From Dehalococcoidia bacterium (GTDB lineage Bacteria > Chloroflexota > Dehalococcoidia > UBA2979), in assembly GCA_965198045.1 (NCBI GenBank), contig CBDAOL010000007.1:162832-226831 (forward strand): a DNA stretch of 64,000 nucleotides, written 5' to 3'. The notes beneath the pieces are model-generated. The model ran no database searches. It was given only the letters and a program-made list of their open reading frames with translations, and had not been told where the DNA came from. The translations under genes were made by a program, and so were the position numbers. How positions within the stretch are numbered: position 1 is the stretch's first letter; every line of letters starts with the position of its first letter. This document shows, one piece after another, positions 1 to 64,000 of this stretch.

Positions 1-32
1 CTGAGCACTGATGTGATCGGATTAGCAGGTAT

Positions 33-1169
33 ATGCGCCTGTCCTGTCAGCAAGAGGATCTCCATCGCGGGCTTTCCGCGGTGGCGCGGGCGATTCCGGC
101 CCGTTCGACGCTCCCGATCACGCAGCACGTGCTCCTCGAGGCGGCAGAGGGTTCGATCACCCTCTCAGCGACCGACGCCGAGACCATCGCCATCACCTAC
201 AAGATCCCCGCGACCGTCGAGGAGCCGGGCGCGATCACGATGCCCTCGCGGCTCCTGTCCGACTTCGTCGCCACGCTGCCGCATGAGCCGATCGAGATGG
301 TCCTGGCGGAGCGTTCGAGGCAGGTCGGTCTCTCCTGTGCACGCAACACCGCCTCGATCGGCGGCATGGACGCCGAGGACTTCCCGCCGATCCCGCCCGT
401 CGACGGGGTCGACACGATTCCGCTGGAGGCGAGCCGGCTGCGCAGCGGCATCAGCCAGACCGTGTTCTCCGCCGCCACAGACGACTCGCGACCGATCCTG
501 ACGGGGGTTCACTTCGGCATCGCCGATGGCCAGCTCCGCCTTGCCGCTGCCGACGGCTTCCGACTCTCCGTGCACACCATGGAGGTCGCGGCCGACGCCA
601 ACGATCGCGCGGTGACCGTGCCCGCGCGCGCCCTCGCCGAACTCGGGCGGCTGCTGCAGGAGGCCGAGGACGGCGCCGTGCAGCTCACGTTCAACACCGC
701 GGGCACGCAGGTGCAGTTCGATCTGGGCCACGCGAAGCTGATCGCCCAGCTGATCCAGGGCACCTTCCCCAACTACGAGCAGTTGATCCCGGAATCCTCG
801 ACGACGCGCACGGAGGTGGCGGTAGGCGAGTTCGTCCGCGAGACGCGCATCGCTTCGATCTTCGCGCGCGACGGCTCGGGCATCGTGCGGATCATCGCGA
901 CGCCGGGTGACGGCGGGCCCGGACGCCTCTCGATCATCGCCCGCGCCGACGAGGTCGGTGACAACGAGGGCGAGATCGACGCGGTGGTCGACGGCGACGA
1001 GGCACGCATCGCCTTCAATGGCCGCTACCTCAGCGAAGTGCTGGCGGTGATGGAATCCGACCGCGTCGCCATCGAGACCAGCTCCCCCTCGAGCCCCGGC
1101 GTGCTCCGCCCAGTCGGCGACGACCGCTTCGTCCACGTCGTGATGCCGATGTTCGTCCAGTGGGACTGA
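33..1169 (+). CDS. dnaN: DNA polymerase III beta sliding clamp
   Basis: 378 aa with typical beta-clamp motifs: LSATDAE, SRPILTGV, AAADGFRL, GTFPNYEQLIP, IAFNGRYL, VVMPM. Confidence 0.98.
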   Translation: MRLSCQQEDLHRGLSAVARAIPARSTLPITQHVLLEAAEGSITLSATDAETIAITYKIPATVEEPGAITMPSRLLSDFVATLPHEPIEMVLAERSRQVGLSCARNTASIGGMDAEDFPPIPPVDGVDTIPLEASRLRSGISQTVFSAATDDSRPILTGVHFGIADGQLRLAAADGFRLSVHTMEVAADANDRAVTVPARALAELGRLLQEAEDGAVQLTFNTAGTQVQFDLGHAKLIAQLIQGTFPNYEQLIPESSTTRTEVAVGEFVRETRIASIFARDGSGIVRIIATPGDGGPGRLSIIARADEVGDNEGEIDAVVDGDEARIAFNGRYLSEVLAVMESDRVAIETSSPSSPGVLRPVGDDRFVHVVMPMFVQWD

Positions 1170-1170
1170 A
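1140..1170 (+). repeat. candidate attL: dnaN 3' end GTGATGCCGATGTTCGTCCAGTGGGACTGAA
   Basis: 28/31 identical direct repeat of 40084-40114; all 3 mismatches are at synonymous third codon positions. Confidence 0.85.
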
Positions 1171-1367
1171 AAACGGATACCGTTTCGTCCTTGAACTCCC
1201 ACTGAACTGCGGAAGTACCGGCGATTCCGACAGAAGAGCTCGCAAGACGAGCAATCAGCTCCCTGCAACTGACGCTGCTCGGTGGCGGTAAGCCTCCGAG
1301 CGCAGATGACGACTTCCAATCGGCTCACGAGCGGCGCGGCAGGGCTTTCAGGGCGTGGGTTGACACC

Positions 1368-1985
1368 TTGAGAGCCGAGGCTGTCCTCGATCCAAGCGGT
1401 TGTCCGGAGCAGCTCAAGGGCCTTCTGCGATTCGAGTGGCTTGCACCGTGGGTGAGCGAACTGGTGCGTGCCCGTCAACACTCAGACTGGGAGAACGTGG
1501 GAGTCGCGTCACAGTCCATCTGGGCGGGCGTTCTCGTGCGCGTCGAGGCGCTTCCACCCGAACCCTTACAGATTCTTCGAGCCCAGCGCCTCGTTGGTGA
1601 AGACGAGCTGCCTCAGGAGACGTTCTACGAGCAGGTGTCAAAGCCGGCTGCCAGGGAGGAGATCCTGGACAGGTTTAGCCCGCACCTTCGGGCACTGCAC
1701 GAGGCAGAAGCACCCCGTCGCGGGTACAAGTTCTGGGAGCGCGCCAGCATCGCAGCGACGATGTTCCACGCCGCAATCGAGGATGCGTTGGCTGCCTCGT
1801 TCCCGAGCCGGCCCGTGGCTCTTGAGCGAGACCGTCAGATCGCCCGCGATGTCGGGATCTGGGCGTCGGTGAGGCTCGATGACCTCGAGCAAGCCGAACT
1901 CGCAGGGGCATTGGGCATTACGCCGGACGCGGTGCGAAAGGCAGTGCGTCAGACCGAGTCACTCCTCGGTCTCGATAGCGCCTAG
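1368..1985 (+). CDS. hypothetical protein with C-terminal HTH (element regulator)
   Basis: C-terminal LEQAELAGALGITPDAVRKAVRQ is HTH-like; first gene after attL; start codon uncertain. Confidence 0.6.
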   Translation: MRAEAVLDPSGCPEQLKGLLRFEWLAPWVSELVRARQHSDWENVGVASQSIWAGVLVRVEALPPEPLQILRAQRLVGEDELPQETFYEQVSKPAAREEILDRFSPHLRALHEAEAPRRGYKFWERASIAATMFHAAIEDALAASFPSRPVALERDRQIARDVGIWASVRLDDLEQAELAGALGITPDAVRKAVRQTESLLGLDSA

Positions 1986-2038
1986 CACCCTCGCTAGGCG
2001 GTCGCGCGAACTCTTGCTGGCCACCACAGACTTGGCGC

Positions 2039-2221
2039 GTGGCCAAACGACAAGCACCAAAGTCACGAGAGCTGTCATCGACCTGGTCTCGCGGTGCGCG
2101 CACGGAAGCCTGGGATCGCCTTTGGCGCCTCTTGTTCGATGCAGCTCAGTCCGCGCCTGAGGAGCCCTCCGTTGACGGCGGTGATGCGCCGAGTGAAGGA
2201 GCGACAGATGGCGCGAAGTAA
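2039..2221 (+). CDS. small hypothetical protein
   Basis: 60 aa with amphipathic AWDRLWRLLF, between the HTH gene and the DUF3987 gene. Confidence 0.45.
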   Translation: MAKRQAPKSRELSSTWSRGARTEAWDRLWRLLFDAAQSAPEEPSVDGGDAPSEGATDGAK

Positions 2222-2355
2222 CGAATACGGTCCCCCCTTTAGCAAGGGACCAGAACGCGCCGCGAGCGCGAGTCGCGCGTCGACGACGTACGCGCGGCGC
2301 TCGCGGCACGGGGAACCGATCGGGAGCTTAGGCCGCGGCCTTTCGGAGCGCTCGG

Positions 2356-3834
2356 ATGACAACTCTGCCCTTTGTCGGGCCAGCCGACCTCATTCCCGAG
2401 GCACACGGGCGTCGGGGTTCCTGCCCGATCTGCCGGCGCGAGGTCGTGATCGATGAGCAGGGACGTGCGTGCGATCGAGAGTCCTCGGGGGACCTCGTCC
2501 TTCACCCGTGCCCGATCTCAAAGCATGGGACACCGGTCCACGAACCTACCCATCAAGGATTGGTCACTAACCGCGTTTCGGTCGTCGCAGACGGTTGGCC
2601 GCAACCTTTGGACGAACACGCCTTCCACGGCCTGGCCGGTGACGTGGTGCGCGCGATCGAGCCCCAGACGGAAGCCGATCCTGCGGCCCTCCTGCTCCAA
2701 CTGCTGGCCGGCTTTGGGAATGCTGTCGGCCATCGACCGTTCATCCGCACCGAGGGAGACCGACAGACCGCGAACATCTTCGTGGTGATCGTCGGCGACA
2801 CGGCGAAGGCGAGGAAGGGGACCTCCTGGGGGCGGATTCGCCACATTCTCGGGGCGGCAGATCGCCAGTGGGTGGAGAACTGTGTCGCCTCTGGCCTGTC
2901 GACGGGCGAAGGTCTCCCCGCACGTCTCGCCCGCGATGCCGATGGTGCCGGTCGAAGCGAACACCGGCTGCTCGTGCAAGAGAGCGAGTTCGCTCGCACC
3001 CTACGAGTCATGGGCCGGGAAGGCAGCACCCTGAGTCCAATGCTTCGTCAGGCGTTCGACAGCGGGCATCTGTCAGTGCTCACCAAAACCAACCCTGTCG
3101 ACGTGCTCGACGCGCACATCTCCATCGTCGCTCACATCATCGTCGAGGAACTCCACCATCGACTTGACGACACCGAGGCCGCGAACGGCTTCGGTAACCG
3201 ATTCCTGTTCGTGGCGACGAGACGCTCCAAGTCGCTGCCGCTGGGCGGTTCCGAGATCGAGGGCCAGGCCGAGCTGGTGAAGAGGCTCCACGATGCAATC
3301 GAGGCTGGGAGGGAGCGCGAAGAAGTTCGCTTCGATCCCGCGGCCGAGGCGATGTGGATCGATGTCTACGAGGAGCTGAGCCGGGGCGAGCGCGGGCTAG
3401 TTGGCGGGATCACGGCGCGGTCGGAGGCACTGGTGATCCGTCTGGCGTTGCTCTACGCGCTCCTCGACGGCGACGACGCGATTCGGAAGGATCATCTCGC
3501 CGCCGCGCTCGCCGCCTGGGACTACTGCTATGCATCCACACGCCACATCTTCGGGAACCAGGTGGGCGACCCTATCGCGGATCGCATCCTCCGGGAGCTG
3601 CTGGTCGCACCAGACGGCCTGAGCCGAACAGTTATCAGGGATCTACTGGCGCGCAACAAGCGCGCCGCGCAGGTCGACGCCGCTCTTGAGTTGTTGCGGG
3701 CGCTCGGTGTGGCTCGGATGGAGAGCCAGCGGACCGGCGGTCGGCCCCGCGAGGTCTGGTTTGCAACGACCGGGGCGAGCAGCACGACCGATACGACGAA
3801 TACGACTGAACTGCTGGGCGGTGGTGCAGCTTGA
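2356..3834 (+). CDS. DUF3987/YfjI-like P-loop helicase-like replication protein with N-terminal Cys motif and C-terminal winged helix
   Basis: HGLAGDVVRAIEPQTEADPAA; Walker-A-like IVGDTAKARKGTS; GLSTGEGL; LLVQESEF; GFGNRFLF; TGGRPREVW. Confidence 0.85.
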   Translation: MTTLPFVGPADLIPEAHGRRGSCPICRREVVIDEQGRACDRESSGDLVLHPCPISKHGTPVHEPTHQGLVTNRVSVVADGWPQPLDEHAFHGLAGDVVRAIEPQTEADPAALLLQLLAGFGNAVGHRPFIRTEGDRQTANIFVVIVGDTAKARKGTSWGRIRHILGAADRQWVENCVASGLSTGEGLPARLARDADGAGRSEHRLLVQESEFARTLRVMGREGSTLSPMLRQAFDSGHLSVLTKTNPVDVLDAHISIVAHIIVEELHHRLDDTEAANGFGNRFLFVATRRSKSLPLGGSEIEGQAELVKRLHDAIEAGREREEVRFDPAAEAMWIDVYEELSRGERGLVGGITARSEALVIRLALLYALLDGDDAIRKDHLAAALAAWDYCYASTRHIFGNQVGDPIADRILRELLVAPDGLSRTVIRDLLARNKRAAQVDAALELLRALGVARMESQRTGGRPREVWFATTGASSTTDTTNTTELLGGGAA

Positions 3835-4160
3835 CGAGATCGTTCCTCAGGGTTGCCTTAGAGGCTCAGCTCGCCCGTGCCTTCCGAGATGGTTGCGAAG
3901 AGCACAAGGTGGCTGGACAGGAAGTAGCCGACCGCTGGCAGGTGGTCGCCAAGCGCGATCTCGAAGCCGACTGCTGTCCCTGCTGTGCCGGCCCGTGCGC
4001 TCGTGTTGCGGTCGTATGCAGAGCCTGTGGCCCACTAGTTGCCTCTCTGTTCGAGTCGCTGACCGCGGCACGCCCGTGCGTGCTGTGCGGCGGCTCGGCG
4101 GACTGCATGCAGAGCCAGGACTGGGTATGTCGGGCGTGCTTTGCGTCGAAGTCGCCCTAG
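3831..4160 (+). CDS. Cys-rich putative zinc-binding protein
   Basis: Multiple CxxC motifs (CPCC, CRAC, CVLC, CRAC); overlaps the upstream stop codon. Confidence 0.55.
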   Translation: MTRSFLRVALEAQLARAFRDGCEEHKVAGQEVADRWQVVAKRDLEADCCPCCAGPCARVAVVCRACGPLVASLFESLTAARPCVLCGGSADCMQSQDWVCRACFASKSP

Positions 4161-4439
4161 ATCGCCTCCACCGCGCTCGGCGCTGCTTGGCACCCACCAA
4201 CCACCCCTGCCAACGGCACACTTGACGCACTGCTTCGCCCCACCGCCGCCTCGCGTCGCGCGCGCCGAACCGCGAACGTCGCTCGACGGCGAGGATCTCG
4301 ACCTACCTCGCCGTGCGCGCTGCAACGAACACGCTGCCGGGCGGCTTGGACGCCGCCGACCGGGCTGGCTGCGGCGTGTTTCTTGTCCTCTGGGCCGACC
4401 GATTTTTGTTTCGCCGAAACGGCGCGCTGCCGGTCGGAC

Positions 4440-4901
4440 TCACTCGTCTAGCGCAAAGAGGCGCTGGCGCGCTTCAACGGTGTCGATACGAGAACGGAAC
4501 CAGTCCTCGTATATAGCAAGCACCTCGTCTTTCTGGTTGCCGGTCATATACCTCCGGACATCATCGAGAGTGGTCAGGGTTGAGCCGGGGGGAGCGTAGA
4601 AGTTGAAGTAGGTCCGACCGTCGCACTTAGTCTCGTACCGGAAGTCAGACTCTTCGTCGGCGGGATCGGAAAGAGCCGGGAGCGTTCTGGCCTGCGAAGT
4701 CCGGATCTGGACGCGCTCGCGACCGCAGACCTCGGCGAGAAAGGTGCCCGGACCGCCCTCTTGATCGCACGCGACTGTCTCATCGCAGGTAAGGGTGATT
4801 GCATTCGAGGCGAAGAACGGTGAGACCCATCCAAACCAGACGATAGCCCCTACAAAGAGAACACCCACCGCCAAGCCTGCACTATCCTTGAGACGCATCA
4901 C
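4440..4901 (-). CDS. hypothetical exported/membrane-anchored protein
   Basis: N-terminal hydrophobic helix followed by a Cys-containing soluble domain. Confidence 0.6.
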   Translation of the reverse strand: MMRLKDSAGLAVGVLFVGAIVWFGWVSPFFASNAITLTCDETVACDQEGGPGTFLAEVCGRERVQIRTSQARTLPALSDPADEESDFRYETKCDGRTYFNFYAPPGSTLTTLDDVRRYMTGNQKDEVLAIYEDWFRSRIDTVEARQRLFALDE

Positions 4902-5352
4902 GGCGTTGGCTCCGATCGCTCGACAGCGGATCTTCTTCTCCGCCGTCCCACAGGACCGCTGCTATCTGCACTCGATCCCAAGCGATCGCTGCTCGTCGGG
5001 ATCGGCTGCAACAGTCGTCACTCAGGCGCACAGCTCGGACGCTATTCCTGTCGCCTCGACGAGGACTTCTTCCGCGAGCATGCGCCGAACGCCAGCGTGA
5101 CTCGGACGGCCCACTCTTTCCGCACTTGGCACCACGGTGGGACAGCCCGGAGTCGTCATGCGCGGACATTAGCTGACCCATCGGACGGACGTTGGACGGG
5201 CCTCACGTCTACTCTCTTCGAACCACGAGAGATGTTCAGGTCGCGTCTCAAAGGGGCACCTCGACTGGAACTGGGGTCTCCTCGAAACGCACCTGACGCG
5301 GCAGGCGCGGCGCGATAGCGTTGGGCGCTGGCCTTCACAGGCCGAGTTCGAC

Positions 5353-5748
5353 GTGCTCCGACAACACGAGGCGTGGGCGCTTGTTGTCCTGGGGTCGCCT
5401 CGGCAGCGGACAGCCTACGACCTTAGAGAGTTCGGTCGCGAACGTCTGATTCAGGCCGCCTCCGCCGGGACTGCGCCAAATCAACTCTGGCTGATCGCTT
5501 GGGCGGCACTCGTTATTGCCCTGGTCAGTGGCGGGTTCGAGCTGCCTACGGCCGTACGTGTGGCGCTGACGGTGATCGCTGTGGGCGTCGCGATGGCTGG
5601 GTACGTAGCGGCGAGGCTGTGGGTCGGGAAAATCGTCGCGGCGTTCCGCTTCCGAGGTCGCTCGGACACGCCGGCAACTGTGCTCGCTTACCTGCTTATG
5701 CTCGCCCCGCCCGCGGTTCTCGCAACGGTCCTTGCGAGCCTAAGCTGA
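5353..5748 (+). CDS. hypothetical protein with about 3 transmembrane segments
   Basis: Three hydrophobic stretches. Confidence 0.55.
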   Translation: MLRQHEAWALVVLGSPRQRTAYDLREFGRERLIQAASAGTAPNQLWLIAWAALVIALVSGGFELPTAVRVALTVIAVGVAMAGYVAARLWVGKIVAAFRFRGRSDTPATVLAYLLMLAPPAVLATVLASLS

Positions 5749-5822
5749 CACGCAGCCCAGAGCCGTCCATCGCAGGCGAGGTGGCCGTCGAAGAGTAGGC
5801 CAGGAGCCCCACCCATCGGAGG

Positions 5823-6407
5823 TTGCCGTTGGCTGACAGAACTGACGCCGAAGCGATCGCGCAGGGATGGCGAACTCTCTGGCTCTACGAAGCGGTGGCC
5901 AGAAACCGATCTCGATTTGAGGGCGAGCTCCTTCGACCGCAACCGCGTAACTCGCTGGTCGATGGCCTGCTAGCGTCATTGCTCTTCTTACAGATGACGA
6001 GCGTCGTTGAGGCTGCGCTGCCCGTGATCCGCGAGATGCACGACCTACCTGCGCCCCAAAGAGACACTCTTCGTGAAAACGTCGAAGCCCTACGCGAGGA
6101 GCTTGTCGACCCGAGTGCGCTTCATCAAGTCCTCGATCGGAGGGTTGAGATCGCCCACCGCGGAGTGAGGGCGGCCTGGGAAGAGCTCGCCTCCGCGGCC
6201 GATGTCGTGGAAGCGGAACTCGTAGCGCAGCGACTCGTCGCGGGCAGACCGAAGTTCGATGCGCACGCGGAGAGATCGGGGGCGATGCCTTGCGACGATC
6301 CTGAGGTGCTTTCAGTATTCGAGCACCGGCGATGGCTGACAGACTCGAACGGACGAACGGCACTCGAACAGACGTGGCAGGAGAAGCTGATGAGAGACGG
6401 CTTCTAG
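5823..6407 (+). CDS. HEPN-like helical protein
   Basis: Helical composition; LLFLQMTSVVEAAL helix and R-x4-H motif (DRRVEIAH). Confidence 0.5.
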   Translation: MPLADRTDAEAIAQGWRTLWLYEAVARNRSRFEGELLRPQPRNSLVDGLLASLLFLQMTSVVEAALPVIREMHDLPAPQRDTLRENVEALREELVDPSALHQVLDRRVEIAHRGVRAAWEELASAADVVEAELVAQRLVAGRPKFDAHAERSGAMPCDDPEVLSVFEHRRWLTDSNGRTALEQTWQEKLMRDGF

Positions 6408-6454
6408 CACCGTTCCCAACCACCGCAAGACCGGCCGCCCCGGCTCGCCGTGCA

Positions 6455-6495
6455 ACGCTCGCAGACGCCCTGAGCGGCCCGTACGCGCGCGCGAC
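6455..6495 (+). repeat. intergenic repeat copy 1 (ACGCTCGCAGACGCCCTGAGCGGCCCGTACGCGCGCGCGAC)
   Basis: 39/41 identical to 8213-8253; shorter core again at about 11062-11082. Confidence 0.8.
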
Positions 6496-6824
6496 TCGGC
6501 GTCGTGCGCCCACCTCGCAGCGAGCACGGATGCCTATTATTCGCGAGAAGGAGCGCTGATGCCGCTTGGCTGCTCCGGCAGCATCGGCGCGGGATCGGCG
6601 CCGCCGCGATGGGTTGTGGTGACCTCTCCGACGATGCGATGATCGAATCGGCGGCGCGGGGTGAGATGTCTTCCGCTGTGGCGCTCCCCGTCTTCCCGGA
6701 TTCGTCAGATCGTCTGCGGCCCTCGACCGACGAGGCTCCCGATTCACCGAGTTCCGCTCGTGTCTCATCGCACCGCGACCGTGTGCGCCCTCGAGATGAC
6801 CCCCTCGACTTCGATATTCGAGGC

Positions 6825-6947
6825 ATGGACCGCCACAGCGCGCACATTGACCCGCTCGCGCCCGCGCGGGGCATCCTGATCGGGGCGACCCTCAGCGCGG
6901 CCGCATGGGCCGTTCTCATCGCGGTCGTGCTCCCCATCCTCCGTTAG
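6825..6947 (+). CDS. small single-pass membrane peptide
   Basis: MDRHSAHIDPLAPARGILIGATLSAAAWAVLIAVVLPILR, preceded by GAGG. Confidence 0.45.
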   Translation: MDRHSAHIDPLAPARGILIGATLSAAAWAVLIAVVLPILR

Positions 6948-6991
6948 CCATCAGCGCGAAGGCTCGGCGTCGAACGAATCACTCACGTCGG

Positions 6992-8068
6992 TCAGACGAG
7001 CTCTGAGTCGCCCATGCTGAGGTGAATCCGGGCCTGCCGATCTTCCGTGATGGGGCGCACGAAATCGGGCTCGGGAGCCGCCGTTCGCAAGGCGGTGCGC
7101 CACGCTGCGTTCCGTGAGCGGCGCCCCAGACGGACGAAGCCCGCGTCGCGAATCGCCGCGCTATATGGGTGGTGCTCGACGTTGCTGTACTCGAGTGAGG
7201 ATGCTCCGCCGGCGCGTGCCTCCTCCACGCAATGGTCAAGCAGGGCTCGCGCGATGTCTGGGCGACCGGGCCGGGCGAGCAGATCCGCCACGACGCCGCG
7301 TCGACCTCGGACGGTGAACGCTGCGTACCCGAGCAACTCACCGTTCTCCTCGGCGGCAAAGAGCTCGAAGAAACCACCGCGACGATCGAGGTAGCGCCAG
7401 TTCAGATAGTCCGCTGATCGGCTTAGGATCAGGTCGAACTCCTCAGCCGCCTCTCTCTACAGCGCGTCGAACCGCTCATCGCACCTCTCGATCGAGACGA
7501 CCGTCGCGCCGGTAGGCGGCGCACCGCGAAGTGCGATCCGCCCCCTGATCCCGAGCAGTGCGTAGCCTGGCAGGGTCGCGAGGTGCCAGCGATGGCGGCG
7601 CGCCTCATCGAGGGGATGGAGAATCCGCGCATACACGGTCCAGCGGTTGGCGAATCGCGCGTAGTTCTCGGTGCCATCCGCGCGGAACCGATGGATAGCA
7701 GGAACCTGCGAGAAGCCCAGTCCGATGTCGGACAGATGGCGGTCAAAGTAACGGAGCTCGCCGTAGAACCCACGACCGCGGGCGAGGGGGTGCATGGCCG
7801 CGAATGGACCGTTGAGAAAGGTCAACTCGCGCCCGCGGATCAATGCGGGTCGGAGCTGGGCCGTTGATGCGCCGACAATCTTGCCGTCAAGATCGGAGAC
7901 AGCCGGCCGGCAGACCACGCCCTCGCCCAGCGTCATCCACTCCACGAAGGTGAGTGCTCCGCCCTCGTTCGGCCAGGGAGGGAAGCGGTCGAACGAAAGC
8001 TTAAACGTCTCGGTGATCCCGCGCAGATCCTCTGGCGTGGCGAAACGTACCGTCGGCCTCTCGCTCAT
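6992..8068 (-). pseudogene. GNAT family N-acetyltransferase (two-domain) with in-frame TAG
   Basis: MHPLARGRGFY acetyl-CoA motif; ORFs 7457-8095 and 6992-7336 share a frame across RFDAL*REAAEEFDLILSRSADYLNWRY. Confidence 0.75.
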
Positions 8069-8212
8069 CGACGACCACACGCTTCCATCCAACACCCTGG
8101 ACTTCGCCCGGGTGTGCGCACTGGCGTCCGGGCCATCTGCTCCTTATGGATCATGGCTCGCCCTAGTATCGCTGTTGCGCGTCCCAAACGACCGCCGGCT
8201 GGCCGCCGTCCC

Positions 8213-8253
8213 ACGCTCCCAGACGCCATGAGCGGCCCGTACGCGCGCGCGAC
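8213..8253 (+). repeat. intergenic repeat copy 2
   Basis: Near-identical to 6455-6495. Confidence 0.8.
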
Positions 8254-8294
8254 GAGGCGCGCGGAGCGTCATGCCAAAGCGTGCTCTCTACTGC

Positions 8295-8485
8295 TCAGTC
8301 TGCGAGCACCGCCGCCAGCTCCTCGTCGAAGACATCAGGCCAGAGCAGCGACACCCCCACTTCGTCGCAGAGCGTCACCCACGACGGGGCAATGGGAGCG
8401 CGCTCGACGATAAGAGCTGCTCGCACGCGGCCGCCGTGCATCGTGCGAGCGGAGTAGCGGTAGTCCAGGACTTGGCCGAGGCGAT
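8295..8485 (-). pseudogene. C-terminal fragment of a restriction-endonuclease-like protein
   Basis: LGQVLDYRY...ALIVERAP...WVTLCDEVGVSLLWP resembles the GQxxxY tail of PD-(D/E)xK nucleases; no N-terminus present. Confidence 0.45.
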
Positions 8486-8617
8486 GCGGACGACTACGAA
8501 AGCGCGGGCTTCGCGGGGATCTTGACCGCCCAGGATGGGCGACGACTCCGCAACGTCCTGATTCGGCGCTACGTGGAACCCGAGCCGATCCTGACTCTCG
8601 GGGTGGTGCAGCAGCCA

Positions 8618-9211
8618 CTGCCCGTGATCGCCGCGCTCACCCCCGGCCTCGGAGTGACGACGGGCTAGACGCCGGTAGTGATCACCGGCTCGCGCTTCAC
8701 AGGCGCGACCGCCGTGAGTTTCGGGGGGACTGCTGCGCTCACGTTCGTCGTAAACAGCGACACCGAGATCGTCGCCGACTCGCCCTCTCAAGCGCCCGGA
8801 GTGGTCGACGTGGTAGTGACCACCCCTGCCGGCACCAACGCGAACACCGCCGCGGACGACTTCGTGTACTACGACCCACCGCCTCTCGCGGAGCCTGCTT
8901 CATTGATTGTTCAGAAGGCCGGCGGAGAGGCGGGCATCCTGTATCAATTCGAGCTGACACACGGCGCCCTTACCACGGTCTCCCGATTCGAGCTCGCGGC
9001 CGGCGAGTCGAAGACCGTGTTGCTGTACATCGGGTCTGAGTGGCAGCTCATTGAGCTCACGGCACCCGCTGGCGTGAGCTACTCAGGCACCTGCGCTGCC
9101 CCAACCGCGGTCTCAGCGCCAGCCTTTGAGTGTTTCGTGACCAACCCGTCGGCTGTGGCTGGACAGTCCGCTCCGCTTCCGGCTGACACGGGGCACGGGG
9201 CTGTCAGGTAG
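8618..9211 (+). pseudogene. IPT/TIG-domain surface protein fragment with in-frame TAG at 8666
   Basis: PVIAALTP...G*TPVVITGSRFTGATAVSFGG...VNSDTEIVA...VDVVVTTPAGT. Confidence 0.7.
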
Positions 9212-9410
9212 CGAGGTGCGCGTCGCGCTCGTTCGCGGCGGAGCTTGTCAGACGGCGTTGGCACACGTGCATGGCCCGGAGCTTCAGGTTGCTCCGGCGC
9301 TTCTTACGGCTCGCTGAGCCAGTCATCCGTGATCGTTACGGACTGCGTGTGACTGTCATGGAGTCGCAAGAAGGCGACGGCGACCAACACGCTCAGGGGA
9401 CGAGAACGCG

Positions 9411-10859
9411 ATGACATCGATTTGGCTTGCGAGCGTCGCCACCGCCAATCGCCTCTACCTCATCAGTGCTCTTGCTGCCGTCAGCGTCTTGGCAATCAAC
9501 CCAACAAGAGCTGGATTGCTTCCGTGCCTGCTCGTGGTCCTTGGTGCGGCCGCGGCAAAGGCGTACTCGCGATTAACATCGAGCCGAGCTGAGACACGCG
9601 TGGAAGAAGTACCGGTCTCGCGAGTACCGACGCCGGCACGCACTTGGGAACAGGTGATGGACGCTCACTGCGCCGCGCTCTTGCAGGAGGGGATGCGGTC
9701 GTTCGCGCTGTCGGTCTACTTTTCCGATGCGCGACGCATCTCTAGCGCATGGGGGCTGGAGGGCATCCATGAAGTCCGTGAAGCGTTTCTCGCGGCGGTC
9801 GAAGCGAAGGCTCGACTGGTGCTGGGTTCGTCCGCGCACCGCGCAGACGACGGATCGATCGTGATTCTGGCGTCCGGGGGTGAGAACGCAGCGCGAGTGC
9901 TCACTGAGCGCCTCGGTAGCACCACGGTGGTTCGAGTCCGAGACCGCCAGCTCCACCTCTCAACCAGCGCGGGACTCGCGTTCAGCGACCAGGACGGGCA
10001 GTTCGCCAACCTCGCACTCGCCGCCGCTGGCGCTCGCAACTGTCCTTCGCGCACGCTCGGCGAGGTGGCGCACCACTGCGGCCCGACCTGTACCACCGGC
10101 TCGGATCTCCTCGATCTCGAGGACTTGCTTGGGACCGCCGTCGCCGAGGACGGCTTCGTCCTCCGTTACCAGCCGCAGTTTGACCTTCTCTCAGGTGAGA
10201 TTGTTGGCGCCGAGGCGCTGATCCGTTGGAATCACGAGTCTGACGAGCTCGAGCCGGCCCACTTCCTGGGCGTGCTCGAGGATTCGGGAATGATCCTGCG
10301 TGTCGGTGGATGGGTGCTCGAGGAGGCGTGTCGCGAAGCTGCACGCTGGCAGGAGGGCGGGCTCCCTGTGCCCGTCGCGGTCAACATCTCGGCACAGCAA
10401 CTGGTGCCCGAGTTGGTCGATCACGTGGAGCTAGCGCTCGGTGGATCTCTCTTGCCAGCCCGACAACTCGAGCTTGAGTTCACCGAGACGGCGGCACTGG
10501 CTGATCCCGCCGCTGCCTACGGCATCGCCGGCGCGCTTCGCGACCTGGGGGTGAAGATCTCGCTTGACGACTTCGGCACGGGCCACTCGTCGTTGACGCA
10601 TCTGCGCCGCCTTGCCCCAAGCCGGGTAAAGATCGACAAGTCGTTCGTTCGTGCAATCGCCGACCGCCGCGAACGCACAATCATCGGCGGTACGATCGAG
10701 CTGGCTCACGAACTCGGATGCGTGGTCGTGGCCGAGGGAGTCGAGACCTCCCAGCACCTGAGGCTATTGACGCAAATGGGCTGCGACGTGGGGCAGGGGT
10801 TCCTGCTGGGTCGGCCACAGCCGGCTGATGATCTTGTTCGGTACAAGACCAGCGCTTGA
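9411..10859 (+). CDS. membrane-anchored c-di-GMP phosphodiesterase (degenerate GGDEF + intact EAL)
   Basis: YQPQ, GAEALIRW, VAVNIS, LELEFTE, DDFGTG, VKIDKSF, AEGVE, GQGF; no GGDEF signature. Confidence 0.92.
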   Translation: MTSIWLASVATANRLYLISALAAVSVLAINPTRAGLLPCLLVVLGAAAAKAYSRLTSSRAETRVEEVPVSRVPTPARTWEQVMDAHCAALLQEGMRSFALSVYFSDARRISSAWGLEGIHEVREAFLAAVEAKARLVLGSSAHRADDGSIVILASGGENAARVLTERLGSTTVVRVRDRQLHLSTSAGLAFSDQDGQFANLALAAAGARNCPSRTLGEVAHHCGPTCTTGSDLLDLEDLLGTAVAEDGFVLRYQPQFDLLSGEIVGAEALIRWNHESDELEPAHFLGVLEDSGMILRVGGWVLEEACREAARWQEGGLPVPVAVNISAQQLVPELVDHVELALGGSLLPARQLELEFTETAALADPAAAYGIAGALRDLGVKISLDDFGTGHSSLTHLRRLAPSRVKIDKSFVRAIADRRERTIIGGTIELAHELGCVVVAEGVETSQHLRLLTQMGCDVGQGFLLGRPQPADDLVRYKTSA

Positions 10860-11225
10860 CCGTTACCGACGCAGCATCGACCCACGCCTCGGCGAGCACT
10901 CGATCATTCTCTCACTCGTCGGTTTGACTACCCAAATGATCCACTTTCACGCCCATCCGCGCTCGCGCTACACGCGCGAGCATCGCGCCCAAGCCCGCAA
11001 ACGCGCGCGCGAGGCCCGCTGGAAGCGGGCGACGACCTGTCGCGCGCGTATGCGTCTTGCCGCGGCCCGTACGCGCCCGCGAGGCGGCGGCGTGCGGCTT
11101 AATCGTCCAGCACGCCCAACGATCGAACGTGGGAACCTGCGTGGCACGTTCAAGGCGCGCGCTCTCTCCTGACGCGCGCGAAGTCGACAGCTATCATCGC
11201 GCACGCTGAGGACCGGGCGGAGTCA

Positions 11226-11490
11226 GTGACCGGGACTGAACTCATTCTCCACTACGACGGAGTCGAAGCGGCCCGCTACATCGACGACCCAGATGAGTTC
11301 GTCCGCGTCTGCCCAGAATGCAGTCACGTCAACTCGGTCTCGCGACCAGCGTCGCCCGATGCCTCCATCCTGAACGAAGTGTCGGCCTGCGTCGTTTGCG
11401 CAACCGAGATTGGCAGCGGCGAACTTGTATACCTGGCACGCACCGCCCGCGCTCCGATTCCGTTCGGGCCAAATCGACTGGGGACGGTAG
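11226..11490 (+). CDS. hypothetical protein with two CxxC motifs, running into the IS end
   Basis: CPEC and CVVC; the reading frame continues into the IS inverted repeat. Confidence 0.4.
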
Positions 11491-11519
11491 TGACCGGACC
11501 CCCTTTGCGAGACCACCGC

Positions 11520-12344
11520 TTATGAGAGTCCAGCGTGTTGCTGAGCCTCCCAGCGCTCGGCGTAGGTAGCCGGGGCGAGCCAGCCCAGGCTGCTGTGCGG
11601 GCGCTTCGTGTTGTACTCGATCCGCCAGTCCTCGATCAGCACCTGCGCCTCGAGCAGGCTGTCGAACTGCTCGACGGCCAGGAACTCGTCGCGCAGCCGG
11701 CCGTTGAACGACTCGACGAATGGGTTTTCCCACGGCGCACCGGGCTCGATGTAGCTGCTGCCCGTACCGCTGAACCGGCACCAGTCGCGCAGCGCGTTGG
11801 CCGTGAGCTCGGGCCCGTTGTCGCAGCGGATGTACCCCGGCGCCGTCCCGCGCCCGGCGACGATCCGGTCGAGCGTGGCGGCGGTGGCGTCGGCGTTGAT
11901 GCGCCTGGCGGCCACCACCGCCAGCGCCTCCCGCGTGTGCTCGTCGACGATGTTGAGCAGCTTCAGGACCCGCCCGTCCGCGGTCTGGTCGAACTGGAAG
12001 TCCAGCGCCCAGACGTGGTTCGGCCGCTCAGCACTCAGCCGCCTGGCGGGCTGAGCCGAGTCCCCCAGACGCTGACGCTTGCGTCGTGTCAGCGGGACGC
12101 GCAGCCCCTCCTCACGCCAGAGCCGTTGCACCCGCTTGCGGTTCACGGTCCATCCCTCCTCGCGCAAGGTCGCCCATGCGCGGCGGTATCCCCAGCGGGG
12201 GTGGCCACGCGAGAAGGCGTGCAACTCCGTCCTGAGCGCGTCGTCGCCGCGGCCGCGCGCCGGCAGGCGGCGCTGCGTGGAGCGGTGCTGGCCGGTGACC
12301 CGGCATGCCCGCCGTTCCGACAACTCGAGGCGGTCCTGCAACAT
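11520..12344 (-). CDS. IS3 transposase OrfB (DDE)
   Basis: WALDF, DNGPE, ESFNGRLRDE, RPHSSLG. Confidence 0.95.
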   Translation of the reverse strand: MLQDRLELSERRACRVTGQHRSTQRRLPARGRGDDALRTELHAFSRGHPRWGYRRAWATLREEGWTVNRKRVQRLWREEGLRVPLTRRKRQRLGDSAQPARRLSAERPNHVWALDFQFDQTADGRVLKLLNIVDEHTREALAVVAARRINADATAATLDRIVAGRGTAPGYIRCDNGPELTANALRDWCRFSGTGSSYIEPGAPWENPFVESFNGRLRDEFLAVEQFDSLLEAQVLIEDWRIEYNTKRPHSSLGWLAPATYAERWEAQQHAGLS

Positions 12345-12373
12345 GCAGACCGCCTCGCGCCGGCGCGACGGGC

Positions 12374-12652
12374 TTACCAGTTTCCCCGGGCGATCTCCTT
12401 GAGCGCGTCGATCTCGAGTTCCTTGTCGGCGACGATCCGCTTCAGCCGCGCGTTCTCGCGCTCCAGCTCGCGCAGCCGTTTGGCGTCGTCGGCCTTCATC
12501 CCCCCGTACTGGTTGCGCCAGCGGTGGTAGGTCTGCTCCGAGATCTCGACCCGTTTCGCCGCCTCCGCGATCGTCTGCCCCTCACCGAGCAGCCGCTCCA
12601 CCTCCCGCAGCTTGCGCACGATCTGCTCAGGCGTGTGCCTGCGTCGTTTCAC
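12374..12652 (-). CDS. IS3 transposase OrfA
   Basis: HTH plus RLRELERENARLKRIVAD zipper; ends at a GGGGAAAC candidate -1 frameshift site. Confidence 0.95.
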   Translation of the reverse strand: MKRRRHTPEQIVRKLREVERLLGEGQTIAEAAKRVEISEQTYHRWRNQYGGMKADDAKRLRELERENARLKRIVADKELEIDALKEIARGNW

Positions 12653-12730
12653 CGTGATGTCCTCCTCCGCCCACCTTCGCGGGCCAAAGGACTCTCATCA
12701 ACGGTGGTCTCGTCTCACGGGGTCAGGTCA

Positions 12731-13533
12731 GACTCTTTGGACCCGATGATCCCGACGACATCGCATTTGTCGATGACCTGCTGGACGCGATGGAGGCGGA
12801 GCTCTGCATCGACTCTGCGCGTGTCTTCTCCACGGGCTTCTCCTCCGGCGCAGCTCTGTCGGTACGACTTGCCTGCGACCTCTCCGATCGCATTGCGGCC
12901 ATCGCCCCCGTCGCGGGAGTCTACTTTCCCCCGTCTAACGTTCATATACCCGAGTCGGCCTGCCTCTCGACGCGGCCGGTCCCCGTCATCGCCTTCCACG
13001 GGATCGACGACAAGGGTGTCCCATTCGAGGGCAGCGAGCGGGTGAACCGACTGATCCCCTGGGTTATCGCACTAGCCGCGATCGGGGGTGGGCTAGTGCT
13101 CTACCGCAGGAGCAGACGAGGAGGCTGGCGGGCCATCGGCATGAGTGCCTTTGCCCTCGCAGTCGGCGCCCTGCTGGTCTTCGCGCTGACTGACCCTGCG
13201 TTCGAGAGTATTGGAGGGCGGCGGTCTATCGAGGACGAACATATACCGGGCTGGGCGGCGCACAACGGCTGCGCCAGCGTGCCAGTGGAGGAGCAAGTAA
13301 CCCAGAACGTTCGGTTAGTTCGCTATGAGGAATGCGAAGACGGCGCGACAGTTGAGCTGTACGCTATCGACGGTGGCGGACACCAGTGGCCAGACGCCAC
13401 GTTCGAATTGAGACAAAGGGGACCGCCGAGCCGTTTTAACCCGGACTTCGGCACCCTTACCCACGAGATCAGCGCTAACGACCTGATGTGGGACTTCTTC
13501 GCGGCCCACCCGCTGTCGGCGGCACGGGAGTGA
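12731..13533 (+). pseudogene. LpqC/PHB-depolymerase-like esterase, 5' truncated at the IS
   Basis: GFSSG nucleophile motif, FHGIDD, GGGHQWP. Confidence 0.8.
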
Positions 13534-13544
13534 CCTGCCCCCAT

Positions 13545-13973
13545 CACGCCCGCCGCGGGCAAGATCGCCTTCGTACCGCGATCCCCTTCAGCTTTGAGAT
13601 CTACGTCATGAACGCCGACGGCTCCTCGCGCGACGGCCTGCGCTTCGCCATCGCTGCACAGCAGGCACTCGACGCCCGCAGCGCCTCGCTCGACGCATCA
13701 GACGACAGCGTCACGCCGGTGCGCGTACGCATGGGTCTGCACGTCGGCGAGGTCGTGCGTGAGGACACGGGCGAGCGCGCCGACTTCTATGGCCGCCACG
13801 TCGCGATGGCGGAGCGCGTCGCCTCGCAGGCCTCCGGCGGTGAGGTGCTCGTCTCCTCGCTGTTACGCGAGCTCATCGAGCCCTCCGGCGAGTTCGCCTT
13901 CGCGTCGCGCGAGCCGGTGGCCTTCAAGGGCCTCGACGGCGAGCACCTGTCGTACGCAGTGGGGTGGGCGTGA
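13545..13973 (+). pseudogene. chimera of a TolB/PD40 fragment and a class III cyclase C-terminal fragment
   Basis: FEIYVMNADGS followed by VRVRMGLHVGE...DFYGRHVAMAERV...FKGL. Confidence 0.7.
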
Positions 13974-15265
13974 TGGCCGCGCCGCCGATTCAGTACCTCA
14001 CAACCGACGACGGTATTCGGCTGGCGTACTCGACGGTTGGTCAAGGCGTGCCGGTGATCGTCCTGCCGAACGAATCGCTCTCGATGACCGGTCGATGGAG
14101 AGTCCCGCAAATCGTCTCGTTCTACGAGCGGCTGGGTCAGGGACGTCAACTCGTGACGTACGACCGACGCGGCTTTGGATTGTCCGACCTCGCCGACGTC
14201 GCAACCAGCCTTGATCAGGCTGTCGCTGACATCATCTCGGTCGCCGACGAACTAGAGCTGGAGGCGTTTGATGTCTTTGGCACTAGAGATGGCCTCGCCA
14301 TCGGACTAGCAGCAACCCATCCCGATCGAGTCCGCCGGCTCGTTCTCTGGGATCCCGTCGCCAAGATCGACGAACTTCTCGCGACGCCGGTCATCGAGAT
14401 GGGACGGCGGATGATCGAGGGGGACTGGACCACCTATTGGGAGAGCATGCTCAAGATGCTGGACCTGCCAAGTGAGTATGCCGGTGCCTGGGCGGAGTCG
14501 ATCAGCCAGGAGAGCTACCGGCGGATGTACGACAGCGGTGTCGGCGTGGACATCACGCCGCTATTCGATTCGGTCCGGTCCGAGACGCTCGTTGTGGGAT
14601 ACACAGAGGCCAGCTACTCACCGCCCGGCGCAGCCCGCGCTGCTGCCGCTGGAATCCAGGGTGCACGTTTCGTTCAGCTCGGCGGGTCACCGTATGTCCC
14701 CTGGCACGCCGAGACGATCAACGATGTCCTCGAGGCGGTGCTCCCGTTCCTCGACGAAGGAGCACCGTCCTACCGGACCGAGCCGGGCGGGTTCCAGACC
14801 ATCCTGTTCACGGACCTCGAAGCCAGCACGCCGCTGACTCAGCGCCTCGGCGACGAGGGCGCGCAGGAGCTGCTCCGAGGCCACAACACGACCGTCCGCA
14901 CGGCGCTCGACGAGCACGGTGGCCGCGAGGTGAAGCACACCGGCGACGGCATCATGGCCAGCTTCCCCGCGGCGGTCTCTGCGGTGACGGTGGCGCTCCA
15001 GATCCAGCGCGGGCTAGCAGGCGGCGAGGTACGGGTGCGCGTCGGGCTGAATGCGGGCGAGCCGATCGCTGAGGACGATGACTTGTTTGGCCTGAGCGTG
15101 ATCAAGGCGGCGCGTATCGCCGACCGGGCGGAGCCGGGTCAGGTGCTGGTCAGCCGCGTGGTGATGGATCTCTGCGAGGGGAAGACGTTCAAGTTCGCCT
15201 CGCTGGGGGATGTGAGCCTCAAAGGGTTCGATCAAGCGGTGACGTTGTTCGAGGTGACGGCATGA
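13964..15265 (+). CDS. alpha/beta-hydrolase fold + class III adenylate/guanylate cyclase (LipJ-like architecture)
   Basis: YDRRGFGLSD; TILFTDLEAST, VKHTGDG, VRVGLNAGEP, DDLFG. Confidence 0.93.
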   Translation: MGVMAAPPIQYLTTDDGIRLAYSTVGQGVPVIVLPNESLSMTGRWRVPQIVSFYERLGQGRQLVTYDRRGFGLSDLADVATSLDQAVADIISVADELELEAFDVFGTRDGLAIGLAATHPDRVRRLVLWDPVAKIDELLATPVIEMGRRMIEGDWTTYWESMLKMLDLPSEYAGAWAESISQESYRRMYDSGVGVDITPLFDSVRSETLVVGYTEASYSPPGAARAAAAGIQGARFVQLGGSPYVPWHAETINDVLEAVLPFLDEGAPSYRTEPGGFQTILFTDLEASTPLTQRLGDEGAQELLRGHNTTVRTALDEHGGREVKHTGDGIMASFPAAVSAVTVALQIQRGLAGGEVRVRVGLNAGEPIAEDDDLFGLSVIKAARIADRAEPGQVLVSRVVMDLCEGKTFKFASLGDVSLKGFDQAVTLFEVTA

Positions 15266-16584
15266 CGCAAGCGAGCGCCCTTCGCTATGCGGTTACATCT
15301 GACAACGTGGACATCGCCTATGCAGTCGTTGGCGAGGGCCGCCCGGTGGTATACGCCGGTCGTTTCGCCAACCCGGGGATCGATCTGACGCTCGCGTCGC
15401 CACGCTGGATGAAGCAGTTCGAACCGCTCCAACATCGTGCGCTTGTCCTCTTCGACTGGCGCGGCCTGGGTGCCTCGGGCGTCTCGACAGACGGCTTCAC
15501 GGCGGAAGGGTTCAGGCTGGATCTGGCGGCCGTCATCGATGCCGTCGGGTCGGAGCCGGTAGACCTCGTCGCGCGTGGTGCGCCCATCGACCTCGCGCTC
15601 GAGTTCGCGGCGAAGCACCCCGAGCGCGTGCGGCGATTGGTCCTCGACGCGACGCCCGCGGGGCTCGACCCTGAGGGGCGATTCGCAGGCGTCCTTCAGG
15701 CCGCCGCCTCCTCGGACTGGTCGCTCTCCGCCGAGTTGGTTGCGCTACTCCTCTACGGTTTCATCGACAGCGATCTCGCCCGTGAGGTCCACCTGCGACT
15801 CGCGACCAGCCTCGACAGGGACCGCTGGCGCGAGCTGTTGGCCGCAACGTCGGCGTTCGGAGATCCGGAGGCGCGCACAGTTGAACTCGCCTCACAGGTC
15901 CAGGCCCCGACGCTGATCTATCAGAGCCGTTCCGCATCTGCCGACGCACAGGCAAGGACTCGCGGCCAGGTTGCGCGGCTTCGCGATGGCAGACTGATCG
16001 TCGACGAGTCGGGCCGCGAGGACTTCCAGAAGGTGTGGAGGGTCACCGGTGCGTTCCTGGATGAGGAGGCACCGTTGGACGGCGGGGCAGCGGGGCTCCA
16101 GACAATCCTCTTCACCGACCTCGTGGGCTCGACCGCGATGCAGTCCCGCCTGGGCGACGACGGAGCGATGGAGGTGCTGCGCGCACATGACGCTGCGGTT
16201 CGGCAGGCCATCGGCGATTTCAACGGTCGCGAAGTGAAGCACACCGGCGATGGCATGATGACCGCCTTCGGCTCCGCCGCCGACGCCGTGAACTGCGCCC
16301 TGACGGTGCGCCGCGACATCGCGACCTACAACGACACCCACGAGGGCGAAGAACTGCTCGTGCGCTTCGGTCTCAATGCAGGTGAACCGATCGCGGAGGA
16401 CGACGATCTCTTTGGCTCAGCGTCACGCTGGCGGTGCGCATCGGGGACTGGGGCGAGCCGGGGCAGGTGCTGGTCTCCGATGTGGTGTGGCAACTGCTGC
16501 TCGGCAAGGGGTTCGAGTTCACCGCGGTCGGCCAAGTTGAAGCGATCGGGCGAGCCGGTCGCGCTCCAACGGATCATCGCTTGA
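15262..16584 (+). CDS. alpha/beta-hydrolase fold + class III cyclase, frameshifted near 16417
   Basis: FDWRGLGASG; ILFTDLVGST, KHTGDG; the expected C-terminus continues in ORF 16434-16652. Confidence 0.85.
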   Translation: MTQASALRYAVTSDNVDIAYAVVGEGRPVVYAGRFANPGIDLTLASPRWMKQFEPLQHRALVLFDWRGLGASGVSTDGFTAEGFRLDLAAVIDAVGSEPVDLVARGAPIDLALEFAAKHPERVRRLVLDATPAGLDPEGRFAGVLQAAASSDWSLSAELVALLLYGFIDSDLAREVHLRLATSLDRDRWRELLAATSAFGDPEARTVELASQVQAPTLIYQSRSASADAQARTRGQVARLRDGRLIVDESGREDFQKVWRVTGAFLDEEAPLDGGAAGLQTILFTDLVGSTAMQSRLGDDGAMEVLRAHDAAVRQAIGDFNGREVKHTGDGMMTAFGSAADAVNCALTVRRDIATYNDTHEGEELLVRFGLNAGEPIAEDDDLFGSASRWRCASGTGASRGRCWSPMWCGNCCSARGSSSPRSAKLKRSGEPVALQRIIA

Positions 16585-16655
16585 CGCTGCGGCCATCCGA
16601 CCCAAGCGGCGTCCAGATCGAGTGTCGAGGTGTAGTATTCACGTGCACGTGAGGG

Positions 16656-18221
16656 TTGCGCTTGACACTGGCCGACGGGACCGCTGCACCTGTGTTTGAG
16701 GGCGCTCGCAGCGTCGAGCCGGCGCTCGACGAGCCCGGCTACAACCTCGCGTCCCAGATTTTCCGCGACGAGCGCCCCCGCAGCAGGCGTCGACCTGCCA
16801 GCGAGAACGTCAGTGCACGCTACAACCTCGCCGCCCGTATCTACGGCAACGGTGAAGCGGTAGCCGCCGCAGTCCGGACGCCCGCCGAGGTCTTCGAAGC
16901 TCCTCCGGTTGTTCCGACCGTGGTGGCCGTGCCCGAGCCTCCGCGTAGCTGGCGTCTGCCGAGGACGTTCGAGGCGCTCGAGTTCGGACCGTTCCGCTGG
17001 TACATGGGCGCGATGATCTGGTGGAACGCGGCAATGAGCATGCAGATGCTCGTCCGCGGCTACCTCGCCTTCAACCTCACTGGCGACTTCCGCGCGCTCG
17101 GCCTGGTCAGCATCGGCTCCGCGTTGCCGATGCTCGTGCTCTCCCCTGTGGGCGGCGTGATTTCCGACCGCACCTCCCGGCGCGCGGTCCTGCAGCTCGG
17201 ACAGATCTCAAGTCTCGTCATCAGCATCGTCATGGCACTGCTGCTCTTCTCAGGCCAGCTCGAGTTCTGGCACCTGGTCGGTGCCTCAGTGGCGCAGGGC
17301 ATGATGATGTCGCTGGTCATGCCCTCGCGCGAGACGTTCCTGCCAGAGGTGGTGGGCATTGGGCGGCTGATGAACGCCATCCCACTTCAAGATGCGGGGA
17401 TGAACATGACGCAGCTGCTCGCGCCCGCCGTCGCCGGCTTCATGATCGACTGGATCGGCGCTGGCTCGGTCTACAGCGTCATGGCTGCAATGTACGCATT
17501 GTCGGTGATCGCGCTCTTCGGCGTGCGCTCGATGTCGCCCGGGGAACTCGAGACCTCGCGCAGCGCGCTGGGGCGCGCCGGACCCGCCCTGGTGAGGAGC
17601 GCTGGTCGTACTAACCGCGGCAGCGCGTTCTCCGAGATCGGCGCGGGACTACGCTACATCGTTCGCGACCGCACGATCCTCGCGATCGTGTCGCTTTCGT
17701 TCCTTACCTCGGTGCTGGCGATGCCGATCCGCATGCTGCTCCCCGGCTACGTCGGCGCAGTCTTCGGCGACTCCGGTTCGACGCTCGGATTGCTGCAAAG
17801 CTCGATGGCGATCGGCGCCCTCGTTGGCGCGCTGGGACTGGCCACGATGCGCATGCGACGTTACCGAGGGCTACTCTTCGCCGGGAGCGCGGTGCTCATG
17901 GGCGTCGCGATGATGGCGTTCTCGACGAGCAGTCTCTTCGTCGCCGGCGCGATAGGGCTGTTCGTGATCGGCGCAGGGTCTTCGGGCCGCCAGTCGACGA
18001 GCCGGATCCTGGTCCAGGAGTACGTCGAGGATGAGTACCGGGGCCGGGTCATGGCGGTCTACATGATGCAGTTCAGCCTCATGTCCGTGGGCGTGTTATT
18101 CGTCAGCATAATGATGCAGGCGATCGGCGCCCAGCTCACGATCGCGGCGCTCGGTGCGCTCCTGGTCGTTGCCACCGGGCTTTTCGTTGTTCTCGTGCCG
18201 CGTCTGCGATCACTCGCCTAG
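16656..18221 (+). CDS. MFS transporter with N-terminal extension
   Basis: About 12 TM helices; GGVISDRTSRR; EYRGRVMA. Confidence 0.92.
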   Translation: MRLTLADGTAAPVFEGARSVEPALDEPGYNLASQIFRDERPRSRRRPASENVSARYNLAARIYGNGEAVAAAVRTPAEVFEAPPVVPTVVAVPEPPRSWRLPRTFEALEFGPFRWYMGAMIWWNAAMSMQMLVRGYLAFNLTGDFRALGLVSIGSALPMLVLSPVGGVISDRTSRRAVLQLGQISSLVISIVMALLLFSGQLEFWHLVGASVAQGMMMSLVMPSRETFLPEVVGIGRLMNAIPLQDAGMNMTQLLAPAVAGFMIDWIGAGSVYSVMAAMYALSVIALFGVRSMSPGELETSRSALGRAGPALVRSAGRTNRGSAFSEIGAGLRYIVRDRTILAIVSLSFLTSVLAMPIRMLLPGYVGAVFGDSGSTLGLLQSSMAIGALVGALGLATMRMRRYRGLLFAGSAVLMGVAMMAFSTSSLFVAGAIGLFVIGAGSSGRQSTSRILVQEYVEDEYRGRVMAVYMMQFSLMSVGVLFVSIMMQAIGAQLTIAALGALLVVATGLFVVLVPRLRSLA

Positions 18222-18395
18222 TTCTAGAACTGACGGAGCTTGTTTACAGTCAGCGTCTCCCCAGATGTGAGGAGCAGCGATGACTGAGCAGATGCAGCGC
18301 CGCGTGGTGGCGCCGGCGGTCACGTTCGGCGGCGACGTCGTTTGCGAACGCCGGGCGCTAATTTCTCTCGGAAAGAAACGTCCTTGCTCGCGCTT

Positions 18396-18551
18396 CTACT
18401 CGCCTCTCGCGGGATCCGCCTCACCGCGCCCCAGGCGTCGCGCAAAGCTCAACTCATGCCCGTCCGGGTCGCGCAGGTGGAAGTAACGCTCGCCCCAGGA
18501 CGCATCGCGCGGCGCGAAGAGCGGGCGAAGCCCCGGTCCGGTCGCACGCGC
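18396..18551 (-). pseudogene. VOC/glyoxalase 3' fragment
   Basis: PLFAPRDASWGERYFHLRDPDGHELSFARRL, same peptide as the intact gene at 28845-29267. Confidence 0.8.
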
Positions 18552-18572
18552 TCGGACGAGACGGTGGAGCTG

Positions 18573-19007
18573 ATGCCGTCTGATGCGGAGCAACGCGGAT
18601 GGACGAGAACGAGCGCATGGGCGTTCTCGGCGTGGTTGGTCGGCGGGCTCGCGCTACTTGGCGTCGCGGTGATGCGGGCCGAGCTTGGTTGTGAGGCTGG
18701 AGACGACGAGTGCGCCTGGCGCAATCTGGAAATCTTCGCGGTCGCCGCTCCCATCGCGTTCCTCTGGCTGATTGGGCTCCTCGGGTTCATCGTGCAGATT
18801 CCCGCGCTGCGGCCTTGGATGGGGCTCGGACTCGGGCTCTTGCTGATTGGCGCTGGCGTAGCATGGGAGCTGAGTTCACGCCGCTTCGCCATTCACGTTT
18901 TCTTGGGTGCTGGGCTGATGCTCATTGGCCTGGGAGTGACAGCCTTGGCCTGGCGCTCGACGAAGCGTCAGAGGGCTAGTAGTCCTCCTCGCCGGAGCGA
19001 AAACTGA
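18573..19007 (+). CDS. hypothetical 4-TM membrane protein
   Basis: Four hydrophobic segments; GGAG upstream of ATG. Confidence 0.6.
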   Translation: MPSDAEQRGWTRTSAWAFSAWLVGGLALLGVAVMRAELGCEAGDDECAWRNLEIFAVAAPIAFLWLIGLLGFIVQIPALRPWMGLGLGLLLIGAGVAWELSSRRFAIHVFLGAGLMLIGLGVTALAWRSTKRQRASSPPRRSEN

Positions 19008-19111
19008 TGTCGATGACGATACCAGCCCCTCCCAGCTCGCGTTGTCATCATGTTCGCGCTATCAGCCGGTGTAGCCCCGGCGCTTCCATGTCTTCCACAG
19101 GTATTCGCAGT

Positions 19112-19483
19112 TCAAGCACTTCGTTGTCGTGGTGTCGGGCCCGCGCGAGACCAACTTGGGGCGACAGGACCCGCAGTAGGGGCCATCGCATGACCGGCAC
19201 ACACCCCAAGGAGGCGCCGGAGAAATCGACCCGGACGCCTACCACAGACCACGCAGACGCCAGCTTCACGGGCCACGGCGGAGCGTCGCAGCCCCTCCGC
19301 ACGAGCCGCATCGCGGGTCGAGCGTTCCTGTTCACGAGCGCGGCGCACTTGTTCACGAGCGCGCCGCGCTAACGGCTTGAACGGCTCACCACACGACCGG
19401 CAGCTAGCCCGGTTGTCGCCGTTCTCCGTGGAGCATTGTGGGCAGACCAGCATTGTGGGCCGATGTTGCCTGAGAGGCTTCAA
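19112..19483 (-). CDS. zinc-ribbon domain protein (possibly frameshifted)
   Basis: VCPQCSTENGDNRASCRSCGEP. Confidence 0.5.
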   Translation of the reverse strand: MKPLRQHRPTMLVCPQCSTENGDNRASCRSCGEPFKPLARRAREQVRRAREQERSTRDAARAEGLRRSAVAREAGVCVVCGRRPGRFLRRLLGVCAGHAMAPTAGPVAPSWSRAGPTPRQRSA

Positions 19484-20463
19484 GACGCTGCGGGCACAGC
19501 CCGCACACGCGAGCGGCTTTTGCGACCCCCTGAGCCGCGTCGTCGAGCCTCGCTGGCCGAGTGCTTTGCCCTGTGACTGGGGGCACCAAGTTTGAAATCA
19601 TCTTCGACGCTATTTCCAGTCCTCACGGACCCGACTTCAATCGGAGGGCGCGGGTCAGGTTCACCGCGCCGCGAGGCCCATCTCCTGGAGTTGCACGAGG
19701 GCGCCCTCGAAGGTCGGCCCGATAGCGCGACCTCATGGCTGGTCAAGTTCGTCACAACCGACAACACCGCGCAGTCGGGGACGCAATACTGCGTACGCCA
19801 TCTGCGCGCTCGTGAGTCCATGAGCCTCGGTAGGGCTCCGGTGTGACGATGCGGCTAGCTGGAGGTTGACATAGGAATCACGTGCATTATGTTTGTGAAC
19901 CTCGCGGAGGCTCACCGGCAGGTCCAAGCGGCCCCCCGTAACGAGCAACGTGGGGTCAGTGCTGGCCCACCGCGATGACCTTCCCTCTGTGCGCGTGGCG
20001 GCAGCACATCAGAACCGCGACGGACGCCCGTCGCGGTTCTGCACGCTCTGGCCGCCACTTGAGGCCTAACTGACCCGTGACTGCGGGTCGCGGCCGCCAA
20101 CGAGTCAGCCATCGACGCTGGGCAATTCGAGGTGAAGGACGAACAGCTCTACTTCCACGAGCGGGGCGCTATCAGCGACGTGGAGCGGCTGATGACCGTG
20201 CGCAGCCTGTTCGAGGTGGCTCTGGCGCAGTTACAGGAGATGGGCGTCGCGTCACGGTGACCTCGCTCACCCCACCGCGGGCCAATTCGCTAGGCTTGAC
20301 GGTGCCAGGGCTAATGGACGACTGGCGACACACGCACTGCGAGATACACCACTAGGTCAGGGGCACCGAGTCGTTCCCCAACCCCGCTTGACGCCAGCGC
20401 GTTAGACGGGGTTGCGGACCGGGATAGGCGGGCAGCGACACCATCTCAGACCAAGTCCATACG

Positions 20464-20685
20464 GTGGGCGGCGTACAACTTCAGGTGATGGACGAAAAAG
20501 CGACTCAGCGTCTGGCGCAAATCCACACGGAGGCCTTCGAGCGGTACCTCGTGGTGGAGCGCGCGTTGCGCATCGCCGAAGCCTCAGGCCATGAGGCGCA
20601 TCAGCTGCGAGCTAAGCGCGACCGGCTACGGGAGCGGGCGGCGGGGTACGCGCTAGTCCTCGTGCAGAACTCCAGACGCCACTAA
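20464..20685 (+). CDS. small helical hypothetical protein
   Basis: MDEKATQRLAQIHTEAFERYLVVERALRIA; a paralogous start at 27075 supports coding. Confidence 0.65.
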   Translation: MGGVQLQVMDEKATQRLAQIHTEAFERYLVVERALRIAEASGHEAHQLRAKRDRLRERAAGYALVLVQNSRRH

Positions 20686-20831
20686 GTTCGCGCTCTGGGG
20701 CACCTGGATTCATAGCGCCGCTTCCTTCCTCGTGGAGGGCGGCATCTAGCAGAACATACGTGACGGGGCGGGCGTCTGAAAAACCAACCTCTTGGCAGGC
20801 CGCCAGGCCTCTTCGAGATGACTAAACCACA

Positions 20832-20948
20832 ATCGCGGCGCTCGATGGCACCGACTCCGGCGGACGCGACTTGCGCGTCAACGAGGCGAGGCCCAGACGC
20901 GAAGGTGGTGGTGGTGGATACGGCGGCGGTGGCGGCTATCGCCGCTAG
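20832..20948 (+). pseudogene. C-terminal fragment of a Gly-rich RRM RNA-binding protein
   Basis: Manual translation IAALDGTDSGGRDLRVNEARPRREGGGGGYGGGGGYRR*. Confidence 0.8.
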
Positions 20949-21016
20949 TCGCTCGCGCGCCAGAATGGACCGCTGAAAGAGATCGGGGCCTCGCGGCCGA
21001 GTGTGGTCCTTGAGCA

Positions 21017-21046
21017 GAGCCCGCCTTCGGCCGGGCTCCCTTCTTT
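21017..21046 (+). terminator. probable intrinsic terminator
   Basis: GAGCCCG-loop-CGGGCTC followed by CCTTCTTT. Confidence 0.5.
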
Positions 21047-21231
21047 GCTGGCCTCTGGCAGTTACGGAGGTGAGGCCGACTGAACCGTCTCACGCTCAAG
21101 ACCAGCACGGCGGCCGTCATCCCGCGGTCGGGTCGCGCAATGTTGATGCGATGCGCAGCCCCAGTCACGAACGTGTTGTCGAACATCTCCCAGCTTGTCC
21201 ATAATCAGTGCAGCAAGAGGGAGGATCTGCC

Positions 21232-22488
21232 GTGCCAGAACCACTTGAAGGCATCAAAGTCGTGGAAGTGGCCCGGGCGCTCCAGGGACCGGTCGCCGGG
21301 CAGTACCTCGCGGACATGGGCGCGGGCGTGATCAAGGTCGAGCCGGCGCTCGGTGACCCGAATCGTCGCTTCCGCATCGTGGGCGCGGAGGACCCCGAGA
21401 GCGGATTCGGCACCCAGTTCGTGAGCGCGAATCGGGGGAAACGCTCACTCTGGCTGGACCTGCGCGACGAGGCATCGCTGGAGGTCGTGCGCCAGCTCGT
21501 CGATCGCGCCGACGTCTTCCTCAGCAACTACCTGGAGCCCTCGCTCATCGCGATGGGCCTCGGCTACGAACCGTTGCGCGCACGGAACGAGGAGCTCGTG
21601 TACGCGCTAGTCAACGGCTACGGTCCGGTCGGCCCCGACGCCGCGAAGCGCATGCTCGACGGCGCCGCCGCCGCCCGCGGCGGGCTCTACAGCGTCACCG
21701 GGCCACGCGACGGTGCCCCAATGATGCCCGGCTCTACGATCGCCGACCTTGCGGGCGCGATGCAGCTCGCCCTCGGCATCACGACCGCGCTCGCTGCGCG
21801 GGAGCTGCACGGCGGAAGCCAGCGCGTCGACACGTCGGCGCTCGGTGCGCAGCTGTTTCTGCAGGCGTTCGAGATCGACTCGGTGTCGCTCAGCGGCGAC
21901 CTACTGACGCGAGCGGGGGCGCATCACGCGAACATCCACGGCACGTACGGCCTTTACGAGACCACCGACGGCGCGGTCATGATTGCGTTCCTCTCGGACG
22001 AGCCGACGTGGATCGCGTTCTGCGAGTTCGCCGGCCTCGAGGAGCTGCTGTACGACGAGCGCTTCGACACCGCGGACAAGCGCGGCGGGCGAGCGTCCGA
22101 TGATCCGCAGGGCGCGAGGGCGAACGAGATCCGCCCTTACCTGCAGCGGGCGTTCCGGGCGAAAACCACGGCCCAATGGACGAAGTTCCTCGCCGGCCAT
22201 CCGCGGCTCGTCTGGGACGTCGTGCAGGACTACAGGCAGGTTCTCTCCGACGAACAGGCGCTCGCGAACGGCTACTTCATCGAGCAGGAAATCCCGACCT
22301 TCGGCAAGCGCCGGCTCGTGGGCAACACGGTGCGCGTCAACGGCGAGATGGCGCCGCAGAAGCCTGCGCCGCCATCGCTGGGGCAACACAACGAAGAGAT
22401 CCTGTCCTCGCTCGGGTACGATCCGGCCGCGATCGACGAAATCACCGCCGCCGCTCGTGCCGCGGCGGTGCGGCGGCTGAGCGGCTGA
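21232..22488 (+). CDS. CaiB/BaiF family III CoA-transferase
   Basis: PLEGIKVVE, LADMGAGVIKVEP, NRGKRSLWLDL, PSLGQHNEEIL. Confidence 0.95.
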   Translation: MPEPLEGIKVVEVARALQGPVAGQYLADMGAGVIKVEPALGDPNRRFRIVGAEDPESGFGTQFVSANRGKRSLWLDLRDEASLEVVRQLVDRADVFLSNYLEPSLIAMGLGYEPLRARNEELVYALVNGYGPVGPDAAKRMLDGAAAARGGLYSVTGPRDGAPMMPGSTIADLAGAMQLALGITTALAARELHGGSQRVDTSALGAQLFLQAFEIDSVSLSGDLLTRAGAHHANIHGTYGLYETTDGAVMIAFLSDEPTWIAFCEFAGLEELLYDERFDTADKRGGRASDDPQGARANEIRPYLQRAFRAKTTAQWTKFLAGHPRLVWDVVQDYRQVLSDEQALANGYFIEQEIPTFGKRRLVGNTVRVNGEMAPQKPAPPSLGQHNEEILSSLGYDPAAIDEITAAARAAAVRRLSG

Positions 22489-23056
22489 CGAGCTGAGCAG
22501 CTGACTCGGACATCCACGGCTGGACGGGCATGATGCCTTCGACGAACCGGCTCTCACCTCGAGCAATACGAGAGCTACTACGCAAGCGAGTCCACCGGAG
22601 TCCTCGGCGAGCGCGTCCGCGACGACCGTCTGCAGACCGACACTGCCGCCAATGATGGCGTAAAGAGCGATCTCTGCTGCGCCTGACTCGGTGCGTCGCG
22701 CCACCGCGGCAGCCGCGAAGATTGCGACCAGCGCGCCGACAATAAGGACAAGGTTCATACCTCCGGCCTCCATAGCTCGAGTTTCTCCGGGGCCGCCTGA
22801 ATCCAGCCTGAAGCCTCTGTCGCAGCGACTCGCGCCGACATCGACCCGTCCGCCCTGTCACCAACCGCCCAGGATCGATTCTGCGTCGTGACCATCTGCC
22901 AAGAACGCCCCTGAAACCGTCTTGGGGTACTTCGATAGCCATGTCGCGTTTCGTGACGCCGTAGCAACGAAGGCGCGCGCTACCATGCCCTGCGTTATGA
23001 CCTTCGGGGCGTAAGACGTCGATTCGCCCCAGTGGCGTTCGACGAAGGAATCGCAA

Positions 23057-24241
23057 ATGGCCAAGGACGCAGAAGCGTCGAGCGGGTACCCGATCCACTT
23101 CGGAGTGGATGACCCCGACCTCCAGTCACGCTGGAAGGCGCTGCTCAGACTTCCGTTGAGCATCCCGGCCCTCATCTTTTCCTCGTTGCTGCTGGGGGGT
23201 GCTGCGCTGGCCATCTGGGCCGCCATCCTGGTCGGCGGAAAGATCCCCACCTGGCTCTTCGAGTTTCAGATGGCGGCGAATCGGTGGCAGCTTCGCGCCG
23301 CCTCCTACCTGTTGTTGCTGACAGACCAATATCCGCCATTGGAGGGCGAGCACCCAATCCGCTATGAGGTCCGGTACCCAGAGCGAGTGTCGCGCTGGAA
23401 ACTGGTGTTCTGGAAGCTCATCACCTCGATTCCACACTTCTTCGTCATCGGTGTTCTCAGCCTCACGCTCGTTGTCGTCGTACCCATCGCCTGGTTCGCG
23501 ATCCTCATCAATGCGCGCTTCCCATCGTCGCTGCACGACTACGTGTCCAATGTGCTCGGCTGTTGGGCAAGGGTTCAGGGGTACGTCCTCTCTCTCACGG
23601 ACGACTTCCCACCGTTCTCGCTGATGGCCGACGCCCCAGCCGGCGGCCGGACGGCCTATCTCGCTTCATCGACGGTCGGCGTGCTCGCCGTGAGCGCCTT
23701 CGTTGGGTTTTTCTCACTCGTCGCGATTCTCTCGCCCGGCAACGTGACGGTGGAGGTCACGTACGAGCGCCTCCTGTCCGGCGAGGTCCGGCCCGGCGAG
23801 ACCCTGGTCCAGCTGGAGTCGAGAGAGGACACCTTCGAGAGTGTGAAGACGACCGGGACGTTTGAACTGACCGGGGCCGCGGACCCAGCCGACGCGCTGC
23901 TTCCCCTGCTCGTTGTGGAGCCCGGGCACCGTTTCGTTCAGTTCGAACTGGTGATGCAGAACCAGACCTACCTGGAGTTGGAGAGTGACCAATCCAGCTT
24001 CGGCCTCGAAGACGCGGCGGGCGACACGCATCGGCCGATCCTTGCCATTATCGGCGGGCGTGTGCATCACGATCAGCACTCCGCGCCGTGGGACCTTGTT
24101 GATACCTCCTGGGAGGTCGAACAGGGCGAGTCCGCGACGGCGCTGATCGTCTTCGAACTGCTGACCGGCATTGATCCTGTGGAGTTCCGCTTCAACATCG
24201 GCCATCACGTACACCGGAGCGTCATCTATGAGCTTCGATAG
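23057..24241 (+). CDS. DUF4389 repeat membrane protein with C-terminal Ig-like domain
   Basis: Two repeats ending YLLLLTDQYPP and YVLSLTDDFPPFS. Confidence 0.8.
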   Translation: MAKDAEASSGYPIHFGVDDPDLQSRWKALLRLPLSIPALIFSSLLLGGAALAIWAAILVGGKIPTWLFEFQMAANRWQLRAASYLLLLTDQYPPLEGEHPIRYEVRYPERVSRWKLVFWKLITSIPHFFVIGVLSLTLVVVVPIAWFAILINARFPSSLHDYVSNVLGCWARVQGYVLSLTDDFPPFSLMADAPAGGRTAYLASSTVGVLAVSAFVGFFSLVAILSPGNVTVEVTYERLLSGEVRPGETLVQLESREDTFESVKTTGTFELTGAADPADALLPLLVVEPGHRFVQFELVMQNQTYLELESDQSSFGLEDAAGDTHRPILAIIGGRVHHDQHSAPWDLVDTSWEVEQGESATALIVFELLTGIDPVEFRFNIGHHVHRSVIYELR

Positions 24242-24261
24242 CACCAAGACCGTCTTTGAAC

Positions 24262-24464
24262 AGGCGAAGGACGACGACCTGTTCGGCCTCAGCGTCACGC
24301 TGGCGGCGCGCATCGGGGACTGGGGCGAGCCGGGACAGGTGCTCGTGTCTGATGTGGTTCGGCAGCTATTGCTCGGCAAGGGCTTCGAGTTCACCTCGGT
24401 GGGGGAGGCGGAGCTGAAGGGCCTCGACGAGCCGGTGTCGTTGTACGAAGTGGCCGAGCGGTGA
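24262..24464 (+). pseudogene. class III cyclase C-terminal fragment
   Basis: DDDLFGLSVTLAARIGDWGEPGQVLVSDVVRQ...ELKGLDEPV; nucleotide-similar to 16397-16530. Confidence 0.85.
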
Positions 24465-24581
24465 CAACGAATCTGCGTAGACTCCTGCTCACGTGGGTGG
24501 GGGATCTCGATGCGTGAACCTGGGGACTCCATCGATGCTCTCGGGGGTCATGAACCGCCCCGGGTTTAGTGGAGACTCGGT

Positions 24582-25469
<888 letters not shown>

Positions 25470-25473
<4 letters not shown>

Positions 25474-25790
25474 TTCGGCAGTCGCGGGTCGAGCTCCCGC
25501 GCGAAAAAAGCCGAAGCGGCCTTGAGGATCTCGTTCGCCCGGCGCAGCTCACGGTTCTCGCGCTCGAGCTCCCGCAGCCGCGTCTGCTCCTCCGTCGTCT
25601 GCCCCGGCCGTGCGCCGCCGTCGACCTCAGCCCGTCGCACCCACTTCCGTAACGTCTCCGGCGTCATCCCGAACTTCGAGGCGATCGAGCTGATCGTTGC
25701 CCACTGCGACGAGTGGTCCCGCTCGTGCTCGAACACCATCCGGACCGCCCGCTCGCGGATCTCCGCTGGGTATCTGCCTGGTCGTGTCAT
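25470..25790 (-). CDS. IS3 transposase OrfA
   Basis: YPAEIRERAVRMV...ETLRKWVR...ANEILKAASAFFA. Confidence 0.95.
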
Positions 25791-26654
25791 CGCTCCATCC
25801 TCTCAAGGACTGGAGCCTCCAACATTCCCGGGGCGGTTCAGTCACGTGGCCGCGGTCGCGCTTTCTGGCATGCTTGCCGGCTTCATCGTGGGCGGGCTTG
25901 GCGGCCGCCTCGTCATGCGTTTCTCGGCGATCGCAGCGCCTGAGCGCGTGAACGGAATCGCGACCGAGGCCGGCAACCGCGTCGGTGACATTACGGTTTC
26001 CGGCACCCTTGAACTCGTGATCTTCGTCGGTCTCTTCAGCGGGATATTTGGCGTGCTCGCCTACCTTTTCACTGAACCGTGGCTTCAGTGGGCCGGGCGG
26101 TGGCGGACTCTGCTGTTCGCTGTGGGCCTTCTCGTCGCAGCATCTCCGGTCGCGATCGACCCTGAGAACGTCGACTTCGCGATCCTCCGCAATCGACCGT
26201 TGAACGTCGCGATGTTCGCGTCGCTCTTTCTTGCCTTCGGCCTCCTGATGGGACCGCTGGTGCACTTCATCGAGCGCTGGCTCGTTCGGGTCGGAACGGG
26301 CGGTCCAGTGTTCACAATGACGCGCGCATCCGCGGTCGACCCGCCGGGGGTGGCTGTCCTTCTCCTCCTCGGATCGTTGATCAGCCTAGGATTCGGCGGC
26401 CAGTACCTTCTGGAGGACGCGTGCGGCTGTGACGTCCGATTTACCACGGAGGTCTTCCTGGTGGCGATCGCGGCGACCACCGTCATGCTGTGGGCCCTCT
26501 TGTCGGAAGACCATGTGAACATGCGCCGACTCCGGTTCGTGCGCGTTGCCGGCTACGTCGCCCTTTCCGGCGCGGTTGGAACAGGAGCCTTCCGGTTGAT
26601 CGGCGACGTGAGGGAGATTCTGTAGCGCCATAACGTCCGCTGACGCTGGCGGCT

Positions 26655-26757
26655 GGCTGTGGCGGGCAAGGGCTTTGAGTTTGAGGACCGCGGCGAGGTG
26701 GCGTTGAAGGGTTTCGACCAGCCGGTGCGGGCGTGGGCGGTGCGCTGCGACCGCTGA
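26655..26757 (+). pseudogene. class III cyclase extreme C-terminal fragment
   Basis: AGKGFEFEDRGEVALKGFDQPVRAWAVR. Confidence 0.75.
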
Positions 26758-26799
26758 CTGGCCCCGAGACGGTAGCCGTGGACCCCGCAGTCTGAGAAC

Positions 26800-26883
26800 T
26801 GCGGGCACCTGAGCACCATCGAGGAACCCAACTTCGTCAACGGGCTGCTGTTGAACTTCCTGTCAGCCAACAGTCCCTCCTAG
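26800..26883 (+). pseudogene. alpha/beta hydrolase C-terminal fragment
   Basis: CGHLSTIEEPNFVNGLLLNFL. Confidence 0.6.
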
Positions 26884-27074
26884 GCAGCAGCCGTTCGGGG
26901 TCGCCGCACCCGTCTGCCTCAGGCCGCCCACCAGGCGGCTTTCTCGGTCCGAGGCCTGTATGCGTTCGGTGTCATTTGAGCCGGACGCCGAGGGGATGGG
27001 CGCCCCCGCTGCGTAAGTGAGAGTGCGTTGCCTCGTGAAGGAACGTCAGAGCGCAGCGGTGCTACAACCGGCGC

Positions 27075-27327
27075 ATGGACTCAGAGACGGTCGCCCGATT
27101 GCAAGCTGCTCACGATGAGGCGTTCAAGCGCTACCTCGTCGCGGAGCGCGCCCTGCGGATCGCCCAGCACCTCGGGGCGTCTGCGTAGCGAGGTCGCTGA
27201 CGATGACATCCTCGATGCCTTTGCCGCTCTCTACACAGCACAGCGCGTGTCTGTCGAAGAGGCACGCACGCTCCCGGCTGAGCCGGCAGTCGACGAGCGG
27301 GGCCTACGGATGGAGATGGTGTACTGA
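27075..27327 (+). pseudogene. chimera: paralog of the 20464 small protein (5' part) + DUF429-like C-terminus
   Basis: MDSETVARLQAAHDEAFKRYLVAERALRIA, then in another frame DDILDAFAALYTA...DERGLRMEMVY. Confidence 0.65.
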
Positions 27328-27334
27328 CCGTCCT

Positions 27335-27465
27335 GCCTCGGCACCACCGTAGAGACGCCGCAGCCCGAGGGCCTCGTAGAAGGTTGTCGCCGCCCGCATG
27401 TCACGCACCGTCAGCGTGATCGCGCTGTTCGACTCGAACCCAGGCTCCGGCGCTGTATCACTCAC
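27335..27465 (-). pseudogene. VOC/glyoxalase 5' fragment
   Basis: Diverged nucleotide copy of about 29137-29290. Confidence 0.8.
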
Positions 27466-27694
27466 TCGAAGCGGACTACGCGCTCGCGCCGACGCGCGTC
27501 CCACCTCCCTCGCCGCAGCGCGCGAGGGCCGGCTGGAAGCGGGCGACGGCGCTGCGCGCGCGTCTGCGATCTGCCTCCGGGCCAGGCGATTTTCTCTGTG
27601 TGAAACGGAGCGCTCCGCGACGGTCCGCGATCGACGAGAGCGCGGCACGTGCGATCCGTCGCGACTGGCGCGCGCGCCGTGCGACGATACGACG

Positions 27695-27913
27695 ATGGCA
27701 GGTGATGAGCTCAGCTATCGGGCGCCGAGACCGGGCGAGGAGGCGGCGATCCTCGAGCTGATCGACGCCTCCTTCGGGGATCGCTGGCCAGGAATACCCA
27801 TCTCCGTCTCTCGGCTCGAGCACCTCAAGTGGAAGATGAGCAGTCCTGACGGCGTGGTGTACATCTCGGACCGGGAGTCGGGGATCTACGCGCTGCAGGT
27901 GAAGCTGCCGTAG
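27695..27913 (+). pseudogene. chimera: GNAT N-terminus + LVIVD-repeat protein C-terminus
   Basis: YRAPRPGEEAAILELIDASF...HLKWK joined to DGVVYISDRESGIYAL. Confidence 0.6.
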
Positions 27914-27925
27914 CCCGAACAGGCC

Positions 27926-28471
27926 ATGACCGCCGAAGCGCTCATCATCGTCGCCGTTCGCGTCCTCGGATCGCTGCCAGTGCTGCGCTGGGCGTTCGTC
28001 GGCGCTGTGATCGCGATCCTGGTCGACCTCAGCGACCTGTTCATGCGCGACCTGATCGACCTCGGCGGCATCCCGCCCTACCAGACCTTCGATAAGTGGC
28101 TCGACCAGGTCTACATGCTCGCGTTCCTCGTCGTCGCGCTCCGCTGGGATGTCGTGCCTCGGACAATCGCGATCGTGCTGTATGCGTACCGGCTTGTCGG
28201 CTTCGGAATCTTCGAGGTCTACGAAGATCGCGCGTTGCTGTTCGTGTTCCCGAACGTCTTCGAGTTCTGGTTCCTCTTCGTGGCCGCCACGTTGCTCTGG
28301 TGGCCCGACTTCCGCTGGACGCGCCGCAACACGACGCTGGCCCTCGTGCCCCTCGTCGCGCTCAAGGAACTCCACGAGTACGCTATCCATGTCGGCCGCT
28401 GGCTCGACGGCTTCCACTCGATCGACGCGGTCGAGGCGATCTTCGGCTGGCTGGTGTCGCCGTTCGGCTAG
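27926..28471 (+). CDS. hypothetical membrane protein
   Basis: 181 aa, multiple TMs, YQTFDKWLD and FPNVFEFWF motifs, high-GC3 codon usage. Confidence 0.8.
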   Translation: MTAEALIIVAVRVLGSLPVLRWAFVGAVIAILVDLSDLFMRDLIDLGGIPPYQTFDKWLDQVYMLAFLVVALRWDVVPRTIAIVLYAYRLVGFGIFEVYEDRALLFVFPNVFEFWFLFVAATLLWWPDFRWTRRNTTLALVPLVALKELHEYAIHVGRWLDGFHSIDAVEAIFGWLVSPFG

Positions 28472-28509
28472 ACTCCCCACCATGTCCGAGCACCAGGACC
28501 GGTACTTCC

Positions 28510-28810
28510 CGCCGCGGGGGTGGTGATCCGCGGGGGCTACCTCGTGGCGGAGTGGGGCGATCCCGCGCGCGTGGACATGACGTTCAGCGCGACGAAGAGC
28601 TACTTGTCGGTGACGGTCGGGCTGGCGCTCGACCGCGTGCTGCTCGGTTCGATGGACGAGCCGGTCTGCGAGCGAATCGACGACGCCGGGTTCTAGTCTG
28701 ATCACAACGCACGGATCACCTGGAAGCACCTGCTGCAGATGACGAGCGAGTGGCAAGGCACGCTGTTCGACCGGCCGGACAGCGTCGACTACCACCGCGA
28801 CGTGCCGGGC
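28510..28810 (+). pseudogene. serine hydrolase (beta-lactamase-like) internal fragment with in-frame TAG at 28694
   Basis: FSATKS (SxxK), ITWKHLLQMTSEW. Confidence 0.75.
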
Positions 28811-28844
28811 ACCTCGCAGTCAGCCGCCGAGGCGCGCAGCTCGG

Positions 28845-29267
28845 TTACGTACCCGGGGAGTTCGAACGAGCAGGGCGATGCTCGTGACCACGCCCGAGCC
28901 GCCGCGCGAAACTCAGCTCGTGCCCGTCCGGGTCACGCAGGTGGAAGTAACGCTCGCCCCAAGAGGCATCGCGCGGCGCGAAGAGCGGGCGAAGCCCGGC
29001 TGCGGTCGCACGCGCGTGCATAGCGTCGACATCCGCCACGTAGAAAATCACCCGCCCCCAACGCCGCTCTCCGTCATCGAGCGCCACCTGCTGCAAGTTG
29101 AGGTACTGTCCGCCTACCTCGTAGCTCGTGAACGACGCCTCAGCGCCGCCGTAGAGACGCCGCAGCCCGAGGACCTCGTAGAACGTCGTCGCGGCTCGCA
29201 TGTCACGCACCGCCAGCGTGATCGCGCTGATCGACTCGAACCCATGCTCCGTCGCTGTGTCGCTCAC
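28845..29267 (-). CDS. VOC/glyoxalase family protein
   Basis: ITLAVRDMRAATTFYEVLG...YVADVDA...WGERYFHLRDPDGHELS. Confidence 0.9.
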   Translation of the reverse strand: MSDTATEHGFESISAITLAVRDMRAATTFYEVLGLRRLYGGAEASFTSYEVGGQYLNLQQVALDDGERRWGRVIFYVADVDAMHARATAAGLRPLFAPRDASWGERYFHLRDPDGHELSFARRLGRGHEHRPARSNSPGT

Positions 29268-29568
29268 TCGAAGCAGACTACCCGCTCGCGCTCGACGAGC
29301 GCCCCCACCGCGCCGACCGACGGCGCGCCTGAGCCACGCGCGCGGGCCTACGGCGAGTACCGTCATCATCACGCTCGCCATGATGAGCGGCGCCACGCTG
29401 TTTGCCGATGGCGTGTCGCACGGCCCGCTGACGCTTCGCTGCCGGCGATGATTTCCACTAGCGTGCAACCGACTGAGCGGCGGCCTGTCACGATCGATCG
29501 CTACGAGGAATGCAGCGGCCGCCGCGCCCTGAGACGAGTGAGGAGCCGGGGAGCCCGCTGGGGGCGCT

Positions 29569-30951
29569 GTGACGCTACCTGTTGAATCGCTGCCACGCCG
29601 GGTGCGCCAGCTCTACGCGGTCGGCAGCACGGCCGGCAGTGCGATCACTCAGACCTGGGCTCTCTGGCTCATCTACTTCTACGCCCCGCCATCTGACGAG
29701 ACATCAATCGCGCTGCGGGTGCCCGAGGTGGGCGGTCTTGACGCTCGCGTGGTGCTCGGGCTGGTCCTCACGCTGGCGCGGTTGATCGAAGCCCTCGATG
29801 ACCCGTTGCTCGGGTACTGGACCGATCGTGCACGCACACGGTGGGGCCGCCGCATCCCGTTCGTGCTCTTCGGGACGCCGTTTTGGTGCCTGACCTTCGT
29901 GCTGCTGTTCCTGCCACCCGTCGCCGGGGCCTCAAGCGTCAATCTCGCCTTCCTCTTCATCACAGCGGTGGCGTTCTTCCTCACAAGCAACATCGCCGGC
30001 GCGCCGATCGAGGCGCTCCTGCCGCACCTCGCCCGGACCAACGACGACCGTGTGGCGGTGGCCACGTTGCAGGTGATCTTCGGCGTGATCGGCGCGGCGA
30101 TCGGGCTCTCGCTCAGCGCGCTGCTGGTCCAGCTTGTGGGCTTCGCCGGGATGGTGATCGCGATCGCCGCCATCGCGCTGGCGACGCGCTACGTCTCCCT
30201 CGGTGGCGTCTGGCGTCACGCGCTGCGCGACAACACGCCATCGGAGCCGGGCTTCTGGAAGGCGGTGACCGGCACGTTCCGCAATGCGCACTTCATCGCC
30301 TTCCTCCCGAGCTTCGTCTGCTTCCAGGTCGGCGCGCAGTTGCTCGTCGCGATGCTCCCGTTCTACGTGGGCACGATACTGCCAGAGGTCGAGGTGCTCG
30401 GCTTTAAGGGCGCGGATGACGAGGGCATCTTCACGTTCCTGCTGACTGCGGTCATCATCGCCTCGATGCTGGCGGCTGTGCCGTTCTTTGCAGCCGCTGC
30501 CAGGCGATACGGGAAGGCGACGGCGTACCGCTTCGCGATGCTCGGCTCGGCGGCCGCCTTCCCGCTGTTCGCTTTCGCGGGGTCGCTACCGCTACTGCCT
30601 CCGCTTGGGCAGGCGATCGTTGCCGTGATGGTGGCCGGGGCGCCGACCGCTGGCGTCTTCCTCTTCCCAGGCATCATTACGGCAGATATCACCGATGACG
30701 ATGCCGGGAACACGGGATCGCAGCGCGCCGGGATGTTCTACGGCGCGCAAAACCTCGTCGAGAAGCTCGCGTCCTCGGTGACGCCGTTGCTGTTCGCGCT
30801 ACTGCTGCTCGCGGGGGACTCGGCGTCCGACCCGCTCGGCGTCCGCCTCGTTGGCCCGGCGGCGGGGCTCTTCGTGCTCCTCGGCTACCTCTCGTTCCGC
30901 CGCTACCGGCTCGAAGTCGCAGGGGAACGGAGCCGCGCACCGACGAGCTGA
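29569..30951 (+). CDS. MFS_2/GPH-family symporter
   Basis: DDPLLGYWTDRARTRWGRRIPF; about 12 TM. Confidence 0.92.
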   Translation: MTLPVESLPRRVRQLYAVGSTAGSAITQTWALWLIYFYAPPSDETSIALRVPEVGGLDARVVLGLVLTLARLIEALDDPLLGYWTDRARTRWGRRIPFVLFGTPFWCLTFVLLFLPPVAGASSVNLAFLFITAVAFFLTSNIAGAPIEALLPHLARTNDDRVAVATLQVIFGVIGAAIGLSLSALLVQLVGFAGMVIAIAAIALATRYVSLGGVWRHALRDNTPSEPGFWKAVTGTFRNAHFIAFLPSFVCFQVGAQLLVAMLPFYVGTILPEVEVLGFKGADDEGIFTFLLTAVIIASMLAAVPFFAAAARRYGKATAYRFAMLGSAAAFPLFAFAGSLPLLPPLGQAIVAVMVAGAPTAGVFLFPGIITADITDDDAGNTGSQRAGMFYGAQNLVEKLASSVTPLLFALLLLAGDSASDPLGVRLVGPAAGLFVLLGYLSFRRYRLEVAGERSRAPTS

Positions 30952-31062
30952 CCACTACCGCACCGAAGGATGCGTGGCACGACCCGAAACACGGCCGTCA
31001 TCTTGCCGTCGCCGCGGCGAAACAAAACGGTGGCAAGGTACTCGTGAGGGAGGCGCTGCGAG

Positions 31063-31368
31063 ATGATTCGACGACTTGACGATCTGCATGCTAGCGGTGG
31101 CGAGCGGCCTGACCTGCTCGGACACGAGCCAATCAGACTGGCTCACCAGGTGCTTGAGCGCTTCCCCGAGATCGTGCGGCGTCACAGGTTCGTCGCCGGT
31201 GGCGCAGCGATCTCCTCGTCGTTGGTGGTGCTCGCCGGTGCGGCTATCGCGAGGCGAGTACGCGCGGGCGCGTCGCCGACCGAGGCGGTCGGACAGGTGA
31301 CAGCCGACGAGATTAGCGCGCCGCCCCTCATCTCCGAACGCGCACCAGTGATGGCCCTCGCCTCATAA
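31063..31368 (+). CDS. hypothetical protein with one TM segment
   Basis: GGAGG RBS upstream; 101 aa. Confidence 0.55.
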   Translation: MIRRLDDLHASGGERPDLLGHEPIRLAHQVLERFPEIVRRHRFVAGGAAISSSLVVLAGAAIARRVRAGASPTEAVGQVTADEISAPPLISERAPVMALAS

Positions 31369-31622
31369 GCGGGCGGAGAGCAGCGTTCAACCAGGGACCG
31401 CCGCGGACGCTCGACAGCGTCGCGTTCGCTCCGTGCGTCCCGGCAACCCGCGAGGCTCGCTGGACACGGGCGAGGTCGAGGTCGAGACGCGCGCGTAGTT
31501 CATCTGCTTAGCGCACTCGCGGTCCGCGTCGCCGCAAACGGGCACGTATGCGTCTTGCGCTAGGATGTGCGCGATCCCGCATTTGCCGGCTAGGGGGTGC
31601 GTCGTGACGAATCCGCTCATGG

Positions 31623-31973
31623 GTGTGGGAGCTTGTCTCCGACGAGGAGGAGGGCCTTTTCATCCTCACCGAGGCACATTTCACCGACCTCACCGTCTGG
31701 AACGACAGGGCGCCCTGGACTATCGCCAGCCGCGACGAGATCACGGACGAGATGCGTGTCGACGCCTATGAGGGCTTGCTGTTCGCCATTGGCGGGACGT
31801 ACGAGATCGTCTCAGAGGACGGGAGCGAGTACGAGCTTCGCTTCCATCCGATCGTCAGCAAGTACCCCCAAGAAATCCCCGCGTTTAGCCACCATCTGAC
31901 TCTTGACGGCGACATGATGAGCGGGGAGGTTCGCGGTCGCACCGAGACGTGGCGGAGGGTCGCATCCGCCTGA
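31623..31973 (+). CDS. lipocalin-like beta-barrel hypothetical protein
   Basis: WELVS...GGTYEI...ETWRRV pattern. Confidence 0.5.
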   Translation: MWELVSDEEEGLFILTEAHFTDLTVWNDRAPWTIASRDEITDEMRVDAYEGLLFAIGGTYEIVSEDGSEYELRFHPIVSKYPQEIPAFSHHLTLDGDMMSGEVRGRTETWRRVASA

Positions 31974-31992
31974 GCCCCGCCGGCGCAGGCAG

Positions 31993-32928
31993 CTAGCTGA
32001 CGTGCAGCACGGCCTTGCCGCTGATCTGGCGGTCGAGCAAGCGCCCCGCGACCTCGGCGACATCGGTCCACGGCGCCTCGTGATCGATCTTCGGGACGAC
32101 TGACCCCTCGGCGACCATCTCGGCCAGCCGAGCGAGGCCCTCGGACGCCGGCTGCTCGCGGATCTCGCGGAAGAGGGTGAAGCGGTAGAACTGCGCAGCG
32201 CCCGCAGCGAGGTGCTCGCGCGCGTTGAACGCGAACTCGGCGCCGGAGGAAACGCCGTAGAGCACGCACATGCCACCCGGTGCGAGCACCGTGAGTGCCA
32301 TCGAAAGCGTGTCGCCCCCCACCCCTTCGAGCACGAGGTCGTACGGACCGTGAAGGGCTGCGGCCTCCCGGTCCGCGCCGACGACAATCTCCGCAGCGCC
32401 CGCTTCGCGCGCGTCCGCACCGCGCTCGGGTCGACGAACAACGCCCACGACATGCGCGCCCGCGTTGCGGGCGAGCTGGCATGCGAAGTGGCCGACGCCA
32501 CCATTCGCGCCGGTGATCAGAACGCGGCGTCCGAGGATCGAGCCGTTGCGGTCCAGCCCATACATCGCCGTCAGACCGGCCACCGGGAGCGTCGACGCCT
32601 GAGCGAACGAGACGGAGTCAGGCATTACGGCGAGCGCATCGGTCGGCACGGCCACAAGCTCCGCCCAGGCTCCGGAAGGCACGAAACCGACCACAGGATC
32701 GCCCGCGGCTGGACCGCTCGCATCCGAGGCAGGTGCCTCGACCGTGCCGGCGAGGTCCCAGCCTGGCCGCCAGCCGTCGGGGGCCATCTGCGTTCGCCGC
32801 GTCTCGCCCAGGTTTAGTGAGAAGGACGAGACGCGAATCAGGGCCTCGCTGGGCGTGCGTACTGGCTCGGAGGCATCGGCAATCACGAGGCGCCGCTTGG
32901 CGCTGGAATCGACTACCACACTGCGCAT
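31993..32928 (-). CDS. MDR-family NADPH quinone oxidoreductase-like dehydrogenase
   Basis: GWDLAGTV, LPVAGLTA, VLITGANGGVG, GKAVL. Confidence 0.93.
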   Translation of the reverse strand: MRSVVVDSSAKRRLVIADASEPVRTPSEALIRVSSFSLNLGETRRTQMAPDGWRPGWDLAGTVEAPASDASGPAAGDPVVGFVPSGAWAELVAVPTDALAVMPDSVSFAQASTLPVAGLTAMYGLDRNGSILGRRVLITGANGGVGHFACQLARNAGAHVVGVVRRPERGADAREAGAAEIVVGADREAAALHGPYDLVLEGVGGDTLSMALTVLAPGGMCVLYGVSSGAEFAFNAREHLAAGAAQFYRFTLFREIREQPASEGLARLAEMVAEGSVVPKIDHEAPWTDVAEVAGRLLDRQISGKAVLHVS

Positions 32929-32986
32929 GATGACCTCAGGGTGCTGACTTCGAGCATCGAAGCGCGCGCGCGCCGGCGGGCACCGG

Positions 32987-33323
32987 CTACGACGCGTGCT
33001 GCGCGACGATCGCTTCCGCCTCGTTCGTGACGGTGGGTAGCGCCGCCTGAAACGCCTCCTCATCGAGCGACGCCGCGACCGTCGCGTACCCCGCTCGCTC
33101 GATCATGGGCCTCAGGCGGCCCCGCTCGAAGCGTTCCAGCGCCCAGGCGAGCGGATCGCCTGCCGCGGTCACGTCCAGCATCAAGCGCTCGTTATTCTGC
33201 TCCGGCCCGTAGTGGTAATGGGGTGCGTTGGCGAAGCAGTCGAAGCGCAACAGTTCAGTGTCCCGCCCGTCCACTTCCGCATAAACCTGGATGCAGAGCC
33301 CCGCGTCGCCCGGGATGTCGTTT
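32987..33323 (-). pseudogene. hypothetical protein, 5' truncated at the IS remnant
   Basis: ELLRFDCFANAPHYHYGP motif; frame runs into the IS IR. Confidence 0.6.
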
Positions 33324-33329
33324 CGGTAG

Positions 33330-33600
33330 TGACCGGACCCCCTTTGCGAGACCACCGCTTATGAGAGTCCAGCGTGTTGCTGAGCCTCCCAGCGCTCGGC
33401 GTAGGTAGCCGGGGCGAGCCAGCCCAGGCTGCTGTGCGGGCGCTTCGTGTTGTACTCGATCCGCCAGTCCTCGATCAGCACCTGCGCCTCGAGCAGGCTG
33501 TCGAACTGCTCGACGGCCAGGAACTCGTCGCGCAGCCGGCCGTTGAACGACTCGACGAATGGGTTTTTCCACGGCGCACCGGGCTCGATGTAGCTGCTGC
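33330..33600 (-). mobile_element. partial copy (one end) of the IS3 element at 11491-12730
   Basis: Near-identical to 11491-11761. Confidence 0.95.
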
Positions 33601-33874
33601 ATAGCGCACTCGAGAGCGAGGGGTCTGCAAAGCCAGTGGCCTCCGTACCGTCGCCTTCCGCAAGTCGGTAGGAGCCGTCACTTGCGAGTTCAAGGATCGT
33701 CGAGCAGCCACCGTACGGACACAACCCCCCCGCGCCACTCGACGCTGACCATTGGGACAGCCGGAGTCGACTCTTCATCGGAGCAAGCCGCCAGCGCGAG
33801 CACGAGCAAGGTCAAGACGTACAGTACAGCCCTCATTCAGGTGGAACGAGTGGCAGGCCCCACAACCCCGGCCT

Positions 33875-33985
33875 CCTAGACCGATCCCCCCGGGTCTTAG
33901 CCCCGGGTTCAACATGGCTCAACGGGAGGGCCTGGCTTCCCCCGCTCCTGAGGCGGGGGGTGTTTGAAGGGATCCCCCCCGGTCT
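33875..33985. repeat. isolated unit of the three-box repeat
   Basis: GATCCCCCCGGG at 33883, TTCAACATGGCTCAACGGGA at 33908, hairpin CCCCCGC..GCGGGGG, GATCCCCCCCGG at 33971. Confidence 0.85.
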
Positions 33986-34217
33986 AGCGATCCGCTCGCG
34001 GGGTGCTCCAGCTGTGGCGCGATCGTCCTGCCGCTGACCCCGCTGGGTGATACTGCCGGGAGTAATGGTGCCTTATCGCTGACTCGAGACACGAGCCCGA
34101 CGATGCGCACCTGCGGTAGTCAAGGCTGGATGCCCTCGCTACGTGAAAGCGACCGATCCAGCCATTGGTTCGCAGTGGGCGGGTGTCCACTCCGCGGTGA
34201 AATGTGGAGCGCGAAGC

Positions 34218-34931
34218 ATGACTAGCGAGCGGCAGCGAAGAGCCGACGATCTCGGTCTGTTCCTCTTCGACATCGGGGGCACGGTCCTCGATGAAGGCGG
34301 CCTTGTCTTGAGCGCTTACGTGTCAGTGATCGAGAAAGCTGGTCTGAGAGCAGACCCCGAATGGTTCGGCACGCGCAGGGGTATGAACAAGACTGCAATG
34401 CTTCGCGAAGCCCTCGAGGCACAGGGCGGGGACCCGAGACGCGCACCGGAGCTCGCGGCTGAGTTCGCGGTCTTCATCGACCACGAGCTCGAGACGCACC
34501 CGGTTTCGGCGTTTCCGGGGTTCGATGCACTCGAGCGCGGCCTTACTGAGCACGATGTGCAAGTCGGGTTCATCACCGGCTTCGCAGGTCGGACTGCCCG
34601 TGCGATCGTCGACCGTATGGGCTGGCACGCAGATGCGATCGTCGGCTCCGACGAGGTGGCGGAGGGTCGTCCGGCACCGGACTTGATTTACGAGGCGATG
34701 CAGCGCACCGGTGTGAGCGATGCGCGGCGCGTCGGCGTCTGCGGTGACACTCCCTTCGACATCGACTCGGGCCGTGCCGCTGGCTGCGGTCTCGTCGTGG
34801 CGATCGGGCATGGCACGCACGACGCCGCGGAACTGGCGGTACACGAACCTGATCTCGTCGTCGCCGATTTCACCGAGCTCGCGAGGCGGCTCGGGCTCTC
34901 GGGGCCGACGGAGACACCCACTGACCGCTGA
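34218..34931 (+). CDS. HAD-superfamily phosphatase (phosphonatase-like)
   Basis: LFDIGGTV, ITG, GRPAPDLI, GDTPFDI. Confidence 0.9.
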   Translation: MTSERQRRADDLGLFLFDIGGTVLDEGGLVLSAYVSVIEKAGLRADPEWFGTRRGMNKTAMLREALEAQGGDPRRAPELAAEFAVFIDHELETHPVSAFPGFDALERGLTEHDVQVGFITGFAGRTARAIVDRMGWHADAIVGSDEVAEGRPAPDLIYEAMQRTGVSDARRVGVCGDTPFDIDSGRAAGCGLVVAIGHGTHDAAELAVHEPDLVVADFTELARRLGLSGPTETPTDR

Positions 34932-34934
34932 TCA

Positions 34935-35414
34935 CCCCCGCTGGAGGCGAGGCATCTCTCGGGGGGATCCCCCCGGGTTCAACATCTCCGGGCCCAGATC
35001 GGTACCGCGCTCCCAGCGCGGCCCTCTCAGGACGGATCCGCCCGGGTGTGGGTCCGAAGAGCTCAACATGGCTCAACGGGGAGGCGCTCTACACGCGCTG
35101 GGAGCGCGGGGTCTCTCCAACCGATCCCCCGGGGTCTTGGCCCCGGGGTTTAACATGGCTCAACGCGAGGGTCTTAGGCGCGGGGGCGTCCAGACGGATC
35201 CCCCGGGGTGTAGTCCGCTGGGACCCCGCGCTGGAGGCGCGGGCTACCCACGACCGATCCCCCCGGGGTCTTGGCCCGCGGTTCAGCATGGCTCAACGGG
35301 AAGCTTCTACCCGCGCTCCCAGCGCGGGACTCTCAGGACCGATCCCCCCGGGATCTTCGCCGCCGGTTCAACATCGCTCGACGGGAGGCCCTTTACCCGC
35401 CCCTGAGAGAGCGG
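34935..35414. repeat. degenerate tandem array of about 6 three-box units (60-88 bp period)
   Basis: Box A GATC(C)nGGG at 34966, 35035, 35123, 35197, 35256, 35341; box B TCAACATGGCTCAACG variants at 35062, 35149, 35282, 35367; GC hairpin CCGCGCTCCCAGCGCGG-type between them. Confidence 0.9.
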
Positions 35415-35499
35415 CGCGCCGAGGAAGTGCGCCTTGGTGCGAGCCGGGTCTCCGCGCGGCGCTTTGTTCGACGCTATCACGGTTGGCGCACTGACGTTG

Positions 35500-35774
35500 C
35501 CCTCGGCGCCCTCCGGCACGTGCACCGGCACAAGCGTGCGGAGGTGACGGACTACTGCCTCCTCGAAACCGGCACCCTTGGCGAAGATGAAGGTTAGAAA
35601 GTCGGTGCGAGGGTCGATCGTATCTGGGCCGTCGCGTTCGTAGCCCTTCGCCTCGCCGTGCCGCTCGAGCCAGTCAAGCAGCGGGTTGTCGAGCACATGG
35701 TTACGGGTGGTGGAGGCGGAGACCCAGGAGTCCCAATCCGAATCGTCGACAGGAGTGCGGAACTCGCCGTCCAA
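35500..35774 (-). pseudogene. N-terminal fragment resembling a TM0106/RecB-family nuclease
   Basis: WVSASTTRNHVLDNPLLDWL...FIFAKGAGFEEAVV. Confidence 0.5.
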
Positions 35775-35809
35775 AGTCTCGGTGAGTGCGGCGACGCCCT
35801 GGCGGCCCG

Positions 35810-36139
35810 CTACCTTTCTACTGCGGCGGTGGGACCGAGCAGCCCGGCGATCTTCAGGATCGTCTCGGAAGCTCTGAGGCGGACGGAGGGTGCGATCGTG
35901 TCATCCAGTGCGATCACGTAGAGTCGGCGAAGAGCGTCTGTCACGTCAACTCGGGCTTCGGCCAGCAGGGCACGTCCCTGTTCGACGATCCGCCGCTGCA
36001 CACCGCTGTGCCGTAGTAGACGCGACCCCTGTGAGTAGGCGGTACGCGGCGAGTAGCCAGCGTCGATAGCTGCCCGGGTGGCGTTGGGCGCGAGCGCATA
36101 CAGGTCCGCGAATCTTCGTTGTCGAGATGTGAGCGTCAT
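35810..36139 (-). CDS. phage terminase small subunit-like protein
   Basis: LTSRQRRFADLY...NATRAAIDAGYSPRTAYSQGSRLL is the Terminase_2 N-terminal signature. Confidence 0.88.
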   Translation of the reverse strand: MTLTSRQRRFADLYALAPNATRAAIDAGYSPRTAYSQGSRLLRHSGVQRRIVEQGRALLAEARVDVTDALRRLYVIALDDTIAPSVRLRASETILKIAGLLGPTAAVER

Positions 36140-36190
36140 CGGCCGAATCTTACGCCCACGGCCCTTCACTCTACTGGCCTTCGCGAGCGC

Positions 36191-36544
36191 CTAGCCCAGC
36201 ACCCGCCGCGTCTCGTCGAGCAGGTCATCGATCTCCACGCTCGACTCCTCGCGAATCACGCGGCGCAACACTGGAGTGATCCCGTCCAACGCGGTGGCGA
36301 GGCGCGAGAGCATCCCGCGCAGTTCCCGCATGCGCGCCGCCTCCTCTGCAGGCGTGACCAGGTCGTCGACGAGCGCGCCGTCGGAGCGCGACGCGACGAG
36401 CGGATCGCTGACGCCGCGCACCCAGACGTGGGTGCGTCGTCCCGGCCCGCGGTCCTCGGCGATCGGCTCGATCGCGGTGACCTCGTCGGACCGCACGTAC
36501 TTGCCGTAGCCGAGGCTCACCAGCTGACCAGTCTGAATACGCAT
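36191..36544 (-). CDS. hypothetical protein
   Basis: GAGG RBS; LVSLGYGKYVRSDEV; coding-like GC3. Confidence 0.7.
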   Translation of the reverse strand: MRIQTGQLVSLGYGKYVRSDEVTAIEPIAEDRGPGRRTHVWVRGVSDPLVASRSDGALVDDLVTPAEEAARMRELRGMLSRLATALDGITPVLRRVIREESSVEIDDLLDETRRVLG

Positions 36545-36585
36545 TGCGCCCTCACCTCATCGCTTTGTGATAGCATAGCATCATA

Positions 36586-36768
36586 ATGGAGCGAATGATG
36601 GTGACCCTCAGCGATGACGAGTACGAGACGCTCCGTCGGCTCGCATACGAACGACGAGTGTCGATGACGCGACTCGTACGCGACGCGATCGACGAGAAGT
36701 ACGGCACCAGCGGTGAGGAGATCGGACCACCCGGACGTCGCCCACAGACAGAAGCGGAGGCGACCTGA
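36586..36768 (+). CDS. ribbon-helix-helix (CopG-like) DNA-binding protein
   Basis: MERMMVTLSDDEYETLRRLAYERRVSMTRLVRDAID; TGATG coupling to the recombinase. Confidence 0.85.
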   Translation: MERMMVTLSDDEYETLRRLAYERRVSMTRLVRDAIDEKYGTSGEEIGPPGRRPQTEAEAT

Positions 36769-37675
36769 TGCGCTGCGTGATCTATTCGCGCGTCTCCACC
36801 GACGCGCAGGAGCGCGAAGGCACCTCCCTCGATACGCAAGAGGGTGCCTGCATCGAGTACGTCGGTAAGCAGGGTTGGACCGTGGTCGAGACGCTCCGCG
36901 ACACAGCGAGTGGGTTCAGCCTCGACCGCCCCGGTATGGAGCGGGTGCGCTCGCTGGCGGCCTTGGGGCGCATCGACGTGGTGCTTGCGCATGCCCTCGA
37001 CCGCCTCAGCCGCAAGCAGACACACGTCGCCATCCTCGTCGAGGAGATGGAGGACCGGGGCGTCGCTTTGGACTTCGTCACGGAGGACTTTGAGGACACG
37101 GCGGTGGGGCAGCTCGTTCGCTCCGTCAAGGCGTTCGCCGCCGAGTTCGAGCGAGAGAAAATCGTCGAGCGAACGATGCGCGGGAAGCGCGAGCGAGCGC
37201 GTTCGGGACGGCTGCCTCAAGGTACCGGGGCGGGGTTGTACGGGTACCGCTACGATCCGGCGACTGGGCGCCGCGAGTTCGACCCCGTGGAGGCTCCGGT
37301 GGTCCCCCGTATCTACGAGCGGTTCCTCGCGACAAGGAGCATCGCGCGGGTCTCGACAGAGCTGAACGAGGACGGGATCGCCACGAAGCAGGACGCTCGC
37401 TGGCACCAGCTCACCGTGCGCCGCGTCCTGCTGAACGAGTCATACACCGGACGCACTCGCCACTGCGTCAACGGCGACCCACCGATCGAGATCCCCGATG
37501 CAACGCCACGGTTGATCGATGACGACACCTGGAACCGTGCCCAGTTGATCCTGCAGGACAAGACCCGTCACGGCGCGCGGAGGTCCATACGCCACTACGC
37601 GCTGGCCCGGCGCGTCCGTTGCAGGCATTGCAGCTCGGCGATGCTGGGCCAGACCACGCGGAGCCGCGGCAAGTT
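36768..37675 (+). CDS. large serine recombinase, N-terminal part (catalytic + recombinase domains + start of Zn ribbon), truncated
   Basis: YSRVSTDAQ, DRPGM, DRLSR, AEFEREKIVER, YGYRYD, CRHCSSAM. Confidence 0.92.
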
Positions 37676-37764
37676 CGCGCAGCCCCTTCGACTCCGGACG
37701 GGCGTGGCAGCTGTGCAAGGACGGAGAGTGCCGATGCGATGGTGCTCACGTTCCGATTCTACGA

Positions 37765-39090
37765 TCAGGGCGTTTCGTAATCGCGGAAGCCGCGTGCGAA
37801 GACGAAGAGCGCCAGGGCGGTGCAGAAGCAGATCACGCCGAAGACGATCTGCGCGACCTGGACGCCTTGCCACGCCGCGAGCAGCCCGCCGGCTGCCGCT
37901 CCCGCCATGCTCATGGCGCGGTCGAGCGACATCAGGCTGACGACGCGGCCGCGCATCTCTTCGGGCGCTGCCGTCAGCAGCGTCGAGTTCGACAGCGACA
38001 TGTACGAGGTCTGCATCGCACCGGCTGCCATCACGAAGACGAACGGGAGGAGCAGGCCGGCCGGGTGAGGCAGGTAGGTGCTGAGCGAGAACAGCACGAG
38101 CACGATCCCCATGCCCATCGTTACGGCCGGCAGCCACAGGCCCGTCCGTCGAGGCATCACAGTGGCGATCAGCAGCGTCATCAGCAGGGCGCCAATGCCA
38201 CTGAAGCTGAGCAGCAGCCCGAAGCCCGTGCCACCGGTGTCGAGCACCGTCCGCGCGAACAGCGGCGCGAAGACCTGCATCCACGACTGGCCGAACGCGA
38301 AGTAGACGACCGAGAGCAGCAGCACGCCTCGGATCGCCGGTTGGCTGGCCGCGTAGCGCATGCCTTCGACGAGGCTTGCGCCCATCGCGCGGAACGTTCG
38401 CTCGCCCTCGCCGCCGCGTTCCGGTGTCTTGACCGAGAGCAGGGCGGTCGAGAGCACCGCGCCGGAGTAGATGACCGTGATGATCACGAAGGTCATGTCG
38501 ACCCCGACCCAGTCGAGAACGAACCCGGCGCTCGCCGCGCCGACGATGCGCATCGTGTTCTGCGTCGCGCTCATCAGCGCCACAGCGTTGGTGACCAAGT
38601 GCCGCGGCACGGACGCAGCGACCAGCGGTTGCCGTGCCGGCTGGTCGAAGGCCATGAAGAAGCCTCTGGCGAACGAGAACGCGTAGACGTGCCAGAGCTC
38701 GATGTTGCCGCTGAGCAGCAGCGCCGCGAAGAGGAAGTTCAGTGCCAGCACACCGCTCTTGGTCGCGAGCAGCACGCGTTTGCGGTCGAACCGGTCGGCG
38801 ATCACGCCGGCCCAGACGCCGAACAGCAGCATCGGCACGGTCCTCGTCGCCACGACGCCGCCGACGTGGGCGGCGCTGTCGTTGGTCAGTTCGAGGACCA
38901 GCCAGGGGGCGGCGATCTGCTCCATCCAGAGTGCGCCGGCGTGGCTCGCCTGGCCGAGCCAGAGCAGCCGGTAGTTGGGGAAGCGCAGCGAGGAGAACGT
39001 CGAGTAGCGGCCAGAAGGCGGCTGTTCGGTGTGCTCAGGGGCGTCCGAGTGGACATCGGGCGGACGCCGCGGGGGACTGGTCGTCGCCAC
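37765..39090 (-). CDS. MFS transporter
   Basis: AGVIADRFDRKR, FDQPARQ, EMRGRVVS. Confidence 0.93.
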   Translation of the reverse strand: MATTSPPRRPPDVHSDAPEHTEQPPSGRYSTFSSLRFPNYRLLWLGQASHAGALWMEQIAAPWLVLELTNDSAAHVGGVVATRTVPMLLFGVWAGVIADRFDRKRVLLATKSGVLALNFLFAALLLSGNIELWHVYAFSFARGFFMAFDQPARQPLVAASVPRHLVTNAVALMSATQNTMRIVGAASAGFVLDWVGVDMTFVIITVIYSGAVLSTALLSVKTPERGGEGERTFRAMGASLVEGMRYAASQPAIRGVLLLSVVYFAFGQSWMQVFAPLFARTVLDTGGTGFGLLLSFSGIGALLMTLLIATVMPRRTGLWLPAVTMGMGIVLVLFSLSTYLPHPAGLLLPFVFVMAAGAMQTSYMSLSNSTLLTAAPEEMRGRVVSLMSLDRAMSMAGAAAGGLLAAWQGVQVAQIVFGVICFCTALALFVFARGFRDYETP

Positions 39091-39190
39091 GCAGCTCCCC
39101 GCTCAGATTCGTCGCCTGCCGAGGCCCGATGTTATGTCTGAGCACTATCTCCGGCAAGCGAGGCCGCCTCGATGTCGTTGGCGAGGCTGC

Positions 39191-39409
39191 ATGAGTCGGA
39201 CCACGGCATTTTGGATAGGGATTGCGCTGCTCGCGGCGGTCCCCGTTGGTGGGGTGGTTGCCGCCCTCGCTCTGATCGCTAGTCAAACGTTGGGCGCACT
39301 CGCCTGGCTCGTAGCGAGCCTGGCCGCGCTCGTGTTGGCGGTTCGCCTGATTGCCCCTGGGCGTCCGGAACGCACACCCGTGGCAGCGAGCGCACGCCAT
39401 CCTGATTGA
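39191..39409 (+). CDS. small 2-TM membrane protein
   Basis: MSRTTAFWIGIALLAAVPVGG...; its 3' end overlaps the recombinase fragment. Confidence 0.5.
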   Translation: MSRTTAFWIGIALLAAVPVGGVVAALALIASQTLGALAWLVASLAALVLAVRLIAPGRPERTPVAASARHPD

Positions 39410-40114
39410 CCCGGACCGGCACGGCGCTCGTGCCGCCAAGCGGCATTACGCCCTCACGCGCCGCGTGCGCTGCGGGCACTGTCGTTCCGCGATGGTCGGT
39501 CAGACGACGCACAGCCGGGGTCGCGAGTACCAGTACTACCGCTGCCGCCACGTCTACACATCCACGACCGGCGGCTCATGCGAGGGCCGTTACGTTCGCG
39601 CCGACGGGCTTGAGGAGGGTGTCTGGGACGCGATCGAGGAGGTCGTATCCCGCCCTGAGATCGTGACGCGCGAACTAGCTCTCGCGGCGGAGCGCGAACG
39701 CGAAGAAGGCGGCTCGCAGTCGGACCTCGTCGCGGAGCTTGAAGATCTAACGGCTCGCGAGCGCCGTCTCGTCCGCCTGCTCGGTGGTGTCGACGACGAC
39801 GTTGTGCGGGACGAACTCCAGACGACCGCCGCCCGCCGTGCTCACGTGCAGGCGGAACTCGATCGAGGGGCTGTGCCTGCGCTCGCCGACCTCATGATCA
39901 GCGACCTCGACGAGGTTTCCGCGCTGGTCAAGAGTTGGCTCGCCGACGCCTCGGATGACGACCGTATGCTGCTCCTCGAGGCGCTCCAGATCGAGGCACG
40001 GCGACGCGCGATGAGGCGACCGTCCACGGCGTGATCCCGACCGGCATCGAACACGACCATGACGAGGTTGCGAGAGGCGAGCAGTCATGCCGATGTTTGT
40101 GCAGTGGGACTGAA
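39380..40114 (+). pseudogene. large serine recombinase C-terminal part (Zn ribbon, coiled coil), apparent 1-nt frameshift near 39997
   Basis: CGHCRSAM, YQYYRC, CEGRYVRADGLEEGVW, LLEALQI; continues as ATRDEATVHGVIP...EQSCRC across the att copy. Confidence 0.88.
40084..40114 (+). repeat. candidate attR: second copy of the dnaN 3' end GTCATGCCGATGTTTGTGCAGTGGGACTGAA
   Basis: Encodes VMPMFVQWD*, identical to the DnaN C-terminus. Confidence 0.88.
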
Positions 40115-40129
40115 CGCGACGGGATCGAA

Positions 40130-41392
40130 TTACTGCTCGATCTCCTGTTGTTCGTAGCGCGCCCGGGCCTCTTCCTCGTCGGACTGATCCGGATACGGCT
40201 CGAGTTCGATCTCCACCGAGTGGATGACCCCGGAGAACGGGAACGGCGCTTGATAGCTCGGCCCCACCGTCGAGGGGCGATCGAGCCCAACATCCGCCGG
40301 CGCGTTGCCGATGGCCCGGCGGATGCTCCGGGCCTCGATGGCCGCGCTCTCGTCATCGTCGATCACTAGCGAGAGCCGCCCCGGCGCTCCGACCTTCGTG
40401 CCCCGCAGCCGAGCGCCCACGGTGGTACGTCCGGGAAGCGGATCCGACGTGGTCACCGCGCCGCCGTACCGGCAGTGCAGGCGGTTGTCCTGCACCCAGA
40501 TCGCCAACCCGAAGCCTCGGCCGCGGGCGAGCAGGACACCCTCGTCGGCCTCGCTCTTCCGTTCGATGTCGGCCCGCACAGTCCATTGCGACGAACCCAT
40601 GGGCGCTGCGGCCTGCGACGGGATCTGCGAGATCGGCGGCAGGTAGCGGAACAGCCGCCCGGCCTGGATCGCGTCGGGGCGTTGAGCGGCCAGGTCATGC
40701 CGGGGCGCCACCGGGATCACACCGGTCGGCCCAAAGACGCGGCGGTCATCCATCGGCAGCACGCCGTTCCGGCCCGCTTCGACCCACCAGAGATCGATGA
40801 GCTCGCGCAGCAGCTCCGGCTTCTCCGCCGCGAGATCTCGGCTCTCGGCGAAGTCCTCGTCCAGGTGGTACAGCTCCCAGCGGTCGTCGGCGTAGGGTGC
40901 GCCGCGCACGTGATGCGTGACAGCCTTCCAGCCATCGCGCCAGATACCGCGGTCCCCGGCCAGCTCGAAGTATTGCTGTGGCTTCTGAGTCGGCGCGGCG
41001 CCGTCGTCAAGTGTGTACGCGAAGCTCGTACCGGTGATGGGCATCTGGTTGTAGCCGGCGTACGTGTCCGGCGCATCGATCTCCAGCAGCTCGAGCAGGG
41101 TCGGAGTCACGTCGCTGACGTGATGGAACTGCGGGCGGATCGCCCCCGGGTCACGCACCCGGCCGGGCCAGTGCACGATCAACGGGTCACGGATGCCGCC
41201 GCCGAACGTGTTCTGCTTGTACCACTTGAGCGGGGTGTTTCCGGCCTGCGACCAGCCCCACGGGATCGCCGGCACGCTCGTCGGTCCGCCGATCTCGTCC
41301 AGTCGTTCGAGGATGCGTTCGAGGCTCTGCCCCGCGAGAGAAGTGCCGCCTGGTCCGCCGCCGGGTGCCGACCCGTTGTCGGACATCAGCAG
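40130..41392 (-). pseudogene. arylsulfatase C-terminal part
   Basis: MSDNG, GNTPLKWYKQ, GGIRDPLIVHWP, WELYHLDEDFAE. Confidence 0.88.
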
Positions 41393-41651
41393 CACGCTTC
41401 GGAGCTGGGACCTCGTCGCTCGATACGTCATTCCACAGGTCAACGGGATGCTCGACGGTTACCGCGAATCCAACCAGTTCGTGATCGAGAATCGCGAGAC
41501 CTGGGTGCGTGCCGGCGAGGCGATCGCAAGCAAAATCCGCGAGAACGAACGCGCGCTCGCTGCGGTAGCCGAGGATGAGGCGGGCCGGCCCGTCCTCCGC
41601 AGCGGCCGGCGCCTGACACCTGGAGTTGGGGGTGAGCCGCAAGAGGATTGA
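41393..41651 (+). pseudogene. LLM flavin monooxygenase C-terminal fragment
   Basis: TLRSWDLVARYVIPQVNG. Confidence 0.65.
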
Positions 41652-41784
41652 CTGCGTCAGCCCGGTCACGCTGCCTGGTCACGCGCCCGACGTTCAGAGG
41701 CGCGGGCTCTCGCGCTTCATTCCGCACGAACTTGGCCCCGACCAAGCGGCAGCGTCATCTGCGGCTAGGCCGGAGATGACATGC

Positions 41785-42438
41785 GGCCACGACGGGCTGC
41801 TGTGCTACCAGTTCGGCGCCACCGAGAACATCCTGCGCCCCGCGCAGGAGGCGGGTGTCCCCACGATCCTGCTTCAACGCTCGCGCCCGCACCCGATCGC
41901 CCCCTCGCTCGTCGTTGACGAGCAGCAGGCGTTCGACGAGGCGTTTGCCGACCTCGGCAACCACGGACACCAGCGCATCGCGATGATCACGCCCTCGACG
42001 CGATCGCACCGCTTCGACCTGCTCCGCGAGGCGCTCTCAGGCGCGGGCCTATCGCAACAAGAAGACCTTGAGCGCGTCAGCGACACCCCCGAGGCCGCGC
42101 GCGCGGCCGTCGACGCCCTGATGGCGCTCGACCAGCCGCCGACCGCAATCTTCGTGCACTGGGTGACCAACGCCGAGGCCGTGGCCGACCAGCTCGAGGC
42201 GCGTGGCTTCGACATCCCCGGCGACATCTCGATCATCGGCTTCGGCGTGTGGCACTCGCGATCGATCGCCCGCCCAACGTTCAGCGTCGTGCTCAGCGCC
42301 CCACTGGAGGACGCACGGGCGGCCGTTGAGTTGCTGGTCCGGCACATCGAGGGCGACGAGACGGCGCCGCGGACACTGATCCGCACCTCGAAGTACAAGC
42401 CCGGTGACACGGTGGGGCCCGCTCGCGTCCGGAGCTGA
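41785..42438 (+). pseudogene. LacI-family regulator ligand-binding domain, lacking HTH
   Basis: GHQRIAMI, PPTAIFV, IPGDISIIGFG. Confidence 0.8.
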
Positions 42439-42461
42439 CCGCCGTTCGTTGAGCCGGACGC

Positions 42462-43547
42462 CTAGCCCGGCAACCCCTCGAGGACTTCAGAAGCCTCGTC
42501 GACCAGGCCCGACATCACGTCGTCGACGGTACTCAGCTGGTTGAACCAGGCGATGCCCTGTCCAGCCGGGTGGTGTGCGAGCTCCTCGACCTTGTTGCGC
42601 TGAATCGAGCCCAGGAGGTCCCCGACGAGGATGTCCTGTAACGGCATCTGGAGCGGGACCGGGGCGTCCTCGTCCTCCCACTCGTCCGTCCAGGCGCTGC
42701 GGACGACGCGCAGCGTCTTCCCAGAGTCACTGCGCGTGATCACCGTGTCGGCCGACCGCGCCCCCTCGAGCTGGCGCACCGCCTGCTCTTCGAGATGCGC
42801 CTCCTCGGTCAGTAGCCAGGCCGTCCCGATCCATACCCCGACCGCGCCGAGGGCGAGCGCGGCGGCGATGTGACGACCGGTGGCGACGCCGCCGGCAGCG
42901 AGCACCGGTACATCCGCCATAGCCGCGATCTGCGGGACCAACGAGAACGTGCCGATCGGACCGGTGTGTGCACCGGCGTCGTGGCCTTGCGCGACGAGGA
43001 TGTCGGTGCCCGCCGCGAGCACCCGCTCGGCGTGCCGAGGCTGCCCGACGAGCGAGATCAGCGTTTTGCCGCGGTCCTTCGCCGCCGTGATCACGTCCAT
43101 CGGGCTGCCCACGCCCAGGGCGAAGACCGAAACATCGGACTCGAGGACGACCTCGACCTGACGCCGGGCCGACTCCTCGGACCGCACGAAGCGTGAGCGC
43201 CCCCCCGGCAGTCCGTCGCGCGGTACGTCGTACTTGTCCCACAGACCATCGACGAACTCGCGATGCTCGTCCGGCAGCAGGCGTTCAATCTCCTCGCGGT
43301 TGTTGCGCTCGGGCATCCCCGCTGGGATGACGAGGTCGATCCCAAACGGCCGTCCGTCGACCGCCGAGGAGATCTGCGTCAGCGTCTCCTCGATCTCCTC
43401 GGGCGTGTTGCGTGTACCGCCCCAGACGCCGATGCCGCCAGCGCGGCATACGGCCGCGACGGTATCAGCGGAGTGACTGAAGCCAAAGATGGGGTAGTCG
43501 ACGCCGAAGCGGTCGCAGACCTCGGTGTGCAAAGCGGTCGAGGGCAT
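42462..43547 (-). CDS. nitronate monooxygenase family flavoprotein
   Basis: VAQGHDAGAHTG, PVLAAGGVATG, GVWIGT. Confidence 0.92.
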   Translation of the reverse strand: MPSTALHTEVCDRFGVDYPIFGFSHSADTVAAVCRAGGIGVWGGTRNTPEEIEETLTQISSAVDGRPFGIDLVIPAGMPERNNREEIERLLPDEHREFVDGLWDKYDVPRDGLPGGRSRFVRSEESARRQVEVVLESDVSVFALGVGSPMDVITAAKDRGKTLISLVGQPRHAERVLAAGTDILVAQGHDAGAHTGPIGTFSLVPQIAAMADVPVLAAGGVATGRHIAAALALGAVGVWIGTAWLLTEEAHLEEQAVRQLEGARSADTVITRSDSGKTLRVVRSAWTDEWEDEDAPVPLQMPLQDILVGDLLGSIQRNKVEELAHHPAGQGIAWFNQLSTVDDVMSGLVDEASEVLEGLPG

Positions 43548-43574
43548 GTGCAGCCTCCTTATGCCTCGTCGAGC

Positions 43575-44840
43575 CTATGCGAGACGTTCGCCGACCGCTT
43601 GATCGGCAATCAACTGGTCGATCTCTTCGTCGCTGAAGTCAAGCTCGCCCAGCACCTCGCGGAGGTGCTCACCGTAGGCGGGTGTGCGGTCACCTGGCTG
43701 GTAGCGACCGTGGCTGAAGCTCACGGGCGGCCCGGGCATGATCATCGGGCCGACCACGGGGTGGTCCGCCTCGTAGACGAAGCCGTTGGCCAGAGCGTGC
43801 TCGCTGAGGAGCGCTTCCTCGAGGGTCTCGAGCAGCGAGCACGCCACGCCGCGGTCCTGGAGCAGGGCGCGGAGCTCCTCGCCGTCGCGCGTCTTGACGA
43901 CCGCCGTGATGCGGCTGCGCAGGTCGGTGAAGTGCTCGCTGGGCTCGTCCGGCATCTCCCAATCGGGGTCGGACACGCTGTCGTCGTCAAGGCCAAGCGC
44001 GTCGAGGAGTCTCGTCAGTGCGACCTGGTTCACGCCGAGCGTGATCCAACGCCCGTCGGCCGTCGGATAGAGCCCACCGATCAGCACGGCGGTCTGGGCA
44101 CGTCGTCGCGCCGAAGCCTCGCGCGGATGGGGCCGTTCACGCTGGACCCAGTCGGCGAAGTCGCGCTTCCACAGATCGACCGCGTCGAAGAGGTTGGCCG
44201 TCGCGTGCTGGAGCGCCAGTCCCGCCTGGTAGAGCGAGGTGGTCACGTGCTGCCCGCGACCGGTCCGCTCGCGGCTGTAGAGCGCGGAAGTGATGGCGAA
44301 GGCGAGCAGGCTGCCGGCCATGGTGTCGGCGAGGAACGCGTCAGCGAACCGCGGCACCTCCTCGTCGAAGTTGGCAGTCGACATCATCAGGCCCGACGCC
44401 GCCGAGGCCTGGAGGTCGGCTCCGCCGAGCCCACCGTACGGTCCGCGATGGCCGAACGCGCTGATCTCGGCCACGATGATGCGCGGTTCTTCGGCGCTGA
44501 GCGACTCGTAGTCGAGTCCGTGGCGGCCGAGCGCACCCGGGCGCATGTTCGAGACCAACACGTCGCTGCGCAGCGCGAGACGGCGCGCAATGGCCTCCCC
44601 CTGCGGATGCCGAAGGTTGATCGGCACGCCGCGCTTGCCGCGCGCCTTGATGATGTAGTGGCGTCCCTCGCCCGGGATGATGGTGCTGTTCGAGCGCGTG
44701 AAATCGCCTTCGATCGGCTCGATCTTGACCACGTCGGCGCCCCCGTGGGCAAGCAGTTCAGCCGCGTAAGGACCGGCCACCGCGCGACCAAACTCGAGGA
44801 CGCGCACGCCTTCGAAGATCCCGGGAGCGTTCGCGCTCAT
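43575..44840 (-). CDS. CaiB/BaiF family III CoA-transferase
   Basis: EGVRVLEF, GADVVKIEP, NMRPG, PAYGEH. Confidence 0.93.
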   Translation of the reverse strand: MSANAPGIFEGVRVLEFGRAVAGPYAAELLAHGGADVVKIEPIEGDFTRSNSTIIPGEGRHYIIKARGKRGVPINLRHPQGEAIARRLALRSDVLVSNMRPGALGRHGLDYESLSAEEPRIIVAEISAFGHRGPYGGLGGADLQASAASGLMMSTANFDEEVPRFADAFLADTMAGSLLAFAITSALYSRERTGRGQHVTTSLYQAGLALQHATANLFDAVDLWKRDFADWVQRERPHPREASARRRAQTAVLIGGLYPTADGRWITLGVNQVALTRLLDALGLDDDSVSDPDWEMPDEPSEHFTDLRSRITAVVKTRDGEELRALLQDRGVACSLLETLEEALLSEHALANGFVYEADHPVVGPMIMPGPPVSFSHGRYQPGDRTPAYGEHLREVLGELDFSDEEIDQLIADQAVGERLA

Positions 44841-44987
44841 GCCGCCCTCATCCGCTGCACTCGACGCCGCTGACCGCCGGAGCGCCCTGTCTCGGCGTTG
44901 GGTGGTATCGTTCCCGTGGCCGCACGGGGAGTGTACGCGGCGCGGGGCCGCGCGGACACCCAGGGGAGCGGTCGAAAGGCAGCCGAC

Positions 44988-45612
44988 ATGACCTCTCCAG
45001 AGCCGTTCGAGGGCCGAATCGGGCGTAGCTACCAAGATTCAGAGCCCTGGTGGCCGCCGCAACCGGCGACGGCGGACGGGAACAGCCCCAACGTCGTCAC
45101 GATCCTCTTCGATGACATGGGGTTCTCCCACCTCGGCTGCTACGGATCGACCATCAACACTCCCAACATCGACGCGCTGGCCTCGAACGGTTTGCGCTTC
45201 ACCAACTTCCACGTCACCGCGCTCTGCTCCCCCACCCGCGCGTCGCTGCTCACCGGGCGCAACCACCACGCGGTGGGCATGCGGGCGATCGCCAACTACG
45301 ACAGCGGCTACCCGAGCATGCGAGGCGCGATCACACCTCACGCCGCGACGCTCGCCGAGATGCTCAGCGACCAGGGCTACGCGACGCTCGCGGTCGGCAA
45401 GTGGCACCTCAACCCGACCGACGAGGGCTCGGCCGCCGGTCCGTACGACAGCTGGCCGCTGCAGCGCGGGTTCGACCGTTACTACGGGTTCCTGGGCGGG
45501 GCGACCGACCAGTTCTACCCCGAGCTCACGCATGACAACCATCACGTCGATCCGCCGGCCTTGCCGGAGGAGGGCTATCACCTGACCGAAGACCTGGTCG
45601 ACCACGCGGTCG
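44988..45612 (+). pseudogene. arylsulfatase N-terminal part
   Basis: PNVVTILFDDMG, CSPTRASLLTG (formylglycine motif), GKWHL. Confidence 0.9.
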
Positions 45613-45615
45613 CAC

Positions 45616-46545
45616 ATGGCGATCGTCCACGGCGTCGGCTATCCCAACTCGCCCCGCTCGCACTTCCGTTCGATGGACATCTGGCACACCTGCGAGCCCG
45701 ACACGGTGGGCACCGAGGGCTGGGTCGCGCGTGCGATCCGCGACCTCGATCCACGGGGCGAGAACCCCGTGACCGCGGTCAACATCGGACAGAGCTTGCC
45801 ACGCGCGCTGGTCTTGCCCGGCGTCTCGGTGGCCTCTGTCGCTGACCTCTCAAGCTATGGCTTGCTGACCGGCGTCGAACAGGAAGAGCAGCGCAGCAGG
45901 ATGCTCCGGCGCTTCGCCAACATTTACAGCGCCGCGATCGGGACTGGTACCGTCCAGGATTACCTCGGCCAGACCGGGCTGGACGCCCTGGGTGGGGCCG
46001 ACATCCTCAAGGATGCACTCGGTCGCTACGAGTCCACGGTTGAATATGGCACTGACTCGCTCTCGAAGGCCATGCGCGACATTGCGACGATTCACACGGC
46101 GGACGTCGGCACCCGGGTCTTCTACACGCAGCTCATTGGCTTCGATACGCACGCGGCGCAGCAGCCCACGTTCGACAAGCTCTGGACTGAAGTCTCGCGC
46201 GCGATCTCCGACTTCTGGGACGACCTGCGGGCCCACGACGCCGACGAAAACGTCGTCCTGTTCCTCTTCTCGGAGTTCGGACGCCGCGTCCGTGACAACG
46301 GTTCCGGGACCGATCACGGGGCCGCAGGCGGCTGCTTCGTGATGGGCCCGGCGGTCGACGGCGGGCTGTACGGCGCATACCCCGAGAGGAGACCCGAGAC
46401 CCTCGACCAGGGCGACCTCGTGCCAAATCAAGACTTCCGCGGGGTCTACTCGACGATTCTTGAGGACTGGCTCCGGCTAGACCCGGTCCCTATCGTCAAC
46501 GGCCAGTTTGAGGCGCCCCGCTTCATGCGGACCAGTCCCGCCTGA
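45616..46545 (+). CDS. DUF1501 family protein (probably 5' truncated)
   Basis: GVGYPNSPRSHFRSMDIW, GFDTH, SEFGR, GTDHG, DFRGVY. Confidence 0.88.
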   Translation: MAIVHGVGYPNSPRSHFRSMDIWHTCEPDTVGTEGWVARAIRDLDPRGENPVTAVNIGQSLPRALVLPGVSVASVADLSSYGLLTGVEQEEQRSRMLRRFANIYSAAIGTGTVQDYLGQTGLDALGGADILKDALGRYESTVEYGTDSLSKAMRDIATIHTADVGTRVFYTQLIGFDTHAAQQPTFDKLWTEVSRAISDFWDDLRAHDADENVVLFLFSEFGRRVRDNGSGTDHGAAGGCFVMGPAVDGGLYGAYPERRPETLDQGDLVPNQDFRGVYSTILEDWLRLDPVPIVNGQFEAPRFMRTSPA

Positions 46546-46662
46546 CGGCGGCCGCGCCTGAGCACGGTGGGGGCCCCGGCGGACCGCGCAGCATCGGTCG
46601 TCGCGGCGGCCAGAGTTGCCGGTCGGCGGGCTGGCATCTGGCACCAACGAGAAGGAGCTGCC

Positions 46663-47658
46663 ATGCCAACGAAGACCGTTGCGGGTCGAACCTGGCACTT
46701 CAGTCACCCGCTTGGGCATCACGTTGGCCCCGGCGGCTTCACGCATCCCACGGCGGTGGTGTCCGCCCCGGGAGGTATCGTCTACGTCGCCGACACCGGA
46801 GCTGCCGAAGGCTACCAGCCGGCGAAAATACGCAAGCTCGATGTCGACGAGGGGTTCATCATGGAGTTTGGCGTCGGCGACCTCACGTGGCCCGAGGGAC
46901 TCGCCCTCGATGAGTCGGGAAACATCTACTGCTCCGACGCGCACAAGCACCGAGTGATGGCGTACGACGAGGAGGGCGAGCAGATCGGCGAGTGGGGCGA
47001 GCCGGGTTCAGAGACGGGCCAGCTCAACGCTCCGTCCGGCCTAGCCTTCGACGGCGATGACAACCTCCATGTCGTGGACAGTCTCAATAACCGGATTCAG
47101 AAGTTCACCAGCGACGGGTGGCCGCTCGCGGCGTGGGGCACGCCGGGCAGCGAGGATGGGCAGCTCGATCGACCCTGGGGCATCACCATCGACCCGGAGG
47201 GGGATATCTACGTCGCCGACTGGGGTAATAACCGTGTCCAGAAGTTCTCGCCCGATGGCGTGTTCATGGGACGGTTCGGCTCCCAGATCGTAGACGGCGG
47301 CGAGCTGAACCGACCGTCCGACGTGGCCGTCGACAGTGAGGGCGATGTCTACGTGGTCGACTGGGGCAACAACCGCGTACAGATCTACTACGCCGACGGT
47401 GACGTGATCACCGGCCTCTACGGCGACGCGCGCGAGTTCTCCCGCTCCGCGCTACAGGTCATGGACGTAAACCCGGACTACGCCAAGGCCTTCGAGCGGG
47501 TGGACCCCACCGAGTTGATCAGGTGGGGCCGCCTGGAACGTCCGCGCGGAATCGCCATCGACGACCAAGACCGCATCGTCATAACAGACTGCACGCGGGG
47601 CCGCTTGCAGGTCTATACCAAAGACAAGGACTATGTCGTCCCGCAGTTCAATCTCTAG
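46663..47658 (+). CDS. NHL-repeat beta-propeller protein
   Basis: Repeated P.G.A.D..G.IYVADWGNNRVQKF. Confidence 0.93.
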   Translation: MPTKTVAGRTWHFSHPLGHHVGPGGFTHPTAVVSAPGGIVYVADTGAAEGYQPAKIRKLDVDEGFIMEFGVGDLTWPEGLALDESGNIYCSDAHKHRVMAYDEEGEQIGEWGEPGSETGQLNAPSGLAFDGDDNLHVVDSLNNRIQKFTSDGWPLAAWGTPGSEDGQLDRPWGITIDPEGDIYVADWGNNRVQKFSPDGVFMGRFGSQIVDGGELNRPSDVAVDSEGDVYVVDWGNNRVQIYYADGDVITGLYGDAREFSRSALQVMDVNPDYAKAFERVDPTELIRWGRLERPRGIAIDDQDRIVITDCTRGRLQVYTKDKDYVVPQFNL

Positions 47659-47955
47659 GCCGAATCCGCTGCTTGCGCTATGAGCAGCCGCGTGCCTCTT
47701 GAGCGCTGCAGGTGCCTCTCCCGTAGTTGGGATCGTGCTCGAGTGCCCACCCGGCTCGTCGTCAACGAGTACGATTCCGAGCGTGATCTACCGGCGCTTG
47801 GCGGTTCGTCGGCGGCGCCTGGCGATACCGAAAAACTCACGACGCTGGGATGCATGACGCTACCCCGCTCCGGATGAGCTTCATGCAACGCATCCCCCGC
47901 CTAGCGCACCCAATGCGACCCTGCCCTCGTCGACAACGGCCCCGGGTGGTCCCAG

Positions 47956-48478
47956 TCAGGTCGTCGCCAGCGTGGGCTCTTCCCCGGGCGAGGCATGATC
48001 TGCGCCGCGGTGAGGGGGTAGGCCTCCTTGTGGTAGATCTGCACGCGGTTGTAACCGAAGTCGCCCACGTACATCCGGTCCTCGACGAAACGCACCCGAG
48101 CCATGAAGCGCTTCTGATCCTCGAGGATGGCGATGTCGCGCAGACGCAGCCGGCATGCCGTTCTTCAGGAGGTACCGCAGCCCAGACTTCGAGACCGTAG
48201 CGCAACCAAAGAAGCGCTCGACGTAGTGGCCATCGCGGTTAAAGAGCATGATGCGGTTGTTGCCACGGTCGGCCACATTGATATCGCCGTGCTGGTCGAC
48301 CGCCACATCCGCCGGGCGGTTGAGTTCACCCTCGCCGTCACCGCTCGATCCGATCACCATCAATGGCTCGCCGGTCGGGCTCAGCTTCTGCACGCGGTCG
48401 TTGCGCCAGTCGCCCACGTAGATGCAGCCCTCCGCGTCCAGCGCGATGCCCCACGACATGTTGAACTCCCCCGGATCC
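47956..48478 (-). pseudogene. NHL-repeat protein fragment with frameshifts
   Basis: WGIALDAEGCIYVGDWRNDRVQK, VADRGNNRI. Confidence 0.8.
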
Positions 48479-48896
48479 GGTCGTCGACCACGGCGACCAC
48501 CTCCCAGTTCCCCGCCGGCGGGTTGTCTGGCAGTGCCAGCGGCTCGCCGGCATACCACAGTCGTGATTCGGACTCGGATCTCGACTTCATCGCATGCCCG
48601 CCATCATGCTGCGCACGCCTGAGGCCGCGGGCGACGTCCTCGTCTCGGGTGAAGTCGGTGTCGGAAGTGTCGTCCGTGAACGGATGCAAGGACGGCCCCG
48701 CCGAACATGGGCGGTCTGATCCCGGACCCGTTGGCGGGATGTCGCGTCCGCCATTTCTCGCGCGGTGTGCCACCGGGCGCGATGCCGCAGGGCGTTCGCA
48801 TGAACTCGTCTTGAGTCACGGTCGACGGCGACGGCAGTGAGAATGGCGTATCATACGCGGGCCGCGAATCCGACTGCGAAACGTCGAGGAGCCTCC

Positions 48897-50102
48897 GTGC
48901 CCTTCAGCGCGAGTTTTAACCCAAGCGGCGGAGCCGCGATCGTGGGCCTCGGCATGACCGAGATGACGCGCGAGTACACCTACAACGCCTCGGGCCTCGC
49001 TGGGATCGCGATCGGTCGGGCCCTCGACGATGCGGGGCTGAGCAAGGACGACATCGACGGTCTGCTGGTCAACGCAGGTGTCGCGAACAGCGTCTCGACG
49101 GGGCTGCAGTCGTTCCTGGGCTTCCGAAATCTGCGCGTGGTGAACCACATGAACGGCCAGGGCTCGACGGCCGGTCAGATGGTCCAGTTCGCCTCGCTCG
49201 CAATCCAGGCGGGCATGGCGAGCTACGTGGTCTGCGTCTTCTCCGACGATCCGCTGAAGACCGGCATGACGGCCGGTGCGGCCTACGGCGGACGCGGTCC
49301 CCAGCGCAGCGGCATGGCCAGTCTGCCGCTGGCGCACGGCCTGTTTGGGGACACCAACACGCAGTACGCGCTCGCCGCGAGGCGGCACATGGCGCTCTAC
49401 GGAACGACGCAGGAGCAGCTCGGGGCGGTCGCGATCTCAACGCGCGCCTGGGCGACGATGAACCCGGCGGCGATGCAGCGCGAGCCGATGAACCTCGAGG
49501 ACTACCTCAACTCCCGCTGGATCACCGAGCCGTTCCACCTCTTCGACTGCACGCTGGTCACCAACGGCGCGGTCGCGGTGATCGTCACGGCGGCGGACCA
49601 GGCGCAGGCACTCGCGCAGCCGCCGGTCTACATCACCGGCATGGGCCAGGGGCACCCGGGCAACCCTCGACGTGCGGGCTACGAAAACGAGGTGCACACC
49701 GGCGCTGTACAGGCGAAGGAGACGGCTTTCGCCATGGCCGGCGTCGACGTCGACGACATCGACGTGCGCGAGCTGTACGACTGCTACACCTACACCACGA
49801 TGGTGACGCTCGAGGACTACGGGTTCTGCGAGAAGGGCGAGGGCGGCGCCTTCGTCGAGGACGGCAAGCTCGGCCCAGGCGGCTCGCATCCGACGAACAC
49901 CGGCGGCGGCCAGCTCTCGGGCTACTACATGTGGGGCATGACGCCGCTCTCCGAGGCAGTGATCCAAGCGCGCGGCCAGGGCGGCGAGCGCCAGGTCCCG
50001 AAGCACGACACGATCCTCGTCTCGACCCAGGGTGGCGTCCTCGACCACCACGCCACGCTGATCCTCAGTTCTGACGAGACCGCCGGCACGCGAAGACGCT
50101 GA
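48897..50102 (+). CDS. SCP2-thiolase-like / Ltp2-like protein
   Basis: AAIVGLG, NGAVAVIV, ELYDCYT, NTGGGQLS. Confidence 0.92.
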   Translation: MPFSASFNPSGGAAIVGLGMTEMTREYTYNASGLAGIAIGRALDDAGLSKDDIDGLLVNAGVANSVSTGLQSFLGFRNLRVVNHMNGQGSTAGQMVQFASLAIQAGMASYVVCVFSDDPLKTGMTAGAAYGGRGPQRSGMASLPLAHGLFGDTNTQYALAARRHMALYGTTQEQLGAVAISTRAWATMNPAAMQREPMNLEDYLNSRWITEPFHLFDCTLVTNGAVAVIVTAADQAQALAQPPVYITGMGQGHPGNPRRAGYENEVHTGAVQAKETAFAMAGVDVDDIDVRELYDCYTYTTMVTLEDYGFCEKGEGGAFVEDGKLGPGGSHPTNTGGGQLSGYYMWGMTPLSEAVIQARGQGGERQVPKHDTILVSTQGGVLDHHATLILSSDETAGTRRR

Positions 50103-50518
50103 TGGCGGAGCAGCAACCGACTAAGCCCGTCCCTCTGCCCGACGATACCTCGGCGCCGTTCTTCGAGGCGGCGCGCGAGAACCGGCTAGTGATCCAGCGC
50201 TGCACAAACTGCGGTACCTATTCCTGGCCGCACCGCGAGATCTGCGGCGAGTGCCTTGAGCCCGACCTTGAGTGGGCAGAGGCCTCCGGTCGCGCCACCG
50301 TCTACTCCTTCGGCGTGATGCACCGCGTCTACCACCCCGCCTTCGCGGACGAGGTGCCGTACAACGTTACGGTCGTCGAGCTTGAGGAGGGGCCCCGTGT
50401 CAACACCAACCTCGTCGACATCGATGACGAGGCGATCGAGGTCGGCCTAGCGGTCGAGATCGCCTTCACCGAGGTGGACGACGGCGCCTACCTCCCCCTC
50501 TTCCGCCGGTCCGGCTGA
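50102..50518 (+). CDS. DUF35 Zn-ribbon/OB-fold protein
   Basis: QRCTNCG...CGEC, VELEEGPR; coupled to the thiolase gene. Confidence 0.93.
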   Translation: MAEQQPTKPVPLPDDTSAPFFEAARENRLVIQRCTNCGTYSWPHREICGECLEPDLEWAEASGRATVYSFGVMHRVYHPAFADEVPYNVTVVELEEGPRVNTNLVDIDDEAIEVGLAVEIAFTEVDDGAYLPLFRRSG

Positions 50519-50842
50519 GAGCTCGGAGGCCGCGCTGCAGACTTTCCGCGCGTCCGCCAGTGATTGCAGCGTTTCCGGTCTCATGGGTCGTGTTGACCTC
50601 GGATGATCAACGGACTCATACGGCATCGGTGGTTCGGGCGGTGCGCCGGATGGCCAGACCAGCAGCACTCGCTAGCCAGGCGCAAAGACGGTCCAGCCGT
50701 GCACGATGGCCTTGCCCGTTGTTCTTGACGGTGTTGTCGGGTCGGTGATCGGCATTTGTGCGACTCGCCGCCCGTCTTGATGACGCAAGTCACGGGCCAC
50801 GGAGCGGAGCAGGCTGACTTCGAGCGGTGCAGTCGACGGCGA

Positions 50843-51268
50843 TCACTCGACAGTAATGGTGCCCATCATGCTCGGGTGAATCGTACAGACGTACGCGAAG
50901 GTCCCAGCGGTGGTGAAGGTGTGCTCGAACCTGTCACCGCCCGACAGCGTGCCGGAGTCCCAGTCGCCGTCGCTGGATGTCGCCGTGTGTGGTACTTCAT
51001 CGACGTTCGTCCAGCGCACGGTGTCGCCGACCGCCACGGTGAGCGAGACGTGCGCGAAGTTCGCGATCGAGGCGGGAAGCACCCCGGGCCCCTCGGTCGG
51101 ATCGGGGGTGCTCGTCTCGGTAGGCACGGAGGTCGCGGTATCCGCCGCCGTCGCGGCCTGCGTGGACTCGTCGGTCGGAGTAGAACCGGCGTCATCGTCA
51201 CCGCAAGCGGCGACGATGAGCAACAACGCAGCTAGGGCCGCCGGCAGCCAGCGTCGATCGAATGTCAT
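50843..51268 (-). CDS. cupredoxin (plastocyanin/amicyanin-like) lipoprotein
   Basis: Lipobox VAAC; WTNVDEVPHT; YVCTIHPSMMG copper ligands. Confidence 0.92.
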   Translation of the reverse strand: MTFDRRWLPAALAALLLIVAACGDDDAGSTPTDESTQAATAADTATSVPTETSTPDPTEGPGVLPASIANFAHVSLTVAVGDTVRWTNVDEVPHTATSSDGDWDSGTLSGGDRFEHTFTTAGTFAYVCTIHPSMMGTITVE

Positions 51269-51544
51269 CGGCCTGTCTCGCTTCTCCCGGTGACCAGGAG
51301 CATCTAACCGATCGCTCTTCGTCCCCGGTAATTCGAGTCGTCGAACCCTCGCGGATTTCCTCGCGTGAACCTCGCCGATAATCGGCTTTCCGGCTTCCAC
51401 CATTGTAGCGGGCGGCCCCCTCCGTCTCTATACTCCTTTCTGAAGTTCAAGGTGACGGTCAGGGAGCTCCTCGGTGTCTCGAGCGCCTACCGAATCTCCC
51501 GGGTGCAGTTCGATTAAATGCTCACGCGTGTCTGAGATCTGACA

Positions 51545-51790
51545 GGGATGATCGGTACGACGCCCAGCCACCACTAGGCGGCGAGCGTTTACGGTGCCGG
51601 GTGGGCTCCCGGGCTCGGTCTGACCCCAGATTCTGACTGGCGCTTCGGCTGCTCTCGCTCTGATCTGTCGGCCGCGCCTCCGAGTCCATCTGGCACGCAC
51701 CGGTCGGGCGAACGTGACCTCATAGGAGCCTGCCTTGGCGGCTCGTCCCTGTCCTGTCCGCCGTCCCGGCACGTGCGGCCACCCTGCACA
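51545..51790 (+). ncRNA. putative IS110 bridge RNA
   Basis: Contains matches to the target halves (51618-51623, 51629-51636) and donor halves (51722-51729, 51746-51753); exact ends unknown. Confidence 0.75.
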
Positions 51791-51792
51791 GA

Positions 51793-52866
51793 TTGTTCGA
51801 TGAAGGGATGACGATGACCACCATGACAGATGCGACCACGCGCGTCACCGCCGGGGTCGACACGCACCGCGACCAGCACGTGGTCGCCGCGCTCGATGAG
51901 CGGGGCGGCGAGCTCGGGGTGCGGTCGTTCGCGACGACCACGGCCGGCTACCGACAGGCGCTCGCCTGGCTCCGCAGCCTTGGTCCGGTCGAGCGCATCG
52001 GCGTCGAAGGGACGGGCACCTACGGCGCTGGCCTGACCCGCTACCTGCTCGCCGAGGCGGTGGCGGTGGTGGAGGTGAATCGCCCCAACCGCCAGCTGCG
52101 ACGCCGCCACGGTAAGTCCGACCCCGTCGACGCCATCGCCGCCGCTCGCGCTGCGCAGTCAGGGGAGGCCTCGGGTGAGGCGCAGACCCGCAGCGGTGCC
52201 GTGGAGGCGATCCGCGCGCTGCGCACGGCTCGCCGCTCGGCCGGGCATGCACGCACGACGGCCCTCAACCAGATGCGCGCCCTGCTCGTGAGTGGACCGG
52301 ACGACCTCCGGGCCGCACTGCGGGGCAGCACTGTGTTCGAGCTGGTGACGACCGCGGCCCGGCTGCGTCCGACTGACCCCACGACCGCCGTCGGCGCCAC
52401 CAAGCTAGCCCTGCGTGAGCTGGCTCGGCGGGTGCAGCGCCTCGAGGCAGAGTGTCGCCGCCTCGACGCCGTGCTCGAGCAGCTGGTCGCCACCACCGCG
52501 CCCGCCCTCGTCGCCTGCTTCGGCGTGGGCACCGACACGGCCGGCGCTCTGCTCGTCTCCGCCGGCGACAACCCGCAACGCCTCCGCAGCGAGGCGGCAT
52601 TCGCCCATCACTGCGGCGTCGCCCCGATCGACGCCTCGTCGGGGCTGACCATCCGCAAACGACTCAACCGCGGTGGCGACCGCACCGCGAATCAAGCGCT
52701 CTGGCGAATCGTCATGGTCCGCATGGTCCACGACCCCCGCACCCGCCGCTACGTCGAGCGGCGCACGCGCGAGGGCCGTTCCAAGCGCGAGATCATCCGC
52801 TCGCTCAAGCGCTACGTCGCACGGCAGCTCTATCGCCACCTCCCGCGACCCGAGTCGCTCGCTTGA
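51793..52866 (+). CDS. IS110 family DEDD recombinase/transposase
   Basis: GVDTHRD, GVEGTG, KSDPVDA, ASSG, RLNRGGDR; true start may be 51808-51823. Confidence 0.96.
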   Translation: MFDEGMTMTTMTDATTRVTAGVDTHRDQHVVAALDERGGELGVRSFATTTAGYRQALAWLRSLGPVERIGVEGTGTYGAGLTRYLLAEAVAVVEVNRPNRQLRRRHGKSDPVDAIAAARAAQSGEASGEAQTRSGAVEAIRALRTARRSAGHARTTALNQMRALLVSGPDDLRAALRGSTVFELVTTAARLRPTDPTTAVGATKLALRELARRVQRLEAECRRLDAVLEQLVATTAPALVACFGVGTDTAGALLVSAGDNPQRLRSEAAFAHHCGVAPIDASSGLTIRKRLNRGGDRTANQALWRIVMVRMVHDPRTRRYVERRTREGRSKREIIRSLKRYVARQLYRHLPRPESLA

Positions 52867-52941
52867 CAGGCGATAGGAGCATCAGAATCGCGCCTGACCC
52901 ATGTCTGATCCTCGACGCACGCGTGTCGCTGCTGGTGCTGC

Positions 52942-54039
52942 TCAGGGGGCGATCAGCTCGGCCGGGCGGCGCGAGGCGAAGTAGGGCATCACCAGCTCCC
53001 CGAACCGCGTGGCCTCCTCCGCGTGTGGGTTGCCGGAGAGGCAGAATTCAGTGCAGCCGATCGCGATGAACTGATCCAGCGCCTCCGCCACCTGCTGCGG
53101 GTTGCCCACGATGGCCACGCCCGCGCCCGGTCGCACGGTGCTCAGCCCGCTCCAGAGGTGGGGCGCCACGCGGAAGTCCTCCAGCTTCGTGAGCTCCCAC
53201 ATACGATCATTCGCCTCAGACTGCTCCCACAGAAGCTCGCGGCGCCTGCGCGCCTCGTCGGTGGCGTTGGCGATCAACGCGTCTGCGGCCGCCCACGCAT
53301 CGTCCTCGTACTCGCGCACGACGATTTGCAGCCGCATCCCGAAGCGCAGCTCGTCGGTGCGCCCGTAGGCGGCGGCGCGTCCACGAATCTCTTCGATCTT
53401 CTCCGCCGTCTTCTCGATCGTGTCGCCCCAGAAGAGGTAGACGTTAGCGTGCTTCGCGCCCAGGTCGCGCGCCGCTTCGGACTCGCCGCCGATGTAAAAC
53501 GGGGGGTGGGGCTGTTGGTAAGGGCGCGGCAGCACGGTCGCGCCTTCGAGGTCGAAGTGCGGCCCGTGGTGCGTCACGGGCTCGGCCTCCGTCCAGACGC
53601 GCGTCATGATCGTGACGGACTCGTCCATGACCGCATAGCGCTCGTCGTGGTCGTAGGTGATGCCCTCTGCTGCCTGCTTCGCACCGCCGGGGCCAGCGAT
53701 CAGATTGATGTAGACGCGCCCGGCCGTGAGCTGGTCAAAGGTCGTCACCATCTTCGCCGTCATCGTGGGGAGGATGTAGCCCGGGCGCGCGGCCACGAGG
53801 AGCTTCAACCGATTTGTGCGCGCGGCGATCATCGAGCAGACGATCCACGCATCCCAGCAGCCCGCCTCCACTGGCACGAGCGCGAACTCGAAGCCCGCAT
53901 CCTCGGCGGCCTGCGCGACGTCCATAGAGAGGTCTATGCCGGGCGGGATCTGACCCTCCCGATCCCCGTAACCGCGACCGTCGCCGGCCGTGGGGATGAA
54001 CCAGCCAAAGTGGATCGCCTCGCCAGCCGTGGGTGCCAT
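52942..54039 (-). CDS. LLM-class flavin monooxygenase (SsuD-like)
   Basis: WFIPTAGDG, LLVAARPG, PPFYIGGES, HLWSGL, IVGNPQQVA. Confidence 0.92.
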   Translation of the reverse strand: MAPTAGEAIHFGWFIPTAGDGRGYGDREGQIPPGIDLSMDVAQAAEDAGFEFALVPVEAGCWDAWIVCSMIAARTNRLKLLVAARPGYILPTMTAKMVTTFDQLTAGRVYINLIAGPGGAKQAAEGITYDHDERYAVMDESVTIMTRVWTEAEPVTHHGPHFDLEGATVLPRPYQQPHPPFYIGGESEAARDLGAKHANVYLFWGDTIEKTAEKIEEIRGRAAAYGRTDELRFGMRLQIVVREYEDDAWAAADALIANATDEARRRRELLWEQSEANDRMWELTKLEDFRVAPHLWSGLSTVRPGAGVAIVGNPQQVAEALDQFIAIGCTEFCLSGNPHAEEATRFGELVMPYFASRRPAELIAP

Positions 54040-54209
54040 CGAAGGGCTCCTCTTGCTCGTGCTGGACACAGTATGGCGCGTTTGGCCGCGCAGCGGCGGC
54101 GGCGGCATCGCGCCAGCGGTGAGTCGTCCTCGGGCAGGCCCCACGTCTGACCCGGCCGGCGATTAGGCTGCGCGGTGCATAGCAGCTCGCACGTTCAGGG
54201 AGGATCACC

Positions 54210-55012
54210 GTGACGGACAGGCTCGAGGGCAAAGTTGCGATCATCACCGGCGGCAACAGCGGGATCGGCGAGGGCACGGCCCACCTCTTTGCCCGCGAGG
54301 GGGCGAAGGTTGTCATCATGGCCCGCCGCGAGGAGCAGGGCCGAGCCGTGGAAGCCGCCATCCGGAACACTGGGGGTGAGGCGACCTTCCTGGTCTGTGA
54401 CGTCGCCGAAGAGGCCTCTATTGACTCGGCGGTCGAACAGGCCGCGGCGATGTATGGCGCGATCGACGTCCTCTTCAACAACGCGGGCGGCGGCGGCCCC
54501 GGCAACTTCCCCGATGAGACGCGCGAGGCCTTCGAGCGTGTCGTCCAGGTCAATCTGACCGGCACCTTCAGCATGAGCCGCGCCGTTTGGCCACACCTTG
54601 TGAACGCCGGCGGAGGGGCCGTGATCAACATGTCTTCACTGGCGGCCCAGCGGGGGTTCAGCCCTCGGATGCAAGACGAGTTCGGCGCGACCGCATCGGC
54701 GTACTACGCCGCGAAGGCGGGTGTCGATGCGCTCACGCGCTACATGGCGGGCGTCGGTGGCCACCACAGCATCCGGGTCAACGGTGTGCGCCCCGGTCAG
54801 ATCATGACGCCCGGTGCGACGCGCGGCACCATCAACGATCCCGACGCGGACACCACATCTTCGAGAAGATGTTCGACTTCGCCCAGATCGTGAAGGGCCC
54901 TGGCTACGTGGAGGATGTGGCCAACCTCGTGCTCTTCCTCGCCAGCGACGAATCGCGCTCCATCACCGGCGAGATGATCAACGTCGATGGAGGCGTGGCG
55001 GCGAAGATCTAG
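54210..55012 (+). CDS. SDR oxidoreductase, frameshifted near 54848
   Basis: TGGNSGIG, NNAG, YYAAK; C-terminus DVANLVLFLASDESRSITG...VDGG is in another frame. Confidence 0.9.
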
Positions 55013-55322
55013 AGCGCGCCTCCCAGCCGGATCGACGCGTGAGCGCCGCCCTGCGAGCTACGACTTGTTCTCGATGCTCTAGGTAGCACTGGCGCGCGGG
55101 ACGGCTATCGCCACGTCGGCACAGCACCGAGGTGATCGGAACATCACGCTGAGCGGCGCGGCGGTCTACGAGGTGCTGATCCGCCCCAGATTCTCAGCGC
55201 GGACGACCGACGAGGCCAGTCGTTCGCGGTGACCGCCCGCCGCTGGTCGTTCTCACGGTGAGGCGCGCCCGTGGGCGTTGCTAGACTGCGCTCGCAACGT
55301 GGGAAGCGCGGGAGCGAGCGTA

Positions 55323-56891
55323 ATGACCTGGCAACCTGAACTCGACGAAGTCGAACGCCGCAAGCAGATGGCCTACGAGATGGGCGGCGAGGAGCGGATC
55401 CGAGATCAGCACGACCGCGGGAAGCTCACCGTCCGCGAGCGGATCGACGCTTTGATCGACCCGGGGAGCCTTCGCGAGCGGAACATCCTGCAGGGCGCGG
55501 TGGCGTACGACGGCGACGTGCTCACCGAGTTCGTGCCGCGCCGCCGGGTGTTCGGGCTGGCGAGGCTCGACGGCCGAGAAGTGATCATCAGTGCGGACGA
55601 CTACACCGCGCGCGCGGCCAGCGGCAGCGCCGGCGTGGTGCGCGACAGCAGTCCGGCAAACCTGCGCTACAACACCCCGGACCACATGGCGCTCGAGACG
55701 AAGCTGCCGCTCGTGCGCCTCGTCGACGGCTTCGGTGCCGACGTCCGGCTCACGCAGGCGAGCGGCGCGACGGACATCCCCAACATGTCCTGGGACACGA
55801 TCACGGCGATGCTGCAGGAGCTCCCGCTGGTCGCGGTCGGGCTCGGATCGATCGCCGGGGCGCCGGCCGCGCTGATGGCGGGCAATCACTTCGCGGTCAT
55901 GGTGAAGGACATTACCCAGGTCTTCGCCGCCGGTCCGCCGGTCGTGAAGCGATCGCTTGGCCTCGACATCCATAAGGAGGACCTGGGCGGCTCCCGTATC
56001 CATGCGCGCGGCAGTGGCGTCGTCGACAACGAGGCCGAGGACGAGGCGGACGCGTTCGCGCAGGTCCGCCGCTTCCTCTCTTACTTGCCATCGAACGTCT
56101 ACCAGCTCCCGCCGGTGGTCGAGACCGACGATCCACCGGACCGCCGCGACGAGGAGCTGCTCTCGTTGATCCCCCGCGAGCGCATGAAGCCGTACGACTC
56201 GCGCCGTCTGATCGAACTGGTGGTCGACCGCGACTCGACGTTCGAGCTCGGGCGCTACTATGGACAGTCGCAGATCACCATATTCGCGCGGCTCAACGGC
56301 CGGCCGATCGGCGCGCTCGGGAACGATCCGCGGTTCTTCGGGGGCGGCATGGAGGCGACCGCGGCGCAGAAGCTGGAGAAGTTCGTCGACCTCTGCGACA
56401 CGTTTCATCTCCCGATCGTCAACTTCGCGGACCAGCCCGGCTTCGTGGTGGGGCCGGCCGCCGAGTCCGCCGGCACGCTGAAGCAGGGCGCCCGTGCGCT
56501 GACTGCAATTGAGGCGGCGACGGTGCCCTGGGCGACGGTGATAGTGCGCCGCCTCTATGGCGTCGCCGGACAGTCGCACCAGGCGCACACGCGCTGGGTC
56601 TACCGCGTCGCCTGGCCCTCGGCCGAGTGGGACTCGATCCCGATCGAGGGCGGCGTCGCCGCCGCCTACCGCCGGGAGATCGAGTCGCAGGACAACCCGG
56701 AGCAGTACCGCCGCGAGCTCGAGGCGAAGCTGTTGCGGGCGCGCTCGATCTTCCCGACCGCAGAGATCGGCGGCGTCGAGGAGATCATCGATCCGCGCGA
56801 CACGCGCCGCCTCCTTGGCGAGTGGCTCGACGTGATGTGGCGCAAGCTGCCCGATGATCTCGGGAAGAAAGCGCGGGGGATGCGCCCGTAG
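55323..56891 (+). CDS. acyl-CoA carboxylase carboxyltransferase subunit
   Basis: GKLTVRERIDAL, AAGPPVV, EDLGG, DQPGF, IIDPRDTR. Confidence 0.94.
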   Translation: MTWQPELDEVERRKQMAYEMGGEERIRDQHDRGKLTVRERIDALIDPGSLRERNILQGAVAYDGDVLTEFVPRRRVFGLARLDGREVIISADDYTARAASGSAGVVRDSSPANLRYNTPDHMALETKLPLVRLVDGFGADVRLTQASGATDIPNMSWDTITAMLQELPLVAVGLGSIAGAPAALMAGNHFAVMVKDITQVFAAGPPVVKRSLGLDIHKEDLGGSRIHARGSGVVDNEAEDEADAFAQVRRFLSYLPSNVYQLPPVVETDDPPDRRDEELLSLIPRERMKPYDSRRLIELVVDRDSTFELGRYYGQSQITIFARLNGRPIGALGNDPRFFGGGMEATAAQKLEKFVDLCDTFHLPIVNFADQPGFVVGPAAESAGTLKQGARALTAIEAATVPWATVIVRRLYGVAGQSHQAHTRWVYRVAWPSAEWDSIPIEGGVAAAYRREIESQDNPEQYRRELEAKLLRARSIFPTAEIGGVEEIIDPRDTRRLLGEWLDVMWRKLPDDLGKKARGMRP

Positions 56892-56932
56892 CGCGACCGG
56901 CGGACAAGACAGAGGAAGTGGTGCAGTCCGGC

Positions 56933-57367
56933 TTAGGTCGCTTCGAAGTAGAGGTGGTAGTCGCTTGAGCAGCCCGGGTTGAACGCGGCACCGCATACCG
57001 GGCACCGCGAGTCACAGGTCAGGTAGTCCCGGATACTGAGGATTTGGCCGCAAGCGCCGCAGAGGACAGCTCCCGAGTCGCGCTCCTCTAGGGTCCAAAC
57101 CTGAGCGGGGTGATCCGCCAGCGCCGCGTGACATTCGTAGCACGGGAACCACTTCCCACAGCACTTCATGCGCAGCGCGATGATGTCGGCTGGCCCGTGC
57201 CAGTGGTCGCACCGGGCTTCCGCGTCGACCGTAACACCGCGCACCGATTGGCCGTGGATCTCGCGTACGGGAGGGGCTCGACTTGCCCATTGCCTGCCTC
57301 CGAATCCGGGTGGACGACGACAGCGGGTTGCCCTCTCCAGGATCGCCGCGCGAAGGATAGCTTGCAA
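56933..57367 (-). CDS. CHY zinc-finger protein
   Basis: RCDHWH, KCCGKWFPCYECH, CGAC, CPVC..FNPGC; start uncertain. Confidence 0.88.
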   Translation of the reverse strand: MQAILRAAILERATRCRRPPGFGGRQWASRAPPVREIHGQSVRGVTVDAEARCDHWHGPADIIALRMKCCGKWFPCYECHAALADHPAQVWTLEERDSGAVLCGACGQILSIRDYLTCDSRCPVCGAAFNPGCSSDYHLYFEAT

Positions 57368-58622
57368 GTCCCGGAGGTCCCCACCCGTCGCTCAAAGGCC
57401 AACCCCCACTCTTCATTCGGTGGCCTTCACCCCGGGGCCCTTGCAACGACCTAGCGTTGCTGTGGATGCCGTGCTCGGCGGCGGGGTCAAGGTTGCGAAC
57501 CTGACGATGCTCAGGAGTGAGCTTTGTTCGGACAGAAATCTGCAGACCTCGCTATTGACGACGCGGTATCGAGAGCCTGGTGGCCAGCCCAAGGCTCTCC
57601 CGCGTCCACCCAAAGACGCTTGGCACACCCCGAGGCCGAAGGCCCGAGCGGCAGCAGGCGCTCTACTGTGCGCTTCGTGAGCATCGCGTGTGACACGCTC
57701 CGACTAGAACACGCTGGGTCGTCGACCCGGCGTTCATCTAGCGTGCAAGTCAGCCCCAGCAAGTGTGAGTCCGGGTGATGGATGGAGCGAGTCCGAATGA
57801 CCGAATTCACTCGGGCGGACGGGGTGTTGTTAGCAGTGCTTGCTACGAGTTTCGTCCTACTCCTGCTGCTGATTTCGGAACTGAGCGAGAGAGTTCGCAT
57901 CCAGTCGAGAGGCCAAGCTGGACGGGGGCTCCCGGGACGCGCGAGGGGCCTCGGGGTCTCCAGTGCACCCTGTGCGGTCCACTGCGGCGGCAGCTATCGG
58001 TCAGCGAGGCTCGGGCATCGGCCCAGGCGTTGCGGTGCTGAGCAACGCCGGAGTAGCCCGAAGTGGCCAGCATCCGGCGGACAGACCTCACCAACCGGTA
58101 CGTCGTGAGTGCGCACGACTTCAGGCGCGGACGCACCTCGACGCCACCAGCGCAACCGTGGGTTCAACTGTCACCACGGTCGGTCGAGCTGATCGTCGAA
58201 CCACAGCTCGTGTCGCACTGACTCGATAGCCCGCGCAGCTCGCCTCAGACGACCTGGCGGACAACCGTGGCTTTCGCGGCGTCTCGACGGCCACGGCTCA
58301 GCGAGCGGCTGCGGTCACTCCGCTGTCGCGGTGTCCCTGTACCCTGGCAGCGAGCGCCACACCCTGCACGCGTTATTCCCAGCGCTAGCGGCAACGACCC
58401 CGGCTAACCCCGGACCGCAATCATGTTCGATGCGCCGAGAATTTTGAACCACCCCGGTCCCAAGATGTTCTCGCACTTAAGCACGACATCGACACCCAAG
58501 CGTTCCGCCAGGGTGATGCCGGGCCAGAGCGGCGGGTTGCGAACGATCCCTTTACACGGGGGAGGCGGTTCGTATCCACCAGTCCGTCTTCAACCGCCGT
58601 GACTCGTGTCGCGCGCGGCCGA

Positions 58623-59003
58623 TCAGTCGCGAGCCACGCCCGATCCGTGTTCGCCGTCCGGGATGAAGTAGGGGTGCGCCAATGCCTCGTGCGGCCAGAG
58701 GAACTCGAAGCCCGCATCGAGCGCGTACTTCCGGTCCAGGTCCTCGCGATCGCCGATGTGGTAGTAGACATCGGCTGCGAACCGCGCCTTAACGTCCGGC
58801 AGCATCTGCTTTGAGACCGCGAAGTCGACGCTGATGTCGTGCTGCTCCCAGATCGCACGCTGGCCGCTGATGGTGCGGTCGGAGCAGCTGCCGATCAGGA
58901 AGCCCTTCTGCTGCACGAGGCGCACCATGTCCATCGTGAGCACGCCCGGCGGGTCGCCGATCTCAAGCGTGCCATCGATGTCGAAGCTGATCAGGACCAA
59001 CAC
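58623..59003 (-). CDS. small HAD-family hydrolase
   Basis: ISFDIDGTL, HIGDREDLD. Confidence 0.85.
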   Translation of the reverse strand: MLVLISFDIDGTLEIGDPPGVLTMDMVRLVQQKGFLIGSCSDRTISGQRAIWEQHDISVDFAVSKQMLPDVKARFAADVYYHIGDREDLDRKYALDAGFEFLWPHEALAHPYFIPDGEHGSGVARD

Positions 59004-59062
59004 GTGCGTTCCTCTCCCGGGCGGGCACCTGGCGGCGCCGCCTCTGCGGATGCCCGCTAGCG

Positions 59063-60385
59063 TTAATTTGGGGTGGCGCTCCACACTGTGAAGTTGCCGC
59101 CGAGGGGCATGGGGCCGCCGGAGACGGCGACCTCGGGCTTCACGCCCGTGACCTGGCGGTCGCCTGCGCGGCCCTGCAGCTGCTGGATGCAGTCGGTATG
59201 CAGCCACACGCGACTGCGCCCGCTGCCGATGTTGCCGCCGCTGGGCGAAACCGGATTCGGACCCTCGATGCTGATGTCCGTCTGGTAGAAGTCCAGCGCG
59301 TCGCCGAACTTGATCCCGCGGAAGCCGAGGCCCTCGAGGTGGAACTGGTGGAAGAGCGAGAAGCCGTCGTACATGTTCTCGAACGACAGATCATCTGCGG
59401 TGATCCCCGCCCCCTCGTACAGCTTCCGCGCCGTGCGCGCGGTGTCCTCCTCGACCTCGTCGAGGGTGGGCGTGAGGCTGCGCGGCAGGGTGTTGCTGGA
59501 GGCATGGTTGAGGATGTAGACCGGCTTCTGTCGCATGTCCTGGGCGCGGGCCGCGGCTGTAAAGAGATAGGCCCCCGACATCATGATCGGGATGTCATTG
59601 TCGAAAAGGCTCGCTGGCTTGGCGATCCAGCGCGCGGCCAGGTAGTCCTCGCGTGCCAGCTCCTCGGGCCGATGCTGCGCCCAGTACCCCTCCGGGAACA
59701 TCAGCCCGTTCCGGCGCGAGTTCTCCATGAAGGGGGCCATCATGTCGTGCGTCTTGCCGTACTTGCGGCAGTACTCCGCGAACTGGAGCGCGGTACCGTA
59801 GCTGGCGGGCGTCCCCCAGAGCCGGCTGATCGCGGCTGAACCGGGCAGCGTGTCCTCGGCGTTGGCGCCGCCCTGATAATAGCGGCCCTCGAAGTTATGC
59901 CAGCTCTTGACCACAAGGCAGGTGTGGGTGAGACCGTCACCCACCGCTTGCGCCGTGACGTTGAGCGCGTTCGACATGCAGCCGGGGCCGTACATCGTGA
60001 ACTGGATGTTCGTCAGTTCAGGCATGTTCGCTAGCAGCCACTCCGTGCTCAGCTTCGCGATGCCATCGAGCGGATCGCTGCTGGGATTGAAGGCGTCGAC
60101 CACGTCCATGGGGACGGGCTTCCCCTCCTCCCAGTGGGCGCCAGTGGTGGTGGTCGGGACCACGACCAGGCCATCGACCTGATCCGGCAACACGCCGGCG
60201 TCCTCCATCGCCCGCCGTAGCGCCAGGATCGTGAGCGCCCCCACGGAAGTCTCGGCGCGCCCGTCCCAGCGCCGCGTCGTCGGCGCGTGGCCGACGCCGA
60301 CGGCCGCGACCTTCCCACGGTGTTCCCATAGGCCAAGGCCCTCATCGTTGCGATACATTGAAACTGGAGCGTTCTCTGTCATCAT
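59063..60385 (-). CDS. thiolase-like (SCP2/Ltp2-type) protein
   Basis: KVAAVGVG, MYDGF, SPSGGNIGSG. Confidence 0.88.
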   Translation of the reverse strand: MMTENAPVSMYRNDEGLGLWEHRGKVAAVGVGHAPTTRRWDGRAETSVGALTILALRRAMEDAGVLPDQVDGLVVVPTTTTGAHWEEGKPVPMDVVDAFNPSSDPLDGIAKLSTEWLLANMPELTNIQFTMYGPGCMSNALNVTAQAVGDGLTHTCLVVKSWHNFEGRYYQGGANAEDTLPGSAAISRLWGTPASYGTALQFAEYCRKYGKTHDMMAPFMENSRRNGLMFPEGYWAQHRPEELAREDYLAARWIAKPASLFDNDIPIMMSGAYLFTAAARAQDMRQKPVYILNHASSNTLPRSLTPTLDEVEEDTARTARKLYEGAGITADDLSFENMYDGFSLFHQFHLEGLGFRGIKFGDALDFYQTDISIEGPNPVSPSGGNIGSGRSRVWLHTDCIQQLQGRAGDRQVTGVKPEVAVSGGPMPLGGNFTVWSATPN

Positions 60386-60428
60386 CGTTCATCCCTGGAA
60401 GCTGTGCGAATAGATGGAGGCGCGGACG

Positions 60429-60839
60429 TCAACCGACGACCCGCCACTCGGGGACCTTTTGGCCGTTCGCCGTCTCCTCGAACATGACCTCCACGATGGC
60501 GCCGACCGGGACCTCGTCCGCGGGTAACCCGGGGAGGTGCGAATACATCTGGATGCCCGGATCGTCTTCGAGCATGATCACCGCCACGTTGAACGGCTGA
60601 TCCTCCTGGAGCAGTCGCACCGGGCAATCGTGGACGACCCCGTAGTTGTAGATCGTGCCTCGCCCGCCCATCTGCTTCCACTCGAGGTGCTCGCTCGACC
60701 CGCACGCCCCGCAGGCGGGCGCCGGGGGGTGCTGCAGCCTGCTACAGGCGTTGCAGTGTTGGATCACGAGCCGCTCTTCGTTCGCGGCGTCCCAGAACGG
60801 CTTGGTGAACTCGTCGGGTACAACACCCTGCTTGGTCAT
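60429..60839 (-). CDS. DUF35 Zn-ribbon/OB-fold protein
   Basis: PFWDAA, CNAC, CGAC. Confidence 0.92.
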   Translation of the reverse strand: MTKQGVVPDEFTKPFWDAANEERLVIQHCNACSRLQHPPAPACGACGSSEHLEWKQMGGRGTIYNYGVVHDCPVRLLQEDQPFNVAVIMLEDDPGIQMYSHLPGLPADEVPVGAIVEVMFEETANGQKVPEWRVVG

Positions 60840-60928
60840 GGCTCCTTCTATCCGCGCATCCGAAAGGCTGCCGGCCCCACGCGGAGCTGGCCCTCACCGC
60901 TGCGCCTCGCGAGCTACCGTAAGGCCTC

Positions 60929-61470
60929 GCGCAACGACACCAACGTCGGTCGCGTGGAAACAGCACACGCCGCCCGAACCCGCAGACCCAATCGCTGACA
61001 CTCGGCTTACATCGGCGCTGGATGATGACACCTTTCGCTTTCCGAGCGCCAAGTCTCGCGTGACCTGTGACGCAGATGTCATCATCTAGCTCGAATGTCG
61101 GCGCAACGACACCAACGTCGGTCGCGTGGAAACAGCACACGTCCGCCGAGCTACCCGCAGACCCAGATCGCTGGAGGACGGCCGCTTACATCGGCGCTGG
61201 ATCCGCTCGACTTCACCTGGGTGCGGGCGGGGCCGTGGGCGACGCGCTGGTTGGCGCTGCTCGGCGCCGAGGTACTCAAGGTCGAGTGGCCCGACCCCCG
61301 CCTGGGTGCCTTCACGGGCCGCCTGCCGCTGGCCCGGCCCGGGACCACGCCCGAGGGCATCACGCCCGGGATCAACTCGAACGGCCACTTCAGCGATCAG
61401 AACGCTCATAATGACACCTTTCGCTTTCCGAGCGCCAAGTCTCGCGTGACCTGTGAGCGACATCATCTAC
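60929..61470. repeat. interleaved imperfect duplications
   Basis: GCAACGACACCAACGTCGGTCGCGTGGAAACAGCACACG at 60931 and 61103; ATGACACCTTTCGCTTTCCGAGCGCCAAGTCTCGCGTGACCTGTGA at 61025 and 61411. Confidence 0.85.
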
Positions 61471-62165
61471 GTCTCGATGGCCGGGCTGTCATGGGCCCCT
61501 CGGTGCATCCGGGCTGACCTTCCTCTCCGGCCTCCCGGACCATCCGCCAGCGGGCTGGGGCTGGTCCTACATGGACGACACCGGCGGCATGTACGGCGCG
61601 ATGTCGGTGCGCGCGCTGTCAGCTATTCGCTCGGGTGATCGCCGGGTGCGACCGGGGGCGGCCATTGGATCTAGGCACGCTCGGCGGTGGCTACAACGAT
61701 TGGTGCACCCTCGTGTGCCACTCGGACGAGGAGTGGCGGTCGTTGGGCGCTGTCATGGGCGGACCCGCCTGGGCGTCCGAGGAGCAGTTCGCCACGCTCG
61801 ACCAGCGGCTGCAGCACCAGGAGGAGCTGGACCGCCGCATCGAGCAGTGGACCCTGACGCTGGACAAGTACGAGCTGACGGCGCGGTGCCAGGCGGGCGG
61901 CGTGCGAGCCATGCCGGTGCAAAGCAGCGAGGATCGGGTCGAGCGCGATCCTCAGCTCCAACACCGAGCGGCGTACACGATCGTCGACCACTCGGTGATC
62001 GGGCCGTACCCGCTGCAGCAGGCGCCGTGGCGGTTCTCGGACACGCCGACGCCGGTCGAGCGTGCGGGGCCGCTGGCCGGCCAGGATAACGTGGCGGTGC
62101 TCGTCGATCGCCTCGGCCTGCTGGCCGAGGAACTACGGGCAGGCTACGCCGACGGGACGTTCTGA
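61205..62165 (+). pseudogene. fragmented CaiB/BaiF CoA-transferase
   Basis: LDFTWVRAGPWATRWLALLGAEVLKVEWP; DIIYVSM; SYMDDTGG; GPLAGQDN, spread over different frames. Confidence 0.8.
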
Positions 62166-62251
62166 CCGGAGGGCGTCCCGCTCGAGCCCTATCTGCTGGA
62201 CGCACTCGACGAGCGTGAGCGAAGCAACGACGGGACCCAGGAGCCGGCGTC

Positions 62252-63508
62252 ATGACGGCGCCACCTGCACCCCCCGGCCCGCTGGCAGGGCTGCGTGTGA
62301 TCGAGCTGGCGAGCCACATCGGTCAGTGGTGCGGCAAGCTAATGGCGGACCTGGGCGCCGATGTGATCAAGGTGGAGCCGCCGGGCGGAGTCGAGGAGCG
62401 GCGGGTCGGCCCCTTCTATCGCGACGAGCCGCACCCGGAGCGGTCGCTCTACTTCTGGCGCTACAACACCAGCAAGCGATCGGTCGTGCTCGACCTCAAG
62501 CACCCGCAGGGGCGACGCGTCTTCCGGCGCCTGGTCGACAACGCAGACGTGCTCCTGGAGACGCACCCGCCAGGAGCGCTGCCCGCGCTGGGCCTGGGCC
62601 ACGAGGCGCTGGCGGAGGGGCACCCAGAGCTGGTCATGTGCTCGCTGACCCCGTTCGGACAGGATGGTCCCTGGCGCGACTATCGCTCGGCCGATCTGCT
62701 GCACCTGGCGGCCGGCGGACAGATGGCCGGCTGCGGCTATGACCTGGCGGACGACCCGGACCAGCAGCCCATCGCGCCCGGCGGTGGCAACGCCTGGCAC
62801 GTTGGCTCGCACTTCGCCTACATCGCGATCATGGCGGCGGTGCTCCGCCGCCAGCTCACCGGGGTCGGTCAGTACATCGACTGCTCGGTGCACGAGGCCT
62901 GCGCGCTCACCACCGAAGCACACGTCAGTAACTGGGTGTACGGCGGCCGTGTGGTAAGCAGGCAGACCGGCCGGCACGCCGCCGCCAACCCCACGCCGCC
63001 GACCCAACTCGCGACGCGCGACGGCGGGATGGTCAACGTGAACTTCGGCAACCTCACGCCAGCCACGGTCCGCTCGATCGCCGACTGGATGGACCGCAGC
63101 GGCTGGGGCGGCGAGCTGCTGGACGTTCGCTAGCGCGACCCGCAGGTGCTCGATCAGGAGCGTGCGGAGATCATCGGGCAGATCCGGGCGTTCACGGCCT
63201 CACGCAGCGCGGAGGAGGCCTACCGAGGTGCCCAGGAGGCCGGGATGCCGTGGGGAGCGATCCGAGCGCCGGAGCAGGTCGCCGAGGATCGGCACTTCCA
63301 CGAGCGTGGGTTCTTCACGCCGGTCGAGCACACTGAGCTGGGAGTGACCATCACCTACCCGGGCGCCGCCGCCCGCTACTCGCGTTCGCTGTGGCGGATC
63401 ACGCGCCGCGCCCCGCTGATCGGCGAGCACAGCGCCGAGGTCGGCGCGGAGCTCGGCATCACCTCCAAGGAGCTGGCGGACCTCCGCGCGGCGGGAGCCT
63501 TCGGGTAA
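62252..63508 (+). pseudogene. CaiB/BaiF CoA-transferase with in-frame TAG at 63131
   Basis: PLAGLRVIEL, ADLGADVIKVEP; ORF 63146-63508 is in the same frame and ends APLIGEH. Confidence 0.88.
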
Positions 63509-63617
63509 CCGTCAGGCGCGCGGCGGGGGCACCCGTCCGACGCCCGCCGCCGCAAGGTGGGCGGCGCCTGGCGCGAGCAGCTGACGTTCAGCCGGAATCG
63601 CCCCGGGCGCCTTCACG

Positions 63618-64000
63618 CTAGCGCCCGATGAGCCGCGGCCGCATCGCGATGATGTAGGTTTCGGCCAAGCCGGCCTTCCGGCCCTGGTGCAGGGCGATGT
63701 AGTCGGCGTGGGCGCCCAGGGTCAGAAAGTGATCCCGGGTGGGGTACGCGACGATCGCCACGGCATCCCAGTGCGGTGACCCAATCAGCGTGCGATGGGT
63801 CCTGCGCGCGCTGTACACCACTCGCAGCCCATACTGCCGTCCCAGACTTCCGCCGGGGAAGTTGTTGCCACGTACGCGTCGTGCTTCTCTTTCCCATGGT
63901 CCGGCGAGTAGCGCAGCAGGTTCAGCATCCACACGGGCCCCGTCGCAAACGCCGCGTCGGTGACGAAGTCCGCCGCCTGCGCGGGCGCGGCCTGTGTTGG
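63618..64000 (-). CDS. DUF1330-like protein (partial, frameshifted)
   Basis: PVWMLNLLRY and WDAVAIVAYPTRDHF...Y...H..R.AGL lie in different frames. Confidence 0.7.
   Translation of the reverse strand, partial: NTGRARAGGGLRHRRGVCDGARVDAEPAALLAGPWEREARRVRGNNFPGGSLGRQYGLRVVYSARRTHRTLIGSPHWDAVAIVAYPTRDHFLTLGAHADYIALHQGRKAGLAETYIIAMRPRLIGR

Follow-up and report, generated by a model that had tools for sequence, protein, structure and literature searches.

The window analysed here, a 64,000-nucleotide stretch of Dehalococcoidia DNA, carries the closing codons of dnaN, the essential sliding-clamp gene, twice, which raises the question of what lies between the two copies and how it came there. Direct comparison of 1140-1170 (GTGATGCCGATGTTCGTCCAGTGGGACTGAA) with 40084-40114 gave 28 identical bases out of 31, and the three differences all fall at third-codon positions and are synonymous, as had been noted when the sequence was first read (the original prediction); read in frame with dnaN, both copies encode VMPMFVQWD-stop. 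At three or fewer mismatches the window holds no further site, and a degenerate pattern of the tail retrieved only these two copies from the whole 3.45-Mb source assembly (G000, 90% complete). On the comparisons set out below, the interval 1170-40084 is likely to be a decayed genomic island, put into the final codons of dnaN by a large serine recombinase (LSR) (Table 1).

Table 1. Features of the dnaN island and its flanks in the window
Feature	Position	Strand	Evidence or remark
dnaN, 378 aa	33..1169	+	last 9 codons and stop inside left repeat
Left repeat (putative attL core), current dnaN terminus VMPMFVQWD-stop	1140..1170	+	presumably element-derived
ORF with weak HTH-like match	1368..1985	+	Sigma70_r4_2 E 0.0097, under curated cut-off
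DUF3987 protein, primase/helicase-like, candidate replication module	2356..3834	+	Pfam DUF3987 E 5.4e-13
Small Cys-rich ORF (CCPCC, CRAC, CVLC, CRAC)	3831..4160	+	no family match
EAL-domain protein, cargo	9411..10859	+	Pfam EAL E 1.3e-66
IS3-family insertion sequence (OrfA 12374-12652, OrfB 11520-12344)	11485..12660	-	HTH_Tnp_1, rve, rve_3
Two alpha/beta-hydrolase + nucleotide cyclase fusion genes, cargo	13964..16584	+	Guanylate_cyc and Abhydrolase
MFS transporter, cargo	16656..18221	+	MFS_1 E 2.7e-34
CoA-transferase family III, cargo	21208..22488	+	E 6.1e-85
IS3-family insertion sequence	24551..25840	-	99.5-99.6% identical to two G001 copies
MFS_2 sugar-type transporter, cargo	29569..30951	+	E 4.8e-43
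Zinc-type alcohol dehydrogenase, cargo	31993..33063	-	profile match
IS3 fragment, transposase C-terminal part only	33324..33778	-	rve_3
HAD hydrolase, cargo	34143..34931	+	profile match
Ribbon-helix-helix (RHH) protein, directly upstream of recombinase	36586..36768	+	RHH_1 E 1.3e-5
Serine recombinase fragment 1, Resolvase + Recombinase domains (catalytic N-terminal part)	36768..37940	+	Pfam
MFS_3 transporter gene between recombinase fragments	37765..39090	-	MFS_3 E 1.2e-38
Serine recombinase fragment 2, 227 aa, zinc ribbon + coiled-coil C-terminal part	39351..40034	+	Zn_ribbon_recom E 4.2e-13
Right repeat (putative attR core)	40084..40114	+	presumably displaced original dnaN end
Sulfatase-like gene, chromosomal flank, convergent with dnaN	40130..41443	-	94.7% identical to G001 DNA 745 bp from dnaN stop

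In G001, the one same-genus genome compared, dnaN (95% identical at the DNA level) is followed by 745 bp holding a HAD gene and then by DNA 94.7% identical to window positions 40117-41396, and homology to this flank begins at 40117. As none of the 38.9 kb is present at the G001 site, an insertion bounded by the dnaN-tail repeats is indicated. The original prediction had proposed to look for an empty site in which dnaN is followed directly by the right flank; G001 is devoid of the island but is not a clean empty site: its intervening HAD gene, to which the HAD gene of the island is unrelated, calls for one additional insertion or deletion. The island does not stand out by composition (GC 0.63-0.68 inside, 0.65-0.71 outside). 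G001 also carries a lone tail that is identical to 1141-1172 at 32 of 32 positions and is followed by an arm resembling that of the window (AAAACG...GAACTCCC).

The same association was found in relatives. The dnaN tail lies 11-73 bp past the 3' end of the recombinase match at 27 of 30 loci sampled across the class, and all 27 tails fit the degenerate pattern at 0 mismatches, with 2 allowed. At 23 of these loci recombinase and tail are convergent, the tail being a genuine dnaN end (20 loci), a lone copy (2) or at a contig end (1), and the remaining four are co-directional lone copies. The dnaN of the window is 51-73% identical to tail-adjacent dnaN ORFs of seven other genomes. Complete or large assemblies yielded direct tail pairs at distances of 14.3 kb (G194), 16.2 kb (G003), 38.1 kb (G230), 41.1 kb (G015), 42.0 kb (G344), 44.0 kb (G006), 66.0 kb (G296) and 87.1 kb (G253), besides arrays of three tails in G372 and eight in G343. 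By hand count at least two tails occur in 49 of 401 class genomes, and the reversed-pattern control gave 0 in every listed genome. Two layouts were distinguished, in both of which the recombinase gene abuts the tail and overlaps it with its 3' end. In type A, that of the window, the recombinase lies at the end away from dnaN and points the same way as dnaN, its ORF continuing across the tail in a second reading frame; in type B it stands beside dnaN, convergent with it, and its ORF ends on the antisense strand of the tail. Homologs in other Chloroflexota classes adjoin the different DnaN tails of their own hosts; in G628 a recombinase is convergent with the genuine dnaN end ...IMPMHVAR-stop and a lone copy of this tail stands beside a second recombinase, and in G719 the lone tail is IMPMQVSGGR-stop and co-directional. 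Set against Bacillota outgroups, the recombinases group in a single clade (support 92/92 and 98/99). The island family, tied to dnaN tails, spans Dehalococcoidia and other Chloroflexota, and the 27 loci together with the tail pairs in complete genomes support the predicted serine-recombinase family targeting dnaN. These results also bear on whether the repeat is an attachment site at all; it might instead be due to chance, be a duplication artefact or have been left by another kind of element, through a tyrosine integrase or a transposon target duplication. The repeat pair was reproduced in none of 100 dinucleotide-preserving shuffles, none of the 29 tyrosine integrase matches in G000 lies on this contig (C7), the tail adjoins recombinase homologs as described, and, compared with G001, the inserted stretch is bounded by the edges of the repeats (window 1169 and 40117); such an origin is refuted to the extent that sequence data allow, and we give it next to no credence.

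Insertion by an LSR could have proceeded by an exchange between attB and attP. The element would bring, within its attP, a version of the final 8-9 codons of dnaN with their stop, so that after the exchange dnaN would end in element-derived DNA, the left repeat, and the displaced original end would remain by itself on the other side of the island. The crossover may have taken place near the 5' edge of the repeat, judging from sequence patterns only. We infer both this course of recombination and which of the tails is element-derived; both copies keep the DnaN coding sense, in agreement with the earlier proposal of an element that enters dnaN at its 3' terminus and makes good the part that it displaces.

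The original prediction had placed the right repeat at the end of a large serine recombinase preceded by an RHH protein. The RHH protein was confirmed; ORFs that precede the recombinases of G001 and G344 share 87% and 72% identity with it, respectively. The repeat does adjoin recombinase sequence, but the adjacent ORF is only a C-terminal fragment (fragment 2), which ends 50 bp upstream of the repeat, and the catalytic N-terminal part lies 1.4 kb upstream of fragment 2. The recombinase is a chimera: an MFS gene on the opposite strand (GC3 0.90) stands between its two gene fragments. The homology of fragment 1 stops near 37745, the remaining ORF being antisense of the MFS gene, and fragment 2 is frameshifted near its 3' end, where it departs from the family consensus after LQIEA; three other runs have one extra base behind 39996. 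Fragment 1 is 64-65% and fragment 2 40-43% identical to the G001 recombinase, an intact gene product of 565 aa, and the two overlap in content by ~50 residues (~150 nt), a region with 67% mean column identity in a three-way DNA alignment with G001 and about 70% identity between the two G000 fragments, as estimated by eye. Such an overlap at this identity indicates that the fragments stem from two different genes. Contigs of four runs, which come from three studies, show the split structure as well, and the MFS gene was likewise found in contigs of four runs.

As the recombinase consists of fragments of two genes, a present-day excision that joins the RHH-recombinase run to the left-end genes, as originally pictured, is unlikely. 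No intact close homolog was found elsewhere in the 90% complete assembly, where other LSR matches have 28-39% identity and cover only parts of the query, so the island is probably immobile and the window copy probably a fossil; the two IS3 copies and the IS3 fragment inside it are, like the chimeric recombinase, signs of decay. A recombinase supplied in trans, by a co-resident element or from the unassembled 10% in which an intact gene could sit, might still excise the island through its two tails, both of which are intact and keep the full pattern. Recombinase-less islands do occur in arrays (the first G372 element has no recombinase match), and McMurdie et al. propose such mobility for integrase-less 'cis-mobilisable' ssrA islands (PMC3146451). 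We nevertheless regard it as improbable in view of the missing close homolog and because no joint or loose end at 40084-40114 appeared among the matches listed from four runs; an excised circle, a same-strain empty site and a recombination product were likewise absent from the assembled contigs, which cannot show rare events.

The reading as a decayed island may be refined, in that the 38.9 kb could be the remains of at least two tandem islands that deletion and IS-mediated rearrangement have joined, a refinement for and against which we find the case evenly balanced. The descent of the recombinase fragments from different genes and their unequal identity to the G001 recombinase speak for it, as do the tandem arrays common in relatives and the truncated IS3, of which 277 bp (33324-33600) are 99.6% identical to the end of a full copy 21.8 kb away (11485-11761). 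Against it, no internal tail remnant was found even at 5 mismatches, and the succession of N-terminal part, MFS gene and C-terminal part is beyond any single deletion, so that at least two events are needed.

The original prediction had further described the element as satellite-like, that is, a PICI-type island with integrase, primase/helicase and TerS genes but without capsid genes; such a satellite would use a helper phage for transfer. The DUF3987 gene is present as predicted and matches PHROG DNA primase/helicase families (E about 7e-7), an RHH regulator is there too, relatives as small as 14.3 and 16.2 kb occur, and a PICI-type island of Streptococcus pneumoniae is 'integrated next to dnaN' (10.1101/2025.03.18.643841). 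Even so, a PICI-like satellite is very unlikely, since the ORFs divergent from the DUF3987 run, where TerS had been expected, and 10 further island ORFs gave no match to TerS, capsid, packaging or other phage structural genes in Pfam or PHROGs, and the 38.9 kb consist mostly of signalling, transporter (three MFS) and metabolic genes and IS3 elements. ORF 4443-4901, tried as a TerS candidate, starts with a hydrophobic stretch and gave no usable Atlas match. The supposed HTH protein has only a sub-threshold Sigma70_r4_2 match, and the supposed Zn finger is a Cys-rich ORF without Pfam match. For the left-end genes, the HTH-like ORF and DUF3987, comparison with 11 other island regions gave no homolog, so that the left and right ends may or may not stem from one original element. 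Common to the 11 regions is the recombinase only, with RHH in three type A islands. Related islands carry restriction-modification, Abi, toxin-antitoxin and Replic_Relax or primase-like genes and no phage packaging genes; the two that were annotated have Type ISP restriction-modification, AbiE, Phd, Z1/DUF4420, Replic_Relax and a Toprim primase-like gene and are free of phage genes. As the integration module alone is shared and the cargo is variable, the islands behave as integrative, probably mobilisable elements and not as phages or satellites.

Islands of this kind, with a serine recombinase targeting dnaN, are apparently undescribed, as our literature search returned no description of them. 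The phage large serine integrases Bxb1 and phiC31 have the same domain set (Resolvase + Recombinase + Zn_ribbon_recom), and integration would be expected to proceed, as theirs does, in one direction between attP and attB. Their att sites share only a few central bases, whereas the dnaN islands share 27-31 bp, as the element must rebuild a coding end, and show no phage genes. Insertion at a protein-coding gene is also known from the dusA-specific integrases, which are tyrosine integrases. They form a family defined by one such target across many bacteria and are associated with prophages and genomic islands of varied cargo, but their insertion site is the 5' terminus of dusA (Farrugia et al. 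2015, PMC4482086). The pneumococcal island mentioned above, PRCI_dnaN, is likewise a mobile island with its attachment site at dnaN, of which excision and circular forms were measured by attB/attL/attP assays; it is set apart by its description as a phage-related chromosomal island, a PICI-type satellite of Bacillota, and the description consulted mentions 'int' but neither a serine recombinase nor dnaN codons being replaced (10.1101/2025.03.18.643841).

The closest analogues are SCCmec and the ssrA-specific islands of Dehalococcoides. SCCmec, whose hosts are Bacillota, usually needs two recombinases (CcrA + CcrB) and has a target, rlmH/orfX, that is not known to be essential, whereas the dnaN islands have a single LSR gene overlapping the att core. 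Common to both are large serine recombinases (CcrAB/CcrC), a conserved gene entered at its 3' end, short direct repeats by which the ORF stays whole, variable cargo and tandem or composite arrays (described in part in PMC3146451). Against the Dehalococcoides-like genomes the query recombinase scores no better than E 1e-31 to 1e-37, which denotes a distant relative at best, and these matches are not equated with DsiB, the integrase of the ssrA islands (McMurdie et al. 2011, PMC3146451). Those islands, whose hosts belong to the same class as judged from reductive-dehalogenase counts, differ in targeting the tmRNA gene ssrA with a 20-bp repeat instead of a protein-coding end, and their module adds a small serine recombinase (DsiA) and RecF-, ParB- and Mom-like genes, none of which was seen in the dnaN islands (PMC3146451). 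They nevertheless resemble type B in the ~540-aa large serine recombinase adjoining attL on the reverse strand, and the dnaN islands at large in several respects: the 3' terminus of an essential single-copy gene is directly repeated, islands stand in tandem within 100 kb, the cargo is variable and some islands have no integration module. McMurdie et al. read them as integrative mobilisable elements (PMC3146451).

The nine final codons of dnaN together with the stop codon (1140-1169) were present again at 40084-40113, next to the second of two recombinase fragments, and the left and right copies were identical at 28 of 31 bases. The three differences (GTG/GTC, TTC/TTT and GTC/GTG) each fell at a third codon position, and both copies are translated as VMPMFVQWD-stop. 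With up to three mismatches allowed, the window held two matches, a number reached in 0 of 100 dinucleotide-preserving shuffles, and the degenerate coding pattern occurred at just these two sites across the 3.45-Mb assembly of the window (G000). No further similarity was seen on comparing the flanks of the 31 bases on both sides. The originally noticed dnaN-tail repeat with three synonymous changes is thus borne out, and we regard the pair as genuine attachment-site cores. Synonymous-only divergence had also been taken as a sign of selection on both copies. The variation was confined to wobble positions across the whole family described below and not only in the window pair, as would be expected because each tail is, was, or after excision would be the end of an essential gene. 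Copies lacking dnaN upstream (lone copies) that derived recently from functional ends would show the same wobble-only pattern, so that the divergence holds family-wide while selection and recent origin are not separable by it.

The insertion was assessed against one genome of the same genus (G001), whose dnaN was 95% identical to window positions 1-1169. DNA 94.7% identical to window 40117-41396 began 745 bp past the G001 dnaN stop, none of the 38.9 kb lay between that dnaN and the shared flank, and the edges of the G000-specific DNA coincided with the repeat edges. The interval between the repeats is, on this alignment, a predicted insertion, and the G001 site is not perfectly empty. Its 745-bp gap encodes a HAD hydrolase convergent with dnaN, for which one further small insertion or deletion has to be assumed. 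A relationship of this gene to the HAD gene of the island was considered and rejected, the two being unrelated on comparison. The empty site expected in relatives was therefore recovered in part: the 38.9 kb is absent from G001, but dnaN is not joined there directly to the flank that follows 40114.

A large serine recombinase (LSR) had been placed at the right repeat; its domains and position were confirmed, but it consists of two fragments of different genes (Table). The YSRVSTDAQE block of fragment 1, presumably the site of the catalytic serine, is conserved in all family members, and the likeness of this fragment to its relatives ends near 37745, where the 3' end of an MFS_3 transporter gene begins. 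The zinc ribbon and coiled coil are not in the same polypeptide as the catalytic part and form a separate ORF 1.4 kb away; the G001 recombinase (565 aa) has all LSR parts within one ORF. The stretch RHGAR..RHYAL.RRVRC.HC.SAM.GQTT.SRG is present in both fragments. Over this overlap of ~150 nt, a three-way DNA alignment with G001 gave 67% mean column identity, and the two G000 fragments alone were ~70% identical as estimated by eye. Identity to the G001 enzyme was 64-65% for fragment 1 and 40-43% for fragment 2. A diverged stretch carried by both fragments argues for two source genes and not for one gene split by an insertion.

Eight public sequencing runs from four studies matched the window as contigs, and four of them were compared in detail; the best-matching run may be the source sample of the window. 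The right junction was spanned by contigs of runs X3, X5 and X8, and the split recombinase region was covered by contig pieces from four runs of three studies, so that misassembly of this record does not account for the split arrangement. After LQIEA, fragment 2 departs from the family C-terminal pattern LLxALQI...G-V/I-x-P, with GVIP lying in another frame. An extra base behind 39996, found in X1, X5 and X8 and absent from X3 (the lineage of the window), puts GVIP in frame by position count and removes this frameshift. Other LSR matches in the G000 assembly were only 28-39% identical over parts of the query. From these sequences we conclude that the island, in an assembly that is 90% complete, would be without a working cognate recombinase, and that it is now decayed and probably immobile. 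No loose end at the repeat was seen among the matches listed for the contigs of the four runs, contigs being blind to rare excision. One joint left from inside the repeat (40107 to 40690, in X3 and X8); as its shorter side had only 21 letters, it was not counted as an excision or empty-site joint, and a number of short joints, with one side of 19-32 letters, were set aside as likely repeats.

The family to which these fragments belong was delineated by comparing residues 1-480 of the intact G001 recombinase with 401 genomes of the class. Matches at E 1e-30 or better were found in 152 genomes, many of them being distant LSRs. The predicted association of recombinase homologs with dnaN tails (the last 8-9 codons and stop) was upheld in 27 of the 30 best loci, with the tail 11-73 bp past the 3' end of the recombinase match and, although two mismatches to the pattern were allowed, none in any of the 27. 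The three loci without a tail were L027, where the contig ends 33 bp past the gene, L048, which had none, and L052, the truncated fragment of G000 itself. Where the recombinase is convergent with the tail (type B, 23 loci), 20 tails were the true dnaN end, as called by the conserved upstream peptide and in some cases also by a whole-ORF match, two were lone copies and one was cut by a contig end. Where it is co-directional (type A, as in G000 and G001), the tails of all four loci were lone copies. Among further loci, including other classes, the recombinase stood beside a tail in five of eight. The Dehalogenimonas-like genomes G136, G305 and G316 have a homolog convergent with dnaN, and in G003 a type B gene adjoins dnaN.

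The tail pattern itself occurred at least once in 339 of the 401 genomes (G259, with a single tail, included) and twice or more in 49 by hand count, about one in eight; the reversed-pattern control gave zero in every listed genome. Pairs and arrays of tails were searched in complete or large assemblies (Table), and tandem arrays were seen in G372, G343, G253 and G194. The complete genome G343, from another family, has four tails in a direct array over 98 kb by dnaN (C1 829657-927707) and four others at 1273431-1693446, two of them inverted.

Features of the window locus and dnaN-tail pairs or arrays in other genomes of the class
Feature	Genome	Coordinates or spacing	Strand	Basis or content
dnaN	G000 (window)	33-1169	+	ORF
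Recombinase fragment 1	G000 (window)	36768-37940	+	Resolvase E 1.3e-32, Recombinase E 1.6e-17
MFS_3 transporter gene	G000 (window)	37765-39090	-	GC3 0.90
Recombinase fragment 2	G000 (window)	39351-40034	+	227 aa; Zn_ribbon_recom and coiled-coil part
Direct tail pair	G194	14.3 kb		pattern search
Direct tail pair	G003	16.2 kb		pattern search
Direct tail pair	G230	38.1 kb		pattern search
Direct tail pair	G015	41.1 kb		pattern search
Direct tail pair	G344	42.0 kb		pattern search
Direct tail pair	G006	44.0 kb		pattern search
Direct tail pair	G296	66.0 kb		pattern search
Direct tail pair	G253	87.1 kb		pattern search
Tail array	G372	three tails, 21.1 + 32.8 kb		pattern search
Tail array	G343	eight tails		pattern search

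Outside the class, close recombinase homologs were found in three genomes of the same phylum. One of these (G628) has a recombinase convergent with a genuine dnaN end reading ...YLHVIMPMHVAR-stop and a second recombinase beside a lone copy of the same ...YLHVIMPMHVAR-stop tail, and a lone tail of G719, co-directional with its recombinase, encodes IMPMQVSGGR-stop. The attachment sequence thus tracks the C-terminus of the host's own DnaN, as would be expected of an element obliged to reconstitute that terminus. A recombinase of 50% identity is also carried by a named Chloroflexota MAG. In a maximum-likelihood tree, the dnaN-linked recombinases formed one clade against Bacillota outgroups (support 92/92 and 98/99), with type A in two well-supported groups; two changes of type are the probable number, and a single one may suffice. 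Host family f16 is represented by sequences nested within those of f1, a pattern in favour of spread across host families.

Lone copies always retained MPMFVQW and the stop codon, which followed directly or after one D, S or A codon, and the codon preceding the ATG varied (V, S, stop, F, L, M). A conserved TGAACA stands before type B lone copies and, in the type B P arms, forms with the tail-internal TGTTC an inverted repeat, GAACA-N10-TGTTC, around GTGATGCCGA; before type A lone copies the sequence is CGCACMG. The left tail of G000 was identical at 32 of 32 positions to a lone G001 tail, which has a similar arm after it (AAAACG...GAACTCCC) and a type B P arm before it and is therefore an internal array junction. 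The right tail of G000 has the wobble bases of both tails located behind the G001 recombinase. Taken together, the variable codon before the ATG, the inverted repeat and the match of the G000 left tail to the lone G001 tail suggest an exchange near the 5' edge of the repeat. The dnaN-proximal tail would then be essentially all element DNA, and the distal tail would be the displaced host end.

The recombinase genes run into the tail as well. Type A ORFs continue across it in a second frame (..DAHVRAVV..) and type B ORFs terminate on its antisense strand (..ATIGQTSA-stop); the att core is thus part of the recombinase gene's 3' end. On informal comparison, tails by type B recombinases mostly had TTT/GTT/CAA wobble bases, following the recombinase clades, with exceptions in G006 and G408. 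No internal att remnants were found in the window island at five mismatches to the tail pattern. The DnaN C-terminus is W in most genomes, WD in the genus of the window and WS in G253, G015, G317 and G364 (loci L045, L046, L039 and L050), and one lone copy of G015 reads WA; an element-linked tail can hence depart from other tails in a single C-terminal residue. Contig C2 of G001 bears three extra tails, at 945117 (+), 996851 (-) and 1019677 (-), far from dnaN at 811687 (loci L015, L018 and L070). One lies behind the intact recombinase, two, 51.7 kb apart, form the inner ends of a perfect 313-bp inverted repeat, and at the third a type B P arm meets a type A P' arm. The arrangement resembles an island array that has been relocated or rearranged.

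As the element had been proposed to be a phage satellite of the PICI type with a small terminase (TerS) gene, we examined its gene content; ORFs were chosen for annotation with a crude GC3-based caller, and the family searches cover the chosen ORFs. From the left repeat, the island encodes an ORF with a sub-threshold HTH match, a DUF3987 protein with PHROG primase/helicase matches and a Cys-rich ORF, followed rightward by an EAL protein, an IS3 element, two hydrolase-cyclase fusions, an MFS transporter, a CoA-transferase and a DUF4389 protein. The right part carries a second IS3 element (99.5-99.6% identical to G001 copies), an MFS_2 transporter, an alcohol dehydrogenase, an IS3 fragment, a HAD hydrolase, an RHH protein and the recombinase region. 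The two fusions are adjacent paralogues (13964-16584), each an alpha/beta-hydrolase fused to a nucleotide cyclase, and together with the neighbouring EAL protein and MFS transporters they make up a small signalling cluster as island cargo. The GC content of the island is not distinct from its surroundings. Just right of the island flank, 711 bp (41790-42500) are 100% identical to G000:C5:150709-151419, with a third site on C12 at 87% identity. A further stretch of ~1.37 kb with a 357-aa ORF (51520-52886) is 98.3-98.7% identical to four copies within an 80-kb region of G001 and is probably another insertion sequence, common to both species.

The TerS gene did not hold up among the ORFs tested. 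Neither Pfam nor PHROGs gave a TerS match in the minus-strand ORFs 4443-4901, 4885-5181, 5743-6768 and 7460-8095, nor did Pfam in 6407-6937 and 6982-7377, and an Atlas search of 4443-4901, the likeliest candidate, returned no usable match. Ten further unexplained island ORFs had no meaningful PHROG match, no tested island ORF matched capsid, portal or other phage structural families, and contig C7, from which the window is taken, has no tyrosine integrase. PICIs and other phage satellites are about 10-20 kb in size and consist mostly of element-maintenance genes. The interval here spans 38.9 kb, the bulk of it cargo and insertion sequences, and the replication module that it does share with satellites (DUF3987 with primase/helicase matches) is not specific to them; in the absence of a packaging or structural match, the satellite reading is not sustained. 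The 11 island regions compared had in common only the recombinase, joined by RHH in the type A modules of G000, G001 and G344. The G194 island encodes a Type ISP restriction-modification gene and an 863-aa Toprim/zinc-ribbon primase-like gene, that of G003 encodes Phd, Replic_Relax, AbiEi/AbiEii, two IS1595 copies, Z1 with DUF4420 and an NYN protein, and G015 likewise has a Replic_Relax protein. By gene content, the related islands resemble integrative and possibly mobilisable elements that carry cargo or defence genes, not phage satellites. A direct repeat of the target 3' end at both borders, a recombinase abutting att, variable cargo and arrays are all found in the family, and the window element is accordingly classed as a putative LSR-type genomic island in the dnaN end, with integration predicted and present-day excision unlikely.

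The window locus itself is an ordinary decayed genomic island. The interest lies in the family, an LSR clade that attaches at the final 8-9 codons of the essential gene for the sliding clamp; the clade spans host families and tracks the host DnaN C-terminus in other Chloroflexota classes. This family-level pattern deserves a short systematic study. Extra dnaN tails offer a simple marker delimiting horizontally acquired DNA in Dehalococcoidia and relatives. As tools, the natural serine integrases of the family have the merit of a target that is long, conserved and predictable. The C-terminal residues of the clamp are needed for partner binding, which would explain a faithful tail copy on the element. 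It is a bold and improbable extension that dnaN-tail islands form an active, phylum-wide integration platform of Chloroflexota in which the element, and not the host, writes the end of the beta clamp (W, WS, WD or WA among the tails seen, MHVAR or MQVSGGR in other classes). If so, gain, loss and exchange of islands would change, or be policed via, the protein-binding C-terminal region of the clamp, and imprecise island loss would be lethal, a built-in addiction. The overlap of recombinase and attP would likewise give different C-termini in the integrated and excised states, a possible directionality switch.

Serine-recombinase islands targeting dnaN were not found described in the searchable literature, supplements and subscription journals being outside the search; the supplementary target lists of large recombinase surveys, likewise outside it, could name dnaN. 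In a 2026 paper on the Dehalogenimonas pangenome, dnaN does not occur. Among the matches listed for attL/attR with dnaN, the only relevant one was the pneumococcal PICI-type island PRCI_dnaN, described as 'integrated next to dnaN' (10.1101/2025.03.18.643841). Among described systems, the ssrA-specific islands of Dehalococcoides come closest: a serine recombinase of ~540 aa lies on the reverse strand beside attL, the end of ssrA is repeated over 20 bp, the islands stand in tandem arrays and their cargo varies (PMC3146451). Matches to reductive dehalogenases numbered 19-30 in same-class genomes of 1.4-1.9 Mb, with none in G000; these counts and the recombinase of the Chloroflexota MAG point to Dehalococcoidia as the class. 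The dnaN-tail islands parallel the ssrA islands, which spread dehalogenase genes, and have their classical analogue in SCCmec.
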